64,000 nt of DNA from Nitrososphaerota archaeon (GCA_038845265.1 JAWBQR010000007.1:30278-94277), one strand, 5' to 3'; positions 1 through 64,000 are shown, counted from the stretch's first letter. Translations and numbers: made by a program. The notes: generated by a model from the sequence alone, not told the origin.

Positions 1-611
1 CCCATAACGTCTCCATAATATGGCAGACCGTAGAGTTTCCCCTCGAAGGTCATTGCTTCTAGCGCGCCAGGCGAGATTTCCTCTTTATACATCTTAATTT
101 TATCTGATGGTGCTACGTCTTCGATTGGTACAAGCCAGCCAGCCGATGCCCAACCTACAAACTCACCATCCCGCACGTAACAGACATCAATTTCTTTCTC
201 ACCCGTAAAGTTTGCAACCATCTGAGCAGTATATCCAGCAGTGGGCAGAACCATAAGCTCAGTTGGATAACCATAGTATGTTGAGAAGAACTTTAGATTT
301 GACTCTACGATATCGGGCCTGTAGGTCCATGCTGCCAGTGTTAGTTTTGGAAGGGGCTTACCGGGAGCGCCGGCAGTAACTGTCACTGTCTCTCTTTCTT
401 TGACGGTTGTGGTGGACATCTGCGTCAAAGTAGTCGTCGCCATTCCCACCGTCTCTGTTTTCGTTACTGTTCTTTCTATGGGAGCTTGAACTGTACTAGC
501 GCCGGCAAGATATCCCCCTACACCTGCTATAACACCAGAAACCACTACTCCAGTTATTACTTTGCCAGCTGTAGAAAGTGCCTTCCTTCTAGTAATGTTT
601 ACTTTTCCCAT
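1..611 (-). CDS. ABC transporter extracellular solute-binding protein, Tat-type signal (runs off window start)
   Basis: Manual translation from ATG at 611: MGKVNITRRKALSTAGKVITGVVVSGVIAGVGGYLAG, then a Thr-rich linker; same architecture as 55647..57266. Confidence 0.8.
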   Translation of the reverse strand, partial: MGKVNITRRKALSTAGKVITGVVVSGVIAGVGGYLAGASTVQAPIERTVTKTETVGMATTTLTQMSTTTVKERETVTVTAGAPGKPLPKLTLAAWTYRPDIVESNLKFFSTYYGYPTELMVLPTAGYTAQMVANFTGEKEIDVCYVRDGEFVGWASAGWLVPIEDVAPSDKIKMYKEEISPGALEAMTFEGKLYGLPYYGDVM

Positions 612-753
612 AGCGCTAAATATAGTTAATTTGTTGTATATAAATTTATAAAAATTACATAATCATTAATTTTTATAATTGCGGTCTTTATGGTTTTGTC
701 GCGGTTCTGATTCGGACAAAGCCAGATATATACTCCTATGGCATGTATTGCTT

Positions 754-1539
754 ATGAGTGTTGGTAAGAGTTTGTCGGATAAAGGATGGATAATACTGAC
801 TGTCGTTCCGCTGGCAGCTATAATCATGGCGACGATTCTTGCGTATGGCGCATTGACGAGCGCTGCGCCTCTCGAGGTGCAGAATACTGAAAGTACGCAG
901 GTTGCTGAGCAGCATACATTGACAGTTGTCGGAGTTGGCACGGTCAAGATTAGGCCGGACGTAGCGATGATTTATTTAGGCGTCGAGACTAGAGCGCCAG
1001 AAGCTTCTGAGGCTGCCCAGAAGAACGCCGCGATTATGTCCGCAGTCATTGATGAGCTGACAAGCCTCGGAATCGAGGAGCGAGACCTGAGAACCGCCTA
1101 CCTCGCGATTTATCCAGACATCAAGTGTGACAGTAATGGTTGCGTCCAGGTCGGCTATGTCGCAACGAACACCATAGAGGTATCATTGCGGGGAGATAAG
1201 ATGATTCTCGCATCAAGCGTCATTGATAGAGCAGTGAAAGCGGGAGCGAACTTGGTCTCGGGCGTGACATTCACGCTCTCGGACGAGCTACAGGAAGAGA
1301 TCAGTGACCAAGCGCTTAGCAAGGCAATAGCCGATGCGCAGGCAAAGGCAAAGAAGGTTACAGAGCCTCTCGGCCTGAAGATTCTTGGCGTTGATAGTGT
1401 ATCATTGATGTGGCAGTCAATGCCAATACCATACCCACTTAGGGGAGAGGCAGTCAGCACTATCGATAAGGGAATGGCTGTGTTCCCAGGCGAATCTACC
1501 TACACAGTCCAAGTCCAGATCGTCTATATAATTGGATAA
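754..1539 (+). CDS. SIMPL (DUF541) domain protein
   Basis: N-terminal TM; LTVVGVGTVKIRPDVA, GYVATNTIEV and ALSKAIADAQAKA motifs; start placed at ATG 754. Confidence 0.85.
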   Translation: MSVGKSLSDKGWIILTVVPLAAIIMATILAYGALTSAAPLEVQNTESTQVAEQHTLTVVGVGTVKIRPDVAMIYLGVETRAPEASEAAQKNAAIMSAVIDELTSLGIEERDLRTAYLAIYPDIKCDSNGCVQVGYVATNTIEVSLRGDKMILASSVIDRAVKAGANLVSGVTFTLSDELQEEISDQALSKAIADAQAKAKKVTEPLGLKILGVDSVSLMWQSMPIPYPLRGEAVSTIDKGMAVFPGESTYTVQVQIVYIIG

Positions 1540-1560
1540 AACAATCTCAATTTTTATTTT

Positions 1561-2241
1561 TTAATAATTCAAGTCTTCTACTATTTTTTGTTCTATTAAT
1601 TCTACTCCTCGGCTTGTCCCTATCCTCGTAGCCCCCGCCTCTACAAGCCTTACTGCGTCTTCAATTCTCTTGATGCCTCCTGAAGCCTTTATCCCAATTG
1701 ACGGCCCAGCTAGCTTTCTGATCAATCTAACATCTTCTACTGTTGCTCCTCCCTTGTTTATTCCGTATCCAGTCGATGTCTTTATGTGGCTTGCTCCTGC
1801 CTTTACCGCTATCTTTATGGCCTCTACTTTCTCTTCCTCGGTGAGGTCCGATGTCTCAAGTATTACTTTGACCGGCCTCTTTCCAGCTGCTCTGATAACT
1901 GCTCTTATATCCCGCATCACTGCCCTGTAGTCGCCTGACTTTAGCCATGACCTGTTCATGACCATGTCTATCTCGTCCGCGCCATTCTTTACTGCATATC
2001 TCGTCTCCGCTACCTTTGATGCTGTTGGATTATTTCCCCATGGGAATCCAACTACTGCGACCACCTTTACTCCGCTGCCCTTTAATCTATTCTTTGCATG
2101 ATTAACATAGATGGGAGGGACTACGACTGCGTAGAAGTTATACTTTAAGGCCTCTTCGCACAGCCTATCTATGTCTGATGGAAGTGCATTTGGGCTAACG
2201 TTTGTATGCTCAATAATTCTCGCCAAATCTGCGCTATTCAT
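1561..2241 (-). CDS. deoC: deoxyribose-phosphate aldolase
   Basis: VVGFPWG, GADEIDMV, VKVILET, IKTSTG, IKASGGI and RIGTS motifs. Confidence 0.95.
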   Translation of the reverse strand: MNSADLARIIEHTNVSPNALPSDIDRLCEEALKYNFYAVVVPPIYVNHAKNRLKGSGVKVVAVVGFPWGNNPTASKVAETRYAVKNGADEIDMVMNRSWLKSGDYRAVMRDIRAVIRAAGKRPVKVILETSDLTEEEKVEAIKIAVKAGASHIKTSTGYGINKGGATVEDVRLIRKLAGPSIGIKASGGIKRIEDAVRLVEAGATRIGTSRGVELIEQKIVEDLNY

Positions 2242-2248
2242 TAAATGA

Positions 2249-2632
2249 TTATGATGTTAGCCATTTAATTAGTTCTTCCGGATCACTTGTCTCTATTTCT
2301 ACCTCGATGCTTCCTATCGCTGGCTCCTCGTCGAAGTCTAGGATAGATGCTACACCGACGTATGCTGCCTGCTTGCTGAGACGCATAGACACGATGCCCG
2401 GCCTAACGGCCTCTCTCAACAGCCTCGCTGCAGTTGACCTTACCTTCCGTCTCCTCCAATTCTCCTTCACGTATTTTAGTGATGAGATCTCGCTGGACTC
2501 GCCTATGAAGAATCTCCTACCATAAGATTCATTAATCTTAAACTCGACATCGGGGAATATTTTTCTAATCGCTCTTAGGAGCTTTTCTTCGTCCTCTGTA
2601 GGCTTTATCTCTGACCTTATACTTACATGCAT
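2249..2632 (-). CDS. UPF0201/DUF54 putative RNA-binding protein
   Basis: IKPTEDEEK...AIRKIFP N-terminus and LSKQAAYVG motif. Confidence 0.8.
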   Translation of the reverse strand: MHVSIRSEIKPTEDEEKLLRAIRKIFPDVEFKINESYGRRFFIGESSEISSLKYVKENWRRRKVRSTAARLLREAVRPGIVSMRLSKQAAYVGVASILDFDEEPAIGSIEVEIETSDPEELIKWLTS

Positions 2633-2738
2633 CGTCTAGCCATATAGAACATGTTCGGCATTATTGATATAGGTTAGGCCCGGGGAGATGTGGATAATTC
2701 GGCAACATCTTTAATTCATTAATCTAGTCATAATTCAA

Positions 2739-3650
2739 GTGATGAAGCGGAGAAGAGGCGATAAGGCAACATTTCCAGAGAGGGCTCTCTCAAGGTTGCT
2801 TAAGAATAGCCAAGTAGAGCTTCCCCTGACTAGACATAGGCTCATCATTGGAGACTCTAGGAATATGCGTGAAGTGAATGACGACGAGGTCCAATTAATC
2901 ATTACTTCTCCTCCTTATCCAATGGTAGAGATATGGGATGAATTATTTGAAAAGATGGGGTGCAGAACTTATCGCGAGATGCTGGACTATTTGGGAGAAG
3001 TCTGGCATGAGTGTTATCGCGTGCTTTGCAATGGTGGCTATCTATGCATAAACATTGGTGATGCATTAAGAAGGATTAATGGAGCATTCAAGCTTTTTCC
3101 AAATCATGCAGAGGTAATAAAGCAATGCGAGGAGATAGGATTCAATGTCTTGCCATATATCCTGTGGAAAAAGCCGATGAATAGGCCTGACGCATTTCTT
3201 GGCTCTGGGTTTTTGCCCCCAAATGCATATGTAACGCTTGACTGTGAATATATCTTGATTTTTAGGAAAGGGCCGCCGAGGAGGTTTAAACCCCTCGACC
3301 CATATCGATATCTCAGTCACTACAGCAAGGCCGAGAGGGATACGTGGTTCAGCCAGATATGGGATGTGAAGGGCACCAGGCAAGAATCAAAAGACGCTGC
3401 GAGAAGACTCGCGGCCTATCCATACGAGATTCCCTACAGGCTCATAAGGATGTACTCGGTTATCGGCGATACCGTTCTTGACCCCTTCCTAGGCACTGGG
3501 ACAACAATGCTCGCTGCAATGAAGACTCATAGAAACAGCATTGGATACGAGATTGACGCTTCACTACTGCCGCTAATCAATAAAAGACTGCAAGCCAAGT
3601 TAAGAGAAAGGGATGGCGAGCGCCGATTATACGAATTTACCTATCCATAA
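2739..3650 (+). CDS. site-specific DNA methyltransferase (N4-C/N6-A, beta-class order), orphan
   Basis: Catalytic TSPPY near N-terminus; SAM-binding VLDPFLGTGTT near C-terminus. Confidence 0.9.
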   Translation: MMKRRRGDKATFPERALSRLLKNSQVELPLTRHRLIIGDSRNMREVNDDEVQLIITSPPYPMVEIWDELFEKMGCRTYREMLDYLGEVWHECYRVLCNGGYLCINIGDALRRINGAFKLFPNHAEVIKQCEEIGFNVLPYILWKKPMNRPDAFLGSGFLPPNAYVTLDCEYILIFRKGPPRRFKPLDPYRYLSHYSKAERDTWFSQIWDVKGTRQESKDAARRLAAYPYEIPYRLIRMYSVIGDTVLDPFLGTGTTMLAAMKTHRNSIGYEIDASLLPLINKRLQAKLRERDGERRLYEFTYP

Positions 3651-3692
3651 TTTTCACGAATTAATATCAGTACACGACTAATTAATTGTGAA

Positions 3693-4370
3693 TTGCTGGA
3701 TGGATGCTTTGTGGTTGTATGGGAGGGCACGGACGGCTCGGGAAAAACGACGCTGAGACATGAAGTAGAGAAGAGGTTGAGAAGACTTGGATACCGAGTT
3801 GCTTCTTATAAGACGCCGAGCAGAACAGCCACCGGACTCTTCGCTGTAAAGCATGGAAATAAGAGAGGCGTAGACCCGCTTGTCCGGATGCTACTCTTCT
3901 TAGCAAACACGATCGACGACTCAGAGCTCATGATTAAAAGAGTAATGAGCAATATGCCAGATTATTTCTTTATTGATAGATATTATTTATGCTCCATTGT
4001 TTATGGACTTGCATTGCTTAGGAGGAGCGGAAGAGAAGTTCCAGATGTATCTATTGTAGTGGAGATGGTTGAAGGGATGGGGGGTGATAGACTTATCAGG
4101 CCGGACCTCTACATCATCGTAGACGTCGAGGAAGAAGAGAGGCTTAGAAGGATAGCAGGCAAGAAATCAAGGGACAGGACCGTCGAGCACGATACCGAGA
4201 CGCAAAACATCGTGAGAAAAATATATGCAGATTACCGAGAAAAGAATCCTAAGAATACAATCCTAATAATGAATGAGGCTGGAAAGCTCGAGGAGACTGG
4301 AAAATTCATAGCTGATCTCCTGATATCTCTTAGGGATTCCACTCGTCAGGAGCTATCTAAAAACAAATAA
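3693..4370 (+). CDS. tmk: thymidylate kinase
   Basis: EGTDGSGKTT P-loop, IDRYYLCSIVY and PDLYIIVDV motifs. Confidence 0.85.
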   Translation: MLDGCFVVVWEGTDGSGKTTLRHEVEKRLRRLGYRVASYKTPSRTATGLFAVKHGNKRGVDPLVRMLLFLANTIDDSELMIKRVMSNMPDYFFIDRYYLCSIVYGLALLRRSGREVPDVSIVVEMVEGMGGDRLIRPDLYIIVDVEEEERLRRIAGKKSRDRTVEHDTETQNIVRKIYADYREKNPKNTILIMNEAGKLEETGKFIADLLISLRDSTRQELSKNK

Positions 4371-4396
4371 GCATCCAGATAGTCTGAGCTATAGAA

Positions 4397-4822
4397 TTGG
4401 TGAGGTATAGGGTCACGTTAAAGCAGGCCTATGGAGACGTCGAGGTAGAAGGTGAAAGCATAGAAGAGGTCTTAAAAAACCTAGGCAACCTCAAGAAGAT
4501 TGCAGAACAGGTGGGAGAAGCCCTCGGAGTGGAGGCTCCCGGAGAAAAGACGCAGGCACCCGAGGCAGTTGTTAAGGTCAAGCGCAGGAGGGGGAAGTCG
4601 GAGGCCGTAGTAGCGCTGGAAAATATTGAGACACATCTCCTGCCCGGCAAGTTTTTCGCCCAGCCAAGAAGTACTGCGGAGGTTCGGCAGAAGCTAAAAG
4701 AGGTAACTGGAATTACCTTCCAGAGCAGAAAGGTAAGCCAGGCCCTCGGCATACTCTATAAGTCCAACAAGCTTTCAAGGACGGGTACAAAGGGAAACTA
4801 CAAGTATTTTAAGAAGCCTTAA
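4397..4822 (+). CDS. hypothetical protein, possible C-terminal winged helix
   Basis: Compact ORF in operon; C-terminal FFAQPRSTAEVRQKL...LSRTGTKGNYKY. Confidence 0.65.
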   Translation: MVRYRVTLKQAYGDVEVEGESIEEVLKNLGNLKKIAEQVGEALGVEAPGEKTQAPEAVVKVKRRRGKSEAVVALENIETHLLPGKFFAQPRSTAEVRQKLKEVTGITFQSRKVSQALGILYKSNKLSRTGTKGNYKYFKKP

Positions 4823-4876
4823 CAGTGGGAGAATTTATCATTCAGCTCCTGTCTTTTATTTTCGTGGCTGGTAGAG

Positions 4877-5437
4877 TTGTCTCTACGGTGCTTCGTGGCC
4901 TTTGACCTATCTTCTCCAAGCATTGCCGAGAAGATAGCCCTGATACAGAGAGAGCTCGAAAGCCAAGGAATCGACGGCAAGCCAGTCGACCCGGAGATAA
5001 TTCACCTCACACTTCAGTTCCTAGGCGAGATCTCGCCGGAATATGTCAAGACCGTCTCTGAGCAGCTCTCATCAATTGTCTTTAGACCCTTCACTGCTAG
5101 GCTTAAAGGAGTGGGATACTTCCCAGGCGGTGGAAGAATTAATGTGGTTTGGGTAGGCGTCGAGGAGCCGGAGGGCATCCTCTCCCAAGTGCAGAGAGAA
5201 GTATCAACTAGGCTCTCCAAGCTTGGGCTAAGGCCCGACAAAGAGTTCAAGCCCCACGTAACCATTTACAGAGTCAAGTCCGTCAAGAATAAGCCGAGCG
5301 TCCTCTCACTTCTAGAGAAACTAAAGGGACAAGAATTTGGCGAAGTATTCATTGATAAGCTTAAGCTAAAAAAGAGCACACTGACTCCGCAGGGCCCAAT
5401 ATATGAGGACCTACTAGTCGTAGAGGCAAGGAGATAG
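4877..5437 (+). CDS. thpR: RNA 2',3'-cyclic phosphodiesterase (2H family)
   Basis: Two HxT motifs (HLTLQFLG, PHVTI); KSTLTPQGPIYE. Confidence 0.92.
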   Translation: MSLRCFVAFDLSSPSIAEKIALIQRELESQGIDGKPVDPEIIHLTLQFLGEISPEYVKTVSEQLSSIVFRPFTARLKGVGYFPGGGRINVVWVGVEEPEGILSQVQREVSTRLSKLGLRPDKEFKPHVTIYRVKSVKNKPSVLSLLEKLKGQEFGEVFIDKLKLKKSTLTPQGPIYEDLLVVEARR

Positions 5438-5441
5438 AGAA

Positions 5442-5813
5442 CTACTTATTTGTCTTGAGCTTTTCACGTATCTCGTTTCCCTTCTGGAGGACAGTCAGCA
5501 GAGCGTCTATTGCTTTAGAAACTGCTTCGACCTCTTCTAATTCCAATGCCCTCGATAGCCTGACTGTAAGTTCATCTATCTTTGAGACGACTACGTCTTC
5601 AAGCGTGTTGAGTATATATGGATACATTGCCCTCCCCGACTCTGCTTCGTCCTTAACAACTACAACCGGCTTATCACAAGCGACGCACCTCATCTCGCCC
5701 TTAACATCAAATAATGGATTACCACAAACCGGGCATGCCTCAGGCAGCATCTTTGCTCCAGACCTCAGGGCGTCTGCAAGCCTCTTAACCACATCTTCAC
5801 GCCTAGCCGTCAA
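5442..5813 (-). CDS. UPF0148 / SSSCA1-family zinc-ribbon protein
   Basis: LRSGAKMLPEACPVCGNPLF...CVAC. Confidence 0.85.
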   Translation of the reverse strand: MTARREDVVKRLADALRSGAKMLPEACPVCGNPLFDVKGEMRCVACDKPVVVVKDEAESGRAMYPYILNTLEDVVVSKIDELTVRLSRALELEEVEAVSKAIDALLTVLQKGNEIREKLKTNK

Positions 5814-5907
5814 TCTCCATAAAAATAAAGATAGACCCTGCTAAAATACTAAACATAATTTATTTTATAAAAACCTTTTATATAGCTAGCTAAATAATCT
5901 TAATGAA

Positions 5908-6138
5908 ATGACTGTATTGGCATATATTTTGATAAGGACACATGCCGGAAAAGCAAAAAGCGTTGCTGAACAATTATCAAAGATCTCGGGATGCAGAAAC
6001 GTATGCACAGTGACTGGAAGATACGACATCATCATGATGCTAGAGGCGGAGAGCCTAGAGTCCCTTGGAAAACTAGTCGTCGAAACAATACACAAAGTCG
6101 AGGGTATTGAAAGGACTGAGACAGCAATCGTAGTATAA
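5908..6138 (+). CDS. Lrp/AsnC ligand-binding domain protein
   Basis: AYILI...VTGRYDII...GIERTETAIV. Confidence 0.9.
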   Translation: MTVLAYILIRTHAGKAKSVAEQLSKISGCRNVCTVTGRYDIIMMLEAESLESLGKLVVETIHKVEGIERTETAIVV

Positions 6139-6162
6139 ACACAAAAATCAAATTTTTATTTT

Positions 6163-7458
6163 TTACTTCTTGATTATTTCTACTAATGCTTCTCTAGATT
6201 TCTCAAGCGTTATCTTTACGTCTTCTTCGGTGTGGGCCGCACTTATGTGATTTCTCTTTAGGTTCAGTGGAAGCATAAATATCCCCCTTTCTATCATCTT
6301 TTTCCTATATTCAACGAAGAGCTTAGCATCGTTTCGCAGTAGGTCTGTATAGTTCTCAACTGGCGGTTCCATGAAGTACGTGACGAATACTGAGCCAAAG
6401 CCAGTAGTGTAGGCCTTTATTCCAAGCTCCTCAGTCATCTCGCTGAGTCCCTGCCTCATCATCTCGCCGAGCCTAAAGATGTATTCATGAACCTTGCCGT
6501 CCTCTAACTGTTCAATCGTAGCTATACAGGCCGCCAAGCAGAAGGGATGCGCATTGTATGTGCCCGCAAAGAATACGTCTCCACCGGGCCGCGTGTTAAA
6601 CCTATCCATGAGGTCAGCCCGACCACCTATCGCAGCCAATGGATAACCATTAGCCATAGCCTTTCCAAGCGTAGTAAGGTCAGGAATAACATTGACTATT
6701 TTCTGATAGCCGCCTACATGATGCCTAAAGCCAGTTATAACCTCATCAAATATCAGGACAATGTCTTCACGGTCAGCAATCTCTCTCAGGCCTCTTAGAA
6801 AATCTATCTTGGGCAGTACGCAACCAATGTTGTGAGGAATCGGTTCTAGAATTATTGCTGCAATCTCGCCTCGATGCATCTTCACCGTCCTCTCAACTCC
6901 ATCCAAATCGTTAAAGTCTAGAACTATTGTGTTTTCGACTGCTTCTGGAAGCATGCCCGCTGAGAGTGGGTCTTTCTTTCCTATCTTGTCAGGCGCACTA
7001 ATCACATTCATCAATAAGTAGTCATGCCAGCCATGGTAGCATCCCTGAAACTTTATCAACTTCTTACGCCCAGTAACGGCCCTGGCCAGCCTCACTGCGT
7101 GATAAGTCGCCTCGCTGCCCGAGTTGCAAAACAAGACCTTCTCAATGCTCGGCACATGCTTTACAATCAGCTCAGCGGCCCTAATCTCGATCTCCGCCGT
7201 CCCAACACCTATCAGGTCAACCTCACTCATTATCTCCATTACTCTGCGATTAACCTCTGGATTATTATGTCCAAGAATAGGAGGACCAAAGGCTGCATGA
7301 TAATCAATATACTCATTACCATCCGCATCGTAAATTCTTGAACCCCTGGCTTTCGTAAACACGATAGGCGGGTCCAGAATCCTAATAGATGTATTAACAC
7401 CACCCGGAATAAGCCTACATGCCTTCTCGAACAATTCCAATGAACGTGTATTCTTCAT
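6163..7458 (-). CDS. class III aminotransferase, glutamate-1-semialdehyde aminomutase family
   Basis: PGGVN, NSGSEAT, FQGCYHG, LIFDEVITGFR and GKAMANGYP (PLP lysine). Confidence 0.9.
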   Translation of the reverse strand: MKNTRSLELFEKACRLIPGGVNTSIRILDPPIVFTKARGSRIYDADGNEYIDYHAAFGPPILGHNNPEVNRRVMEIMSEVDLIGVGTAEIEIRAAELIVKHVPSIEKVLFCNSGSEATYHAVRLARAVTGRKKLIKFQGCYHGWHDYLLMNVISAPDKIGKKDPLSAGMLPEAVENTIVLDFNDLDGVERTVKMHRGEIAAIILEPIPHNIGCVLPKIDFLRGLREIADREDIVLIFDEVITGFRHHVGGYQKIVNVIPDLTTLGKAMANGYPLAAIGGRADLMDRFNTRPGGDVFFAGTYNAHPFCLAACIATIEQLEDGKVHEYIFRLGEMMRQGLSEMTEELGIKAYTTGFGSVFVTYFMEPPVENYTDLLRNDAKLFVEYRKKMIERGIFMLPLNLKRNHISAAHTEEDVKITLEKSREALVEIIKK

Positions 7459-7554
7459 AAAATATCGAGTAATAATTTAATCAAAAAGATATTTAACAAT
7501 TTCAAGAGGTAAGCGAAGCAGAGCGAGAATTGCTTAGGGCATCATAACTGATTA

Positions 7555-8160
7555 ATGAAGAGCCATATTATGCTTGTGAGGGGAATGTCGGAGAGAGAAG
7601 TGTTAAAGCATTTTAGAAGAAGCATTCCTCTATGGGCTGGAAATAGTATAGAAGTTATTGGAATATTCTTGGGAGCCATTATGCTGTGTCTAGTGAGCCT
7701 CATGTATAATCCACTACTCAGGTTGCTGAGCCTATTTGTTGCATGGCTTTGTTTTTGGTATTTCTCACACTGCCTAGCTCATTATATTGTTGGAAGATTT
7801 CTCGGAGTGAATTATCTATATTATTACTTTGGTAGGTCAAGTCTTATCAAACTTAACCTAAGGCCCATATCTTTCATCATGAAATTTGTCCCAGTACTGG
7901 GAATCAAGATAGACAAAGCCTCATTCAAAAACATTTCAAGGTATAGGAAAGCAGCAACTTATGCTTCTGGCGCATTTGCGTCTATGTTGGCCCCATTAAT
8001 ACCTTTCATATACTCGGCAATCTACTTAGACCTGTTTACGACATTAGCATTCGGTTTTATTACCTTTGGAAACATAATATTCACGCTATACTTTAGTTCT
8101 AAGGTTGGAGATCTCTCTAGAGCCAGAAAAGCTCTACGCCAAGATCAAAACAATCTATGA
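7555..8160 (+). CDS. membrane protein, M50-peptidase-like
   Basis: Several TM helices, HCLAH motif, ASGA and C-terminal GD. Confidence 0.6.
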   Translation: MKSHIMLVRGMSEREVLKHFRRSIPLWAGNSIEVIGIFLGAIMLCLVSLMYNPLLRLLSLFVAWLCFWYFSHCLAHYIVGRFLGVNYLYYYFGRSSLIKLNLRPISFIMKFVPVLGIKIDKASFKNISRYRKAATYASGAFASMLAPLIPFIYSAIYLDLFTTLAFGFITFGNIIFTLYFSSKVGDLSRARKALRQDQNNL

Positions 8161-8246
8161 CTGCATGATTTATCTACAGAGTGGATTTAACCAAGAGTAG
8201 AGCATTATAGAGTTATTAAGGATTTAACTAAACTTGTTTTTGATGC

Positions 8247-9074
8247 GTGTTGGATGTTTGTCTTTTAGCTGTTCAGATGAGATGCGAGTCTGGAAAAATC
8301 GATGAAAATATAGCGAGAGCAGAAAGACTGCTTAATGATTGCAGAGATGTCTTGATGGATAATAGGACGATTATTTGTCTTCCAGAGCTCTTTACGACTG
8401 GTTATAACCTTAGTCGAGAAGAATTCATGAGGATTTCTGAGCCTGTTCCTGGCCCGACCAGTGATAAGCTATGCATATTCGCCCAAGAGGTGGGTGCATA
8501 TGTTTATGCTGGACTGGCTGAGAGAGTTGAGGAAGCGAGGGAAATCTTTGATTCAAGCGTCTTGATTTCTCCTAGTGGTAAACTGATCGCAAAGTATAGG
8601 AAGATTCATCTAGCTGGAGAGTATGAAAAAGAAATTTTTAGTCCTGGAAAGGAGGTTGTCACAGCCTCTACTGATATTGGTCGTCTCGGACTTATGATAT
8701 GTTATGACGTAGTCTTTCCGGAGCTATCTAGGAGCCTCGCATTGCTTGGAAGCGATATTATCCTGCACTGTAGTGCGTGGTATAGTATTCCTCGAGAGAT
8801 GGACTGGGGCGCAAGACACTACAAAACCCTGTTAAACGCTAGGGCGATGGAGAACACAGTATTCATTGTGTCTTCTAATAGAGTTGGAACTGAGGGAAAA
8901 TTCAGCTTTGTAGGTCATTCATGCATAGCCTCGCCTTGGGGAGAAATTCTAGCTGAGAAAAAAGGCGGAGAAGGATGTATCTCAGCAGTCATAAACTTGG
9001 AGATGCTTAAAAAATGCAGAATCATACATCCATGCCTGCAAGAAAGAAAACCCGAGATATACACCCTAAAATAA
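8247..9074 (+). CDS. carbon-nitrogen hydrolase (nitrilase family)
   Basis: Glu-Lys-Cys triad: LPELFTTGY, YRKIHL, ICYDVVFPE. Confidence 0.92.
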   Translation: MLDVCLLAVQMRCESGKIDENIARAERLLNDCRDVLMDNRTIICLPELFTTGYNLSREEFMRISEPVPGPTSDKLCIFAQEVGAYVYAGLAERVEEAREIFDSSVLISPSGKLIAKYRKIHLAGEYEKEIFSPGKEVVTASTDIGRLGLMICYDVVFPELSRSLALLGSDIILHCSAWYSIPREMDWGARHYKTLLNARAMENTVFIVSSNRVGTEGKFSFVGHSCIASPWGEILAEKKGGEGCISAVINLEMLKKCRIIHPCLQERKPEIYTLK

Positions 9075-9127
9075 TGACTGTTTAATAAACAAAGTTAAAA
9101 AGCTCGAGAATAGAAAATAAAATATTG

Positions 9128-9236
9128 GGGGCCGTAGTCTAGCCTGGTCTAGGACACCTGAACAAGGAACCAGTTCAGGACTAAAACCTGGCTTGGGCCC
9201 AGGAGGTCGCCGGTTCAAATCCGGCCGGCCCCACCA
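9128..9236 (+). tRNA. tRNA-Pro(TGG) with 30-nt intron at about position 25/26 (9156-9185), CCA encoded
   Basis: Acceptor GGGGCCG/CGGCCCC, anticodon arm CCTGG-CTTGGGC-CCAGG, T-loop TTCAAAT, 3' ACCA; intron hairpin CCTGAAC/GTTCAGG. Confidence 0.92.
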
Positions 9237-9553
9237 AACTAACTTCTTCACAGAAAAGAAGGAGTTGTGTGAAGATTAAGTTGACGTGATCTGTGAATTG
9301 TGAATATTGTTGATGATTCTGCTCATCGCATCTATGTATTGGTGATGCGGGTATCAGGGTATTAATATAAGGGGTCCTGGAAATTGTTTAGGTATTAGCT
9401 TTTCTCGGCTATTTTTATCAATATTCATCAATTTTTATAATAAAGGTGACTTGAGGAAGGCTAGTGTACTCCTCTCAATATCTAACCATTTGGATTAACT
9501 GTTTCACTGTTTAGACATGAAGTGAATAATTTTGGTTCACAGTTCTCCACAAG

Positions 9554-9573
9554 CTCCAGTGGAAATTGAGGGG
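9554..9573 (+). promoter_or_regulatory. ORB (origin recognition box)
   Basis: CTCCAGTGGAAATTGAGGGG matches the archaeal ORB pattern TCCAGTGGAAA...GGGG. Confidence 0.8.
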
Positions 9574-9726
9574 TTCTTTTTTAAAAGGGTCCTTTAACAA
9601 GTGAAAGACAGTGAAATTATCCTCTTTCATGGCATGAGGGGAAAAAATTGTTTTATGGGTTAATGTTGAAAAAGCTGTGTTTACTTTTAGTAAATTAATG
9701 TTGCCTATACCGATGCATTATTTTTC

Positions 9727-9754
9727 CCCTAGACCCCTATTATTCGATTGGAAG
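9727..9754 (-). promoter_or_regulatory. ORB-like box, inverted
   Basis: Reverse strand reads CTTCCAATCGAATAATAGGGGTCTAGGGG. Confidence 0.65.
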
Positions 9755-9861
9755 TTATTTTCTACCTATTTTCTAGGGAAAAATCAAAATAATAAAAATA
9801 AATTGTAGCATTTTCTCAAAATATTTTTTGTTGAATGTTGTAATAGTTATTTTCCTGTCTA

Positions 9862-11136
9862 TTGGACGTGGAACACTTTCAGTTGAAGGTAAGGGGTGAG
9901 GATGACCCTCTCAAGGAGCTCATAACGCAGGTTAGGTCTTCTCCTAGTCTTTTTATTAATCGAGAGGTGCTTCGGGCCGACTATATTCCAGGCAATCTGC
10001 CGCATAGATGGGAGCATATTAGGCGTCTCGGCGAGATCCTATCGCCGGGCCTGAGGTCCTCGAGGCCCAGCAATGTCTTCATCTATGGCAAGACCGGTAC
10101 TGGTAAGACTGCGGTAGTAAAGCACGTCTTCAAGAGGTTCTCCGAAGAGTCCGCAAATATGAATCTTCCGCTGAGGTTCATTTACATTAACTGTAGGCTG
10201 ACTGGGACGGAGTATAGGGTGCTTTCTGAACTATGCTCCGCTCTTGGAGTAAGGATACCCTTCACTGGTCTTTCTAGGGCTGAGGTCTTCAGCAGATTTA
10301 GGAATGCTCTGCATCAATCATCATCCTTGCTTGTCGCTTGTCTTGATGAGATTGATGTTTTGGTTAAGAGCTCGGGCGATGCTTTGCTATATGAGCTTAC
10401 TAGGATTAATGAGGCGTCTGAGGGCGGCCAGCTATCAATCGTAGGCGTGTCTAATGACTTGATGTTTAAGGAGATGCTTGACCCAAGGGTATTAAGCAGC
10501 CTAAGCGAGGAGGAGATCGTCTTTCATCCCTATACTGCGATAGAGCTCATAGACATTCTAAGCGAGAGGGCGGCCCTGGCCTTCAGGGAAGGAGCCGTCC
10601 CTCAACCAGTAATTAATCTATGCGCTGCGTTGGCTGCTGCTGAGCATGGCGATGCCAGGCGAGCCCTGGATCTACTCAGAGTTGCCGCAGAGATAGCTGA
10701 GAGGAATGGCTCCATAGTGGTTAATGAGGGACATGTTAAGGCTGCTCTCGGCGTCATCGAGCAGGGACGCGTCTACGAGGCGTTGTCAACGCTTCCATTA
10801 CATGGAAGAATTGTCTTGATGGCTGCTTTTCACGCCGCTAGGTCTGGCGTTCAAAGGGTAACGTCAGGCATGGTTTACAATTATTATAGGGAGCTTTGTA
10901 GAAATCTGGGCCTGGACCCGCTTACTGATAGGAGGGTTAGCTCGCTTTTATCGGAGCTGGATATGCTTGGAGTGATTTCATGCGACATTGTGAGCTTTGG
11001 GAGATATGGTAGGACGAGGAGAATAGTCCTCAAGGTGCCAATAGAGGAGATAAGGAGCGTCTTGGAGAGGGACGAGCTATTATCGGGGCTACTAGAATAC
11101 ACCTATAAGCCCTCATCAAAAGAGAATGAGCAGTGA
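9862..11136 (+). CDS. cdc6: Orc1/Cdc6 replication initiator
   Basis: YIPGNLPHR, GKTGTGKT, LDEID, GDARRALDLL and C-terminal winged helix GRYGRTR. Confidence 0.97.
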   Translation: MDVEHFQLKVRGEDDPLKELITQVRSSPSLFINREVLRADYIPGNLPHRWEHIRRLGEILSPGLRSSRPSNVFIYGKTGTGKTAVVKHVFKRFSEESANMNLPLRFIYINCRLTGTEYRVLSELCSALGVRIPFTGLSRAEVFSRFRNALHQSSSLLVACLDEIDVLVKSSGDALLYELTRINEASEGGQLSIVGVSNDLMFKEMLDPRVLSSLSEEEIVFHPYTAIELIDILSERAALAFREGAVPQPVINLCAALAAAEHGDARRALDLLRVAAEIAERNGSIVVNEGHVKAALGVIEQGRVYEALSTLPLHGRIVLMAAFHAARSGVQRVTSGMVYNYYRELCRNLGLDPLTDRRVSSLLSELDMLGVISCDIVSFGRYGRTRRIVLKVPIEEIRSVLERDELLSGLLEYTYKPSSKENEQ

Positions 11137-12593
11137 CAAGTACTGATAGAAGAGACGCCAAGAGGCTTGCATCGAAGGCCCTGAGTAGGGGCTACCAACT
11201 AACAGAGTCATCTATCAAGATGTTGCTTGAGAGAAAAAACCCAGAGGAACTGCTTGAAAAATTATTGTCTTGGCTAAAAATTTCTAGGCCTGGAACAGTA
11301 CTGGTTGAGCCGAGCATTGTTGAGGATTTCTTAAGGATGATAGAGCAGGCGGAGGCCCCGCAGGAATATGTATCAATGACTGCTACGTTCAAGATCAGGT
11401 CGACGCCTTATAGCGATGTATGGATCGAGGGCTCGACCGAAGAATTTAGGCTCTACTTTACTGTTCGGTATCAACGCCTCAGAGAAGTTTTTGAGAAGCG
11501 TGGAATAACTGTTTATTCCCCATCCGAGGTTAAGGCGCAGGGGCTAAAGGAGGCCTACGTCGTCGGCATGGTCTCTGAGGTTAGACCAATAAAGAATGGC
11601 TACAGCGTCCTCATCGAGGACCCCAAGGGGATTTGGAGAGTTATCGTGCCGAAGGGCGATAGGATGCTGGAGGAGCGCGTTGGGGAGCTATTGCCGGATA
11701 TGGTCGTGACCATTAGGGTTAGGAGCCGCACGTCTGGCCTGCTCGCCCAAGATATACTCTTGCCGGACATACCTCCAGCACCATCGAGAAAGCTAAACGG
11801 ACCAGACGTCAATATCTGCATCATCTCGGACGTCCATGTCGGGAGCTCGAGATTCAATGAGGAGCTATTCAAAGACTTTCTCGAATGGCTATCTTCTGAC
11901 GAGAATGATGCGGCTAAGACTGCTTTCCTAATCATTAATGGTGACTTGGTTGATGGCGTCTACGTCTATCCGGGCCAGGAGAATGAGCTTGCCATCTCAT
12001 CACTGAATAAACAGTTCGAGAAGGCCTCAGAGTTGCTTAGAAAAATTCCAGAGAGGATAACTGTGATTTATGCGCCGGGCAATCACGAGCCAGTCAGAAA
12101 GGCTCTTCCCCAGCCCCCCATCCAGCCTAGGTATAAGGAGATGCTTGGCCTGCAGGACCAGTTGGTATACGTGGGCAACCCGGCCTGGCTCTCCTTCGAC
12201 GATGTGAATCTCCTGATATTTCACGGCCAGACGCTTGACGACATAATTCAGTCCGGGAGCCGGTTCTCATACAGCACTATTCACCAAGACGCAGTTGGAT
12301 TATTGGAGTTTGTCCTGAGGGCGCGGCACTTGGCGCCTACATACGGAGTAGTGACTCCTCTACTACCCCTGCGAGACGATCCATTGATGATATCAGATGT
12401 GCCGGACGTCTTTGTCACGGGTCACATACATGTAGCGGCCCACGGCGTGTATAGGGGCGTCCACTTAGTCAATACTGGGGCCTGGCAGGAGCGGACGAGT
12501 TTCCAGGCAAGCCTCGGCCTCGAGCCAAGCGTAGGAACAGCAGCCATAATCAATCTAAGAAGCATGAGTGTCAGCATTAAGCAGTTTGGGTAA
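11133..12593 (+). CDS. polB: DNA polymerase D small subunit DP1
   Basis: OB fold plus phosphoesterase motifs SDVHVGS, GDLVDG, PGNHE, HLAPTYG, GHIH. Confidence 0.95.
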
Positions 12594-15342
12594 TTCCTTT
12601 AAAGAATCTCTGAATCTCTATTCTCTTTAGTACTTCAATGCTGAAAAATGTCACAATCGCGCTACCCATGATCCATGCTAGGTCTATTGTGTTTGGGAGA
12701 GTCATGTGGAGGGCCTGTCTCGTCGCTGGAATATTGATGAGCAGGGTTATCAGGAATAATTCCCAAATTATTGTGAGAATCAATAATTTATGGGGCTTTG
12801 ATACAAATACTGAATGGATGAGTGAGCGGCAATTAATCGCTATTGTTAGCTCCACTGCTATGAACATTAGGAATAATCTACTCCTAGCAACTTCTATCCC
12901 CATAGGCAGAGCATGGATGAATCCCAACGTCAGTATTGGTGTCTCTACAATTAGGGCTCTAATTATGAAATCGACTACTTCACGAGTAAATACTGGCTCC
13001 CTCTTGGGCCTGGGGGGACGCTTCATCAAGTCGTGGTCAGGAGGACTGAAGCCAAGCGCTATGGCCGGCAGACCGTCGGTGGCCAGGTTGATGTAGAGAA
13101 TCTGGACTGGGAGGAGGGGTAGTAATTCTTCTCCGTGAAGGCCCAGTAGCGGTAGTATAATGAGTGCGGCGACGCCTATCACCGCCACCTCTACTAGATT
13201 TGCCTGAAGCAGATAGGCTAGATACTTCTTTATGTTGTCGTAGATCCATCTTCCCAGCTCTACTGCCTTTACGATTGTTGCGAAGTTGTCGTCTAGCAGA
13301 ATTAGGTCTGATGACTCCTTTGCCACCTCTGTGCCGGTTATGCCCATAGCTATCCCTATATCTGCCTTCTTTAGGGCTGGAGCATCATTTACACCGTCAC
13401 CGGTCATGGCCACGGTCTTTCCGAGCTTCTTCCATGCATCAACTATCCGGAGCTTATGTAGAGGGGATACACGTGCATATACCGTGACTTGTTCAACCTC
13501 TCTTGCTAATTCATCATCAGTCTTCTTCTCTATGTCTTCTCCTCTCAGTACTTTATCCCCCTCCTTGTAGATCTCTGTCTCCTTCGCGATCGCGATGGCC
13601 GTCAATGCGTGGTCTCCAGTAATCATTACTGGCTTTATTCCCGCTAGTTTGCATAGCCTCACCGCCTCGATTGCCTCAGGCCTTGGGGGGTCCATTATGC
13701 CGACTAGTCCTATGAATGTGAATCCCTGCTCGATGGATTCGTCATAGTTCTCAGGCAGCTGGTCTAGTCTCTTCTCAGCGATTGCTAGGACTCTTAGCCC
13801 TCTTGCCGCCATCTCTTCATTTACTCTAAGTATCTCGGCCCTCATATTCTCAGATAATTCCTCGTCAATCTTGTCTCCAACCATTTTGGTGCATTTTGAG
13901 ATGATGACTTCTGGTGCGCCCTTCATATAGGCCATGTAGCCCTCGGGCCCTGAGACAATTGTAGTCATTCTCTTTCTCTCGGAGCTAAATGGCACCTCCC
14001 CCAGCCTTTTATGGCTAGTTAGTGTCTTCTCGTAGTTTAGGCCGAGCTTTTCAGAGAGGACTAGCAATGCGCCCTCGGTAGGGTCGCCGGTGATGACTAG
14101 TTTTCCACTCTCTCTCCTCAGAACTGCATCTGACGATAGGACTGCTGCCATAGCTAATTTGTGAAGCAATGGCTGGAGCTCCTCACTGCTTACTACTTGC
14201 TGGAGTGGCTGATCATTGCTCGAAGTGCTTTTTTCGGGAATGTTATATAATTTCCCCGCAATGTATAATTGCCGCGCGGTCATTTCTCCCTTAGTTATTG
14301 TGCCGGTCTTGTCTGAGCAGATTATCTCGGTGGAGCCGAGGGTCTCCACGGCCGTTAGATTCCTAGCTAGTGAGTTTCTCTTAGCGAGTAGCCATGTGCC
14401 GACTGCAAGGGTGCTGGTAACTATTGCTGGGAGGGCTTCTGGGACAGCGGCAACTGCAAGTGAGACTGAGAACATAAAAATGTTTATGATTGTGGTCTGT
14501 CCGAGGGGTTCTCCGCGAATAATAAACTCAAAGATGTCTATTAGGGCTATGGTTGCCACGAGTATGATGACTATCTTTCCAAGGGTCTTTGCAACCTCGT
14601 CCATCCTCACCTCTAGGGGGGTTTTCTCTTCTCTTATCTCGGATACTTGCTGCGCTATTTTTCCGAACTCCATCTGCATTCCCGTCGCGGTTACTACTGC
14701 CTTCCCCTTTCCACTGGTGACTGATGTCCCAGCATAGACCATGTTGGTCCTGTCCGATAGAGCTGTATCTCTTGGAAGGATGGTAGTTTTCTTGAGGACG
14801 GGCTCAGACTCGCCTGTAAGTGCTGCCTCATATACTTGGAGATTAAATGACTCGATGACTCTTGCATCAGCGACGACTTTGTCGCCGGCCTCTAGAAGCA
14901 GTATGTCTCCGGGAACAACGTCTTCAGCGGCTATGCGTAGCTTCTCGCCGTCCCTCAGGACGTTGCATGTCGGGCTCAGCATCTTCCTCAGCGACTCGAC
15001 GATCCTCTCAGCCCTGAACTCCTGCCAGAACCCTAGAACCGACGAGACCAGTACTATTACAAGTATCACCACTGCGTCTATGTATTCGCCGAGGAGCGCA
15101 GAAATCGCCGTGGCTATCAGCAATATTATTATCATTAAGTTCATGAATTGCCTGATGAGAATCTTGAGTGGGGAGACTCCCTTTTTGCGCTCTATTATGT
15201 TTGGGCCAAAGATTTCTTTCCTTCGTCTTGCCTCGTTTTTGGACAAGCCTTTCTCGGCATCCGTGCCGAGCAGCTCTAAACACTCAGATACGCTCAGTGC
15301 ATGCCAATCAGCAGTGATCTCCTTCTCTGGGCTTGAAGCCAA
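12577..15342 (-). CDS. P-type cation (Ca2+-like, type II) transporting ATPase
   Basis: [38 protein letters not shown]. Confidence 0.95.
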
Positions 15343-15386
15343 TCTTACATGTATATCAGTATTCTGGCGGTATTTGGGTATGATTC

Positions 15387-15560
15387 TTATTCCTCTGCTT
15401 GTAGATTTAGGTTTCTACGTCTCTTTACCGGCAGTCCTAAGTCTCGTCTCACGAGGTCCTCGATGTATTCACTAATGATTATTCCGTCCCTATCCCTCTT
15501 CTCGTAGAGCATGTAGGCTATCTCCATATCAATAGATATCGACAGTACTGTCTTCGGCAT
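15387..15560 (-). CDS. ribbon-helix-helix-like small DNA-binding protein
   Basis: [11 protein letters not shown]...[13 protein letters not shown] pattern; divergent from portal. Confidence 0.6.
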
Positions 15561-15701
15561 CAATAAGAAAGACAAAACATGGAAATATTAATTTGGAGAG
15601 TATTGACTGAAAATGGTTTAGATTCACTCACCACCCTCTCCTCTCAATATTAACATTATATTAAGCATGTTATATTTAGGCCAATTTAATATAATTAGAC
15701 G

Positions 15702-17000
15702 ATGCTTGAAGCGTTGTTGTCGGCGGTGAGGCGGCTGGCCCGGCTGATGGGAAGAGATGGGGAGGAAGTGGCTGGGCCGAGTGGGTCCTTGGCGCTTCTG
15801 GGTGAGGGTTATGCTGGTGCATCGCCTGAGCCCGGATTGTCGGTTCTGGTTGACTGGTATAGAAGGGAGCCATATGTGAGATATGCGGTCGATGCATATG
15901 CCGGCAGAATAGCTTCTAAGTTCTACATCACTTCAAATGACCCTGAGGCGCTTAACTTCCTCATGATTTTCCTGAGGAGAAATAAGTTTTCATCGATTAA
16001 TCGACTTATCGCTAGGGATGTTGTTCTCTCGGGTAATGCTTTCCTGAATGTTGTCCCGGCATCCAGGATATCTAACCTGTATCTCTTGCCGCTCAGCAGC
16101 ATCTCAAGCATACTGAGAAATGATTCTGGAGAAGTCGTCGAGTATCTCCAGAATTGGGGAGGAATGATTAGGAGGCTTCCTCCGGAAGAGGTGCATCACT
16201 ATAGGTTTAATCCCATTGATAACGCCGCCTTCGGGGAGGGCCTGATAAATCACTTGACCCGGCCCGGGAGGGGCTACTTCAGGAAGGGCAGACAGGTCAG
16301 GAGGCCTCCGTTACTAGAGATCAAGGAGAGAATCGATAATGCTGCCAGGCTTCTTCTCGAGGAGATGCCGCCATTCTTCGTCTTTAAGGTCCCTCTCGGG
16401 AAGAGACGGGAGTTCTCGGAGACGTATAATCAGCTCCTCCCGGGCCAGCACGTTGTCATCGACTACGATGTCTTTGAGGTCAAGTCTTCTCAGGTCGAGT
16501 CTAGGACGAGGTTCTGGGAGCTCTGGGAATACCTCGATAGGCAAGTCCTGACTGGGCTGAAGAATCCATTAGTGCGTTTAATCACCTATACTGGCTTTAG
16601 CAGGGCATCCGCTGAGGCTGCTCTCGAAACTCTTGAGCCAGAGATATCGTCTATCCAAGAATTCCTCGGCTCAGAGCATGAAGCCCTGCTTAACAGGGTC
16701 CTAGAGAGCAATGGGTTTGACGTTGAGCTCGCTGATGTTAGGTGGAACTGGGCGAGTTCAGAGTTTCCAGAATGGAGCATTAGAGACGTGATAGATCTCT
16801 ATGAAGCAGGTCTCCTCGAGAGGGAGGAGGCCAGGACAATTATCAGGGAGCTGACCGGACTCTTCGTCGGAGCTGAAAGAGAGCATAACCTCCGACTCAT
16901 GAGTAGGGAAGAATCAATATACGTTTTATGGAACGGGAAAGTCTCCGCAGTCTCACCTGAGACTGCGATGATCCTCGAGGGGAGGATTAGAAATGCTTGA
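15702..17000 (+). CDS. phage portal protein
   Basis: YVRYAVDAYAG, VVLSGNAFLNVV and LPPEEVHHYRFN..AFGEG motifs typical of HK97/SPP1-like portals; first gene of head cluster. Confidence 0.85.
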   Translation: MLEALLSAVRRLARLMGRDGEEVAGPSGSLALLGEGYAGASPEPGLSVLVDWYRREPYVRYAVDAYAGRIASKFYITSNDPEALNFLMIFLRRNKFSSINRLIARDVVLSGNAFLNVVPASRISNLYLLPLSSISSILRNDSGEVVEYLQNWGGMIRRLPPEEVHHYRFNPIDNAAFGEGLINHLTRPGRGYFRKGRQVRRPPLLEIKERIDNAARLLLEEMPPFFVFKVPLGKRREFSETYNQLLPGQHVVIDYDVFEVKSSQVESRTRFWELWEYLDRQVLTGLKNPLVRLITYTGFSRASAEAALETLEPEISSIQEFLGSEHEALLNRVLESNGFDVELADVRWNWASSEFPEWSIRDVIDLYEAGLLEREEARTIIRELTGLFVGAEREHNLRLMSREESIYVLWNGKVSAVSPETAMILEGRIRNA

Positions 17001-18045
17001 GAGTAGGGTCCTCTCGTTTAGTTGGCTCGGAGAGATATCAGCAGAGCTGGCTGAAGGCATGATGCTTGCAGAGCTAATAGCAATACATGAGGGCGAGTCG
17101 AGACATCTTGGTACACCTAGGGAGCCCCGCATAAGGATTACCCGCGAAGAGATTATCAGGTCTGCAAGAACTCTCAGAGGAGCGTTGATAGACATCGACC
17201 ACGCATTATCAGACCCTAAAGTACAGCTCAGGGCGGAGTACTACCGTGAAAAGTATGGCCTAGGAACTTTGGGGCCAGTTGGTCAGGTGCTGGACGCCGA
17301 GGCTGAGGACAACCCTGAGGTCGGCGGCCTGGCTGTGGAGGCAGTTGCAAGCATCTGGGACAAGACTGTGTATAAACTCATCCAGGATGGAGTCTTTAAA
17401 GGATGTAGCGTCGTCCAGAAATACAGATTCGACAAGTGTGTCCAGGGCACTTCATATGTCTGTGACGCCGTCGGTGTTAGTTATCCGATGGTCTCGCTTG
17501 TGCTCGAGGGCGAGCCTGCGTTTCCAAAGACGACCGTGAGGCCGCTTAGAATTGATAGAATCAAGCAAGGAAGACTGCAGGAGATAAAGGTACCGACTAG
17601 AATCGCAGGCATCTCAATTCATTACTCATATTCTCCATGCTCTGGATTCAGCAGAAGACTCTTAGAGACAAGTCAAGTAACCGTAAGGCCGACCGGAATG
17701 ATTGAAGCATCACCCATCTTTAAAGAGAATAAACCATGCGATCACTCAGGCTTCATCGATTCTCTCAAAAAGTTTGACTCACAGACCCCACACATGATTC
17801 CAACCCAAATATACCTCGATCTGATGAGGTCAGCCCTTGCTGAGACCTCCGATTGTGGGCACCGAGAATTAGTCATGGCATGGATGCCGCCGACAACTAT
17901 GGCCTACATGCCGGCGTGGAGGCTCCTATCATTCGTGTCTTGGCTCAGAAAATCTCTGGGCTCCCCCCAGACCGCTCTGCAGCTGCACGGCGGCTGGAGA
18001 GGGGGTGATGCAGAAAATTGGATAAATCCCCAGAACAAAGATTAG
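16993..18045 (+). CDS. prohead maturation protease, possibly with scaffold extension
   Basis: IDIDH, VGQVLDA, KGCSV and VSLVLEGEPAF resemble assemblin-fold prohead proteases; located between portal and capsid. Confidence 0.7.
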   Translation: MLESRVLSFSWLGEISAELAEGMMLAELIAIHEGESRHLGTPREPRIRITREEIIRSARTLRGALIDIDHALSDPKVQLRAEYYREKYGLGTLGPVGQVLDAEAEDNPEVGGLAVEAVASIWDKTVYKLIQDGVFKGCSVVQKYRFDKCVQGTSYVCDAVGVSYPMVSLVLEGEPAFPKTTVRPLRIDRIKQGRLQEIKVPTRIAGISIHYSYSPCSGFSRRLLETSQVTVRPTGMIEASPIFKENKPCDHSGFIDSLKKFDSQTPHMIPTQIYLDLMRSALAETSDCGHRELVMAWMPPTTMAYMPAWRLLSFVSWLRKSLGSPQTALQLHGGWRGGDAENWINPQNKD

Positions 18046-18488
18046 GACAGCTGATATACAGGTCCGGAGAGAGAGCGACGGCAATCGTTAAGGCTGGAGC
18101 AATTGCCTTGACTGGTGGAGAGCTACTACGTGTCGGAGACAACGACGGCGAATTGACAGTCGCAGATAGTGGCGACATAGTAGTGGCCGTTCTTGGAGAC
18201 GGGCAGACAATTCAGCCAAACACATCCGCCTACGCAGCAGTCTACTATCTGGGAAACGTTTTCAAGTTACGAGCGGCGGGCCAGGTCCAGAGGGGAAGCT
18301 GGGTCAAGGCAGGGATAGGCGGCAGCGTGGTCCAGGCAGAAACAACGGTAAGCATTCCTAGCGGAGCAGTACAAGTAAGCAGTACATCGGCGCAGCCATC
18401 AATGGTGGTCGAAGGATTCATAGGCATAGGAGTTGCCTTGGACGAGGCTGAGACTGCTGGAGACTTCATAAGGGTGGTGATGAAGTGA
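18018..18488 (+). CDS. capsid cement/decoration protein (DUF2190-like)
   Basis: Small Ala/Gly-rich beta protein ending IGVALDEAETAGDFIRV, next to the major capsid gene. Confidence 0.7.
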   Translation: MDKSPEQRLGQLIYRSGERATAIVKAGAIALTGGELLRVGDNDGELTVADSGDIVVAVLGDGQTIQPNTSAYAAVYYLGNVFKLRAAGQVQRGSWVKAGIGGSVVQAETTVSIPSGAVQVSSTSAQPSMVVEGFIGIGVALDEAETAGDFIRVVMK

Positions 18489-19495
18489 TGAGTGAATCAA
18501 TAAACGAGGTATTATCAAGCCTCGGGCAGCTCTATCCATGGTACTTCAGGGAGAGAAGATGCATCACGATGATTGATGCATATGAGGGCAGAGATTCTAG
18601 GCACGAGGGAATAATTGAAAGAATAGTGACGAACAAGTTCCTGCAGAGGGCTAGGCAGTTCCTCTATACGGGAAGCGAGGCAGGCGCGTTAGGGCAGGTC
18701 GTAAGCGACGTCCTCAGGGCCGCATATCCTGAACAGATCGGAAGAGAAATGGTGAGAATATATGAGAGTAGGGAGCCAAAGATAAGGATTCCATCGATTC
18801 CCAGGCTAGTTGCGTATAGGGCGGGCCCAGGAGCAACCGTGCCGCCGACAACGCCAAACATAACCTACATCGACCTCGACGTGAATGCCCCATCGCAGGG
18901 AGCAGTATTCAAGGCAAGGAGCGAGTGGGACATAAGCTTCGTTACCGCAGCTAACTGGGAGGCTGTGAGAGAGATCACTGCAAGCATAGGCTCGGCCATC
19001 GCGCTCGAGGAAAGCAAATTCATACTGTCATGTCTCAGGATGATCAGTGATGAGGAGCTCGCGGGAGGCGGCCCAATTAGTCTAGGAGATGCTCCAATAA
19101 CTTTTGATGACATATTGGATTTGAAAGGCGCGGTCGATGGTGAGGAGAGAGCGCCTACTGGAAGGGACTACAAGTGCTTCCTCCACCCAAAGAGGGCGAT
19201 AGATCTGCTGAAGGACCAGAAATTCATTAACTCGATGATATGGGGCCAAGCGGTTAATAAGGAGAGAGGAGAGATTGGTGTCGCGGCTGGTATAAGGTTT
19301 TTCCAGAGCAGCCTGATACCTGAGGGTGAGGTCTGGCTACTAAACCCCGAGAGAGCCGTCGCGATGCTGATACACATAGACCTAACAGTCGAGCCGATCG
19401 AGACCAGCAGCACCACGAGCGGCGTCGAGGGATACGAATACATAGCTGCGAGAGTGCTTGATGGAAAGGCCGTCGCGAAGGGTACAATACCCTAG
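18485..19495 (+). CDS. HK97-fold major capsid protein
   Basis: 336 aa; ITFDDILDLK, FLHPKRAIDLLKD, IGVAAGIRFFQSSLIP and RVLDGKAVAK; context of portal and protease. Confidence 0.85.
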   Translation: MMSESINEVLSSLGQLYPWYFRERRCITMIDAYEGRDSRHEGIIERIVTNKFLQRARQFLYTGSEAGALGQVVSDVLRAAYPEQIGREMVRIYESREPKIRIPSIPRLVAYRAGPGATVPPTTPNITYIDLDVNAPSQGAVFKARSEWDISFVTAANWEAVREITASIGSAIALEESKFILSCLRMISDEELAGGGPISLGDAPITFDDILDLKGAVDGEERAPTGRDYKCFLHPKRAIDLLKDQKFINSMIWGQAVNKERGEIGVAAGIRFFQSSLIPEGEVWLLNPERAVAMLIHIDLTVEPIETSSTTSGVEGYEYIAARVLDGKAVAKGTIP

Positions 19496-19505
19496 AAGCA
19501 GCAGG

Positions 19506-19709
19506 ATGATTCATGAACGTGAGCCGAGGCTGATAATCTATGTCTCGGAGGAGATTCATAAGAAGTTGAAAGTGCTCTCCGCAAGTAGTGGGCTGACAAT
19601 GGGCATGCTTTCAGACGCCTTCATCAATTACGTACTCAGGAACAAGGAGCTGACTAGGCGTCTCATAGAGGACATGGGTGGGAGATGGATTGAGCAAGAA
19701 GAAACATAG
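19506..19709 (+). CDS. ribbon-helix-helix-like small protein
   Basis: RLIIYVSEEIHKKLKVLSASSGLTMGML pattern. Confidence 0.65.
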   Translation: MIHEREPRLIIYVSEEIHKKLKVLSASSGLTMGMLSDAFINYVLRNKELTRRLIEDMGGRWIEQEET

Positions 19710-19872
19710 CCTCAGTCCAGGACGAGAGACAACCCTCGAAGGCATAGCAGTCATATCGCTGACCTACGCACTAAACACATTCATCAATGGAGAGGTCACG
19801 GTCGGCGCTGCTCTTGCTGCTCTCGGATTGTCAATAATCTACCTGAAGTATAGGCTGAGAATTAAGGAATGA
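19678..19872 (+). CDS. small two-TM membrane protein
   Basis: Two hydrophobic helices and a basic C-terminus; overlaps both neighbours. Confidence 0.6.
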   Translation: MGDGLSKKKHSLSPGRETTLEGIAVISLTYALNTFINGEVTVGAALAALGLSIIYLKYRLRIKE

Positions 19873-20825
19873 GCTGCCTAGCGGTATTACTCATTCTTAC
19901 AATACTTCAAGCATCAGTTATTACGCAGAGTGAGAATTTTATCGGCGTCTTATCTGGCCCGGAGAGGAGTGGAGAGCAGCACCAATACGTGATAGACATT
20001 GAGCCAGGCACATTACTCATAGTCTCCGTCTCCTTCAAGTCTCTTGAGGGTGTCGGCGCAAGGATATACGCAGCTATCAGTGAGCCAAGTGGAGGAAACT
20101 ATGCCTATGCTGATGAGCTTCTAGCTTCCTCTTCTTCCAGAACGTTGAATCTAAGCTACTACTTCGGCTCCTCGACGGATGCTAGAAATGTGAGGCTGCT
20201 GGTCGGCTCGGTTGCTGATAGATATGCGCCGGCTCTTATCAGGTATGACTTGACTGTTCATCGCTACAGACTGCTAGACATGGGGCTAGCGGATGCAGGT
20301 GATAGTCTAGAGGCGCCGCTAATGATAGACCTTATAGATGGAGAACGAGCCGACGACGCCCATATACTCAGCATTAATGGATACCTCTCCCCCTCGGGGC
20401 TGGGAAATGACCATGCTGACTATTACTTGATTCGTCTGCCAGTTAAGGACGACTATGTAGTGAGCGCCGAGATAATGGGTGACTCCTCATCGCTGATCAA
20501 TGCATACATCAGGCTCAGTGATGGCTATCCAGTGAGCAGAATCTCAGGTAGTGGCATTACTGCGATGCTGAAGAACGCTGGCGAGTTCTTAGTCTCGGTC
20601 GAGACTTACGGAGCATCTTCCTCAATCATCAGCTATAACTTGACGCTCAGAGTATCGAGGCTCAGCAACTATGTGGAAAACGAATCCAGATGGGCACTGA
20701 TAAACCTAGACATAGTCGTCGCTGCGCTGCTTGGATTAGCAGTTGCCCTGCTCCTGATGTATGCTACTGGCATCTGGGTTAGCGCGGGAAAGGATAGAAA
20801 GACACTAGCATCGTCATACCTCTAA
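19869..20825 (+). CDS. membrane-anchored secreted beta-sandwich protein
   Basis: Signal peptide, DAGDS...GYL..DHADYY (PPC-like), C-terminal TM. Confidence 0.65.
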   Translation: MSCLAVLLILTILQASVITQSENFIGVLSGPERSGEQHQYVIDIEPGTLLIVSVSFKSLEGVGARIYAAISEPSGGNYAYADELLASSSSRTLNLSYYFGSSTDARNVRLLVGSVADRYAPALIRYDLTVHRYRLLDMGLADAGDSLEAPLMIDLIDGERADDAHILSINGYLSPSGLGNDHADYYLIRLPVKDDYVVSAEIMGDSSSLINAYIRLSDGYPVSRISGSGITAMLKNAGEFLVSVETYGASSSIISYNLTLRVSRLSNYVENESRWALINLDIVVAALLGLAVALLLMYATGIWVSAGKDRKTLASSYL

Positions 20826-20863
20826 TCTCCCACGAGGAGTCATCAACCATAAAGAATTAATTT

Positions 20864-23800
20864 ATGGATAATCATATCTCAGCAGTAATGCGGGCATCCA
20901 CGCCGCTGGAGCTCTCAAAGTACTATGAATACATCACCTCTAGGGTGAAGGAGGAGTATGAACTGGCCTCTAGGGTCAGGGCTGAGACGGGCTCCCCTGT
21001 CCCTGTAGTTGAGGTCTCGCTTCCATCCGATATGGCTGAGAGGGTCGAGGTTCTAGTAGGGCCTCGCGGCGTAGCCTCCCTGATAAGGGACCTCCTCGAG
21101 AAGTGCGATGAGGACATACTGCCATTCAGGTTAGCGGAGACACTGCTGAAGAGGTATGATAGAATCAATGACGATGCCCTAAGCCAGGTCTTGAAGGTCT
21201 CATTGGCTGTCATGACTCCTCCATGCATAACGGCTGCTCCAACCGAAGGCATCACAGGAGTAAAGATAAAGAAAAACAATGACGGCTCAAATTATCTTGC
21301 CGTTTATTTTGCTGGGCCTATTAGGTCGGCTGGCGGAACCGAGATTGCTGGCGCGGTGGTGCTTGCGGACTACATCAGGCGGCTCGCCGGCATCAGTAAG
21401 TATCAGCCGACAGACCAGGAGGTAAGGAGATACATCGAGGAGCTTAGGGTGTACCGAAGAAAGGTTGGGCGCTTCCAGTACAATGTCCCGGACGAGATAG
21501 TTGAGTTTGTCTTGAGAAGACTGCCCATCGAGATTACAGGGGTCGCTACAGACCCGATACCTGTGCCTGCGTATAAGGACTTACCGAGGGTCGAGACGCC
21601 CTATCTGAGGGGAGGAGCCCTGAGGGTGCTGAACGACGGAGTAATAGGCAGGGCCAAGAAGGTCCTAAAGATAGTCAAGGTCAGCGGGCTGGATGGCTGG
21701 GAGTGGCTTGAGGAGGTTGCCGCCAAGCTCAGCGAGGCCAAGTCAACTGGAAAAAACACTGGCCTAGACGACGTTGTTGGAGGCAGGCCGGTCCTCTCAA
21801 CTCCAGGGAGATTTGGAGGATTCAGAATAAGGTATGGCAGGGCACCGACGACATCGATGGCGGCGCTAGGAATTCATCCATACACTATGAGACTCATGGA
21901 GAACTTCGTTGTAGCTGGAACACAGCTGAGGATTGATTATCCCGGGAAGGGAGGAATAGCGGTGCCGGTCAGTAGCATCGAGCCCCCCGTCGTCATATTT
22001 AGAGACGGCTCAGTCATGAGAATAGACAATGAGGAAAAACTCGCAGAGGCAGAGAGATCAGAGTACAAGATACTATTCAACGGAGACATACTCATAAGCT
22101 TTGGAGATTGTGTTGAGAATAATGTAAAGCTTCAGCCGCCGGGATACTGCGAGGAGTGGTGGATACAGGAGGCGCTGCTCGAAGAGTCTCGTAAAGGACG
22201 TCTCAGCGACGAGGACCGCAGGTGGCTTGAGAAGATTCGGAGAGACCCGTACCGTATCATTCCGCCAGTGGAGGTTGCATGTAGGATAAGCCATAAGCTC
22301 GGCGTACCGATTCATCCCAGATTCATGCCATTCTGGGACCGTATCTCTGGAAGGGAGATTGAGAGGCTCAGGAGGTGGCTTGCCTCAGCGATACCTAAAG
22401 CTAGGAAGGGCTGGGGCATGTTAATACTTGACTATGACCCAGAGGCGAAATCCATACTTGAGAAGATGCTGATAGAGCACTTAGTGCTTGACCACAAGAT
22501 AGCGCTTGACCTTCACTGGGTCAAGTCCCTTAACTTTCTGTTCAGACCATTCATCAGGGTAGACGTCTCCAAGTCATCCGTGCCTGAGTTGATTAGTTCT
22601 CTGTCTGGGACATCCTTCAGGCCTAGAATGGGTAGCACGGTCTCAGCGAGGGTGGGCAGGCCTGAGAAGGCTGGACAACGGAGAATGAAGCCGCCGGTTC
22701 ATGTACTCTTTCCAGTAGGGATGGCCGGTGGCCCCCAGAGAGACATAATCACCGCAGCAAATACTAGGTCAGTTGTCCTCGAACTCGTCAGGAGGGTGTG
22801 CCTAACATGCGGAGAGAAGACATGGATGAACAGATGCAAGCACTGTGGAAAACCAACAGCAATGATGGCGGAGTGCCCCAGATGTGGAGCAGAATACATC
22901 GAGCCCGAGCAGGAGAAGTGTCCAAGATGTGGAGAAGAACTGAAGAGGACTTGGAAACAGCTCGTCAACTTGAAGGAACTCTACGAAAATGAGCTCATGA
23001 AGGCATATGAGCCTCCACCCCGAGTCCTCAAGGGCGTAAGGGCATTAACTAATAAGTCAAAGCAGCCCGAAGAGCTCTTAAAGGGAATTCTTAGGGCAAA
23101 CCTGGGACTTTATGTCTACAAGGATGGGACGATAAGATTTGACGCCGTTAATGCGCCGTTGACACACTTTACTCCCTCACAGATAGGTGTAAGCCCAGAG
23201 AGGCTCAGGGAGCTAGGCTACGAGAGAGACATATTTGGACAACCACTCGTCTCGCCGCACCAGATATGCGAGCTCCGAATACAGGACATAGTCGTCCAGA
23301 GAAGAATGGCTGAACATCTCTTCAACGTCTCAAAATTCATAGATAAGTACCTCAAGATAAATGGCTTCGATGAGTACTACAAGCTCCAGAGCGTCGAGGA
23401 CGTTGTAGGAATAATGGTTGCAGTCTTGTCGCCCCACACCTATGGAGCCGTCGCCTGCAGGGTAATAGGAATCACGGATGCAAACGTCCTCTATGCCCAT
23501 CCATTACTTCACGCAGCTAAGAGGAGAGACTGTGACGGAGACGAAGACAGCGTAATGCTACTATTAGATGTCTTCATCAATTTTAGCAGAGAGTACCTCC
23601 CAGACAGGATAGGCGGAGCAATGGATTCCCCCCTCCTCCTGACAGTGAAGGTTTATCCCGAAGAAGTTGACGAGCAGGCCCATAACGTCGATACTGCTTG
23701 GATTTATCCACTGGAGTTTTATGAAGCCGCGTCAAGGAAGGAACCCGCGTCAAGACTGATAGGAGTCATTCCAATAATCAAGAATTATCTCAATTATCCT

Positions 23801-24298
23801 GAGTGCTATTTTGGATTTGCCTACACTGTGCCGACAGAAGATTTATCGACAAAGCCCCAGTCATCGGTTTACAAGAGGCTAAAAACAATGCTTGAGAAGG
23901 TCGAGGCGCAGTTAAGGCTCGCAGAGAAACTGGCGGCCGTGGATGAGAAGAGAGTTGCTGAACGCGTAATGGCCAGCCACATACTCCCAGACATCATGGG
24001 AAACATGAGGGCATTCTTCTCCCAATCCTTTAGATGTAAGAAATGTGGGGTCAGGGTGAGGAGGCCTCCGCTAAACGGTAAGTGCTACATTTGCGGAGGC
24101 GACGTTGTTCAGACCCTTTACCGAGGTGCAATCGAGAAATACGTAGAGCTTGCATCAGGGCTCCTAGAGAGATACATCGAGGACCCATACATTAGGGAAG
24201 GAGCATTGACTGCGATTGAGAACATCTACAGCGTCTTCAAGCCTAGGGGAGATAATCTCCAAGGCACTAGGCAGGCAACGCTTAAACGCTTCTTCTAG
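20864..24298 (+). CDS. polC: DNA polymerase D large subunit DP2
   Basis: AGPIRSAGGT, GGFRIRYGR, GRPEKA, AAKRRDCDGDEDS and zinc fingers; true start may be ATG 20888. Confidence 0.98.
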   Translation: MDNHISAVMRASTPLELSKYYEYITSRVKEEYELASRVRAETGSPVPVVEVSLPSDMAERVEVLVGPRGVASLIRDLLEKCDEDILPFRLAETLLKRYDRINDDALSQVLKVSLAVMTPPCITAAPTEGITGVKIKKNNDGSNYLAVYFAGPIRSAGGTEIAGAVVLADYIRRLAGISKYQPTDQEVRRYIEELRVYRRKVGRFQYNVPDEIVEFVLRRLPIEITGVATDPIPVPAYKDLPRVETPYLRGGALRVLNDGVIGRAKKVLKIVKVSGLDGWEWLEEVAAKLSEAKSTGKNTGLDDVVGGRPVLSTPGRFGGFRIRYGRAPTTSMAALGIHPYTMRLMENFVVAGTQLRIDYPGKGGIAVPVSSIEPPVVIFRDGSVMRIDNEEKLAEAERSEYKILFNGDILISFGDCVENNVKLQPPGYCEEWWIQEALLEESRKGRLSDEDRRWLEKIRRDPYRIIPPVEVACRISHKLGVPIHPRFMPFWDRISGREIERLRRWLASAIPKARKGWGMLILDYDPEAKSILEKMLIEHLVLDHKIALDLHWVKSLNFLFRPFIRVDVSKSSVPELISSLSGTSFRPRMGSTVSARVGRPEKAGQRRMKPPVHVLFPVGMAGGPQRDIITAANTRSVVLELVRRVCLTCGEKTWMNRCKHCGKPTAMMAECPRCGAEYIEPEQEKCPRCGEELKRTWKQLVNLKELYENELMKAYEPPPRVLKGVRALTNKSKQPEELLKGILRANLGLYVYKDGTIRFDAVNAPLTHFTPSQIGVSPERLRELGYERDIFGQPLVSPHQICELRIQDIVVQRRMAEHLFNVSKFIDKYLKINGFDEYYKLQSVEDVVGIMVAVLSPHTYGAVACRVIGITDANVLYAHPLLHAAKRRDCDGDEDSVMLLLDVFINFSREYLPDRIGGAMDSPLLLTVKVYPEEVDEQAHNVDTAWIYPLEFYEAASRKEPASRLIGVIPIIKNYLNYPECYFGFAYTVPTEDLSTKPQSSVYKRLKTMLEKVEAQLRLAEKLAAVDEKRVAERVMASHILPDIMGNMRAFFSQSFRCKKCGVRVRRPPLNGKCYICGGDVVQTLYRGAIEKYVELASGLLERYIEDPYIREGALTAIENIYSVFKPRGDNLQGTRQATLKRFF

Positions 24299-25100
24299 AT
24301 GCTTGACGGTTCGCCGCTACTTCCTTAGCAGCTTTAATTATTCTTCCAAGATCATCTATGCATCTCTCAGCTAGCGTTCCTGTGACTATCATATCGGCTC
24401 CCGCCTCAACTATTGTTCGAGCCTGCTCCGGAGTCCTGATGCCTCCGCCGACTATTAATGGAACATTGATGAGACTTTTCACAATTGATACTCCTTCGGG
24501 TGGCACTGGAGAGGCGGCTCCCGAGCCTGCCTCAAGGTATACAAGTCTCATTCCTAAGTATTGTGCGGCGAGTGCATATGAGGCTGCTATTAGTGGCTTA
24601 CTGGCCGGGAGCGGAAAGACTCTGCCCATTACTGCTACAGATGTGTCTGAGCCGAAGACTATGTATCCCATCGGTATTGCCTCAAGTCCATACTCCTTGA
24701 CGAGGAGCGATCCATGAATCTGAGCTCCAAGTATAAACCACCACTCAAGCGAGTTTAGTAAGGACATAAAGAAAATAGCATCTGCATGCTTACTTATCGC
24801 GTTGACGTTATTCGGAAAAATTATCACGGGCAGCGATGTATTCTCCTTTATCGTCTTGATTGATTCGTCGAAACGCTCATGCGAATATACAGTAGAGCCT
24901 CCGACCATGAATGCATCCGTTCCCTGACCCTCCGCCATGCTTGCAAGCCTTGCGAGCTCCTCTAACTTCTGGTTCTCAGGGTCGAAGAGGGTCAGGTGGA
25001 CGCATCCATCAGACTCTAGTCGCTCAAGTAGGTAACGCTCAGTCCTGCCGAGGCGGAGATGTTTAAACGCCTTAAACGAGGCCTCGGCGTTGCCTCGCAT
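24282..25100 (-). CDS. geranylgeranylglyceryl phosphate synthase
   Basis: HLTLFDP, MVGGST, YLEAGSGA, VGGGIR, IVTG. Confidence 0.93.
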   Translation of the reverse strand: MRGNAEASFKAFKHLRLGRTERYLLERLESDGCVHLTLFDPENQKLEELARLASMAEGQGTDAFMVGGSTVYSHERFDESIKTIKENTSLPVIIFPNNVNAISKHADAIFFMSLLNSLEWWFILGAQIHGSLLVKEYGLEAIPMGYIVFGSDTSVAVMGRVFPLPASKPLIAASYALAAQYLGMRLVYLEAGSGAASPVPPEGVSIVKSLINVPLIVGGGIRTPEQARTIVEAGADMIVTGTLAERCIDDLGRIIKAAKEVAANRQASRRSV

Positions 25101-25104
25101 CGCT

Positions 25105-25500
25105 CTATCCCTCGGAGGATTGCTTCTCAGGGTTCTGCATTGTGTCTTCTGCCTCCTCAGCTGTCTCTACTGGTTCTTGGGGCTGGCTCTCGGATTCTTC
25201 CTCAATGGGCTCTTCTGCTTCCTCAACAATCATAGCCATCTTTTCGATCTCTCTTCTAAGGTCCTCTGGGCTTCTTCTGCCCGTCACGACGTCGTACCAG
25301 ACGGAGTATGCATCTACCGGCATGTAGCTGCGGTACCATGGTACTTCGTGGCTTACTCCGCAGTTGCCGCACTTGACGACTGCGATGTTGCGTCTCTCGA
25401 CTGTTACTGTTACGGCTTGGGTATTGCATAGTGGGCAGAGGTATACCTTTGGATAGGGCCTAGCCTGCTTTTTAATAATCTTCCGTCTCTTCCTACCCAT
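25105..25500 (-). CDS. elf1: transcription elongation factor Elf1 homolog with acidic tail
   Basis: MGRKRRK...CPLC...CGNCG...PVDAYSVWYD. Confidence 0.88.
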   Translation of the reverse strand: MGRKRRKIIKKQARPYPKVYLCPLCNTQAVTVTVERRNIAVVKCGNCGVSHEVPWYRSYMPVDAYSVWYDVVTGRRSPEDLRREIEKMAMIVEEAEEPIEEESESQPQEPVETAEEAEDTMQNPEKQSSEG

Positions 25501-25599
25501 CTATCCCATCTCTCGGACTAGACGTTTGTGGTATATAAAAAACATGCACCTTTAATTCTGGAAAAGTTGAAATTGGTCCCCTAGCCTGGTGGTGATTGG

Positions 25600-26223
25600 T
25601 TGAGGATAATAGCCAGGCCGCCGGTCATCGGCGTCGTCATTCGGGACCATGCGTTGGCGATGAGGATAATAGATAATGCTCGCGAGCTTGGGTTTGAGAC
25701 GCATTGGGCCGTTAGTATCGATGAGCTACCGCTTACTGCTCGCTACGTCGTGCTGAGTAGGACCGATGGAGAGGCAGATACTCATGGAAGGACTCCTATC
25801 TATGTCGAGGATTATCCATCCATTGGATGCATGTTTCTTAACTTATTATCCAAGGAGCGGAGCGGGCAGGGACCGAGGAGAATCGAGGTCGCGATAGATC
25901 CTGGGAAAAACATCGGGCTGGCACTGGCGATCGACGAGGTCATCATAGGAGTCGAGACTCACGTATCAATCGAGTCCCTAGTCAGGAGAATTGACGAGTT
26001 TTTAAAATGCTTCGGCAGAGATAGAGGGGCAGCGATATATGTGGGAGAGTCTGGGGGAGAGATGGCGCATGAAATCGTCGAGAAGTTAAAGAAGAGATTC
26101 ATGAATGTAAGCATACTAATGATACCTGAGGAAGGCTCTAAGAAGACGGAGATCGGCATGAATCTTACAAAAGACGAGAAATCAGCCCTAGTGATTTACC
26201 AGAGAGCCAAATCCCAAGTATAG
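25600..26223 (+). CDS. hypothetical protein with C-terminal RNase H-like (YqgF-like) domain
   Basis: VAIDPGKNIGLA, IYVGE, PEEGS and DEKSALVI. Confidence 0.6.
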   Translation: MRIIARPPVIGVVIRDHALAMRIIDNARELGFETHWAVSIDELPLTARYVVLSRTDGEADTHGRTPIYVEDYPSIGCMFLNLLSKERSGQGPRRIEVAIDPGKNIGLALAIDEVIIGVETHVSIESLVRRIDEFLKCFGRDRGAAIYVGESGGEMAHEIVEKLKKRFMNVSILMIPEEGSKKTEIGMNLTKDEKSALVIYQRAKSQV

Positions 26224-26293
26224 CGGCAGAGCTTAATGAATGTTCTCGGCTCAAACTAATTAATAGATTTAGCTTGGTAATAATTAGTGACGT

Positions 26294-26367
26294 GCGGCCG
26301 TGGTCTAGCCAGGTATGACGCGGGGGCCCCGGCCCCGATGTCCCGGGTTCAAATCCCGGCGGCCGCA
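26294..26367 (+). tRNA. tRNA-Gly(CCC)-like gene with non-canonical anticodon loop
   Basis: Acceptor GCGGCCG/CGGCCGC-A, T-arm CCGGG-TTCAAAT-CCCGG, anticodon arm CGGGG-GCCCCGG-CCCCG. Confidence 0.75.
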
Positions 26368-26369
26368 CC

Positions 26370-27038
26370 TCATAGTATGTTAAAGCGGCTGAAGACTAGT
26401 AGTATCAGGAAGCTGACTAGGGGTACGGTTATGTTGTCGTCAAGCCACTTGTATTCGAACTTCTCGATGAGGGATGCAGCCACCCCGGATATCAGTCCGG
26501 GGATGCCTATGACGGCATATCCAACAGGTGCACAGATAATCATCATTGCTATGTTTCCCCACCAGGACTTTGTCCTCCTCTTATAGATCGAGTTTCTGAC
26601 GATTCCAGTAATGCCGTCTCCGAAGCTCATGAAGATTGTTGGCAACACTGCTAGCCAGATATTTCCGATCATGAAGCCGATTGTCATCACGACTCCCCAC
26701 ATGATTATGAAGTGGACTTCATACATGTTGTCCTCGACTTGGTACCAGTAAAATAGTTTATTCATTCTGTGCGGAAGGTAGTTCCCAATTGCTAGTATCG
26801 CCACCATCAGTATAAGGAGCAGTGGCCCCTGGAATATGTATGGAACTAGAACCGCTATCAGTCCGCCAGTCAGCATATGCAGAATCTTTCGATTATAGTA
26901 AACAGCCACTCGTTGAGGAAAACCCCTACTCAGGAAGTGGCTATATATTATTCTTGTCAAAAAATGAGAGACGAAAATCACCCAGAGAAAAAGTATAACC
27001 GCAAGAATAATCTCGCGTAGCTCAGGAATTAAAATCAT
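26370..27038 (-). CDS. dolichol/phytol kinase family membrane protein
   Basis: RKILHM, FGDGITGIV, KSWWG and DDNITVP motifs; start placed at ATG 27038. Confidence 0.85.
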   Translation of the reverse strand: MILIPELREIILAVILFLWVIFVSHFLTRIIYSHFLSRGFPQRVAVYYNRKILHMLTGGLIAVLVPYIFQGPLLLILMVAILAIGNYLPHRMNKLFYWYQVEDNMYEVHFIIMWGVVMTIGFMIGNIWLAVLPTIFMSFGDGITGIVRNSIYKRRTKSWWGNIAMMIICAPVGYAVIGIPGLISGVAASLIEKFEYKWLDDNITVPLVSFLILLVFSRFNIL

Positions 27039-27126
27039 GAGAGATGGATGAGTATTATTAAATTTAAGTCTTTTTAATCTAAAGAACAGTAGCAAGATAT
27101 AATAGATGTGTCGTTGTATTATTGTT

Positions 27127-27669
27127 ATGCCTGGAGACATATTGTTTGAGCCGGTCTCAAAATATGTTAGACGTGGCTTTATTGTGCTTGAAGAGTCAAG
27201 CAGAGTTGAGGATGCTGTGAGAGCCATGAGGGAAAACGGCTATGGAAGCATCATAGTTACTAGTGGGGGTCGGCCAGTCGGTATTCTTACCGAGAGGGAC
27301 GTTCTCTACCGAGTTGTAGCCGAGGGCAAAGACCCAAAAAATACTAGGATAGGCGAGGTCATGACGACTCCGCTGGTCACGGTCACTCCTGAGACAAAGG
27401 TAAGCGAGGCAATAGCACTAATGTCTAGTAAAGGCATCAGGAGGCTCGTCGTCACTTGTGGGGAAAAAATAATAGGAATCATCAGCTTAATGACGCTTGT
27501 CGGAGACTCCACTGGTAGGGCAATCCTTCTTCCAGAGATCGAAGTGGAGGAGAGGGTTAAGTGTCCATATTGCGGAGCAGTCTTTGGGACTGTTGGTGAG
27601 CTCTCAAGACACATAGACAGGATTCATATAGGGTTTGGTCTCCTTAGCGATGAGCGACTTAGGCATTAA
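27127..27669 (+). CDS. CBS-pair protein with C-terminal C2H2 zinc finger
   Basis: GILTERDVL, VMTTPLVTV; CPYC...HIDRIH. Confidence 0.9.
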   Translation: MPGDILFEPVSKYVRRGFIVLEESSRVEDAVRAMRENGYGSIIVTSGGRPVGILTERDVLYRVVAEGKDPKNTRIGEVMTTPLVTVTPETKVSEAIALMSSKGIRRLVVTCGEKIIGIISLMTLVGDSTGRAILLPEIEVEERVKCPYCGAVFGTVGELSRHIDRIHIGFGLLSDERLRH

Positions 27670-27911
27670 GAAGCATTATCAGTACTTGTAAGTCTTTCAA
27701 GCTGCTCTTTAAGCTTTATATTTTCTAATAAAAGTTCATCTACTTTGTTCTGAAGATTCTCAATACTACTCATTAGTCGCCGCTTTTCCTCCTCAAGAAT
27801 CACAAGCCTATTTGATAATTCTTGATTAATCTGCGTTATTGATATTAGTTTTTTCTTTATTTTTTCTGAGGCCTCAACAGGTAGTCCTGTTTCTCCATCA
27901 ATCCAGCTCAT
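27666..27911 (-). CDS. small coiled-coil protein, last gene of tail operon
   Basis: Heptad repeats; 5 nt downstream of the tail-tip gene. Confidence 0.6.
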   Translation of the reverse strand: MSWIDGETGLPVEASEKIKKKLISITQINQELSNRLVILEEEKRRLMSSIENLQNKVDELLLENIKLKEQLERLTSTDNAS

Positions 27912-27916
27912 ACCGT

Positions 27917-29905
27917 TTACACCAGCCCAATCATATCGATTATTGGTTTGCCTGAGAGGACTGTTATTATGCGTGCGGGGAAGTTGAAGTTTTGTGGCGC
28001 AATATATGAGTCCCCACTATTTTGAAGGTATATCATTGCTGATTTATGCTCATTTATCATTACTAAAGTATTGGCTTCTGTCGCCGTTACTCTTAATATG
28101 TACAACTCAGTGAAACCAAAATCTCTCGGCGTGACTGGATTCTTATTATAATATACATTGAATTGTGTAATTGCCCTCGTCGCTAATCCTGCACCCGCGG
28201 CCCATATCTCCCACCTGAGACTTGTCTCAAGTGGTATTCGTATGCGGGGAGCAGTGGCTGGGAGGACTACTATCTTTGTCTGTGAGGTCGCAGAACTAGT
28301 AGTGATTGGTATTGATAATGTATAGTTATCAAATCCCGCGAACTCCATGCTGCTTGACGTTTGAGCCATGACTAATAGTCCAAGTATCGTGACTGCGGGA
28401 GCCTCTATGTCTATCGCCGTCCTTGTGCCCTCATATATCTTTGTGTATTGTACGCCGTCTATCTTGAAGCTCAGGTCTGTCGCCGTGTTTATTGTCCATG
28501 TGTTTCCCGCGTCCGTGGAGGTTATGAAGTATTCGAGTAGGCCGGGTGGTGTGGTGCCTGTTCCTCCGTTTTGGACGCTGTATCTATTTGATGAGTCTCC
28601 GCCAATTGTGTAGGCCACGATGGCATATACAGTATCTGGCCTAAGCGCTACTGGTGTTGAGAGCGATACACTATACCATGCGGCCGATGTCCCGATAGAT
28701 GTTGATTGTCCACTCGCTAATACGGTTTCTCCTGGATAAATTCTCTTGGCATAAACTTTTAGAAATGTAGTTTTATCACTTGACTGCGTCCATCCATTTC
28801 CCTCGTTAATAAAAATTTTTGGTAAATCATTTTGATACCCAGCGCATATTTTGTAATAATTATCTGTGTCTCCCCCAGCCGCATGAAAAACTATGTAAAA
28901 TGTTTTTTTACTATGATAAACTTTACTATAACTAAATACAGCAGTTATCCATGACAAGGCGTTAGGTATATTTTCTGGCGCTATTGTTGTGTATGCAATT
29001 AATTCTCCGTCGGGTTCTCCGCCCCGTAGCTCGACGATTAGGCCGCCGGGGTTTCCAACACGGCAGGCAAGAAATTCTATTTTACCGATATCATAATAAG
29101 TAGTAAATGGCATAGCTATTTTTCTTGAGCCATAAACTTGTTCGGGCTCGCTTGCTATGTAGACTTGGCAGGCATAGTCTCCAGAACCTTGATTCCATCC
29201 AGAACCATAATACCATGAGCCAGGAATTACATCACTACTATTATACTTCAAAGCTTTACCGCTGGATAATTGAATTGTGAAGTAGTAGCTTGTGTTTGCA
29301 TCAAGTAGTGGCGGGTCTGATAAATCAATATAGCAATAATTAGTGCCGTCACTATTGATTGAGGCCTGGATTGGGCCGTAAATAACTGTCCCGCCTGGCC
29401 CGCCCGTCCTAATGGTGAACGTTGCGGTGTTAGCTCCACCGCCAATTATGAATCCATACCTAAATGGAACAAATTTTTTAGTATATATTATTTCTTGAGA
29501 AAATTGAGTATAACCTATGGTGGTTGCATTATTTGCAGACACGGAATAAACTGGAGTAAAACTAGTTTCTAATATCGGGTTATCATCGGTCACTAATTCT
29601 TTAATGTCCCGAACCTCGACGATAAGGGGATTCGGAGGCGAGCCAGCCTTTGCTCCATAGAGCTGGACAGCCGTGACCTTAAGTGCATTCTGAGGCGTAA
29701 TAAATACTTGACCAATCATATTAGCTCCGTAAACAGGATTAGATGTCCCCGTATTTGCATTCTGAATCAGTGTAGCCGGTGTAGTTGAGACGCTCCACGA
29801 CTTGGGAGTGTTGTCTGCGGTCTGCTCGCCCTCCACGGGGACTGCTTGGAGGTAGGGCCACCTAAGCGGCTGGCCCTCAAGCTCCGTATAGACTATCTGG
29901 CTCAT
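27917..29905 (-). CDS. tail tip / receptor-binding protein with repeated beta-sandwich domains
   Basis: Ser/Thr/Tyr/Gly-rich with three related domains; distal position in tail operon. Confidence 0.7.
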   Translation of the reverse strand: MSQIVYTELEGQPLRWPYLQAVPVEGEQTADNTPKSWSVSTTPATLIQNANTGTSNPVYGANMIGQVFITPQNALKVTAVQLYGAKAGSPPNPLIVEVRDIKELVTDDNPILETSFTPVYSVSANNATTIGYTQFSQEIIYTKKFVPFRYGFIIGGGANTATFTIRTGGPGGTVIYGPIQASINSDGTNYCYIDLSDPPLLDANTSYYFTIQLSSGKALKYNSSDVIPGSWYYGSGWNQGSGDYACQVYIASEPEQVYGSRKIAMPFTTYYDIGKIEFLACRVGNPGGLIVELRGGEPDGELIAYTTIAPENIPNALSWITAVFSYSKVYHSKKTFYIVFHAAGGDTDNYYKICAGYQNDLPKIFINEGNGWTQSSDKTTFLKVYAKRIYPGETVLASGQSTSIGTSAAWYSVSLSTPVALRPDTVYAIVAYTIGGDSSNRYSVQNGGTGTTPPGLLEYFITSTDAGNTWTINTATDLSFKIDGVQYTKIYEGTRTAIDIEAPAVTILGLLVMAQTSSSMEFAGFDNYTLSIPITTSSATSQTKIVVLPATAPRIRIPLETSLRWEIWAAGAGLATRAITQFNVYYNKNPVTPRDFGFTELYILRVTATEANTLVMINEHKSAMIYLQNSGDSYIAPQNFNFPARIITVLSGKPIIDMIGLV

Positions 29906-31761
29906 CCTCCCTCCCTCCAGACTATCTTGACTAGGCCAACTCTAGGGGACTCATCAGTCGGGCTCATTCTGGAAAGTGTAAAACGCATAGTGATTTTCTC
30001 ATTTACGGCAGGTATCAATAGGAAGTCAGAGTCAATATTGAGCGTAGGCAGCTCGGATTCAAGATTGATCCAGTTTAATATCTCGATATCAGCATCCGTC
30101 AGGTAGGTCTCGCTTCTAGTCCAGACCCCAGCATGGACGCGTAGATTCGCTGTGAGGTAATTCTGCGATGATTGATGCAGCCTCACCGTGACGTAGCCAT
30201 CATTCATCGAGTATAGATATAGGCGAAACATCTTCATTCCGCTTAGTCTCCAGCCGAGTAGCCTCGAGCTTGGATAGATAAGCCTCATAACTCCAGGGCC
30301 AGTCCTATTAGCCATGATGCTGCGGCCCGACACGATAGATAACGCAGACCTAGTAACTGCCGCGTTCTCAGATATCCATAATGATTCGTCACTCGTCAAT
30401 TCTCCCGGCACCTTTGGGAGATACCTGAATTCATAGTCTGGCGGTAAGTCTCGCTCTACTACTTTTCCATCACTCTTCAACAACTCAACTTTTACCTCTC
30501 CTTTATTCTCTCTGCATAGATAGTGTGTCCTGAGCCATCTCGTGAAGAGTGAGGACTGCGGCGTGTAGCTAAACTCAAAGCTTCCAGATGTATATCCAGC
30601 CGCTAGGCATGCCTCGCCATTCTCGTCCAACACGATGTTTGTGGGGTTCTCTAATACTAGTGGAGGCTTGTTGATGATTCTTATTGTCCTCGTGTCTGCC
30701 TGTAGTTTCTGCGCCATCATGACCGTGGATACGAGTGCAGAGACATCGCTGAGCGCCTCGGCGGCTGATAGGCGATGTCCAAACCTAGAGGTAGTCTCTC
30801 CCCTCATTAATTCATCGAGAAATTCTTCGAGGTATTCCCTGACCCCTCCAAGCACCACTGTCCTAGTCCTCTCAGATATTGATGGCTGGTATTCGATTCC
30901 GAGGACGACCATCTCTTTCTCCAATAATCCAAGTGATGGTAGATTGATGGTCAGCGTCTCTCCTATGTCTATCCCGATTGTTCTGAAGGTCTCAGAGGCG
31001 ACCTCGAGTTTTAGGCTGAGTCCCCGCTCCTTCTCCATCATTAGCCTAGTCCTGGCACGTCTCTCAGCCTCAGCTCTACTCGTCAGGAATGGGTCGTGAA
31101 CTACGAGCGGAGAGTCTCCGGGCTCCTCTGAACACTCCGCCAAGACTTCTCCATCACTTCCGACATAGATTATCCTATTCCTCATTCTCCATTTGTCCTC
31201 TAGTAGTTCAGCCCTCCTCACCTCGTTCTCGGTTATTGTTCCGAGCGGTGTCTTGGCTGTCTTGGGCCTAAAGATGAGTCTCTTGCCGGGCTTCATGAGT
31301 AGGAGAAAGTTTACTCCGCGTGCAGTGTCTCTCATTACTTCTAGTGCCGATACATTCTCTATCGGCCAGTCAGTCACGAGTTGTTCCCCATCAGCTACAT
31401 CTGTTGTGTCGACGTCTTTCTCAAGCTGTGCGAGTTCTCTTATTATTTCTCCCGCGTATGTGCCGGGCCTGTAGAGCCTGAAGACTATGTGTCTGTCATA
31501 GCTTATCAGGTAGCTGTATGCTAGGCACTTCGCCCTAGTCAGTCCCCGCTCCCTTCTAATCTCTCGCTGATAGATTATTCCCTCGAAGACCGGCTCCTCG
31601 TCCTCGAGAAGCATTACTTCCCCGCCCGGAGAGACCTCGCCTAGGTCCGGATTAACTACTTCAAATTCCAGGCTCTCAAGCATGTTGTGCGATATTCTCC
31701 TAACCGTGGCTGAGGCACGGTCAGCGTAGTTGTTCTGCCCTATCAACAACTCGAGGGTCAA
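29902..31761 (-). CDS. tail hub / baseplate-like protein
   Basis: FEGIIYQRE, AGEIIREL, SALEVMRD, MRNRIIYVG and IDIGETLTINLP resemble hub proteins; follows tape measure. Confidence 0.7.
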   Translation of the reverse strand: MTLELLIGQNNYADRASATVRRISHNMLESLEFEVVNPDLGEVSPGGEVMLLEDEEPVFEGIIYQREIRRERGLTRAKCLAYSYLISYDRHIVFRLYRPGTYAGEIIRELAQLEKDVDTTDVADGEQLVTDWPIENVSALEVMRDTARGVNFLLLMKPGKRLIFRPKTAKTPLGTITENEVRRAELLEDKWRMRNRIIYVGSDGEVLAECSEEPGDSPLVVHDPFLTSRAEAERRARTRLMMEKERGLSLKLEVASETFRTIGIDIGETLTINLPSLGLLEKEMVVLGIEYQPSISERTRTVVLGGVREYLEEFLDELMRGETTSRFGHRLSAAEALSDVSALVSTVMMAQKLQADTRTIRIINKPPLVLENPTNIVLDENGEACLAAGYTSGSFEFSYTPQSSLFTRWLRTHYLCRENKGEVKVELLKSDGKVVERDLPPDYEFRYLPKVPGELTSDESLWISENAAVTRSALSIVSGRSIMANRTGPGVMRLIYPSSRLLGWRLSGMKMFRLYLYSMNDGYVTVRLHQSSQNYLTANLRVHAGVWTRSETYLTDADIEILNWINLESELPTLNIDSDFLLIPAVNEKITMRFTLSRMSPTDESPRVGLVKIVWREGG

Positions 31762-33162
31762 TTATATCACGCCCCTCAGGCGACGCATGATTGTTGCTCC
31801 CAGTTTTTCAGCAAGCATCTCCCAGTTATTTTCGCCGAGTGGTTGGGCCACGTTGACTTTGATTGTTAGGCTGATATTGTTTACTCTGGGCTGAGGCATG
31901 GTCAACGGATTGTCCATCTCTATGACTGTAATGGTATCTCTCCTAAGGTCCTCAAGCATACTCATTGTTTTTCTAGTTCCCCAGTCATACCAGCTGATTA
32001 TTCCCCTCCACATATCTGGCACGACTGAGTGTCCCACCAGCGTGTCGTGGAGCCACTTGAATGCATCCTTGACGGACTTTGTTAGTCCCTCTATCCATCC
32101 AGTAATCGTGTCTATCGCTGACTTAATCACCCTAGTTATTGCTTCCCAGATCTTCTTTATTGATTCTTGAGCCCACTCAAATGCCTGGATCCAGCTCTTC
32201 ACATAGTTGATGAAGAGTCCGGCAATAAACTCTCCTAGAGGTCTTAAAACCTTCTCCCATAGCCACGTCAACGCATCTCCAAGCGATCTACCAGCAGACG
32301 AGAATACATCAAGCATGCTGATTACTACTTGGATGCTCTTCTGGAAGACTGAGGCCAAAAACTCGGCCAGCGGTTTTAATACATTCTCCATGACCCAGCT
32401 CAGGACTGGGCCGAAGAAGTCACCTATCGCTCGGGCTAGCGAGTTTACTGCATCCCTAAAGCCGAGGAAGTTTGTCTCGTAGGCGGCGATTAGGGCGCCG
32501 ATAGCCGTCAGGGCTATCCCGATCGGGCCTAGCGCGACGTTAAGACCCATGAAGCTGACCTTCAGTGAATTAATTCCGCCGACCATCATGGGCACCGTCT
32601 TGGCGAGTGCTGCTAAGGAGTTTGCTGCCTGTATCCCCTGGGGAACTAGTCCAACTAAGCTGACACCCATCGCGACTACTTGCATCTGTGCATCTCTCTG
32701 AGCATCTTCTAGGCTTCTTGTAGCCTTCTCCAGGTCCTTCTCGGCCTTCTCCAGTTCTCGCTGCGCCTTGATAGATTCCTCGACACTTCCAGCAGAGAGG
32801 AAACGGTTCAACGCCTGCTCGTATCTTTCGTGGGCCTCACTCAAGGCGAGCTGCGCAGTATTGACCCTAGTCATCGCGGTGTTCCAGGCATTGAAGAGTG
32901 AGAGAGTCCTAGAACCGAGCGCGGCGATGTTGTTTAGCTGTCCGGCCACGAACTGCGCTCTTTCACCAAATATCTGTGATTCTTCAGCAATAGCTCGAAG
33001 GATTTGTCTCTGTTCTCTAGACTCCCTGACGACATCTGCAGCCATCCTCTTAACGGTCTCGTTACTTTCTCCAAGCTCCTTTACTGCCTCCGAGACCGTC
33101 TTTATGCTAGGCGTAGCCCTATCCTCAGCGACAAAACTAATCCTGACCTCTTCTCTGGACAT
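31762..33162 (-). CDS. tail tape measure protein (short, 466 aa)
   Basis: VAEDRAT N-terminus, coiled coil, GPIGIALTAIGAL..AYETNFLGFRD, Trp/Phe periodic repeats, GHSVVPD. Confidence 0.88.
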   Translation of the reverse strand: MSREEVRISFVAEDRATPSIKTVSEAVKELGESNETVKRMAADVVRESREQRQILRAIAEESQIFGERAQFVAGQLNNIAALGSRTLSLFNAWNTAMTRVNTAQLALSEAHERYEQALNRFLSAGSVEESIKAQRELEKAEKDLEKATRSLEDAQRDAQMQVVAMGVSLVGLVPQGIQAANSLAALAKTVPMMVGGINSLKVSFMGLNVALGPIGIALTAIGALIAAYETNFLGFRDAVNSLARAIGDFFGPVLSWVMENVLKPLAEFLASVFQKSIQVVISMLDVFSSAGRSLGDALTWLWEKVLRPLGEFIAGLFINYVKSWIQAFEWAQESIKKIWEAITRVIKSAIDTITGWIEGLTKSVKDAFKWLHDTLVGHSVVPDMWRGIISWYDWGTRKTMSMLEDLRRDTITVIEMDNPLTMPQPRVNNISLTIKVNVAQPLGENNWEMLAEKLGATIMRRLRGVI

Positions 33163-33187
33163 CTAAGAATAATCATATCAAAAGCCA

Positions 33188-33222
33188 GTTATTATAAACT
33201 CTCAAATAAATAATTAATTATT
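33188..33222 (-). promoter_or_regulatory. TATA-like box plus AT palindrome upstream of tape measure gene
   Basis: Minus-strand TTATAATAAC about 26 nt before ATG; palindrome AATAATTAATTATT at 33209-33222. Confidence 0.4.
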
Positions 33223-33237
33223 GATAACAAATTAAAA

Positions 33238-33645
33238 TTAGAGTATTTTTAGCTGATTGTTTAGTATTTTGTCTTTGTTCTCTTTCCATGTGTCTATTGC
33301 TCTCGAGATGAATCCTGAGGGCTTGATTCCTGGATGAATCTTTATGAATCGCCAGCCGGCACCATTGATCAATACTGATCTTTGGAGAGTGAATGGTTTG
33401 ACTCCCTTCTCGACGTATAGTGTGTATGGGGCCTCCGAGACGACTTCATAAAGTAGTTCATCTCTCCTAGATACTTTAATCGAGGATGATAGCCTCCCAG
33501 TCCTCCTCGGTGCCAATGCTGCGGAGACCGATGCAACCAGCTCGGCGCTCGCCTCAAGATATTTCGTCATCAAAAGTCTGTACTTCTCTGGATTTAGCTT
33601 CTCCAGCACTTTCTCTATTCCGCTTATAGATATATCTATGGACAT
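33238..33645 (-). CDS. HK97 gp10-family tail completion protein
   Basis: APRRTGRLSSSI, APYTLYVEKG and HPGIKPSGFISRA. Confidence 0.85.
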   Translation of the reverse strand: MSIDISISGIEKVLEKLNPEKYRLLMTKYLEASAELVASVSAALAPRRTGRLSSSIKVSRRDELLYEVVSEAPYTLYVEKGVKPFTLQRSVLINGAGWRFIKIHPGIKPSGFISRAIDTWKENKDKILNNQLKIL

Positions 33646-34069
33646 CTCTGCTTCTTTTGGTTCTTTAATCTCTTCTTCGCTACGTGTGAGTATAGTACGA
33701 GGTCTAGGAGCAGGTCTCTGAGTTCTCCGTTTAGTATCTCGCTGGGCCTGGCTCCGAATGTCTCTCCCAGCACGACGAGCGCCTCAACTATTCCCGGAAA
33801 TTTTCGACTAGTCTATACGCGTCTCTGACGGCTCTTTCTTCGATCTTCATAAGTGCTATTATCAGGAGGGGCTTATGCTCAGGCCTATCCGGAAACGGCT
33901 TGACACAGATTTCTAATACTTTGTCAACAATTCTCTCTAATTCTTCACCCATCTTTAGTGCCTCTTCTAGATTGCTCGGAGACGTGAGCTTCTGGATCAG
34001 TGAGAGGAGAGGCCACGCTCTAGCCTTTGTCTCGAGCTCGTACTCCACGTCGTCTATCACTATCTTCAT
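33636..34069 (-). CDS. tail assembly chaperone, long (GT-like) product via predicted -1 frameshift
   Basis: Slippery A-AAT-TTC at 33797-33803; -1 frame open to TAG at 33636-33638. Confidence 0.75.
33788..34069 (-). CDS. tail assembly chaperone (G-like)
   Basis: 93 aa directly downstream of tail tube, MKIVIDDVEYEL start. Confidence 0.75.
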   Translation of the reverse strand: MKIVIDDVEYELETKARAWPLLSLIQKLTSPSNLEEALKMGEELERIVDKVLEICVKPFPDRPEHKPLLIIALMKIEERAVRDAYRLVENFRE

Positions 34070-34080
34070 TTGTCTCGGCC

Positions 34081-35016
34081 TCAGTATCCTGGGTCAGTGT
34101 TCTTCAGTGATATGGATATTGATGGTTCAGATAGAGTTCTAAGGGCCCTCATCTCTATTTCCTCGACGAGCAGCTCCCTCGCGTCTATCTCAGCGGTGTG
34201 GGAGTCATAGACAACTCTCGGCATCTCTATTATGAGTTGGTAACTATGCCCCTCGGCGCCAGGTATCTCGGGCCCAGTTAAATTAATCCTCATAGAGGTC
34301 TCCGACCCTGATAAGAATTCCTCAAGCCTCGAGGATGTGAGGAACCTCGCCGACAGCTTGATGTCGACGCTGTACTTCCTCGGCGACAGTCTCTGCAACA
34401 CGTTGCTTCCGACTACGAATTCATCGTCACTTAGGCCATTCTCTAGCGATAGTTCAAGCTTCTTGATGAATACTGCTTCGCCTCCGAGTGTGAGTGAGGT
34501 CTCGGTCGGCAGCCAGTTCCTGACAGATGGATAGCTCGGGATGCTCGGAGTAGTTATGTCCATGTCCCTGCCCAGCAGTTCGCTCCTCATTGTCGGTGCC
34601 TCGCCTGCCTCGAATATGAATTCAATCTTACCAACTCCGCATCCTATGAATCTCTCGGCGATTCCATCAGCCGCGACTATCACTGTATAGGGAATCACAT
34701 TGTTGCTCGGCGTGAAGGAATGAAGATATGCAGTCGAGGATTCTATCTGTGTGGTTGTTGCTCCTCCGAAGAAGCTGTTGAGGAGTTCTCCAATCATTGA
34801 TGGGTTTAGCCTCTGCTCTATTCCTCCCTTTACGGTTCTGAGCCCCTCTAATGCGCTTGAATACTCGATGTAGCTGATATTGTCCTCGTCGTATATGATT
34901 TCTTTCTCGAGGTGGAGGTCGCATGAGTCTACGTGTATGTATTTGAAGCCACTCGTTGCCGGCGTATCTATGCTGGCCTGCCTGGCCAGCGCTACATATC
35001 TTGTCCAACTACTCAT
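34081..35016 (-). CDS. tail tube protein (non-contractile type)
   Basis: YLHSFTP, FIGCGVGKIEF, LSLENGL and LIIEMPRVVY; no sheath gene nearby. Confidence 0.85.
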   Translation of the reverse strand: MSSWTRYVALARQASIDTPATSGFKYIHVDSCDLHLEKEIIYDEDNISYIEYSSALEGLRTVKGGIEQRLNPSMIGELLNSFFGGATTTQIESSTAYLHSFTPSNNVIPYTVIVAADGIAERFIGCGVGKIEFIFEAGEAPTMRSELLGRDMDITTPSIPSYPSVRNWLPTETSLTLGGEAVFIKKLELSLENGLSDDEFVVGSNVLQRLSPRKYSVDIKLSARFLTSSRLEEFLSGSETSMRINLTGPEIPGAEGHSYQLIIEMPRVVYDSHTAEIDARELLVEEIEMRALRTLSEPSISISLKNTDPGY

Positions 35017-35079
35017 GTAGGCTCACCCCCTATATCCCCAGCCGGGCTTTCCCATGACTGGATGGACGGAGGCGGCAAA

Positions 35080-35511
35080 CTATGCCTCAACTCTCACAGA
35101 CACCGTCTGGACAAGCATGTGCCCAAACTCTCCCCGACTATTCCTAGTCTGCGACAGTTCATACTCTACTCCGGGCTCCGCATCGACGAAGAATGTTCTT
35201 ATACCGAGGCTCGGGTCGGACAGTATTGCGTCATATATCGACCAATGTATCCTGACGGCCTCGTCATAGCTCTCCTTATAGTCAGCGCTCAGGGTCTCTA
35301 TGACTATCTCGAAGACCCAGTTATGGAGCCTCAGCCCCGAGCCCACAATGTGTCTCTGCGAGCTCCCCCTCCTAGCAATTATCCTCACGCGTGGATACGA
35401 AGCCCTCCCAGGCTCAACTCCAGCATCAACGAGCCTAGCAAGGCCGAGGCCGGAGACCAGGTCTTTTAGCGCAGTCTCCACTATTCTAAACCTCTCCTCA
35501 GCGAGTCCCAC
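35080..35511 (-). CDS. tail terminator / completion protein
   Basis: 143 aa upstream of tube; YPRVRI, IYDAILSDPSLG. Confidence 0.65.
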   Translation of the reverse strand: MGLAEERFRIVETALKDLVSGLGLARLVDAGVEPGRASYPRVRIIARRGSSQRHIVGSGLRLHNWVFEIVIETLSADYKESYDEAVRIHWSIYDAILSDPSLGIRTFFVDAEPGVEYELSQTRNSRGEFGHMLVQTVSVRVEA

Positions 35512-35887
35512 GTCTCCTCGACCTCCTTCCCCGACTACGATTCAGCCTGATGAAAAAAGCAGCGATCAGGGCAGTGATGAATAGTGCTGCGGCGAGTGGC
35601 GTGAGTAGTATTCTGGACCTCTTGAAGGACTCGTCCATGGCTGATAGATACGCAATGAATGCTCCGAATCCACCCGAGGCAGCGACGGCCACCCTCTTGA
35701 ATCCATGACTAATGAGGCTCAGCCTCCAAGCCGAGTATGCAAGCATTATGACAAAAAAGAGCGAAGAGACAGCGAAGACTGGCAGGAGCATCGAGTACAA
35801 TATTCGTGGGAGGGCTCCAGCAGTTATTGTGATTATTAGTAGCGCCGCCGAGGCTCCAGCGATACATGCTAGTAGTCGCTGCTTCAC
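35498..35887 (-). CDS. four-TM membrane protein within tail operon
   Basis: Four hydrophobic helices and an Arg-rich C-terminus. Confidence 0.6.
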   Translation of the reverse strand: MKQRLLACIAGASAALLIITITAGALPRILYSMLLPVFAVSSLFFVIMLAYSAWRLSLISHGFKRVAVAASGGFGAFIAYLSAMDESFKRSRILLTPLAAALFITALIAAFFIRLNRSRGRRSRRRGTR

Positions 35888-35890
35888 TTC

Positions 35891-36229
35891 TTATTCTCCC
35901 CCCGTGAGTGTTGCTCCTCCGGCCTCTCTCGAGATAAGGCTCTGCCTCAGCTCTCCAAGTATCTCCCTGATCTCTCTCCAGAGGGACTCTCTTACTGAGT
36001 TTTCCCGGCTGTTCCAGATTAGGTAGAGGTCTGCAGCGATGTCTGCGCTTATCCTTCTCAGCAGCTCGGGGCTTGTTGTTGCAGGTGTGAGTCCGAGCTC
36101 TCTATGGGTCTCGTCTATCATTGAGTCTGCCTGAGATATGAACTGCAGTATCTCCTGGTCGCATGAGTTGTCCTCGGCGCTCAGCCCGAGCCTAACAACC
36201 TTCACGTCCTCGATCGATGAGTAGGGCAT
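35891..36229 (-). CDS. head-tail adaptor protein
   Basis: MPYSSIEDVK...FISQADSMIDE...LLRRISADIAA typical of gp6/gp36-like adaptors. Confidence 0.8.
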   Translation of the reverse strand: MPYSSIEDVKVVRLGLSAEDNSCDQEILQFISQADSMIDETHRELGLTPATTSPELLRRISADIAADLYLIWNSRENSVRESLWREIREILGELRQSLISREAGGATLTGGE

Positions 36230-36253
36230 CTACCAATAATTTACAAAATCGAT

Positions 36254-36284
36254 GTTATTATAATTTGAGACATAATTAATTATT
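36254..36284 (-). promoter_or_regulatory. TATA-like box plus AT palindrome in the divergent tail/packaging promoter region
   Basis: Minus-strand TTATAATAAC about 25 nt before ATG 36229; palindrome ATAATTAATTAT at 36272-36283. Confidence 0.4.
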
Positions 36285-36332
36285 TAATGATTCAGAAGAA
36301 AATATATTCATCCATAAGTGGGTTATTGATAG

Positions 36333-36740
36333 ATGAGTCGCAGATTCATCATAAGTAAGTATCCGAGGATCATTAAGGACTGGCTGGAGGTCTTTGAGAA
36401 GAATCTGTCAGTGACTAGGGAGCTTCGTCTTGACGAGTATGTCAAGGTCATATGGCTAGATGCTTGTAGTATTCCTAAGGTTCCGCATGGGACTGATCCT
36501 CTTGACGCTCCGATTGCGACGAGGACTGAGACGCCTGGAAGGTTTCTTGGGGTCTACTTGGATAAGGAGTATGGGCTTCCTCACTTGGTTATTGTTACTG
36601 AGAGGTCTGGTGAGTTGGAGCACTGGACGAGTATTCCGATGCCGATTGTGAGGAGCATAATTAAGCTGACCGAGGTCGAGGCGAAGAAGGCTAGGGCTTC
36701 GTTTGTCAGGATTAATGCGTCGGAGGCGATGGATGGTTGA
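36333..36740 (+). CDS. hypothetical virus-type protein
   Basis: First gene of packaging operon; VKVIWLDA...IPMPIVRSIIKL. Confidence 0.6.
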   Translation: MSRRFIISKYPRIIKDWLEVFEKNLSVTRELRLDEYVKVIWLDACSIPKVPHGTDPLDAPIATRTETPGRFLGVYLDKEYGLPHLVIVTERSGELEHWTSIPMPIVRSIIKLTEVEAKKARASFVRINASEAMDG

Positions 36741-36961
36741 GGACTGCTAATAGGATTGAGCGGCATGGGAGGTTCATCGTTAAGGCAGGGGCCTTTAGGC
36801 TAAATGTGACGCGTTATGACTACTATGCCGTTATTATCTCTGCCTTTGCCGGCGCGGTGATTTACCTGACGCTTAGTGGGAGGCTTGAGGATGCATTGGT
36901 CTTGACCTCGCTCCTGAGCGGCGTTGGGCTCTCTGAGCTCTTGAGGAGGCTTGAGCCGTGA
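36737..36961 (+). CDS. small two-TM membrane protein
   Basis: Hydrophobic helices; 4-nt overlaps with both neighbours. Confidence 0.55.
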   Translation: MRTANRIERHGRFIVKAGAFRLNVTRYDYYAVIISAFAGAVIYLTLSGRLEDALVLTSLLSGVGLSELLRRLEP

Positions 36962-37467
36962 ATAAGACTCAGAGGATACTTAGTCTGGCGAGGGATGGTA
37001 AGGGAGCATACGAGATATCCAAGGAGGTCTATGGAGACACCTCGAGACGCAGCCTCAATAGAGTCTGGGTAATACTGAACAGACTAGTCAAGCGTGGACT
37101 GTTAAGCAAAAATCAATCAAAGGAGCAGCTGCTTAACAGTAGGCTCGACGAGCTTAGGAATAGGGTCAAGGCGCTTCTGACCAGCGAGAAATCTCCCCTC
37201 AAGGGCGAGAGGGCCAGGTATATCGGTGTTCCGACTTGGAGCGAGATGGTCGTTGAGGTAAGGGAGATAGCGTCAGAGGCCTACGCACTGGCGCAGGAAG
37301 TAATCAGGCAGGGAAACCTGAGGCTTGCGAGGCAGTACCTCGAGCTGGTTCTGAAATGCATGTCTGAGATCAGGCATGAGCGGAGAGAGCTCGACCTAGA
37401 GACGCTGAGCAGAATCGTTGAGGGCGTTAGGAGCGAGCTCAGCGATGAGCGCTCCAAGGCTGAGTAA
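36958..37467 (+). CDS. HTH protein, candidate terminase small subunit
   Basis: N-terminal HTH, helical C-terminus; overlaps terL start. Confidence 0.55.
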   Translation: MNKTQRILSLARDGKGAYEISKEVYGDTSRRSLNRVWVILNRLVKRGLLSKNQSKEQLLNSRLDELRNRVKALLTSEKSPLKGERARYIGVPTWSEMVVEVREIASEAYALAQEVIRQGNLRLARQYLELVLKCMSEIRHERRELDLETLSRIVEGVRSELSDERSKAE

Positions 37468-39037
37468 GAGCCAATTATGGAGAGCGGTTGGAAAAATTAG
37501 CATAGAGCTAGAGGAGAGACATATAGAGATTCTTAGGTCGCTGGCAGAGTACTTGGCACGCGTTGCTGGCTCTCACAAATTATTCTCGAGGATTATTCGT
37601 AGGATTCGGCCAAGGACACGGGAGGAGCTGCTTGAGTTAACGGGCCTCTATGAGAAGATTAGCCGCTTCTCCGTAGAGGAGGCTAGGAGGCCGGGCATAT
37701 TCATAGAGCTATTCACGAGGTTTAGGCCCACGAATTATCAGGCAAAGCTGATTGAGGATGAGTCCCGAATGATCGCGGTGGCGGCATGCAGGCAGAGCGG
37801 AAAGACAACCGCCATAGCTCTCAGGCTTATCCATCTAGCGATAATAAATCCAGGCAGCAGGACATGCATAGTCGCTCCGAGCTTCAGGCAGGCGAGGAAA
37901 AGCATCAGGAAGCTAAAGGAGCAGCTCGACCTTTTTCTCTGGACTGCTAGGAGGGCATTCGTGTCTGAGGAGCTTAAGACCATCGTGAAATTCACGAATG
38001 GAAGCGTCATAGAGGCTCTCCCAAACGCGATCGAGCGGCTGCGTGGCGAGACTTACAACTACTGCTACCTAGACGAGTTCAGCTACTTCATTGATGATGC
38101 TGAGTTATTAGAGGGTGTATTACTGCCGAGCATCGCTACTCAGTGGGACAGGGACGCGAGAATAATTGTCAGTAGCACGCCCTGGAGGAGAGATGGGCTC
38201 TTCTACAAGATATTCAACGATCCCCAAGAGAAAAAGAGATGGAGCATTCATAAATGGACCTGGCGGGAGGCCGTGGCTGAGGGTATAATCTCCGATGAAT
38301 TCATTCGTCGTGAGATGACAAGTAAGGACCGGAGCTTCTTCATGAGGGAGTATGAGGCAGAGTGGGTTGGAGACGAGGATAGCTGGCTAAGTCTCAGCCT
38401 CATAAACTGTAGCCTCGACCCAGATCTCTCTTGGTGGACTGAGGACACGCCAATTAATGGCAGGGAGCTCTACGCCGGCCTAGACCTAGGCAAGAGAATG
38501 GACAATAGTGTCCTAACTATCGTCGAGAGGCTTGGAGAAGACCTATACGTAAGGCTCGTGAAGATATGGCCCCTCGAGACAAGCTATAGCAGTATTGTTG
38601 GGCAGCTCAAGCGCCTCACGAATAACTGGAGGACGGTCTTCAAGGTCGCAGTAGACATTACGGGCGTCGGTGAAGCAGTCTCAGAACTGATAAAAGACTC
38701 AGCCATCCAAGGATACGTCGGCGTAGTCTTCACTTCTAGAATGAAGGAAGAACTAGCAACCGTATTGAAGCAGGTCATGATGAGTGGATGCAAGATGGAT
38801 GATGCGGGCAGATGGACAGGCACCTCAACCCTACACATACCGGCAAGGAATAACACCCAGCTCACAGAGGAGGTAGTTGCCCAGCTAAACGCAGAGAAGT
38901 ATGAGGTGGCTGCTGATGGGAGTGTCAGATTCTATCACAGCCCGAACGCTCGGGTCGATGTCTTCTGGAGCATGGCGCTGGCAGTCTATGCAAGTAGAAT
39001 GAAGAGCGTCGGCGGAGCGACGGTCCTGCATGGTTAG
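37445..39037 (+). CDS. terL: terminase large subunit
   Basis: CRQSGKTT Walker A, LRGETYNYCYLDE Walker B, SSTP, FMREYEAEW, nuclease GLDLG and AVDITGVG. Confidence 0.95.
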   Translation: MSAPRLSKSQLWRAVGKISIELEERHIEILRSLAEYLARVAGSHKLFSRIIRRIRPRTREELLELTGLYEKISRFSVEEARRPGIFIELFTRFRPTNYQAKLIEDESRMIAVAACRQSGKTTAIALRLIHLAIINPGSRTCIVAPSFRQARKSIRKLKEQLDLFLWTARRAFVSEELKTIVKFTNGSVIEALPNAIERLRGETYNYCYLDEFSYFIDDAELLEGVLLPSIATQWDRDARIIVSSTPWRRDGLFYKIFNDPQEKKRWSIHKWTWREAVAEGIISDEFIRREMTSKDRSFFMREYEAEWVGDEDSWLSLSLINCSLDPDLSWWTEDTPINGRELYAGLDLGKRMDNSVLTIVERLGEDLYVRLVKIWPLETSYSSIVGQLKRLTNNWRTVFKVAVDITGVGEAVSELIKDSAIQGYVGVVFTSRMKEELATVLKQVMMSGCKMDDAGRWTGTSTLHIPARNNTQLTEEVVAQLNAEKYEVAADGSVRFYHSPNARVDVFWSMALAVYASRMKSVGGATVLHG

Positions 39038-40484
39038 ATTATGGATTCAGCAGATACGCGGAAGACCAAAGATACTCGTCAAGATTGACAAGAGCTTTCC
39101 AGTCAAGGCAAGCATGACGAGGAGAGTGCTCGAGGTCTCACACGCATTCGGCATCGATATAGACGAGGAGAGAAAACATACAATATACAGTGGATTCATG
39201 CTCGAGATAAACCCGGGAGACATCATCTATATAACTGGCGAGAGTGGATCGGGAAAGAGTGTCCTTCTAAGAGAGATTTCAGGAATACTTTCCCGTCGCA
39301 GAGAGTTCGGAGGCGTCGTGATGGACAGGGAGCTCATGATCGATGATGATGAAGTAATCATTGAGGGCATCGGTAGAGATACATCTGAGGCAATAGAGAT
39401 ACTAAACTCTGTCGGCCTAGGTGAAGCTTTCCTATTTCTAAAGCGGTATATAGAGCTCAGCGACGGACAGAAATACAGGTATCAACTAGCGAAGGCTCTT
39501 TGCATGGGTAGAAAGACGATAGCGATGGATGAATTCTGCTCGACGCTTGACAGAGATACTGCAAAAGTTGTGGCATACTTATTCCAGAAATACGTGAGGA
39601 GGAACGGCATGACACTGATCGCTGCGACTACCCATAGAGACCTCCTAGAGGATCTGAGACCAACAGTCTTGGTGGAGAAGAAGCTGGGGCCAGATGTGAA
39701 TGTTAGCTACTATACATGGCAGGATGGTCCATGCAGTCTCATGAAAGAAATAACTATCGAGCCCGGAGACTTATCCGACTATGAAGCTCTCTCAGGATTT
39801 CACTATAGAGGCAGGAAGCCTCCATGCATAGCTAAGATCTACAGAGCCGTAAGGAATGGAGAGCTTTGCGGAGTAATTGTTTATGTATCCGCAATCACGC
39901 ACCCACTTCTCAGAGGCAGACACATAGTCTTCCCCCAGCTACTAGAAATTTACCGCACACGAGGCCTTAAGAAGCTGGTAGAAGTGATCAAAAGAAATAT
40001 CTTGAGGATAGCTAGGGTCGTCGTATATCCGAAGTATAGAGGCATCGGGCTTGGGACTCGACTGGTGAGGGAAACCATGCCGCTGACGGAATATCCAGTC
40101 ATCGAGGCACTAGCAGTAATGGCGAGGTACAATCCATTCTTCGAGCGCGCAGGACTCAGAAGAATCAGCTACGATACAAGCCTAGACGAGCAGAGAAGAC
40201 GACTCATTTTTAGACTGCAGGAAGAGTTCCCAGACCTAGACGCCGAATCCATATCGGAACCCAGCTACATCTCCAGATACGTCGAGAACCTCAGCATAAA
40301 AAGACTCAAGAAACTAGTCAAAATTGTCTCGAAGACATTGACACAGCCACCGACCAAGCTGAGAAAAAACACAAGAAAAATAAGGACAAGAAAGGAACTA
40401 GTAAAAATGCTATTATCATTGAGGCTTCCACCCATATACTATGTCTGGAAAAACCCCGCAAAAAAGCCAGAATGGGAAGAATAA
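39030..40484 (+). CDS. ABC-ATPase / GNAT acetyltransferase fusion
   Basis: GESGSGKS, LSDGQKYR, MDEF; then FHYR and IARVVVYPKYRGIGLG (acetyl-CoA motif). Confidence 0.88.
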   Translation: MVRLWIQQIRGRPKILVKIDKSFPVKASMTRRVLEVSHAFGIDIDEERKHTIYSGFMLEINPGDIIYITGESGSGKSVLLREISGILSRRREFGGVVMDRELMIDDDEVIIEGIGRDTSEAIEILNSVGLGEAFLFLKRYIELSDGQKYRYQLAKALCMGRKTIAMDEFCSTLDRDTAKVVAYLFQKYVRRNGMTLIAATTHRDLLEDLRPTVLVEKKLGPDVNVSYYTWQDGPCSLMKEITIEPGDLSDYEALSGFHYRGRKPPCIAKIYRAVRNGELCGVIVYVSAITHPLLRGRHIVFPQLLEIYRTRGLKKLVEVIKRNILRIARVVVYPKYRGIGLGTRLVRETMPLTEYPVIEALAVMARYNPFFERAGLRRISYDTSLDEQRRRLIFRLQEEFPDLDAESISEPSYISRYVENLSIKRLKKLVKIVSKTLTQPPTKLRKNTRKIRTRKELVKMLLSLRLPPIYYVWKNPAKKPEWEE

Positions 40485-41672
40485 CTATGACTTCACTACT
40501 CTATCAACTTCCTCGACGAGCCGTCTGCAGCCCTCTCTCACATTCTCATCACTATTCCCAAAGCTTATCCTTATCCATCCCTCGCCGCTCGGCCCCATCG
40601 ATGAGCCATGGAGAACCGCCACCTGCCTCTTCTCCATGAACCACTCCATGAATCCCTTAGAATCAAGCTTAAGCTTCTTCAGGGCAGATGAAACATCGAC
40701 GAAAACATAGAACGCACCGGTCGGCCTAACATACCTCAGCGAATCACTCTTATCAAGCTCAGCCAACGCGACATCTCTCCGCCTCCTAAACGTATCCGAA
40801 ACCCACTTCACAAAGTCCTGCGGACCCCGCAAAGCAGTAATAGCCGCCCACTGAGTAAACGCGGCAGGACAAGAAGTCGTCACATTCAAAACCTTCACAA
40901 TATTCTTCAAAACCTCAGGAGGCGCAACAGCATAACCAAGCCTCCAACCAGTCATCGCATACCGCTTCGAGAACCCATCAATCAATATCACCCGCTCAGG
41001 CGTAAACGTCATCGGCGAAAAATGCTCAAAATCATCAAACTGAATACCACGATAAATCTCATCAGAAATAATCCAAAGATCATGATCCTCAGCAAGCTCA
41101 CATATACCCTTAACCTGATCCCTCGTCAACATAGAGCCACATGGATTATGAGGCGAGTTAATAATGACGGCCCGAGTCCTACTACTGATTGCCTCACTGA
41201 CACCCTCAGGAGTCATCCTAAACTCATCCTCAGGCCTGAGCCTAACAAAGACCGGCTTACCGCCACTGAACCTCACACCATCAGCATACGGAGGATACCC
41301 CGGATCAGGACAGATAACCTCATCTCCCTCCTCAACAATAGAGCAGAGAGCAGCAAATATCGCCTGCTTCGCACCAGTACTCACCGCCACCTGGCTGGCC
41401 CAGTCAACCTTAACACCATAATACTCGCCGACATACTCGGCTATCGCCTCCCTGAGAGGCTGAATACCAGCAGACGGAGTATAATGCGTCTCACCACGCA
41501 TAATCGCCTCATTGGCAGCACGCTTAATGTGTTCAGGCGTATCAAAATCAGGCTCACCAATCTCGAGATGAATAACCCTCACTCCCCTCGACTCAAGCAT
41601 CTTAGCCTTGGCCAAAACATCAAAAGCTCCCTCACCAAGAATACCCTCAGAGATCTTCTTAGAAATCTTCAT
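40485..41672 (-). CDS. PLP-dependent aminotransferase class I (aspartate aminotransferase family)
   Basis: IGEPDFDTP, NSPHNPCG, SDEIY and GFSKRYAMTGWRLGY. Confidence 0.95.
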   Translation of the reverse strand: MKISKKISEGILGEGAFDVLAKAKMLESRGVRVIHLEIGEPDFDTPEHIKRAANEAIMRGETHYTPSAGIQPLREAIAEYVGEYYGVKVDWASQVAVSTGAKQAIFAALCSIVEEGDEVICPDPGYPPYADGVRFSGGKPVFVRLRPEDEFRMTPEGVSEAISSRTRAVIINSPHNPCGSMLTRDQVKGICELAEDHDLWIISDEIYRGIQFDDFEHFSPMTFTPERVILIDGFSKRYAMTGWRLGYAVAPPEVLKNIVKVLNVTTSCPAAFTQWAAITALRGPQDFVKWVSDTFRRRRDVALAELDKSDSLRYVRPTGAFYVFVDVSSALKKLKLDSKGFMEWFMEKRQVAVLHGSSMGPSGEGWIRISFGNSDENVREGCRRLVEEVDRVVKS

Positions 41673-41738
41673 AATACATCACAAATAAAAAACAAAATCG
41701 AATCATTTAAGCTTTACTACCGCACAGAAATAACAAAA

Positions 41739-43313
41739 CTACTCGACAACCGTCCTACACTGCTCCCGAATGAACGTGAGAAGATAGTGAGGACCACCTA
41801 TGCCCTTGCCTGTGGCGCCGCTCGCCTTCCATCCAACAAACGTCTGAGCACCAGGCCAAGCCCCGGTCGTTGCTCCACCAGCCCTGTTAGCATAAGTCAC
41901 CCCGAACTGAATATTCTCAAAGAAATATCTGACCTCCTCCATATCCTCACTGAATATTCCGGCCGTAAGTCCGTACTCCGTGTCGTTTGCCTCCCTGACT
42001 GCTTCTTCAAGCGTCTCGAAAGAATCAACAAGCAGTATGGGGAGGAAAAGCTCCTTCTTCCAGAGCTCATGGCTCCTCGGAAGACCGCTAATTATTGTCG
42101 GCTGTACATAGTAACCCCTATCAAATATCCCGCCCCTCATGACCTCGCCTCCATAAACTATTCTTCCACCATCCTTCTTGGCCTGCTCAACGTAATGCAT
42201 GAAGTTCTCAAATGCCCTCCTATTCACTACAGGGCCCATGAAGACATCTCTATTTCTGGGGTCTCCGACCTTCAGCCTGCTTGTCTCCCTCACAAGCTCA
42301 TCGAGAAACGAATCCATCACGCTTCTATGCACGTAGAGCCTAGAAGTCGCGGAGCACTTCTGCCCACAATAGCCAAAAGCAGCCCTAATTACTCCCATAA
42401 CTGCCTTCTTTATATCGGCCTTCGAAGTAACAATCGTCGGATTCTTACTACCCATCTCGAGGAGAATCGGCTTAGGATAAGGCTGCGTCGACATAAACCT
42501 CCTAAAGAGACTCATGCCCACATCTCTAGAGCCGGTGAATGCAATCCCCGCGACCTTTGGATTAGAAGTAACCTCGTCCTCGAAGAGCTCACCAGCCCCA
42601 GTCAAATAATTAATCACTCCAGGAGGAACGCCCGCATCTCTAAACGCCTGATAGAGCAAGAGACCGGCAAGGGGGGCCTCGCTCGTCGGCTTAAAGACGA
42701 CTGTGTTGCCAGTTATGAGTGCACCCTGAATCATGCCGTTTGGAAGCATGAATGGAAAGTTAAACGGAGAGATAACGAACCAGACGCCGTAGGGCCTAGC
42801 AACCATCTTTGGCTTCTCACCCGGCCCGCCTGGCCCAAGTTCCTTCTCATATCCATTATTCGCCTCCATAAGGTCTGCATAGTATCTCAACGCATCAATA
42901 GCCTCCCACACCTCGGCCAAGGCCTCAAGCCTGTTCTTCCCCACTTCATAGGTAATGACGGCGGCAATCTCAAACTTCCTCTCATCAATAATCTCCGCTG
43001 CTCTCCTCATAATCTCGACCCTCTTCCTCCAATCCATACGCGACCACTCTTGGAACGCCATCTCAGCCACGTCTATCGCCCTCCTGATATGAGTGCGGCT
43101 CGATCTTTGGAAGTAACCAATCACGATAGACGTATCGATCGGACTTCTGTCTTCAAACTCGCCGTTTTCAGAAAATACCTCGTCACGCCCTATATAGATT
43201 GGATAGTGCTTTCCGAAGTATTTGGTCTCTACGTCTTTGAGTGCCTTCTCATATGCCGGATGAATGCTCTCATCAGCGAAGAGAGAGACATAAGTAATCT
43301 TCTCTTTAGGCAT
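41739..43313 (-). CDS. aldehyde dehydrogenase, P5C-dehydrogenase-like
   Basis: ISPFNFP, FTGS, LEMGSKN, GQKCSA, ELFLP, YGLTAG. Confidence 0.92.
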   Translation of the reverse strand: MPKEKITYVSLFADESIHPAYEKALKDVETKYFGKHYPIYIGRDEVFSENGEFEDRSPIDTSIVIGYFQRSSRTHIRRAIDVAEMAFQEWSRMDWRKRVEIMRRAAEIIDERKFEIAAVITYEVGKNRLEALAEVWEAIDALRYYADLMEANNGYEKELGPGGPGEKPKMVARPYGVWFVISPFNFPFMLPNGMIQGALITGNTVVFKPTSEAPLAGLLLYQAFRDAGVPPGVINYLTGAGELFEDEVTSNPKVAGIAFTGSRDVGMSLFRRFMSTQPYPKPILLEMGSKNPTIVTSKADIKKAVMGVIRAAFGYCGQKCSATSRLYVHRSVMDSFLDELVRETSRLKVGDPRNRDVFMGPVVNRRAFENFMHYVEQAKKDGGRIVYGGEVMRGGIFDRGYYVQPTIISGLPRSHELWKKELFLPILLVDSFETLEEAVREANDTEYGLTAGIFSEDMEEVRYFFENIQFGVTYANRAGGATTGAWPGAQTFVGWKASGATGKGIGGPHYLLTFIREQCRTVVE

Positions 43314-43358
43314 GAGTCATACATAAATAAAAGCAGGATAAAAGGAATTGCCCACTCC

Positions 43359-44366
43359 TCAGGGAGAACCGAAAAATCCCCTATAAGCAAAGAGAGCGGG
43401 CAGCCCCCCAGTATGCAGGAAGACAACCGCCTCATCCCTACTGAAGTAGCCTTTCTTGATCAAGTCGATCAGCCCAGTCATGGCCTTGCCAGTATATACA
43501 GGGTCCAGAATAATGCCTTCCAGCTCTGCAACTGTACGAATAGTATTGAAGACATCGTTAGAGGGCGCGCCATATCCCCCGAGCTCATAATCATCAGATA
43601 CAAAGACGTCTCCGTCACTGAGGTTAATATCCAGTCCAAGAATCTTAGCGGCACCATCAATCAATCTCTTAATATCATTTACAAGAACAGGCTTTGGTCT
43701 CGACGCGGCACTTATGCCGATAATCCTTGTCTTAAGTCCCTGCATCTTCATGCCCAGAATAAGCCCGGCCTGAGTCGCGCCACCGCTCGAGGCATGAACA
43801 ATATAGTCAATCTTAATTCCCTGCTCCATTGCTTGCTGCACAAGCTCATATGCACAGTTGACGTATCCAAAGACGCCTATTGGAGGCTCGCTATAGAGGA
43901 TGTAGGGCCTGTGCCCCTTAGCGGCATACTCGTTGGCCACCTCAGCCATTTCTTTGCTAACATCTGCGCTAATCGGCGCCTTCACTATTCTGACATCTGC
44001 ACCCATCAATTTATCGAGGAGAAGGTTACCATCATACTCCTTCGGCTTCTCTCCAAATTGCGCTGTCCTCAAGATAAGCACAGGCTTCATCCCAAGAATC
44101 TTGGCCGCAGCAGTTATCTGCCTAGCCCAGTTAGACTGCACACCGCAAGAAGCAACTATAACATCTGCACCGACATTCTTTGCATCTGCAAATATGTACT
44201 CAATTATTCTCGTCTTGTTTCCGCCAAACGCGAGCCCAGTCAGGTCGTCTCTCTTGATGAAGATGCGTGGACCGCCGAGCATTCTCGAGAGGCGTGGCAA
44301 TTCATGGAGAGGCGTCGGGTAAAAACCGAGACGAATCCTAGGAATCTCCTCAAGCTTCATGCTCAA
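43359..44366 (-). CDS. D-cysteine desulfhydrase / ACC deaminase family
   Basis: KRDDLTGLAFGGNKTR, LDPVYTGKA, FLHTGG. Confidence 0.92.
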   Translation of the reverse strand: MSMKLEEIPRIRLGFYPTPLHELPRLSRMLGGPRIFIKRDDLTGLAFGGNKTRIIEYIFADAKNVGADVIVASCGVQSNWARQITAAAKILGMKPVLILRTAQFGEKPKEYDGNLLLDKLMGADVRIVKAPISADVSKEMAEVANEYAAKGHRPYILYSEPPIGVFGYVNCAYELVQQAMEQGIKIDYIVHASSGGATQAGLILGMKMQGLKTRIIGISAASRPKPVLVNDIKRLIDGAAKILGLDINLSDGDVFVSDDYELGGYGAPSNDVFNTIRTVAELEGIILDPVYTGKAMTGLIDLIKKGYFSRDEAVVFLHTGGLPALFAYRGFFGSP

Positions 44367-44432
44367 TCAAGACGCCGCGAAGTATTATTCCTTTTCGTTA
44401 ATTCAAACCATTCATCTGCTCTAATCACAAGT

Positions 44433-45050
44433 ATGACGCAAAGCATAATTAATAGGCAAGAATCAAATCATATCTTAGCATTGAGTAATCGGAGTGGCCT
44501 ACCTGAGGAAAAAAGCAGAGCTCCACTGTACATACTGCTCAGGAAAATTGCTCTAGTACATGCAATTGCCGCATCGATTTGGACAATAATAATGGTACTA
44601 CCAATGGGGCCGTTTCCACTACTGCTCCGAATCATTGTTGGAGGAGGACCTTCCACATGGTTCATAATGGGATACCTACTCTTCATAATCACAGGGTCCT
44701 GCGGCTTCGCAGTTCTATCCTACGTTTACTACACTGTTGAGAAGGAGGGAAAAATAATCAACAATCAACTAGCCCTATTGGGAATTGTCTTAACATGCGT
44801 AGGAACAACAGCTGCGTCAACTATGCTACAGATCGCCGGAGCATTAGGCGGATATCAATACTCCATAATGCACTCACCTACCGAGAAGATCCGCCTACTT
44901 CTGGAACCATTAGTAAATCCAATAAGACTACTGACAATCATAGCCGCTATAGGAATAATCTTACAATGCTTAGCAGCGCTACTAACAGTAAGACGAACAG
45001 AACCGACTCACAGTTTACCTAATCCTAACGACGACAAAAATGATCACTAA
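44433..45050 (+). CDS. membrane protein, paralog of 45966..46505
   Basis: Hydrophobic C-terminal part of the long 41022..45050 ORF; WFIMGYLLFIITG; start uncertain. Confidence 0.65.
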   Translation: MTQSIINRQESNHILALSNRSGLPEEKSRAPLYILLRKIALVHAIAASIWTIIMVLPMGPFPLLLRIIVGGGPSTWFIMGYLLFIITGSCGFAVLSYVYYTVEKEGKIINNQLALLGIVLTCVGTTAASTMLQIAGALGGYQYSIMHSPTEKIRLLLEPLVNPIRLLTIIAAIGIILQCLAALLTVRRTEPTHSLPNPNDDKNDH

Positions 45051-45914
45051 TATCGACAATAATAAAGCACCTAATAATAAGAGGAATGAATTATTTTCCG
45101 TCTGCCCCCAAGACCCATGGGAATACCCCCAGACAGCACTAGACATGTTAGAATTAACCAAGTACAAAAAACTAGGAACAGGTTCACCAGCGCCCACCTC
45201 AAATAAAAGGTTACTCATAAAGACCTGCCCATCAGAGACATACCATCCCCCCAGAATTCTCTTTCCATTAATAAATACGCTCTCCAGAACCATCTCGCCC
45301 ATATTCCTAAAAACTTCCTCATTCTTTGTATATGATTCAAGGGCAACAACCTCATGATCACCCCTCATAAATCTGGAACTTCCATCAGAGAAAAACCGGA
45401 CCAAGACTTCCTCACGCGAGGACGGATTGATAATCCTAACAAACCAGGCAGGCTCCTCATCAGAAAAGCCGGAATATATCGAGATAATGGCAGAATCACC
45501 TGGCAAAAAGGTAGGAGGACTGCCAAGAAGAACAGGAACATATTCCTTTTTCCCACTATAAACTCCGCGAACATACATCGCATAGCTCCTCCAGCAAGAA
45601 TCACCCTTCTCAATACCTGCTGCAGCTTGAAGAACGACGCCACTCTCCGTCATCACGCTTACTATTGCATAGATCGTCCCATCGGTCATGTTTATCCTCG
45701 GAATATTCAATACTACTGTCAAGTTGCTGGACGAATCCCACTTGACAGTTTCTCCATCACTGGTAGGTGCTCCATCAGGAATAACGATCCCCAAAGCCCA
45801 CGGCCGTCTCACTTCATACGATTCCCAAACATTTTCATCAGCCGTAGCAACAAAAAATGAATTTAAACAAAAAATCAGAAGAAAAACAATCACTAATAAT
45901 AAGCGCTTCGTCAC
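45015..45914 (-). CDS. membrane-anchored secreted hypothetical protein
   Basis: Signal peptide, beta-rich body, C-terminal TM. Confidence 0.65.
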   Translation of the reverse strand: MTKRLLLVIVFLLIFCLNSFFVATADENVWESYEVRRPWALGIVIPDGAPTSDGETVKWDSSSNLTVVLNIPRINMTDGTIYAIVSVMTESGVVLQAAAGIEKGDSCWRSYAMYVRGVYSGKKEYVPVLLGSPPTFLPGDSAIISIYSGFSDEEPAWFVRIINPSSREEVLVRFFSDGSSRFMRGDHEVVALESYTKNEEVFRNMGEMVLESVFINGKRILGGWYVSDGQVFMSNLLFEVGAGEPVPSFLYLVNSNMSSAVWGYSHGSWGQTENNSFLLLLGALLLSILVIIFVVVRIR

Positions 45915-45965
45915 CGCACACTAATAGGTCACTTCCTACAATAAATGTATTAAAAAATTACAGTA

Positions 45966-46505
45966 CTATGTGCTGCGTCTCCAACTAATTAGATAGCCGA
46001 GTCCACCTAGCAATACTCCGACGGCTAGTAAAACGATGAATACCGATATCCAGAACGGATAGCCCAGCGGTATTGCGTAAAAGACATTGGCATGCACCTG
46101 TCCAGGATTCCATCCTAATCCTCCCACCTCGGGCGGCAGCATAGAGGCACCCCCAAGATAACCACTGATCATCATCAGCCACGTTGCGCCTACAACTCCA
46201 ATATTCATCAAGAGTAGATGTAGCCACGCGATCTTTGAAGCTGCTCCAATAAATGGCTTACCTAGCACCTCCTCGATGTAATGGTAGAACAATGCGGTTA
46301 CCGCGATTCCGACGACTCCTACGATTATGTATGATAGATACCCCATAGTAAACCACATGCCTGCGCTTCCAAAGGCAATTACCCTGCTCGGCTCTGGTTT
46401 AAGAAACGTAAGCTGGCCCAGAACGATGAACAGCGTTATGATGGTGGCAATCGCTCCATGAATTATCGCTGCAGCTATAAATCTTGACGCCCACTTGCTT
46501 GGCAT
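45966..46505 (-). CDS. four-TM membrane protein
   Basis: WFTMGYLSYIIVG and AWLHLLLMNIG. Confidence 0.75.
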   Translation of the reverse strand: MPSKWASRFIAAAIIHGAIATIITLFIVLGQLTFLKPEPSRVIAFGSAGMWFTMGYLSYIIVGVVGIAVTALFYHYIEEVLGKPFIGAASKIAWLHLLLMNIGVVGATWLMMISGYLGGASMLPPEVGGLGWNPGQVHANVFYAIPLGYPFWISVFIVLLAVGVLLGGLGYLISWRRST

Positions 46506-46688
46506 ATACTCCTACACCTCTTCATAATATTGTATTATAATGGTGTTATATAACTATGTTTTTGACACATTGATTAAGATATAAAAATTTCACTTAGGAA
46601 TGTTTTAATAAGCCAAAATTTAGGGGAAAAATTAAGATTCTTAATCAATTTACAATATTTAAATATTGCTGTTGGTCTTTCAGAGCTT

Positions 46689-47519
46689 GTGAAAACCACT
46701 GGTATAAATGCTGTATGGATGGTCGTAATGCTCGTCATCGGCATCGTTATTGGAGCCGCAGGATTTTATGCTGTTTCATCATTCATAACGCCTCAAGAGA
46801 AGCCGTCACTCGTAGAGACAATAAAGAGTAGGGGAAAGCTGATTGTCGGTACAAGCGCGGACTGGCCGCCCTTCGAGTACATAGACGCCAAAGGCAACTA
46901 TGCAGGAATAGATATTGCAATAGCTGATAAGATTGCAAAGGAGCTCGGTGTCCAACTTGAAGTCAAAGACATGAAGTTTGCTGCATTAATCGAGGCTCTT
47001 AAGGGTGGGCAAGTCGACTTAGTAATAGCTGACCTTCACCATACCGCGGAGCGAGAGAGGGAGATCGACTTCTCGAAGGGATACTACGTTGCATATGATG
47101 CAGCAGTTGTCGTACTCAAATCAAGAGCCTCCGAATTTAAGGATGAACAATCTCTCTATGGAAAGAACATCGGTGTCCAGCTTGGAACAATACAGGAAGA
47201 ATGGGCAAATGAACACCTAAAGGGAAAGTCCAGCATAGTATCCTATGACAGAGTATATCCAGAGATGGTCATGACTCTTAAGAGAGGCGACTTAGACGCA
47301 TTAATAGTTGGAGATATAATCGGGCAAGTCTTAGCGAGTAGAGATCCCGACCTAGAAGTTGTTATGCGTCTAGGCAGCCTGAGTGGCGCTGCAATCGGAA
47401 TTCCACAGGGCGCCGAGGATCTCAAATATGTAGTTAACAAGGTAATAGAAGATCTCATCAACTCAGGAGAGATGGACCGAATCTTCCAAGACGAAATAAA
47501 TAAATGGCTGGGAACGTAA
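46689..47519 (+). CDS. polar amino acid ABC transporter substrate-binding protein
   Basis: GTSADWPPFEY, GVQLGTIQE. Confidence 0.92.
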   Translation: MKTTGINAVWMVVMLVIGIVIGAAGFYAVSSFITPQEKPSLVETIKSRGKLIVGTSADWPPFEYIDAKGNYAGIDIAIADKIAKELGVQLEVKDMKFAALIEALKGGQVDLVIADLHHTAEREREIDFSKGYYVAYDAAVVVLKSRASEFKDEQSLYGKNIGVQLGTIQEEWANEHLKGKSSIVSYDRVYPEMVMTLKRGDLDALIVGDIIGQVLASRDPDLEVVMRLGSLSGAAIGIPQGAEDLKYVVNKVIEDLINSGEMDRIFQDEINKWLGT

Positions 47520-47539
47520 AACAGTAATAGGTGTAGACA

Positions 47540-48208
47540 TTGGAAATTGAGCGTTTTTTATTTGAGATTATTCCATACATACTGGAAGGAATACCCGTAA
47601 CTCTTCAATTAACGGTCTATTCCTTTGTTCTTGGCCTAGCTTTAGGTGCCCTGCTGGCTGCAGCGAGAGTCTTAGCCAGAGGACCACTATCTGCGATATC
47701 CAGAATCTACATAGAATTTTTCAGAGGCACCCCACTCCTAGTACAGATATTTTTTGTCTACTTTGGACTACCGGCAATTGGGATCAAGCTTGACGCCTTT
47801 ACGGCTTCAGTCCTTGCAATTGGATTTAATAGTGCAGCATATCAGGCGGAGATATTACGGGCGGCGATAAAGGGCATACCTGAGGAGCAGTTCCTCTCCG
47901 CCGAGTCACTTGGAATGACTACAGGCCAGATGTATAGATTTATAGTGTTTCCACAGGCAATAAGGATAGCAACGCCAGCTTTAGTTAATGAATTCGTTGC
48001 CCTCGTTAAATATACTTCCCTCGCGTCAATAATAGGTGTAGCTGAACTCTTCAGAAAAGCGGAGTATATGGTTGCATTCACTTTCAGACCTGAAATTTAT
48101 CTCCTAGCCGCAGCGATATATCTTGCAATCTGCATACCTACCTCTCAGGTCTCGAAGTTTCTTGAAGCCAAATACGCAATACCCGGATACAAGAGGGCTC
48201 TAGTCTGA
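47540..48208 (+). CDS. polar amino acid ABC transporter permease
   Basis: FRGTPLLVQ, SAAYQAEILR. Confidence 0.93.
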   Translation: MEIERFLFEIIPYILEGIPVTLQLTVYSFVLGLALGALLAAARVLARGPLSAISRIYIEFFRGTPLLVQIFFVYFGLPAIGIKLDAFTASVLAIGFNSAAYQAEILRAAIKGIPEEQFLSAESLGMTTGQMYRFIVFPQAIRIATPALVNEFVALVKYTSLASIIGVAELFRKAEYMVAFTFRPEIYLLAAAIYLAICIPTSQVSKFLEAKYAIPGYKRALV

Positions 48209-48254
48209 AATGTTAATTAGCTATCTTAAGATATTTTGCTATTAAGGATCTGAC

Positions 48255-49004
48255 TTGAACGACGTCTTGCTTGAAATCAAGGATCTGAGGGCTGGATATG
48301 GAGAGACTGAAGTCTTGAAGGGTGTAAGCCTGACAGTTAACAAGGGCGAGAAGATAGTCATTGTAGGTCCGAGCGGCTCCGGCAAAAGTACACTCCTGAA
48401 ATGCATCCCACTATTGATAAAGCCATGGTCAGGAGAGATAATTCTTGAAGGGACTCTTTTGACCCATGAATCTGATAACCTCAGGAGGATTAGATCAAGA
48501 ATAGGCTTCGTCTTTCAACAATACAATCTTTTCCCACACATGACATTGCTTAGAAATGTAGCATTACCACTAGAGTTGGGTAAGGGTCTTCAACGAAGAG
48601 AAGCAGAACAAAAGGCCATGTCAGTACTCACGCAGCTAGGCCTAGGCGAATTGGCATCAAAGTATCCACTAGAATTGTCTGGCGGACAGCAGCAGCGAGG
48701 TGCAATAGCGAGGGCACTAGCAATTGACCCAATTCTGCTGCTGCTGGACGAGCCAACATCTGCCCTTGATCCAGAATTAAGGTATGAAGTCGTGGAGACC
48801 CTATATGAAGTAGCAAAACAAGGTCGATCAATGATGATAGTTACTCATGAGATAGATTTTGCAGAGGCAGCAGCCGACAGGGTTGTATTCATCGATGAAG
48901 GACTCATAGTTGAGGAGGGCGATGCAAGACAAATTCTTGAGCATCCTAAAAAAGAAAGGACAGAAAGATTTCTCAGAAGGTTAAGGACTAGGCTACATCA
49001 ATAA
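48255..49004 (+). CDS. polar amino acid ABC transporter ATP-binding protein
   Basis: GPSGSGKST, LSGGQQQR, DEPTSALDPE. Confidence 0.95.
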   Translation: MNDVLLEIKDLRAGYGETEVLKGVSLTVNKGEKIVIVGPSGSGKSTLLKCIPLLIKPWSGEIILEGTLLTHESDNLRRIRSRIGFVFQQYNLFPHMTLLRNVALPLELGKGLQRREAEQKAMSVLTQLGLGELASKYPLELSGGQQQRGAIARALAIDPILLLLDEPTSALDPELRYEVVETLYEVAKQGRSMMIVTHEIDFAEAAADRVVFIDEGLIVEEGDARQILEHPKKERTERFLRRLRTRLHQ

Positions 49005-49072
49005 CGCAACCGTAAATCATCGCGACTGATATCGATAATAATTCCTATTTCCTAGTATTAGCGGGTAGAGGG

Positions 49073-50386
49073 ATGACGATCAAGGTAGTAATAATGGGAG
49101 CTGCTGGAAGAGATTTTCATAACTTTAATGTATATTTTAAGAATAGGCCTGAGTTTAGAGTTATTGCATTTACCGCAACACAAATACCGGGAATAGAAGG
49201 TAGACGCTATCCTCCTTCACTTGCTGGACCTCTATATCCTGATGGAATCCCGATTTTACCAGAATCATCGCTTGAAGATATATTGAAAAAGAATGATGTT
49301 GACCTAGTCGTGCTTGCATATAGTGACCTAACACATGATGAAGTAATGCATAAAGCATCTAGAGTTATCGCCTCTGGCTCAGATTTCATGCTGCTCGGAC
49401 CAAAAGCAACAATGCTCAAATCAAATAAACCAGTAGTAGCAATTACAGCAACTAGGACGGGAGCAGGAAAGAGCACGGTCTCAAGATACGTTATAAATAT
49501 TATTAGAGATGCTGGTAAGCGAGTAGTTGTAGTTCGACATCCAATGCCTTACGGGGACCTCGAAAAACAGGTTGTTCAGAGGTTTGAAAGCATTGAGGAT
49601 CTTGATAAGTATGGATGCACAATAGAGGAGCGGGAAGAATATGAGCCACACTTAGTTTTGGGGGTCGTAGTTTATTCAGGCGTCGATTATATTGAGGTTC
49701 TTAGGAGGGCTGAGATGGATGGTGAGGTTCTTATATGGGATGGTGGAAACAACGATTTTCCATTCATAAAACCATCAGTAAACATAGTTGTGACTGATGC
49801 TCAGAGGCCCGGGCAAGAAGCATCGTCATATCCAGGAGAAGTAAATATACGTATGGCAGATGTAGTAGTGATAAATAAATCTCAAGAAGTATCTAAGGAA
49901 AACTTAGAAATAATTAAGCAAAATATAGCTAGAATAAATCCAAATGTTAGGGTGGTGGTCGCAAGGTCTAAAATCATTGGTGAAGGATTAGAAAAAATAA
50001 GTGGACGTAGGGTAATTGTCGTTGAGGATGGACCAACAGTTACTCATGGAGGATTTAGTTATGGTGCTGGATACGTGGCTGCGAAGAAATATGGCGCCGA
50101 GATAATAGACCCACGACCATACGCCACAGGAGTAATAAAAAAACTATACGAACAGTACCGACATATAGGTAACGTAGTTCCAGCAGTAGGATATAACAAT
50201 GAACAGATAAGAGACCTTGAAGAAACATTAATGAATGCCGATTGCGAATTTATAGTGAGTGCAACTCCGACTGATCTATCTAGAATTATTAAGATAAACA
50301 AGGAAATAATAAGAATTAGATATGAGTTAGACGATTTAGGGGATACTACAATAAAAGATGTCCTAAGGGAAAAAGGTATAATATAG
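49073..50386 (+). CDS. arcE: arginine synthetase ArcE-like P-loop protein (cDPG synthetase-related family)
   Basis: GAAGRDFHNFN, TATQIP, RTGAGKS, RHPMPYGDL, TIEEREEYEPH, WDGGNND, VEDGPTVTHG. Confidence 0.8.
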   Translation: MTIKVVIMGAAGRDFHNFNVYFKNRPEFRVIAFTATQIPGIEGRRYPPSLAGPLYPDGIPILPESSLEDILKKNDVDLVVLAYSDLTHDEVMHKASRVIASGSDFMLLGPKATMLKSNKPVVAITATRTGAGKSTVSRYVINIIRDAGKRVVVVRHPMPYGDLEKQVVQRFESIEDLDKYGCTIEEREEYEPHLVLGVVVYSGVDYIEVLRRAEMDGEVLIWDGGNNDFPFIKPSVNIVVTDAQRPGQEASSYPGEVNIRMADVVVINKSQEVSKENLEIIKQNIARINPNVRVVVARSKIIGEGLEKISGRRVIVVEDGPTVTHGGFSYGAGYVAAKKYGAEIIDPRPYATGVIKKLYEQYRHIGNVVPAVGYNNEQIRDLEETLMNADCEFIVSATPTDLSRIIKINKEIIRIRYELDDLGDTTIKDVLREKGII

Positions 50387-50400
50387 TATAGACTTGGATT

Positions 50401-50604
50401 TTATATTATGATTTCTTCTGTCGCCTTACTTATCTCGGCCTTTGTAATTGATTTTTGAATTGACTTAATTGCTTTTATACATTCATATTTTGAGCGGTAA
50501 CCAAGAGAAGAGTCAGCGACGAATTTGTTATTATCTGATTGGAGTCTCCATCTGTAATTACCTTTTTCGTCTTTATATACATGGAATTTGGCCATCAGTA
50601 CCAC
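50401..50604 (-). CDS. YegP/DUF1508 family protein
   Basis: FHVYKDEKGNYRWRLQSDNNKFVADS..GY. Confidence 0.8.
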   Translation of the reverse strand: MVLMAKFHVYKDEKGNYRWRLQSDNNKFVADSSLGYRSKYECIKAIKSIQKSITKAEISKATEEIII

Positions 50605-50731
50605 CTTGGTTTAATTTAGGTTAATCAAGGTATATAAAAGCGATGTGGGACAATAATCTGCTTCAATTCGGAGGTATAACATAGAAATTCTCCTAGTAAA
50701 GCATGAATCATATTCGGTAAAGGTTCACTTT

Positions 50732-51865
50732 TTATAGCTCTTTTGAATATTTTGTGAGAACTTCTGCACCATCTTCCGTAACTAATAAGACTTCTTCTAA
50801 CCTTATACCTCCTACATTCTTAATATAGATCCCCGGTTCTAGTGCTAAAACCATGCCAGGCTTGAGTTGAGTATTGCTTGAAGGATAAATCTTTGGCTCT
50901 TCATGATAAGTGACTCCTAATCCATGCCCAGTGTGATGAGGATAATCATATCCATGACGCTTTATTTCACTTCTTACAACTTCGTCTAACTTCATTGCAG
51001 ATATGCCGGGCCTGACGTTTTCAATTCCTTTTTTAAGCGCAGAGATAACTATCTCATGTAATCTTTTCTGTTCTTCACTCGGCTCACCAACACTGATAGT
51101 CGTGCAGCTATCACCCCAGTAACCATCTACACAGGGTACCAAATCACAGATGACTAGCTCTCCTCTCCGTAGTCTACGTGTTGATGGATGTCCACTGACT
51201 TCCCACGTTCTTTCGCCTGAAATCATATCAGCCAATAGAGGCGTCCTCGCACCAACCTTTTCCTCAATCTTAGCCTTGACAAGAGAATAAACTTCGATCT
51301 CGGATACTCCTTCATGTATTAGCTGTCGGCTCACTATCTGTCCCCAACTAGCTATTTCAGAGACACGTCTAAGAAGTTCAACCTCATCTTCATCCTTTAC
51401 TGCACGCATTGATTCTAAACTTCTAGAAATATCTCTCCAATTAACGTCTCGTAATTTTTCTTGAATACCCCATAAAAGGGCAGCGGGGAAATATTCTGCC
51501 TCAACACCCAGCGATCCGCTATCAATTCTGAGACGCTTCATCGAGTCTAGCAGAAGGCCAATCAAGTTGGAAACTGCCCTCATACTTGTGTCGTAAATGT
51601 TGTAGCAGCTATAAACAGAGATGTTGTCGACTTTTCCCCTGCTTCGAGCGGCCTGCTCTTCAAACTCTGAAACAATCAGCTCGGACTCTCCATCTCTATT
51701 CAATACTAGGATTGGCGGACCAGCCTCAAATGGATTAGGTCCAGTCTCAATAGGTGCTACGTATCCGGAAAGATAACGGATACTTCCGAGGCTACAAAAG
51801 ATTGCTCCACTCATATTCATTCTAGAAAGAAAGTCACATATCCGTAAACGTCTATCAGTCAGCAT
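50732..51865 (-). CDS. Xaa-Pro peptidase family (M24)
   Basis: HHTGHGLG, HEEP, LEPGIY, GIRLEE. Confidence 0.92.
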   Translation of the reverse strand: MLTDRRLRICDFLSRMNMSGAIFCSLGSIRYLSGYVAPIETGPNPFEAGPPILVLNRDGESELIVSEFEEQAARSRGKVDNISVYSCYNIYDTSMRAVSNLIGLLLDSMKRLRIDSGSLGVEAEYFPAALLWGIQEKLRDVNWRDISRSLESMRAVKDEDEVELLRRVSEIASWGQIVSRQLIHEGVSEIEVYSLVKAKIEEKVGARTPLLADMISGERTWEVSGHPSTRRLRRGELVICDLVPCVDGYWGDSCTTISVGEPSEEQKRLHEIVISALKKGIENVRPGISAMKLDEVVRSEIKRHGYDYPHHTGHGLGVTYHEEPKIYPSSNTQLKPGMVLALEPGIYIKNVGGIRLEEVLLVTEDGAEVLTKYSKEL

Positions 51866-51983
51866 ATCAAGATAAAAATTGTGAAAGAGATATATTTGAA
51901 TTTTAATAGATCATTGAGTTAGCATTTTATGTATGAAATTAAATTATAAAAAATATATATAACCTAATGAGTAGATATCACTC

Positions 51984-52949
51984 ATGGCGGCGGATTATTC
52001 TAAAAGTGCAAGAGTAGTTATACGAGACTGCCTAGGAGTGAAGCCAAATGAAAAAGTATTGGTTATATGTGATACGGAGACTGAGCGTTTTGGACGGCCA
52101 TTATTCCATGAAGCATTGAGCATGAATGCTGAAGCCACATTAATAATCATGAAGCCAAGAAGTAGACATGGAGAGGAGCCCCCGGAGCAGGTAGCAGTCG
52201 CTATGCGTAGCGTAGACGTATTCGTTGCGCCTACGAAGTATAGCCTAACTCATACCCAGGCTAGGAAAGCAGCGACTCAAGCGGGTGTCAGGGGCGCGAC
52301 TATGCCCGGAATAAACGACGCTATCTTTTTATCGGAAGCCATGGTGGCAGACTACAACGACGTAAAGAACCGAGTAGAAAGAATGGGAAGTACTCTAAAA
52401 GACGTGAAGAAAGTCACAATAACTTCTCCGGCTGGCTGTAACTTAACGCTTCACATTGAGGGCAGGCCCCTCGTCCTAGATACTGGAATTATTCATAATA
52501 GGGGAGACTTTGGGAATTTGCCAGCTGGAGAGGTATATGTGGCGCCAATTGAGGGGACAGCTGAAGGCACGATAGTTTTTGACGGAACAATCGCAAGCAT
52601 AGGGCAGGTTACTAGGCCAGTTACGATTAAAGTTAAGGATGGTTACGCAAAATCGTTCGAAGGAGGAGAGGAGGCTCAAAAGCTAGAACAAATGTTAAAA
52701 GCAGTAGGAAAGCCTGAAGCATTCAATGTGGCTGAGCTAGGTATTGGATGTAATCCACATGCTAAACTGATGGGAAACTTACTGATCGATGAAAAAGTCT
52801 ATAATACAATACACATAGCGTTAGGAGACAATAGCACCTTTGGTGGAAAAACAATAGCAGGAATACACATTGATGGCGTGGTACTTAAACCAACAGTGAA
52901 GGTAAATGATGAAAAGATAATTATCAAGGATGGAGAATGGATAATATAG
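51984..52949 (+). CDS. M29-like (leucyl) aminopeptidase family protein
   Basis: NLPAGEVY, AELGIGCN, DEKVYNTIHIALG, HIDG. Confidence 0.85.
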   Translation: MAADYSKSARVVIRDCLGVKPNEKVLVICDTETERFGRPLFHEALSMNAEATLIIMKPRSRHGEEPPEQVAVAMRSVDVFVAPTKYSLTHTQARKAATQAGVRGATMPGINDAIFLSEAMVADYNDVKNRVERMGSTLKDVKKVTITSPAGCNLTLHIEGRPLVLDTGIIHNRGDFGNLPAGEVYVAPIEGTAEGTIVFDGTIASIGQVTRPVTIKVKDGYAKSFEGGEEAQKLEQMLKAVGKPEAFNVAELGIGCNPHAKLMGNLLIDEKVYNTIHIALGDNSTFGGKTIAGIHIDGVVLKPTVKVNDEKIIIKDGEWII

Positions 52950-52969
52950 GGTAAAATAAATTTTATCAG

Positions 52970-53719
52970 TTATTCAGAGTCAAGCCTTCTTTTCTTTGCT
53001 AGCGGATGCGGATAAGATATCCTGCTCTGACGTAATCCAAGGCGGACAAGCATCTTAGCCCAATAGATAGCTGATCTTATAGGATCAACAACTGGCACTT
53101 CATATCCTTTTGCTTTTAATTTTTCTTGCAGTCTGTCTGAAAGTCCCACCATTCCAGTGCATCCTAAGACTAATACTTCTGCACCATCCTCATTAATGGC
53201 TTTTAGACACGCTTCGAATATTTGTTCTTCTACTCGTTCTCCATGAGACAGGCCTAGCACAGGTATGCCCACATCTCTAATAGTTATCACCCTCCCTTCA
53301 AGTCCGAGTCCTCTTACCATATGCCTCACGACTGGATTAGTCTCCTTCAATACAGATAATATGCCTATCCTATCTCCAAGCGAGGCCGCCACGTAGAGGG
53401 CCGCCTCTCCGGCACCTATGACCGGAATAGAAACTATTTCTCTTAATGCATTCAATGCCGGATTAGTAAAGCAACTTACAACTACTGCATCGAATCCTTT
53501 CTTTTCAGCATCCTTGACAAGTTTTGCGAGTTGGAGCCCTGCATCGACTTCGTCTATGAAGCTCTCAACAGAATCAGGCCCCTTGTCTAGACACGTTACC
53601 TCAACGTCTGGAAATTCTCCACTGAGTTCTTTGCGGTGATGGGCTAAGAAATCTTTAGAAGTGTTTGGTATAATTACAGATATTCGCGGCTCAGATTTCT
53701 TCATAAAATCTATTTTCAT
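52970..53719 (-). CDS. hydantoin/aspartate/glutamate racemase family
   Basis: PNTS, VSCFTNP, VLGCTGM, VPVVDP. Confidence 0.88.
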   Translation of the reverse strand: MKIDFMKKSEPRISVIIPNTSKDFLAHHRKELSGEFPDVEVTCLDKGPDSVESFIDEVDAGLQLAKLVKDAEKKGFDAVVVSCFTNPALNALREIVSIPVIGAGEAALYVAASLGDRIGILSVLKETNPVVRHMVRGLGLEGRVITIRDVGIPVLGLSHGERVEEQIFEACLKAINEDGAEVLVLGCTGMVGLSDRLQEKLKAKGYEVPVVDPIRSAIYWAKMLVRLGLRQSRISYPHPLAKKRRLDSE

Positions 53720-53881
53720 TTTTCCATTATTTAAGCTTTAGTAAAGAGGCTAAATAATTTCGCCAATAATTAATTCTCGAATACATTTGTGCAAAATGAC
53801 TCTGAACCATTAATTAATGCATAGTTTTGGAATTATTCATAAAAACTTTTAATATCATAAAATCTAGATAATTTTTTAGTA

Positions 53882-55633
53882 ATGTCTTCAGATGATAGAA
53901 ATGCTCATGAGAGGCCCTCTCCACTGCTTCATGAAGCTATACCCCGACCATCTGAATATATTCATGGTCAACCAGTCTACATAATCAGAAAGGGTTCTAC
54001 TGAAAGTATAGGTAAGCCAGCAGTCAAGGAGAATATAGCGGCGGCGAAGGCACTTGCATCTATGTTCAAATCATTGCTTGGTCCAAATCGGATGCAAAAA
54101 CTATTAATCGTCCAAGAAGGTAGATCAGAACTGATATTCCAAACGTCAGATATGCGTACAATACTTAAAAAGATTAAATTAGAGCACCCCATTGCGCAGT
54201 TCTTGGCCGGTGCTGCAATAGCCGCTTCAACTGAGACGGGAAGTGGAGCAGTATCAACATTATTGCTAGCCTCGCAGATTCTAGTTGAATGTGAATCATT
54301 GATTGATAAGGGGCTTCATCAAAATGATATTGTAGATGGCTTGACACTGGCATATAAATTCGTGCAAAATGCTTTAGATGAGCTTAGCTTTAGGCTTAAC
54401 TATAGCACGATAGAGACAATCAATAAATGTATTAATTGCGAAATTAGGGGAAAAGTGCCTTATCATGATGAACATATTGCTAGTTTGCTAAATAAGGTCA
54501 TCAATACTATTGGATTAGAGCCACTCAAGAATCCAGACACCGAGCTTCATATTGACGTAAAGAAGATCGTCGGGGGAGGAATAAATGACTCATTCGTAGT
54601 TAATGGGATAGCTCTTTTTAGAGAACCATTCCATCCAAGAATGCCAAGAAGGGTCGTTGGAGCAAAGATCGCTGTTATTAAGGGTGAGCTTCGCATACCG
54701 AATAAGAAGATATCACGTTACCAAGATTATTCCTTCGAGTTTGATGATCCAAATTACTGGACTAACTTCGAGGAAAAAAGAAGAGAATTTCTGGATCTCA
54801 TATCTAGAAGTATTTTTGAGGTCGGTGCAAATGTTGTGGCTGTAGAAAAAGGAGTAGATGAATTACTAATTGAAAAATTTGCTGATCAAAATATCATGTT
54901 AATTATGAGGTTTCCCCCACCAGAGTTTGATAGATTTGTCAAAATTGTCGGCGCAGTGCCTGTTGTTAATACAGATCAACTTGAACCGTCCTATCTTGGA
55001 TATGCAGAAATTGTAGAATATGAAAAAATCAATAATGAATATTGGGTATTTTTTAAAGGATGTAAAAATCTACACAACATTGACATAGTACTAAGAGGTG
55101 CTAATAAATACATCATTGACGATGTAGAAAGGATAATCAATAACGTTATTAGACTTGCTAGGTCAGTCGCTCGTGATGATAGAGTAGTTTGGGGAGGTGG
55201 AGCAATCGAGGAAGAAATTTCTTTACTTTTGCAGAAATATGCAGAGGAAATACCTGACAAAAAACAATTAGTGATAGAGGCAGTAGCTAGAGCTTTCGAG
55301 ATCATTCCATATGTATTAATCGAGAGCATTGGTATGGATCCCATAGACGGCTTATCAAGACTTCGGAGAGAGCATGTTTCAGGTAATAAATCGTTCGGTG
55401 TAGATGTTATTAATGCTTCATTGGGAGATGTAAGTAAACATCACATTCTTGACCCGTTACCAGTTAAAAAACAGATAATAAATTCGGCTTTTGAGGCAGC
55501 GTACACGATTATGAGAATAGATCATTTAGTGAGATGTAGACAATTATCTGAGCCGGAAAAGTATTATGTAGAAAGGGTTAAGAAAACATCTATTGAGGAA
55601 TTAAAGAAAAAGAAGGAAGATATTGTAAGATAA
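53882..55633 (+). CDS. divergent group II chaperonin (thermosome-like)
   Basis: SLLGP, EHPIAQ, WGGGAIE, FEIIP, LDPLPVKKQ, IMRID; nucleotide-binding motifs altered. Confidence 0.85.
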   Translation: MSSDDRNAHERPSPLLHEAIPRPSEYIHGQPVYIIRKGSTESIGKPAVKENIAAAKALASMFKSLLGPNRMQKLLIVQEGRSELIFQTSDMRTILKKIKLEHPIAQFLAGAAIAASTETGSGAVSTLLLASQILVECESLIDKGLHQNDIVDGLTLAYKFVQNALDELSFRLNYSTIETINKCINCEIRGKVPYHDEHIASLLNKVINTIGLEPLKNPDTELHIDVKKIVGGGINDSFVVNGIALFREPFHPRMPRRVVGAKIAVIKGELRIPNKKISRYQDYSFEFDDPNYWTNFEEKRREFLDLISRSIFEVGANVVAVEKGVDELLIEKFADQNIMLIMRFPPPEFDRFVKIVGAVPVVNTDQLEPSYLGYAEIVEYEKINNEYWVFFKGCKNLHNIDIVLRGANKYIIDDVERIINNVIRLARSVARDDRVVWGGGAIEEEISLLLQKYAEEIPDKKQLVIEAVARAFEIIPYVLIESIGMDPIDGLSRLRREHVSGNKSFGVDVINASLGDVSKHHILDPLPVKKQIINSAFEAAYTIMRIDHLVRCRQLSEPEKYYVERVKKTSIEELKKKKEDIVR

Positions 55634-55646
55634 AAAATTCTTGTTT

Positions 55647-57266
55647 TTATACTGGTAGCTGTGCCTTTAAGTCATTATACTTCTCAGTGTAGTAGTCTAA
55701 TTCGTCCGGCAGATCTGGTGATAAGAAGTATCTAGTGATCTTCTGCTTGTCTTCGATTGATCCAAGGTCTCTGAGGTTGCCTCTTGGATGCGGCTTTCCT
55801 TCTCTCGGCTTCTCACCGGGCGGGAAGTATTTGTCAGGCAAGAAGAGGGCATGTAGTAATCGATCCTCTAAGTTCCAAAGTTCAGGCCTATCAGGGAAGC
55901 ACCAATTCTTTATTATTTCATCTATTGGTAGATATGTTCTTTGTCCATTATTGACCCAGTCAAAGAACTCTGCTCCCATGTAGGATCTTACGTCATCGTA
56001 GTTACTCGTTAGGGTTCCGTAGCCATTCCTAGTGATGAATGCGCTCCACCAAACGTCTGTTCTGAATGCTATGAACTTGTATACATGCTCAAGTATCGGT
56101 GTATGTTTTGATACGATGTCGCCGTTAAACCAGAAGAACGGGCCATTAACTAGTCTTGCATAATATGCTGGGGTTCCGGCTCTTCGTACGTCATAACAAA
56201 TAGGCTGCCAAGTGCTACCGATCCAAATCTCCCTTGTGGCAAGCAAGTTAACAGCGTCGCCATACTTAAACCAGAAAGTCCTTATTTGTCCAGACTTAAC
56301 TACTGGTAGCAGGAAGTTATAGATTCTATCTACTTCTTCTTTCGTAAGGTTTGTATTTGCACCGGTCAGTGTTATTTGTCCAGTGGCCTCTAACTCATTT
56401 GCAGTCTCGCTAAAGACAGTGAAGGCTTCGTCTTGCATCATTGTCCTTCCTTTCCATTCAGGGTTCCATAGCTCAGAGTATGAGAAGGATAACTTTTCTC
56501 CTCCTTGTTCCTCATATGGTAATTTTTCTGGCAAATATGTGATTGAGTCGAAGTTCCAGTTATTTGGAACTAGTGCAAAGTTTTTGAATGTATCATAGTC
56601 TTCTTCTGAGAACCATAGGTTATATTTGAACCTCGGAACCTGCGCTGGTCTTAGGTATTTTTCTGGATGGATAAATATTTGAGGAACTTTGTTTGGATCA
56701 AACCTTGGTAACTTCTCAGCAGGTATTGGCAATATGATTCCTGCTTTCTTAATTGGTGGGAATCTGGCTGTGCCTGCTACGTCCCACCCATAGCCCTCAG
56801 TGGCAACGATTCTCTGAGCCATGATGAAGAGGTCTAGGTAGCTTGCCTCTACTTTTTGCTTGTGAACTTTTTCCCAGAACTCTGCGACTTCGGGGTACAT
56901 CATCCATGCTCCGCCCAAGTAGCGGATCGGCTGCGCAATGGGAGTAGGCGAATAATAGTACTCCCAGTTCGGGAACTTTGCAAGATACTCTGCAGGAGCA
57001 GGTAGCTCTGTTATTGTTGTGGCCGGCGTGGTTACGGTAGTTACTGGTGTGGTTACAGTAGTTGCTGGCGCCGTCCCAGTAACTGTTATAGTTTTCGTCT
57101 CAGTTTTTACTTGTGTCACTGTTGTAGCAACTGTCCTCTCAACTACTTCTGCCCCTCTTGCGAGGTAGCCTATTGCACCACCAACGACAAGTCCAGCAAC
57201 TGTGCCGCCGATAATCTTTGTAGCAGTTCTTCTATTAACCGAATTACCTTTTCCAGACATTTTCAA
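55647..57266 (-). CDS. extracellular solute-binding protein (polyamine-like ABC), Tat-type signal
   Basis: VNRRTA twin-arginine, Thr-rich linker, SYSELWNPEWKGR. Confidence 0.8.
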   Translation of the reverse strand: MKMSGKGNSVNRRTATKIIGGTVAGLVVGGAIGYLARGAEVVERTVATTVTQVKTETKTITVTGTAPATTVTTPVTTVTTPATTITELPAPAEYLAKFPNWEYYYSPTPIAQPIRYLGGAWMMYPEVAEFWEKVHKQKVEASYLDLFIMAQRIVATEGYGWDVAGTARFPPIKKAGIILPIPAEKLPRFDPNKVPQIFIHPEKYLRPAQVPRFKYNLWFSEEDYDTFKNFALVPNNWNFDSITYLPEKLPYEEQGGEKLSFSYSELWNPEWKGRTMMQDEAFTVFSETANELEATGQITLTGANTNLTKEEVDRIYNFLLPVVKSGQIRTFWFKYGDAVNLLATREIWIGSTWQPICYDVRRAGTPAYYARLVNGPFFWFNGDIVSKHTPILEHVYKFIAFRTDVWWSAFITRNGYGTLTSNYDDVRSYMGAEFFDWVNNGQRTYLPIDEIIKNWCFPDRPELWNLEDRLLHALFLPDKYFPPGEKPREGKPHPRGNLRDLGSIEDKQKITRYFLSPDLPDELDYYTEKYNDLKAQLPV

Positions 57267-57451
57267 ATTTGAGTAGTTTATGGTTTTATTTAAGGTTTAG
57301 CATAAATTAAATAAAACAGGTCAATATTAAACAGTCAAAAATATTTGAAGTGATAGATGCTCTCTATTTAATATGTGCCTGCAATATTTAATATTGACAA
57401 TTGATAAAAATCGAAATATATAAATAATGCAACATTCATGAATAAAACGAT

Positions 57452-58513
57452 ATGCCACAACTATTAGATTTGGAATTAGCCAAAACAGCACACGTTGTTA
57501 TTAACAAGTTATGCAAAGTGAAGCCGGGAGAGAGTGTACTAATAACCATTGATGGTCCTGAGGAGTGGCGGGTCGCGGAGGAGATTGCTAAGGCAGCTGA
57601 ATGTGCAGGAGCCAAAGTGATGGTTGCATGGCATACAACCCCTCCGGGTTATGGCAAAGTTGGAGACCCATACCTACCTGATCCATTAAAGGCAGCCATA
57701 CCGAATACCGATGTCTGGATCGAGCTAAACAATCAGTGGCTGCTCTACTCTACGCCGTGGGAGGAGGCAATGACGCCTGCAGCATTAGGAAAGGGTCGCG
57801 TCAGATATCTCTTCCTAGGTGGCCTGAATGTTGACCAGATGGTGCGATGCATAGGAAAGGTCAACATAGATGTTCAGGCAGAGTTTCAGAACACTCTTGT
57901 CGAGATGACTAGAAAGGCCAGAAAAATGCGCGTAGTCACGCCTGCAGGTAACGATGTATCGTTTGAGAATGACCCAGATAGACCAGTAACTAACGAGCTA
58001 TTTGCTGATACTCCTGGTCCACACTTCCTATTAGGGCAGATGGGATGGGCGCCGATCGAGGAGACAGTAAACGGCGTAATAGTATTTGACGGCTCATTCT
58101 CAGGAGGCGGAGAAGCAGACTTAGGAATTTTAAGAGAACCAATTAGATTAATCGTCAAAAATGGAGAGATCAAGGACATTCAAGGGGGAGCAGAAGCACT
58201 AAAGGTCAAGAAATGGCTAGAAAAGCTAGGCGATCCCAATATGTACTATGTAGCGCACATTTGTTATGGCTTTAATCCAGGGGCCAGATTATCGGGACTC
58301 TGCACAGAGGACGAGCGTGTCTGGGGATGTACTGAGTGGGGATTCGGTTATCAGGGTCCAATGTTTAGAGGCAAAGGCAAGAAGGCTGTCTCTCACTTCG
58401 ATGGTATTTGTCTTAACTCAACAGTATGGCTAGATGGTGAAAAGATTATCGATACAGGAACACCCATACACCCCAAGCTTAGAGAACTTGCAGTAAAATT
58501 AGGCAAAGGATAG
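57452..58513 (+). CDS. M29-fold leucyl-aminopeptidase-like protein
   Basis: VKPGESVLIT, NGVIVFDG, AHICYGFNP, EDER, HFDG. Confidence 0.8.
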   Translation: MPQLLDLELAKTAHVVINKLCKVKPGESVLITIDGPEEWRVAEEIAKAAECAGAKVMVAWHTTPPGYGKVGDPYLPDPLKAAIPNTDVWIELNNQWLLYSTPWEEAMTPAALGKGRVRYLFLGGLNVDQMVRCIGKVNIDVQAEFQNTLVEMTRKARKMRVVTPAGNDVSFENDPDRPVTNELFADTPGPHFLLGQMGWAPIEETVNGVIVFDGSFSGGGEADLGILREPIRLIVKNGEIKDIQGGAEALKVKKWLEKLGDPNMYYVAHICYGFNPGARLSGLCTEDERVWGCTEWGFGYQGPMFRGKGKKAVSHFDGICLNSTVWLDGEKIIDTGTPIHPKLRELAVKLGKG

Positions 58514-58614
58514 AATAGAAAAATTAACGCTTCTTTTTCTTTTTATGAATTATTATGAATTATAATAAACGCATAAGGAAAGATATTTATCTAATTATGA
58601 TTTCTTAGTACTGT

Positions 58615-59148
58615 ATGGACGTATTAGATGCAATTAGGAAAAGGGTGGCGGTCAGATACTTTGAGGAAAAACCAGTCCCTGAAGATGTACTTAAGACATT
58701 AGCTTGGGCGGCACATAAAGCACCAACTGGTGGAAACACTCCCTATAGAAGAGTCATGGTGGTAAATGATGAGGAGACTGTGGAGATGGTTAAGAAAGTT
58801 TCTCCAGGTTTTCTGAGCAATGCGAAGGCACTCATATTGATTTACACCGACTTGGATATTGCGTATAAAGGGTTAGGAAGACTTGGAAGAGATATCTGTT
58901 CTATGATTGATGCCGGAGCAGCGGCAGAAAATGTAGCATTGGCCGCTCTTAAGTATGGTCTCGGGACTTGCTTCACAAAATCCTACAGTGAGGCAGGAGT
59001 TAAGGAAGTTCTAGAAATACCTGAAAATTATAGAACTGAAGTTATGGTCCAAATAGGCTATCCAAAGAAGGACATGCCTCCACCACTTAAGGCAAAACCA
59101 AATGCTCGTATAACTTATCTGAACAGACATGGAAACCTATGGACATGA
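58615..59148 (+). CDS. nitroreductase family protein
   Basis: AIRKRVAVRYF, APTGGN, DAGAAAENVALAA..GLGTC. Confidence 0.9.
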   Translation: MDVLDAIRKRVAVRYFEEKPVPEDVLKTLAWAAHKAPTGGNTPYRRVMVVNDEETVEMVKKVSPGFLSNAKALILIYTDLDIAYKGLGRLGRDICSMIDAGAAAENVALAALKYGLGTCFTKSYSEAGVKEVLEIPENYRTEVMVQIGYPKKDMPPPLKAKPNARITYLNRHGNLWT

Positions 59149-59302
59149 ATATACCTAAATGTGGTCTAAGAACAATCTTTTTTCATGTTTTAACAATTAA
59201 AACTTAAGTCTTAAGTTTTCAACATAGGAATATGTCATGAAAGACAACCAAATTGTTAAATATCGACCTTGACGAGAGAATTATTGCTAGGGGAGAGTAA
59301 TA

Positions 59303-59632
59303 ATGGGGCAGGCATACAGTAGTGATTTCAGTAAAGAAATATTTGACATTGTTGTTTTTGCGTTATCAGCGGCACGAATAACGGCTGATGAGCCACCACT
59401 ATATGGCTCACTCAGGCTCATTGACTTATCAAGTAAGATAATCAAGCTACAAGAATTAGTAGAGAAGGAGAAGGCCGATAAGTTTCTCCAACGAATAAGA
59501 CAGATAATTGAGGAGAAAAAATACTTGGTCATGGCGTCAGAGGAAGAATTCATTAAAGTACTTGACCAGTTAATCTCTGAATGTGCGAAAGAGTTGAAAA
59601 CCCGCAAAAAACTAAGCCAAAAAAGAGAATAA
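59303..59632 (+). CDS. DUF6092-like helical protein
   Basis: SAARITADEPPLYGSLRLID motif. Confidence 0.65.
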   Translation: MGQAYSSDFSKEIFDIVVFALSAARITADEPPLYGSLRLIDLSSKIIKLQELVEKEKADKFLQRIRQIIEEKKYLVMASEEEFIKVLDQLISECAKELKTRKKLSQKRE

Positions 59633-59798
59633 ATCAGCATTATATATTTTGGTACATCCTAAACGATTTCTCAAAGAATTATATTTTTCCTTTTCTATTC
59701 TTACTGTCTATAATATTTTTTTAATAGTATTATTAAATAAGGCTTTATGCCCTCATAAAAGTTAAATACTGATAAAATACTGATTTTTGTGAAAAGTT

Positions 59799-60914
59799 AT
59801 GCCAGCGGCATTAGCAGTAAAAAATCTTGTTAAACGTTACGGAAGAAACGTCTTAGCGTTGAATGGTGTTACATTCGAGGTTGATAAGGGCGACTTCTTC
59901 GTGATAATAGGGCCGAGCGGTTGCGGTAAGAGTACCCTATTGAGATGCGTTGCAGGTATACTTGATTATGATAGTGGAGATATATACATAGATGGCAGAA
60001 ACATGAGGGATGTTCCAGCGCATAAAAGAAATATATCATACATGCCTGAAACATATGCTTTATTCCCACACATGAGGATCTATGACAATGTTGCATTTAG
60101 GCTAAGAATGCAGAATTTTGATGAATCAGAGATAAAGAAAGAGGTAAAACGTGCACTTGAATTGGTCGGGCTAGCTGGGTTTGAAGAAAGATGGCCTAGT
60201 GAGCTTTCCGGTGGTCAGAGACAGAGGGTTGCACTGGCAAGAGCGGTCGTAGCGAATCCAAGCTTACTATTACTTGACGAGCCATTAAGCCACGTGGACT
60301 ATAGGCTTCAGAGAAAATTAATGGAGGATTTCAAGAATATTCACAAAAATTTGGGTAACACATGGATACTCACGACGCATATCCAGGAACAAGGACTTAG
60401 CCTCGCAGATACATTAATGGTCATGAACGTAGGAGTAATAGAACAGAAAGGAAAACCAAACGAGATATATGAATCGCCGCGAACAGTGTTTGCCGCAAGA
60501 TTCGTAGGTGATATTAACCTTTACAGTGGACAGGTAGTTGAGCAGAAGGGCGAGCTCTGCGTGGTCAAGACCAGTCTAGGCGAATTTAAAGGAATATACA
60601 AGGGGTCCGGTGAATTGGTAGGTAAAACAGTAGCATATGGCGTTAGACCTAACCACATATTAATCTCACCGGTAGGAGAACAACGTGAAAACAGCTTCAG
60701 GGCCCGCTTAGTTAGTGCGTACTATTTCGGAGAATTCATTGAATACATATTTGAGTATACTGGAGGAATACAAGTAAAGGTACACGCAGATCCGATGCCA
60801 GTAAAGCTAGGAGAAGAATACGCAGTGTCTTGGGATACTACGAGAGGAATAATCCTTGATAAGCCCTCAGTGATTGAAGGATTAAACATCGAGGACGTTA
60901 TCTACGGTAGGTGA
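59799..60914 (+). CDS. ABC ATP-binding protein (PotA/spermidine-like)
   Basis: GPSGCGKST, LSGGQRQR, C-terminal TOBE domain. Confidence 0.92.
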   Translation: MPAALAVKNLVKRYGRNVLALNGVTFEVDKGDFFVIIGPSGCGKSTLLRCVAGILDYDSGDIYIDGRNMRDVPAHKRNISYMPETYALFPHMRIYDNVAFRLRMQNFDESEIKKEVKRALELVGLAGFEERWPSELSGGQRQRVALARAVVANPSLLLLDEPLSHVDYRLQRKLMEDFKNIHKNLGNTWILTTHIQEQGLSLADTLMVMNVGVIEQKGKPNEIYESPRTVFAARFVGDINLYSGQVVEQKGELCVVKTSLGEFKGIYKGSGELVGKTVAYGVRPNHILISPVGEQRENSFRARLVSAYYFGEFIEYIFEYTGGIQVKVHADPMPVKLGEEYAVSWDTTRGIILDKPSVIEGLNIEDVIYGR

Positions 60915-60923
60915 CCAGTAAGG

Positions 60924-61832
60924 ATGTCAGAGGCTAAAGGATCTGAAACTGAGATACGTGAATCTCCTCTACTACAGTTTATGCGGAAAAATATGAGATA
61001 TTTCCTGATATTGCCTCCCCTGATAGTTGTGATACTGTTCCTACTGACACCCTCATTAATGATATTACTGCTGTCTTTCAATAAAGGTTCTGTGACTAGG
61101 TTTGATCCTACGAATATATCGTTAGATAATTTTATAGCAGTATTTTCGAGGCCCTCGACATACGTCATATTAAGGGATACACTTGGTATGTCAGTGTTGG
61201 CCGCCTTAGTTACATTACTAGTTGCCTATCCAGTTGCATACTTTTTATCGTTCAAAATTCAGAACTTTCAACTGCAAGGAATAATTACCTTTATGCTTGT
61301 CGCTCCCTACTGGGTTGACTGGAGCATCCGAAGCATCTCTTGGCTTTCAATACTTGGAGAGAAAGGTCTCATCAACTACACATTAATGAGTCTAGGGCTA
61401 ATTAAGCAGCCATTATCCGAGCTACTATTCACAAGATGGACACTATTAATAATCTGGGTACAGACAAACCTTCTCTTCATGATCTTTCCAATCTATCTAT
61501 CACTAACACTGATCGATCCAGATCTAATAAATGTAGCAAGAACTCTTGGTGCATCTCCATTTAAAGCCTTTACAAAAATCACATTTAGGCTATCACTGCC
61601 TGGAGTTGTCATTGGAATAATCTTTGTCTTTATATCAACGCTCGGTGATTATGTTACTCCGTCGCTATGGGCTGGTGGACTACAAATGCTGGGATTAACA
61701 GTTCAAAACTATGCATGGCACTTTAACTGGCCAATGGCTGCTGCTTACTCAGTACTATTGTTAGCGGTGACACTAGGAGTAATCTGGATAGTCCTGAGAT
61801 TCGCTAATATTAAGCAGGTGTTCTATAAGTAG
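60924..61832 (+). CDS. ABC permease (PotB-like)
   Basis: AYPVAY, ARTLGAS, DYVTP, NWPMAAA. Confidence 0.9.
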   Translation: MSEAKGSETEIRESPLLQFMRKNMRYFLILPPLIVVILFLLTPSLMILLLSFNKGSVTRFDPTNISLDNFIAVFSRPSTYVILRDTLGMSVLAALVTLLVAYPVAYFLSFKIQNFQLQGIITFMLVAPYWVDWSIRSISWLSILGEKGLINYTLMSLGLIKQPLSELLFTRWTLLIIWVQTNLLFMIFPIYLSLTLIDPDLINVARTLGASPFKAFTKITFRLSLPGVVIGIIFVFISTLGDYVTPSLWAGGLQMLGLTVQNYAWHFNWPMAAAYSVLLLAVTLGVIWIVLRFANIKQVFYK

Positions 61833-61842
61833 GTGAATAAGT

Positions 61843-62676
61843 ATGAAGAGAGACTGGATGAAAATTATTCTTGGAATATACACGTTGTTTATAATTTTCA
61901 TCTTCTACTTGCCATTAATCCTAGTAGCCATCTTATCCTTCAAGTCTGATGCAAGCATAACGTTCCCAATTTTAGGATTCAGTCTTTATTGGTACATAGG
62001 TCCACCAGGACTAGTAGGCACAAGTGGATTCACAAGCGGAATATTCTACGACCCACAGATAGGACAGGCAATCATCAATTCAATAGTGTTAGGTATCGCA
62101 ACAGCAGTAATAGTAGTACCTCTAGTTATTTGTGCAGCGTTGACGCTTAGATATGCATTTAAGGGCCGAGACCTAATATTCTACTTATTACTAGCGGGCT
62201 TCGTGATGCCGGCAATAATTATTGGACTAGGTGCAAATATCTTCTATAAGACAGTTGGAATAACTGAATACTCGATTTGGACAGTACTCCCACTACACGT
62301 CGTTTATACTATGCCGTTCGGATTGATCCTCACGATGGCAAGGTTTGACCCACTCATGGTTGAGTACGAAAATGTTGCAAGAGTCCTAGGAGCGAGTGGT
62401 TGGAAGGTCTTCAGAAAAATAACGTTCCCACTAATTAGGACACAGGTCATTTCTACTTTCTTCTTCGCCTTCACACTATCGCTTTCAGAGTTCCTAAGAT
62501 CATCATTCGTTATAGCAGGTGTAGGAACAATCCCAACATACGTATATAACCAAATGTCAGTAACTGCACCGACACCAAAGTGGTTCGCACTAGGAACGCT
62601 AAGCATGGCAATATCGCTAACACTCCTATTCGTAGTAGCATACATACTAACAAGGGGACAACGACGAATAATCTAA
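61843..62676 (+). CDS. ABC permease (PotC-like)
   Basis: YLPLILV..SF, FSLYWY, ARVLGAS, FTLSLSEF. Confidence 0.9.
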   Translation: MKRDWMKIILGIYTLFIIFIFYLPLILVAILSFKSDASITFPILGFSLYWYIGPPGLVGTSGFTSGIFYDPQIGQAIINSIVLGIATAVIVVPLVICAALTLRYAFKGRDLIFYLLLAGFVMPAIIIGLGANIFYKTVGITEYSIWTVLPLHVVYTMPFGLILTMARFDPLMVEYENVARVLGASGWKVFRKITFPLIRTQVISTFFFAFTLSLSEFLRSSFVIAGVGTIPTYVYNQMSVTAPTPKWFALGTLSMAISLTLLFVVAYILTRGQRRII

Positions 62677-63196
62677 ATCAAATAATACCAATAAAACATT
62701 ATTTCACATAATTATTCCTAGCATATGATACGGAAATCACCGAGAAAGCTACAAGATAAGATAACTTATACTATAAACTGGCTTATCACATTTTTAGAAG
62801 AAATCGTAATGTTTGCTGTTGTCTCAATAGCCGAAGAATTCAGAAGCCCCCTTGCATGTATTGGGGAGCTAAGGACGTGAAGGATACCTCGGACCTTTTA
62901 GGAGTTGAACCAGATAATAAGCAAGCTCGAATTAGTGAGAATCTATTAGAGTGCCACGTTATTGAATATCGTGTCATATATAGAAAAGCTTAGGAAACCG
63001 CCATAGGGTGAGTGAAAAGACTTGACCTTCATAAATCATTGCCTCTGAAAAATACTTCCAAGCAAGATTATGCTCTAAAAGTAATCCATAAACAACCCCT
63101 GACGTTGCGGGATCAAACTTATTCTAAGATATAATCATTTGACGAAATAACATTAATTATTCATTAATTTAATATATTTTGTAGAGTATTGTGGAT

Positions 63197-63218
63197 GGGC
63201 CCGTAGCTCAGCATGGAT
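63197..63218 (+). other. 5' tRNA fragment (possible att remnant)
   Basis: GGGCCCGTAGCTCAGCATGGAT, i.e. acceptor 5' strand plus part of D-arm, then homology stops; TATA-like TTTAATATA upstream. Confidence 0.6.
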
Positions 63219-63219
63219 G

Positions 63220-64000
63220 GATTTCTCAGGTTTTTGTGTCGTCAGGTGTGGGTTTTGGTGTGCGGGATTGGGCTGGTGAGTTTCTTGGTCGTTTTCCTGA
63301 TAGGCGGGCTGCGTTGGTTAGGTTGTTTGGTCTTTTGGGTGATGTTAATGCTGTGGTTGAGGGTGTTAGGTGTGGGAGGGTTGATGTTGTTGATGTTTTT
63401 CAGGGCGTGGTTGATCGGCTTGTGGCTGGGGTCTTGCGCCTAAGACGGTTGAGTGATATGTTTCTTGGCTTAAGCGCTTCTTCCGTTTTGCCCGCGTGAG
63501 GATTGATTCTGAGAGTCTGAGGGCGCTTGAGAGGCCTAAAAAGGCTAACGTGCGGATTGATAGGGCCCCGAGTATAGGCGAGGTAAAGACCATGGTTATC
63601 GCGGCCCAGAGCAAGCAGTTATCAGTCTTTATTCACCTCTTGGCTACGACTGGCCTGAGGCTCTCGGAGGCCTTGAGGCTCAGGGTTGAAAACTTTGACT
63701 TCAATGCCGAGCCACCAATCCTAAAAATAATCTCGGCTAAGACTAATCTGCCGAGGGAGGTTCCATTGACGGCCGAGCTTGTGAGTAAGCTGAAAGAAAT
63801 AATGCCGGGCGAGGGGAGAATATTTAGCTATAACCGGAGAAGCGCGTACAACTCGATTAAGTATCTACTGAGTCGCCTAAGCCTGATAAGCACGCCTAAG
63901 GGTAAGCGTGGATGGTTCTACGAGGCCTGGACTTCGGATACTTTTTCTAAGCATCAAGTCCACTACACGGAGGCCCCGCACATAACTTCTCAAGACCTTG
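63220..64000 (+). pseudogene. tyrosine recombinase/integrase pseudogene
   Basis: GLAPKTVE*YVSWLKRFFRF with TGA at 63454-63456, frameshift near 63425, box I LATTGLRLSEAL and KTNLPREVPL; no HxxR box II after WFYE within the window. Confidence 0.8.

Follow-up and report, generated by a model that had tools for sequence, protein, structure and literature searches.

Intact virion and packaging genes of tailed-virus type were found in the chromosome of a hot-spring archaeon, where they are split into two blocks by a segment of host backbone. Gene content and comparison with relatives point to a host-inherited, siphovirus-type remnant whose virion and packaging genes have been selectively kept and which is most probably gene transfer agent (GTA)-like, a reading that we regard as probable on balance. 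It appears quite likely that the element is domesticated and selectively maintained; that it may be a true GTA, packaging and transferring host DNA, is suggested by its genes at somewhat less than even confidence. The sequence data themselves show which genes are present and that these are intact, split into blocks, contiguous with host DNA, co-diverging with host genes and under purifying selection.

Organization of the Element and Its Host Segment

The host was identified as a Calditenuaceae archaeon (Caldarchaeales), in agreement with an earlier assignment to the TACK archaea, and is represented by a genome assembled from a metagenome in 34 contigs (G000). Together with G001 and G002 it forms the genus g1; the other genera compared include Calditenuis (g2) and Terraquivivens (g6), the latter belonging to another family. 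Within the window, by which the whole analysed stretch of 64,000 nucleotides is meant, the virus-type genes occupied a head block (Block 1, 15384-20837) and a tail and packaging block (Block 2, 27663-40439), flanking 6.8 kb of host backbone (20838-27662). The sequence-only reading had described three oriented gene groups, and both these and its coordinates were found to be correct: head genes on the plus strand (15702-19495), tail genes on the minus strand (27666-36229) and packaging genes on the plus strand (36333-40484).

The host segment, which has the same gene order in G002, contains the genes of PolD DP2, GGGP synthase, Elf1, tRNA-Gly(CCC), a 207-aa ORF, a membrane protein and a CBS/zinc-finger protein. 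DP2, PcrB/GGGPS, Elf1 and the tRNA, all named from the sequence alone, were borne out by Pfam and ARAGORN, and the first three genes adjoin each other in most relatives; the product of the supposed dolichol kinase-like gene (26370-27227) matched no family and is a membrane protein, for which six membrane-spanning segments are predicted. As proposed before, the set cannot excise as one unit, because this segment splits the blocks. In tetranucleotide distance, the blocks fell at the 74th-95th percentile and the intervening host segment at the 88th, so that composition was uninformative.

None of the 20 block ORFs matched integrase, primase, helicase or polymerase families, and no direct repeats of at least 12 nt were found at the block borders, which upholds the earlier statement that the blocks hold no integrase, primase, helicase or att repeat. 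The nearest integrase-like ORF (63496-63999) is 23 kb distant from the blocks, and no motif of at least 10 nt was common to the region upstream of the portal gene and the divergent promoter region. A temperate provirus is a contiguous, att-bounded unit that carries genes for integration (integrase or transposase) and for replication or lysogeny; the element does not fit this definition, since it consists of two blocks with host backbone between them and holds no integrase gene, att site or replication gene. By these families and repeats, the blocks have no recognised means of self-replication, integration or excision, as in a GTA.

Head Genes

The tailed-virus (Caudoviricetes) character of the element is indicated by its TerL, portal and capsid proteins, which are homologous to tailed-virus families. 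The portal protein (15702-17000, plus strand) matched phrog_9232 (E 1.2e-8), PF04860 was matched by six of ten family members, and the protein shares 85% identity with its G001 counterpart at a dN/dS of 0.066. It is followed by a 350-aa head-module protein (16993-18045, plus strand), possibly a prohead protease, which was kept in g1 and Calditenuis and had no match in Pfam, PHROG or PDB; its former label of protease is reduced to weak Atlas leads to S77/S78/S80/DUF2213 folds. The next product (18018-18488, plus strand; dN/dS 0.065) had been called a cement protein, whereas its match was to a head scaffolding family (phrog_673, E 1.3e-4), and it is described here as scaffolding-like.

The major capsid protein (18485-19495, plus strand) matched phrog_267 (E 6.2e-6), and members of its family matched three "major head protein" PHROGs (7, 4 and 4 of 10 members); phrog_2522 and phrog_1650 also belong to the families that identify the capsid protein. 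It is 89% identical to its G001 counterpart, with a dN/dS of 0.061. Of the earlier designation as an HK97 capsid, the identity as major capsid protein was therefore retained through the PHROGs, but the HK97 fold was not, as the profile found no match in the PDB. Block 1 also contains a fast-evolving protein (19869-20825, plus strand) with a signal-like N-terminal segment and a C-terminal hydrophobic segment, both recognised by hydropathy, which is 51-53% identical in G001 and missing from G002.

Tail Genes

The names first given to the portal, tail tube, tape measure, gp10, frameshifted chaperone and TerL genes were backed by family searches or, for the chaperone, by a -1 heptamer. All tail genes lie on the minus strand. 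The tail tube protein (34081-35016) indicates a non-contractile tail and was matched by PF18906 (E 8.9e-21; 75 bits against a cut-off of 27) and phrog_290 (E 1.9e-32). The tail assembly chaperone (33636-34069) comprises a main ORF (33788-34069) and an overlapping -1 extension ORF (33636-33812) adding 50 aa; a canonical -1 heptamer, A_AAT_TTC, is placed 13 nt upstream of the chaperone stop and was kept in G001, and in Terraquivivens the chaperone likewise has an extension of ~51 aa in another frame. The tape measure protein (31762-33162) matched 16 tape-measure PHROGs (best E 1.5e-13), and the HK97 gp10-like tail completion protein (33238-33645) matched phrog_5 (E 6.7e-12) and PF04883 (29.3 bits, cut-off 21.4).

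Other labels had to be loosened. The tail hub/baseplate protein (29902-31761), of which 21 of the 41 relatives have a counterpart (34-69% identity), had a YQBQ-like match (E 2.9e-4) that falls below the cut-off, as does the Mu Gp36 match (E 1.2e-3) of the head-tail adaptor-like protein (35891-36229), the gene of which adjoins TerL in Calditenuis. The distal tail/tip protein (27917-29905) matched two unnamed PHROGs (phrog_877 and phrog_5986) and a choice-of-anchor R domain; it is the large gene with the lowest conservation (55-58% identity in G001) and its product is probably receptor-binding. The presumed terminator (35080-35511) had no family match and is retained as a 143-aa candidate neck/tail protein kept in g1, Calditenuis, Terraquivivens and a further genus, g3. 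Two small products complete the group: a 129-aa protein with four predicted membrane-spanning segments by hydropathy (35498-35887), kept in Terraquivivens, and an 81-aa protein with coiled-coil Pfam matches (27666-27911).

Packaging Genes and the ABC-GNAT Partner

The large terminase TerL (37418-39037, plus strand) has ATPase and nuclease domains and matched PF03237 (53 bits), PF17289 and phrog_2 (E 4.3e-46); G128, K129, D219 and E220, which we take to be Walker A and Walker B residues, are among the invariant columns of its alignment. Three small genes precede it on the same strand. The first encodes a 135-aa protein (36333-36740), modelled as a small beta-barrel flanked by helices (pLDDT 82) with no fold match at E<=0.001, whose gene was found upstream of TerL by synteny in g1, Terraquivivens, g3 and one metagenome locus. 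It is followed by a 74-aa protein with one hydrophobic segment by hydropathy and a weak holin PHROG match (36737-36961; E 0.0075) and, directly upstream of TerL, by a 169-aa protein with an all-helical model (36958-37467; pLDDT 72). The last had been put forward as a TerS candidate; its model gave no significant fold match, the protein has a weak match to tail assembly chaperones (TAC), and a small-terminase role is possible. The head, tail and packaging set is thus the complete virus-derived one expected of a GTA, although no small terminase was identified from fold searches of the 135-aa and 169-aa models.

Downstream of TerL lies a gene for an ABC-type ATPase fused to a GNAT acetyltransferase (39030-40484, plus strand; PF00005, weak PF00583). 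Linkage of this gene to TerL or to tail genes was seen in loci of Caldarchaeales, of Bathyarchaeia and of IMG/VR, and the ABC-GNAT protein is a constant, conserved and unexplained partner of this TerL clade. When 50,697 phage records were compared, the closest TerLs included those of Pseudomonas phage B3, Pasteurella phage AFS-2018a, Halogranum tailed virus 1 and Methanobacterium virus PhiF1, the nearest sharing 24-28% identity and the best match not exceeding 27.7%, and the capsid protein had no match in the same records; by sequence, no cultured virus appears to be close to the element.

Distribution among Relatives

In the congeneric G001, all 30 ORFs were found in the same order, with protein identities of 42-90% for the element and 65-89% for the backbone; the layout is thus not confined to one strain. 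In G002, of the same genus, both block sites are empty and lie on a single contig. Its collinearity with the window by blastn stops at 15383 and resumes at 20838, then stops at 27662 and resumes at 40440, so that a P-type ATPase gene adjoins DP2 and the CBS gene adjoins an aminotransferase gene. The host can therefore do without the element. Within g1, the branching order was weakly supported ((G000,G002) at 58/8, with (G000,G001) not rejected, AU p = 0.258), and gain after the split of G002 is as plausible as loss in G002.

The portal profile was found in 7 of 15 genera of the order, and in none of the eight g4 genomes and none of the 18 genomes of family f4. Dispersal differs among genera. 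In Calditenuis the genes occupy at least three loci (head, tube and tape measure; adaptor, TerL and ABC; and the hub gene elsewhere), and in Terraquivivens a distance of ~90 kb, within a single contig, separates the head genes from those for the tail and TerL. At least half of the window's sampled words were contained in 16 public runs.

Selection and Phylogeny

Between G000 and G001, 20 genes of the element had dN/dS of 0.052-0.364 and ten genes of the backbone 0.065-0.261, values obtained at saturated dS. Closer pairs were available in the other genera. In Calditenuis (G006 vs G008), 11 element genes had dS of 0.17-0.44 and dN/dS of 0.09-0.28, and three host genes dS of 0.24-0.28 and dN/dS of 0.12-0.19; in Terraquivivens (G029 vs G035), the corresponding values were 0.35-0.55 and 0.018-0.127 for eight element genes, and 0.37-0.40 and 0.059-0.066 for two host genes. 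The element genes are under purifying selection and have diverged together with the host genes within genera. This agrees with the sequence-only reading of an intact, host-resident set, dN/dS being 0.018-0.364 over the three genera.

In trees of the portal, capsid, tape-measure and tube proteins, genera were monophyletic and branching within Calditenuis agreed with the DP2 tree; the portal tree, (g6,(g3,(g1,g2))), equals the host family tree. In the TerL and ABC-GNAT trees, g1 grouped with Terraquivivens, Bathyarchaeia and IMG/VR sequences and not with Calditenuis, a mosaicism expected of viruses. The expected congruence with the host thus held for the head and tail genes and failed for TerL and ABC-GNAT. 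Between g1 and Calditenuis, capsid identity was 36% vs 56% for DP2, whereas within genera the capsid is conserved at least as well as DP2. Since the capsid is far more diverged than DP2 between genera, related viruses may have been acquired separately by each genus. Inheritance with the host under purifying selection, as in a GTA, was therefore found within three genera and partially above the genus level. The element can no longer be seen as a fixed host organ, as one congeneric genome is without both blocks and the history of the packaging module differs from that of the host.

Proposed Function and Competing Explanations

In the proposed GTA-like particle, the head block would yield portal-bearing procapsids with the assistance of the scaffold, and the TerL motor, perhaps together with the small upstream proteins and ABC-GNAT, would fill the capsids with DNA. 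Packaging may proceed by headful, as judged from the nearest cultured bacterial TerLs, which come from what we take to be Mu-like phages with headful packaging. The tail block would provide a non-contractile tail composed of tube, frameshifted chaperone, tape measure, hub and tip. The particle would carry mostly host DNA, and it would be unable to propagate the element, because replication and integration genes are absent and the set is split by host genes. The term GTA is used by inference, since the formation of particles, their DNA content, release and transfer are all proposed on the basis of the genes.

Other explanations draw on the same observations. Viral contigs misjoined to host DNA during assembly or binning could be suspected in a metagenome-assembled genome of 34 contigs, but the layout of G001 is identical, the junctions at 15383, 20838 and 27662 (three of four) were bridged at even depth by contigs from independent runs of other studies, and a 13-kb metagenome contig was 100% identical over the ATPase, head block and DP2. 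The misassembly feared at the junctions was thus not found, and such an artefact is highly improbable. A defective provirus in slow decay, having lost its integrase and replication genes and been rearranged, with remaining genes useless to the host, would account for both empty sites in G002, for the pseudogenes of G020 (six stops in TerL, one each in the capsid and portal genes), for G023, with a TerL fragment only, for G003, in which TerL, ABC and hub genes are present and no head genes were found, and for the patchy presence of the portal profile in 25 of 76 genomes of the order. Nevertheless, none of the 20 element ORFs is broken in either G000 or G001 despite saturated dS, dN/dS stays at 0.018-0.28 at host-equal dS in Calditenuis and Terraquivivens, and the programmed frameshift site has been kept; open frames are not expected of neutral DNA at such divergence, which leaves decay quite unlikely.

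A comparably low probability was given to a live virus or helper-dependent element, still mobilised, for example with the aid of a helper virus or through some unrecognised mode of integration, for which the intervening host genes would be incidental. Such an element would explain why TerL and ABC-GNAT trees mix Caldarchaeales, Bathyarchaeia and IMG/VR contigs, why Atlas clusters with the ABC and GNAT domain pair are 48-60% viral, and why the portal has 375 metagenome relatives, and regions of this kind are named Mu-like prophages where earlier papers mention them (PMC10547907). However, many of those portal relatives are carried on contigs as long as 147-861 kb and are thus chromosomal, the element occupies the same chromosomal site in two species and two or three distant loci elsewhere, its dS equals that of host genes in Calditenuis and Terraquivivens, block ORFs and borders are without integrase or replication family matches and repeats, and no excision joints were seen in DNA contigs, although contigs would miss rare variants. 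Domestication for a use other than transfer, in which the particles or parts of them might act as killer particles, as a delivery device or to hinder related viruses, was considered rather unlikely. Selection was demonstrated and its object was not, the tip protein is the fastest-evolving, as expected of a surface-recognition part, the presence of another, paralogous element in this genome suggests diversification, and killer particles are named as an alternative in the pertinent part of Abby et al. 2018 (PMC5797428). Against this, portal, capsid and TerL are intact and among the best-conserved and most constrained genes; they would be superfluous for a tail-only weapon such as a tailocin, and their conservation indicates DNA-filled heads.

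Comparison with Known Systems

Parallels to a maintained GTA-like element are found in established agents. RcGTA is characterised by vertical inheritance, purifying selection, losses in some lineages and genes in more than one locus, and the VTA of Methanococcus voltae is an archaeal precedent, a tailed particle carrying host DNA. To our knowledge, GTAs have been proven only in a few bacterial groups and this one methanogen. Like the element, the RcGTA of Rhodobacter capsulatus, together with its relatives in the Alphaproteobacteria, consists of head, tail and terminase genes of viral origin and has no genes for replication or integration; such agents are the subject of PMC10883770 and PMC7947584. 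Homology between the element and RcGTA is limited to shared tailed-virus fold families, and the element differs in its high-temperature archaeal host, its ABC-GNAT partner gene and a much patchier distribution. RcGTA is defined by host regulators and a small capsid, and VTA, from a different archaeal phylum, by experiment (as cited in PMC5797428), whereas the window element is defined by sequence. Although the presumably Mu-like phages B3 and AFS-2018a and the archaeal tailed viruses named above have the nearest TerLs, the element, unlike them, has no replication or integration family match and a chromosomal position fixed in two species.

A possible GTA-like nature has already been proposed for related head-tail elements by Krupovic et al. 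2019 (PMC6563490) and Abby et al. 2018 (PMC5797428). According to the sections concerned, these elements, CalSub-Pro of Ca. Caldiarchaeum subterraneum included, have no integrase, att sites or replication genes, and the sequence-only view of an undescribed particle was therefore given up; CalSub-Pro belongs to the same order. CalSub-Pro, Nvie-Pro1 and NCAV2-Pro1 (of Ca. Caldiarchaeum, Nitrososphaera and Nitrosocaldus, in the same archaeal class as the window host) likewise have a full morphogenesis module; they are described there as single loci, in contrast to the split around DP2 seen here. In those accounts the idea for Nitrososphaeria/Aigarchaeota was a remark on single genomes, to which the present comparison adds evidence of the same site in two species, host-equal synonymous divergence, strong constraint, dispersal and ongoing losses.

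A Second Element and Its Implications

The same genome carries a further element of this kind, in one contiguous piece, on contig C14 (2939-22544). Its genes are collinear with a cluster in G024, a family f4 genome assembled as one contig, and the proteins share 40-55% identity; we suspect this cluster to be of the CalSub-Pro kind. Its TerL (TerL2) shares 24-28% identity with that of the window, and it has a homologue of the 81-aa coiled-coil protein, homologues of which adjoin the hub and TerL2 genes.

Tentatively, and with less confidence than for the window element itself, the Caldarchaeales may possess two old paralogous GTA systems, both tailed-virus derived and host-inherited over genus-to-order timescales: a split type 1 spread over two or three loci, to which the window element belongs, and a type 2 that forms one cluster, as seen on C14 and in most genomes of the Caldiarchaeum family. 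The two types would have the ABC-ATPase-GNAT protein in common, which might then be a previously unnoticed component of the packaging or control machinery. If true, GTAs would here be seen for the first time in TACK archaea and at high temperature, and they would provide a route of gene exchange among uncultured hot-spring archaea.

Gene content of the head, tail and packaging blocks

An ORF map and family searches of the window, which is C7:30278-94277 of a 1.37-Mb genome (34 contigs), bore out the ORFs that the sequence-only reading had assigned to head, tail and packaging. The head genes (15702-19495, plus strand) encode the portal (phrog_9232, E 1.2e-8, with PF04860 matched by six of ten family members), a 350-aa protein to which no family was assigned, a scaffolding-like protein (phrog_673), and the 336-aa major capsid protein (phrog_267), whose family hits three PHROGs annotated 'major head protein'. 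The tail genes (27666-36229, minus strand) comprise tip, hub, a 466-aa tape measure (16 PHROGs), gp10 (PF04883, over the cut-off), chaperone, tail tube (PF18906, E 8.9e-21), and three small neck or membrane proteins. The packaging genes (36333-40484, plus strand) include three small ORFs, TerL (PF03237, PF17289 and phrog_2, E 4e-46) and a fusion of an ABC-ATPase with GNAT. The chaperone gene carries a -1 slippery heptamer of textbook form, A_AAT_TTC, 13 nt upstream of its stop codon, from which an overlapping ORF gives a further 50 aa.

Some of the names initially proposed did not stand. The protein taken for a cement protein resembles a scaffold instead, on its match to phrog_673, and no library searched gave backing to the labels 'protease', 'terminator', 'TerS' and 'dolichol kinase-like'. 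The capsid and portal family profiles found no match in the PDB, and single-sequence PDB searches with the 350-aa protein and the ORF at 36958-37467 returned nothing useful. Since neither AlphaFold model of the small packaging ORFs 36958-37467 (pLDDT 72) and 36333-36740 (pLDDT 82) had a fold match at E<=0.001, no small terminase was assigned. The head block also harbors a 318-aa ORF (19869-20825), signal-like at its N-terminus and hydrophobic in a segment near the C-terminus, which is the quickest-evolving sizeable gene of this block (51-53% identity to its copy in G001, a congeneric species) and found no match in family searches.

No integrase, primase or helicase had been seen in the blocks, and the family searches agreed, adding that no polymerase family occurs among the block ORFs. 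Likewise, the block borders presented no direct repeat of at least 12 nt, in line with the reported lack of an att repeat; neither att-like repeats nor shared promoter motifs of that length were found, and tetranucleotide distance did not distinguish the blocks from the intervening host segment. This segment contains, as first described, PolD DP2, PcrB/GGGP synthase (GGGPS), Elf1 and a tRNA, here identified as tRNA-Gly(CCC), together with a CBS/zinc-finger gene and a protein predicted to cross the membrane six times.

In the public DNA runs X9 and X12, the bin of the tRNA-Gly(CCC) gene (26294-26369) showed a depth ~10 to 150 times that of its neighbors, and loose ends at this gene led into unrelated sequence in all four runs; this excess is expected for a tRNA common to many organisms, and integration there is not indicated. 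Contigs from the RNA libraries X17 and X18, both of one study, lay on portal, capsid, hub, gp10, tube and host genes; contigs do not demonstrate transcription and DNA may be present in such libraries, so that these matches are not counted as evidence, and the uncovered parts carry no meaning. A 1342-aa ORF downstream of the element (41022-45050, plus strand) was taken to be spurious: it lies opposite two real genes, those for the aminotransferase and the aldehyde dehydrogenase, and had no match in a family search. It is probably a by-product of strand composition, the local GC skew being about -0.26.

Split layout and empty sites

Misassembly at the block junctions, which would make the split layout an artefact, was ruled out by synteny with G001, by independent bridging contigs, and by an identical 13-kb metagenome contig. 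All 30 ORFs of the series that begins with the P-type ATPase and ends with the aldehyde dehydrogenase recur in G001 in the order of the window, and the arrangement is thus not confined to a single strain. Three of the four junctions (15383, 20838 and 27662) were bridged at even depth by contigs that DNA runs of independent studies had yielded, none of which joins across a block. The 13-kb contig is identical through the ATPase, the head block and DP2, and support at junction 40440 comes from G001 only.

In a third species of the genus, G002, a single contig places the ATPase gene next to DP2 and the CBS gene next to the aminotransferase gene. Its nucleotide collinearity with the window covers 9536-15383, 20838-27662 and 40440-62633, and these breaks delimit the element (hereafter type 1), with its roughly 18 kb of genes, as two blocks precisely: 15384-20837 and 27663-40439. 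Everything from DP2 to the CBS gene is host backbone; DP2, GGGPS and Elf1 are adjacent in most relatives. Among the three species, G002 was nearest to the window's genome (G000) in seven of nine backbone proteins, but in a tree of the trio (1,506 columns) this pairing had support of only 58/8, and a grouping of G000 with G001 was not rejected (AU p = 0.258). The element may therefore have been lost from G002, or G002 may have branched before its arrival. Under loss or late gain alike, the type 1 element is dispensable, since both sites are empty in G002.

Selection and inheritance

Between G000 and G001, all 20 element ORFs are open, and dN/dS ranged from 0.052 to 0.364 in the 20 element genes and from 0.065 to 0.261 in ten backbone genes, at a dS that is saturated (0.7-2.6). 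Capsid (0.061) and portal (0.066) were constrained on par with DP2 (0.068). Two closer species pairs with unsaturated dS were chosen in other genera. In Ca. Calditenuis (G006 and G008), which shares the family Calditenuaceae with the window's genus, 11 element genes showed dS of 0.17-0.44 and dN/dS of 0.09-0.28, against 0.24-0.28 and 0.12-0.19 for three host genes. In Ca. Terraquivivens (G029 and G035), which belongs to another family, the values were 0.35-0.55 and 0.018-0.127 for eight element genes, against 0.37-0.40 and 0.059-0.066 for two host genes. The equal dS indicates that element and host genes diverged over equal time, and the low dN/dS that the element proteins are in use; instead of relaxed selection, purifying selection was found in all three pairs.

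The expected agreement between element and host trees held in part. Genera were monophyletic in the portal, capsid, tape-measure and tube trees, which also reproduced the branching of the DP2 tree within Calditenuis, and the portal tree agreed with the host family tree. However, TerL and ABC-GNAT disagreed with the host: those of the window's genus cluster with Terraquivivens and not with Calditenuis, and in the TerL tree also with Bathyarchaeia and IMG/VR sequences. TerL is 48-54% identical to that of Terraquivivens versus 28-31% to that of Calditenuis, the corresponding values for DP2 being 50-51% and 55-57%. On these sequence comparisons, the packaging module was exchanged at some point.

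Patchiness and dispersal over loci

Of 76 genomes searched in the order Caldarchaeales (formerly Aigarchaeota), 25, representing 7 of 15 genera, matched the portal profile, which was absent from all genomes searched in genera g4 and g9 (eight each) and in families f4 (18) and f2 (four). Decay was observed in two relatives: in G020, six stops interrupt TerL and a single one interrupts each of the capsid and portal genes, and a mere piece of TerL is left in G023. In G003, TerL, ABC and hub genes are present, and a search for head genes found none. Within genera, the capsid is as conserved as DP2, but between the window's genus and Calditenuis it is 36% identical compared with 56% for DP2, and different genera perhaps took up related viruses separately. 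Given this patchiness, the TerL/ABC exchange and the capsid divergence, domestication is well supported at genus depth, and a shared ancestry spanning both families is only suggested.

Calditenuis has the homologous genes at three or more sites. At one, beside a P-type ATPase, the head genes are opposed to those for tube, chaperone, gp10 and tape measure; at another, an adaptor gene faces TerL and ABC-GNAT; and the hub gene is at a separate place. The tail genes and TerL of Terraquivivens face each other like those of the window, with ABC-GNAT behind the tip gene and the head genes ~90 kb off on the same contig. In a further genus (g3), TerL, tail, portal and ABC occupy one stretch, 9 kb from DP2. 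A genome so scattered is not packageable by a virus, but its genes are still usable by the host.

A capsid gene facing a portal gene on the opposite strand was a recurrent arrangement in metagenome loci (L221-L233 and others). Some contigs with it measure 147-861 kb, which indicates that chromosomal copies of this head module are widespread beyond the 76 genomes searched.

The ABC-ATPase-GNAT fusion (39030-40484) travels with this TerL clade in Caldarchaeales, Bathyarchaeia and IMG/VR contigs, with further loci at L032, L036, L073-L083, L235, L244, L261 and L287. It is often more conserved than TerL (41-50% versus 27-31% between the window's genus and Calditenuis, g3 or g4). A place for it in a known defence system was considered and then dropped, its PADLOC matches being only to generic ABC-ATPases.

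A second head-tail element

Outside the window, contig C14 (2939-22544) carries a second, contiguous head-tail cluster (type 2) with head genes, tube, gp10, tape measure, hub, a counterpart of the window's 81-aa coiled-coil protein and, at the contig end, a second TerL; G000 thus holds two paralogous virus-derived sets. The cluster is syntenic, at 40-55% identity, with one in G024. This genome, of another family (f4), consists of a single contig and shares 49% identity with the window in DP2. The type 2 TerL clade is clearly apart from type 1, occurs in the window's genus and in g4, g7, g9, g10 and g11, and usually lies 12-16 kb from an ABC-GNAT gene. G001 (82% complete) and G002 (89% complete) gave no hit for either TerL or hub of type 2. 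The C14 element is probably of the kind named CalSub-Pro by Krupovic et al.

At the end of the window's contig (C7), an ORF open at its 3′ end (63496-63999, plus strand) aligns with the opening half of the phage integrase family (PF00589, 36 bits) and continues in frame into 127 nt shared at 100% identity with C14:21819-21945, within the second TerL. These shared nucleotides may reflect a connection of C7 to C14 in the assembly graph or, alternatively, the border of an integrated element with its attachment site in the second TerL.

Relation to known viruses and interpretation

The element has no near relative among cultured viruses: in a set of 50,697 phage records, the best TerL match reached at most 27.7% identity, and the capsid protein had zero matches. 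The nearest bacterial TerL hits are presumably Mu-like phages. Earlier genome papers named such regions of this order Mu-like prophages (PMC10547907). A Mu-like transposable prophage was rejected here, in that no replication or integration family turned up in the searches with the block ORFs and the site is shared by two species. A tailocin, in turn, was rejected on the conservation of head and TerL genes. A 2025 preprint described Caldarchaeales viral structural genes as horizontal transfers, with no mention of GTAs or of domestication (10.1101/2025.08.23.671958). A GTA was called a 'distinct possibility' for CalSub-Pro, Nvie-Pro1 and NCAV2-Pro1 in PMC6563490 and PMC5797428; the literature search found just these 2018 and 2019 remarks as GTA claims for this order, and no later paper naming CalSub-Pro.

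Judged from comparative sequence data, the best-supported reading is that the type 1 genes constitute a genuine domesticated head-tail element of a known, GTA-like kind, for which gene transfer is a candidate role. In this lineage such a kind had only been guessed at, and what is new is the evidence from comparison among relatives, the splitting of the element into blocks, and ABC-GNAT as a partner gene.
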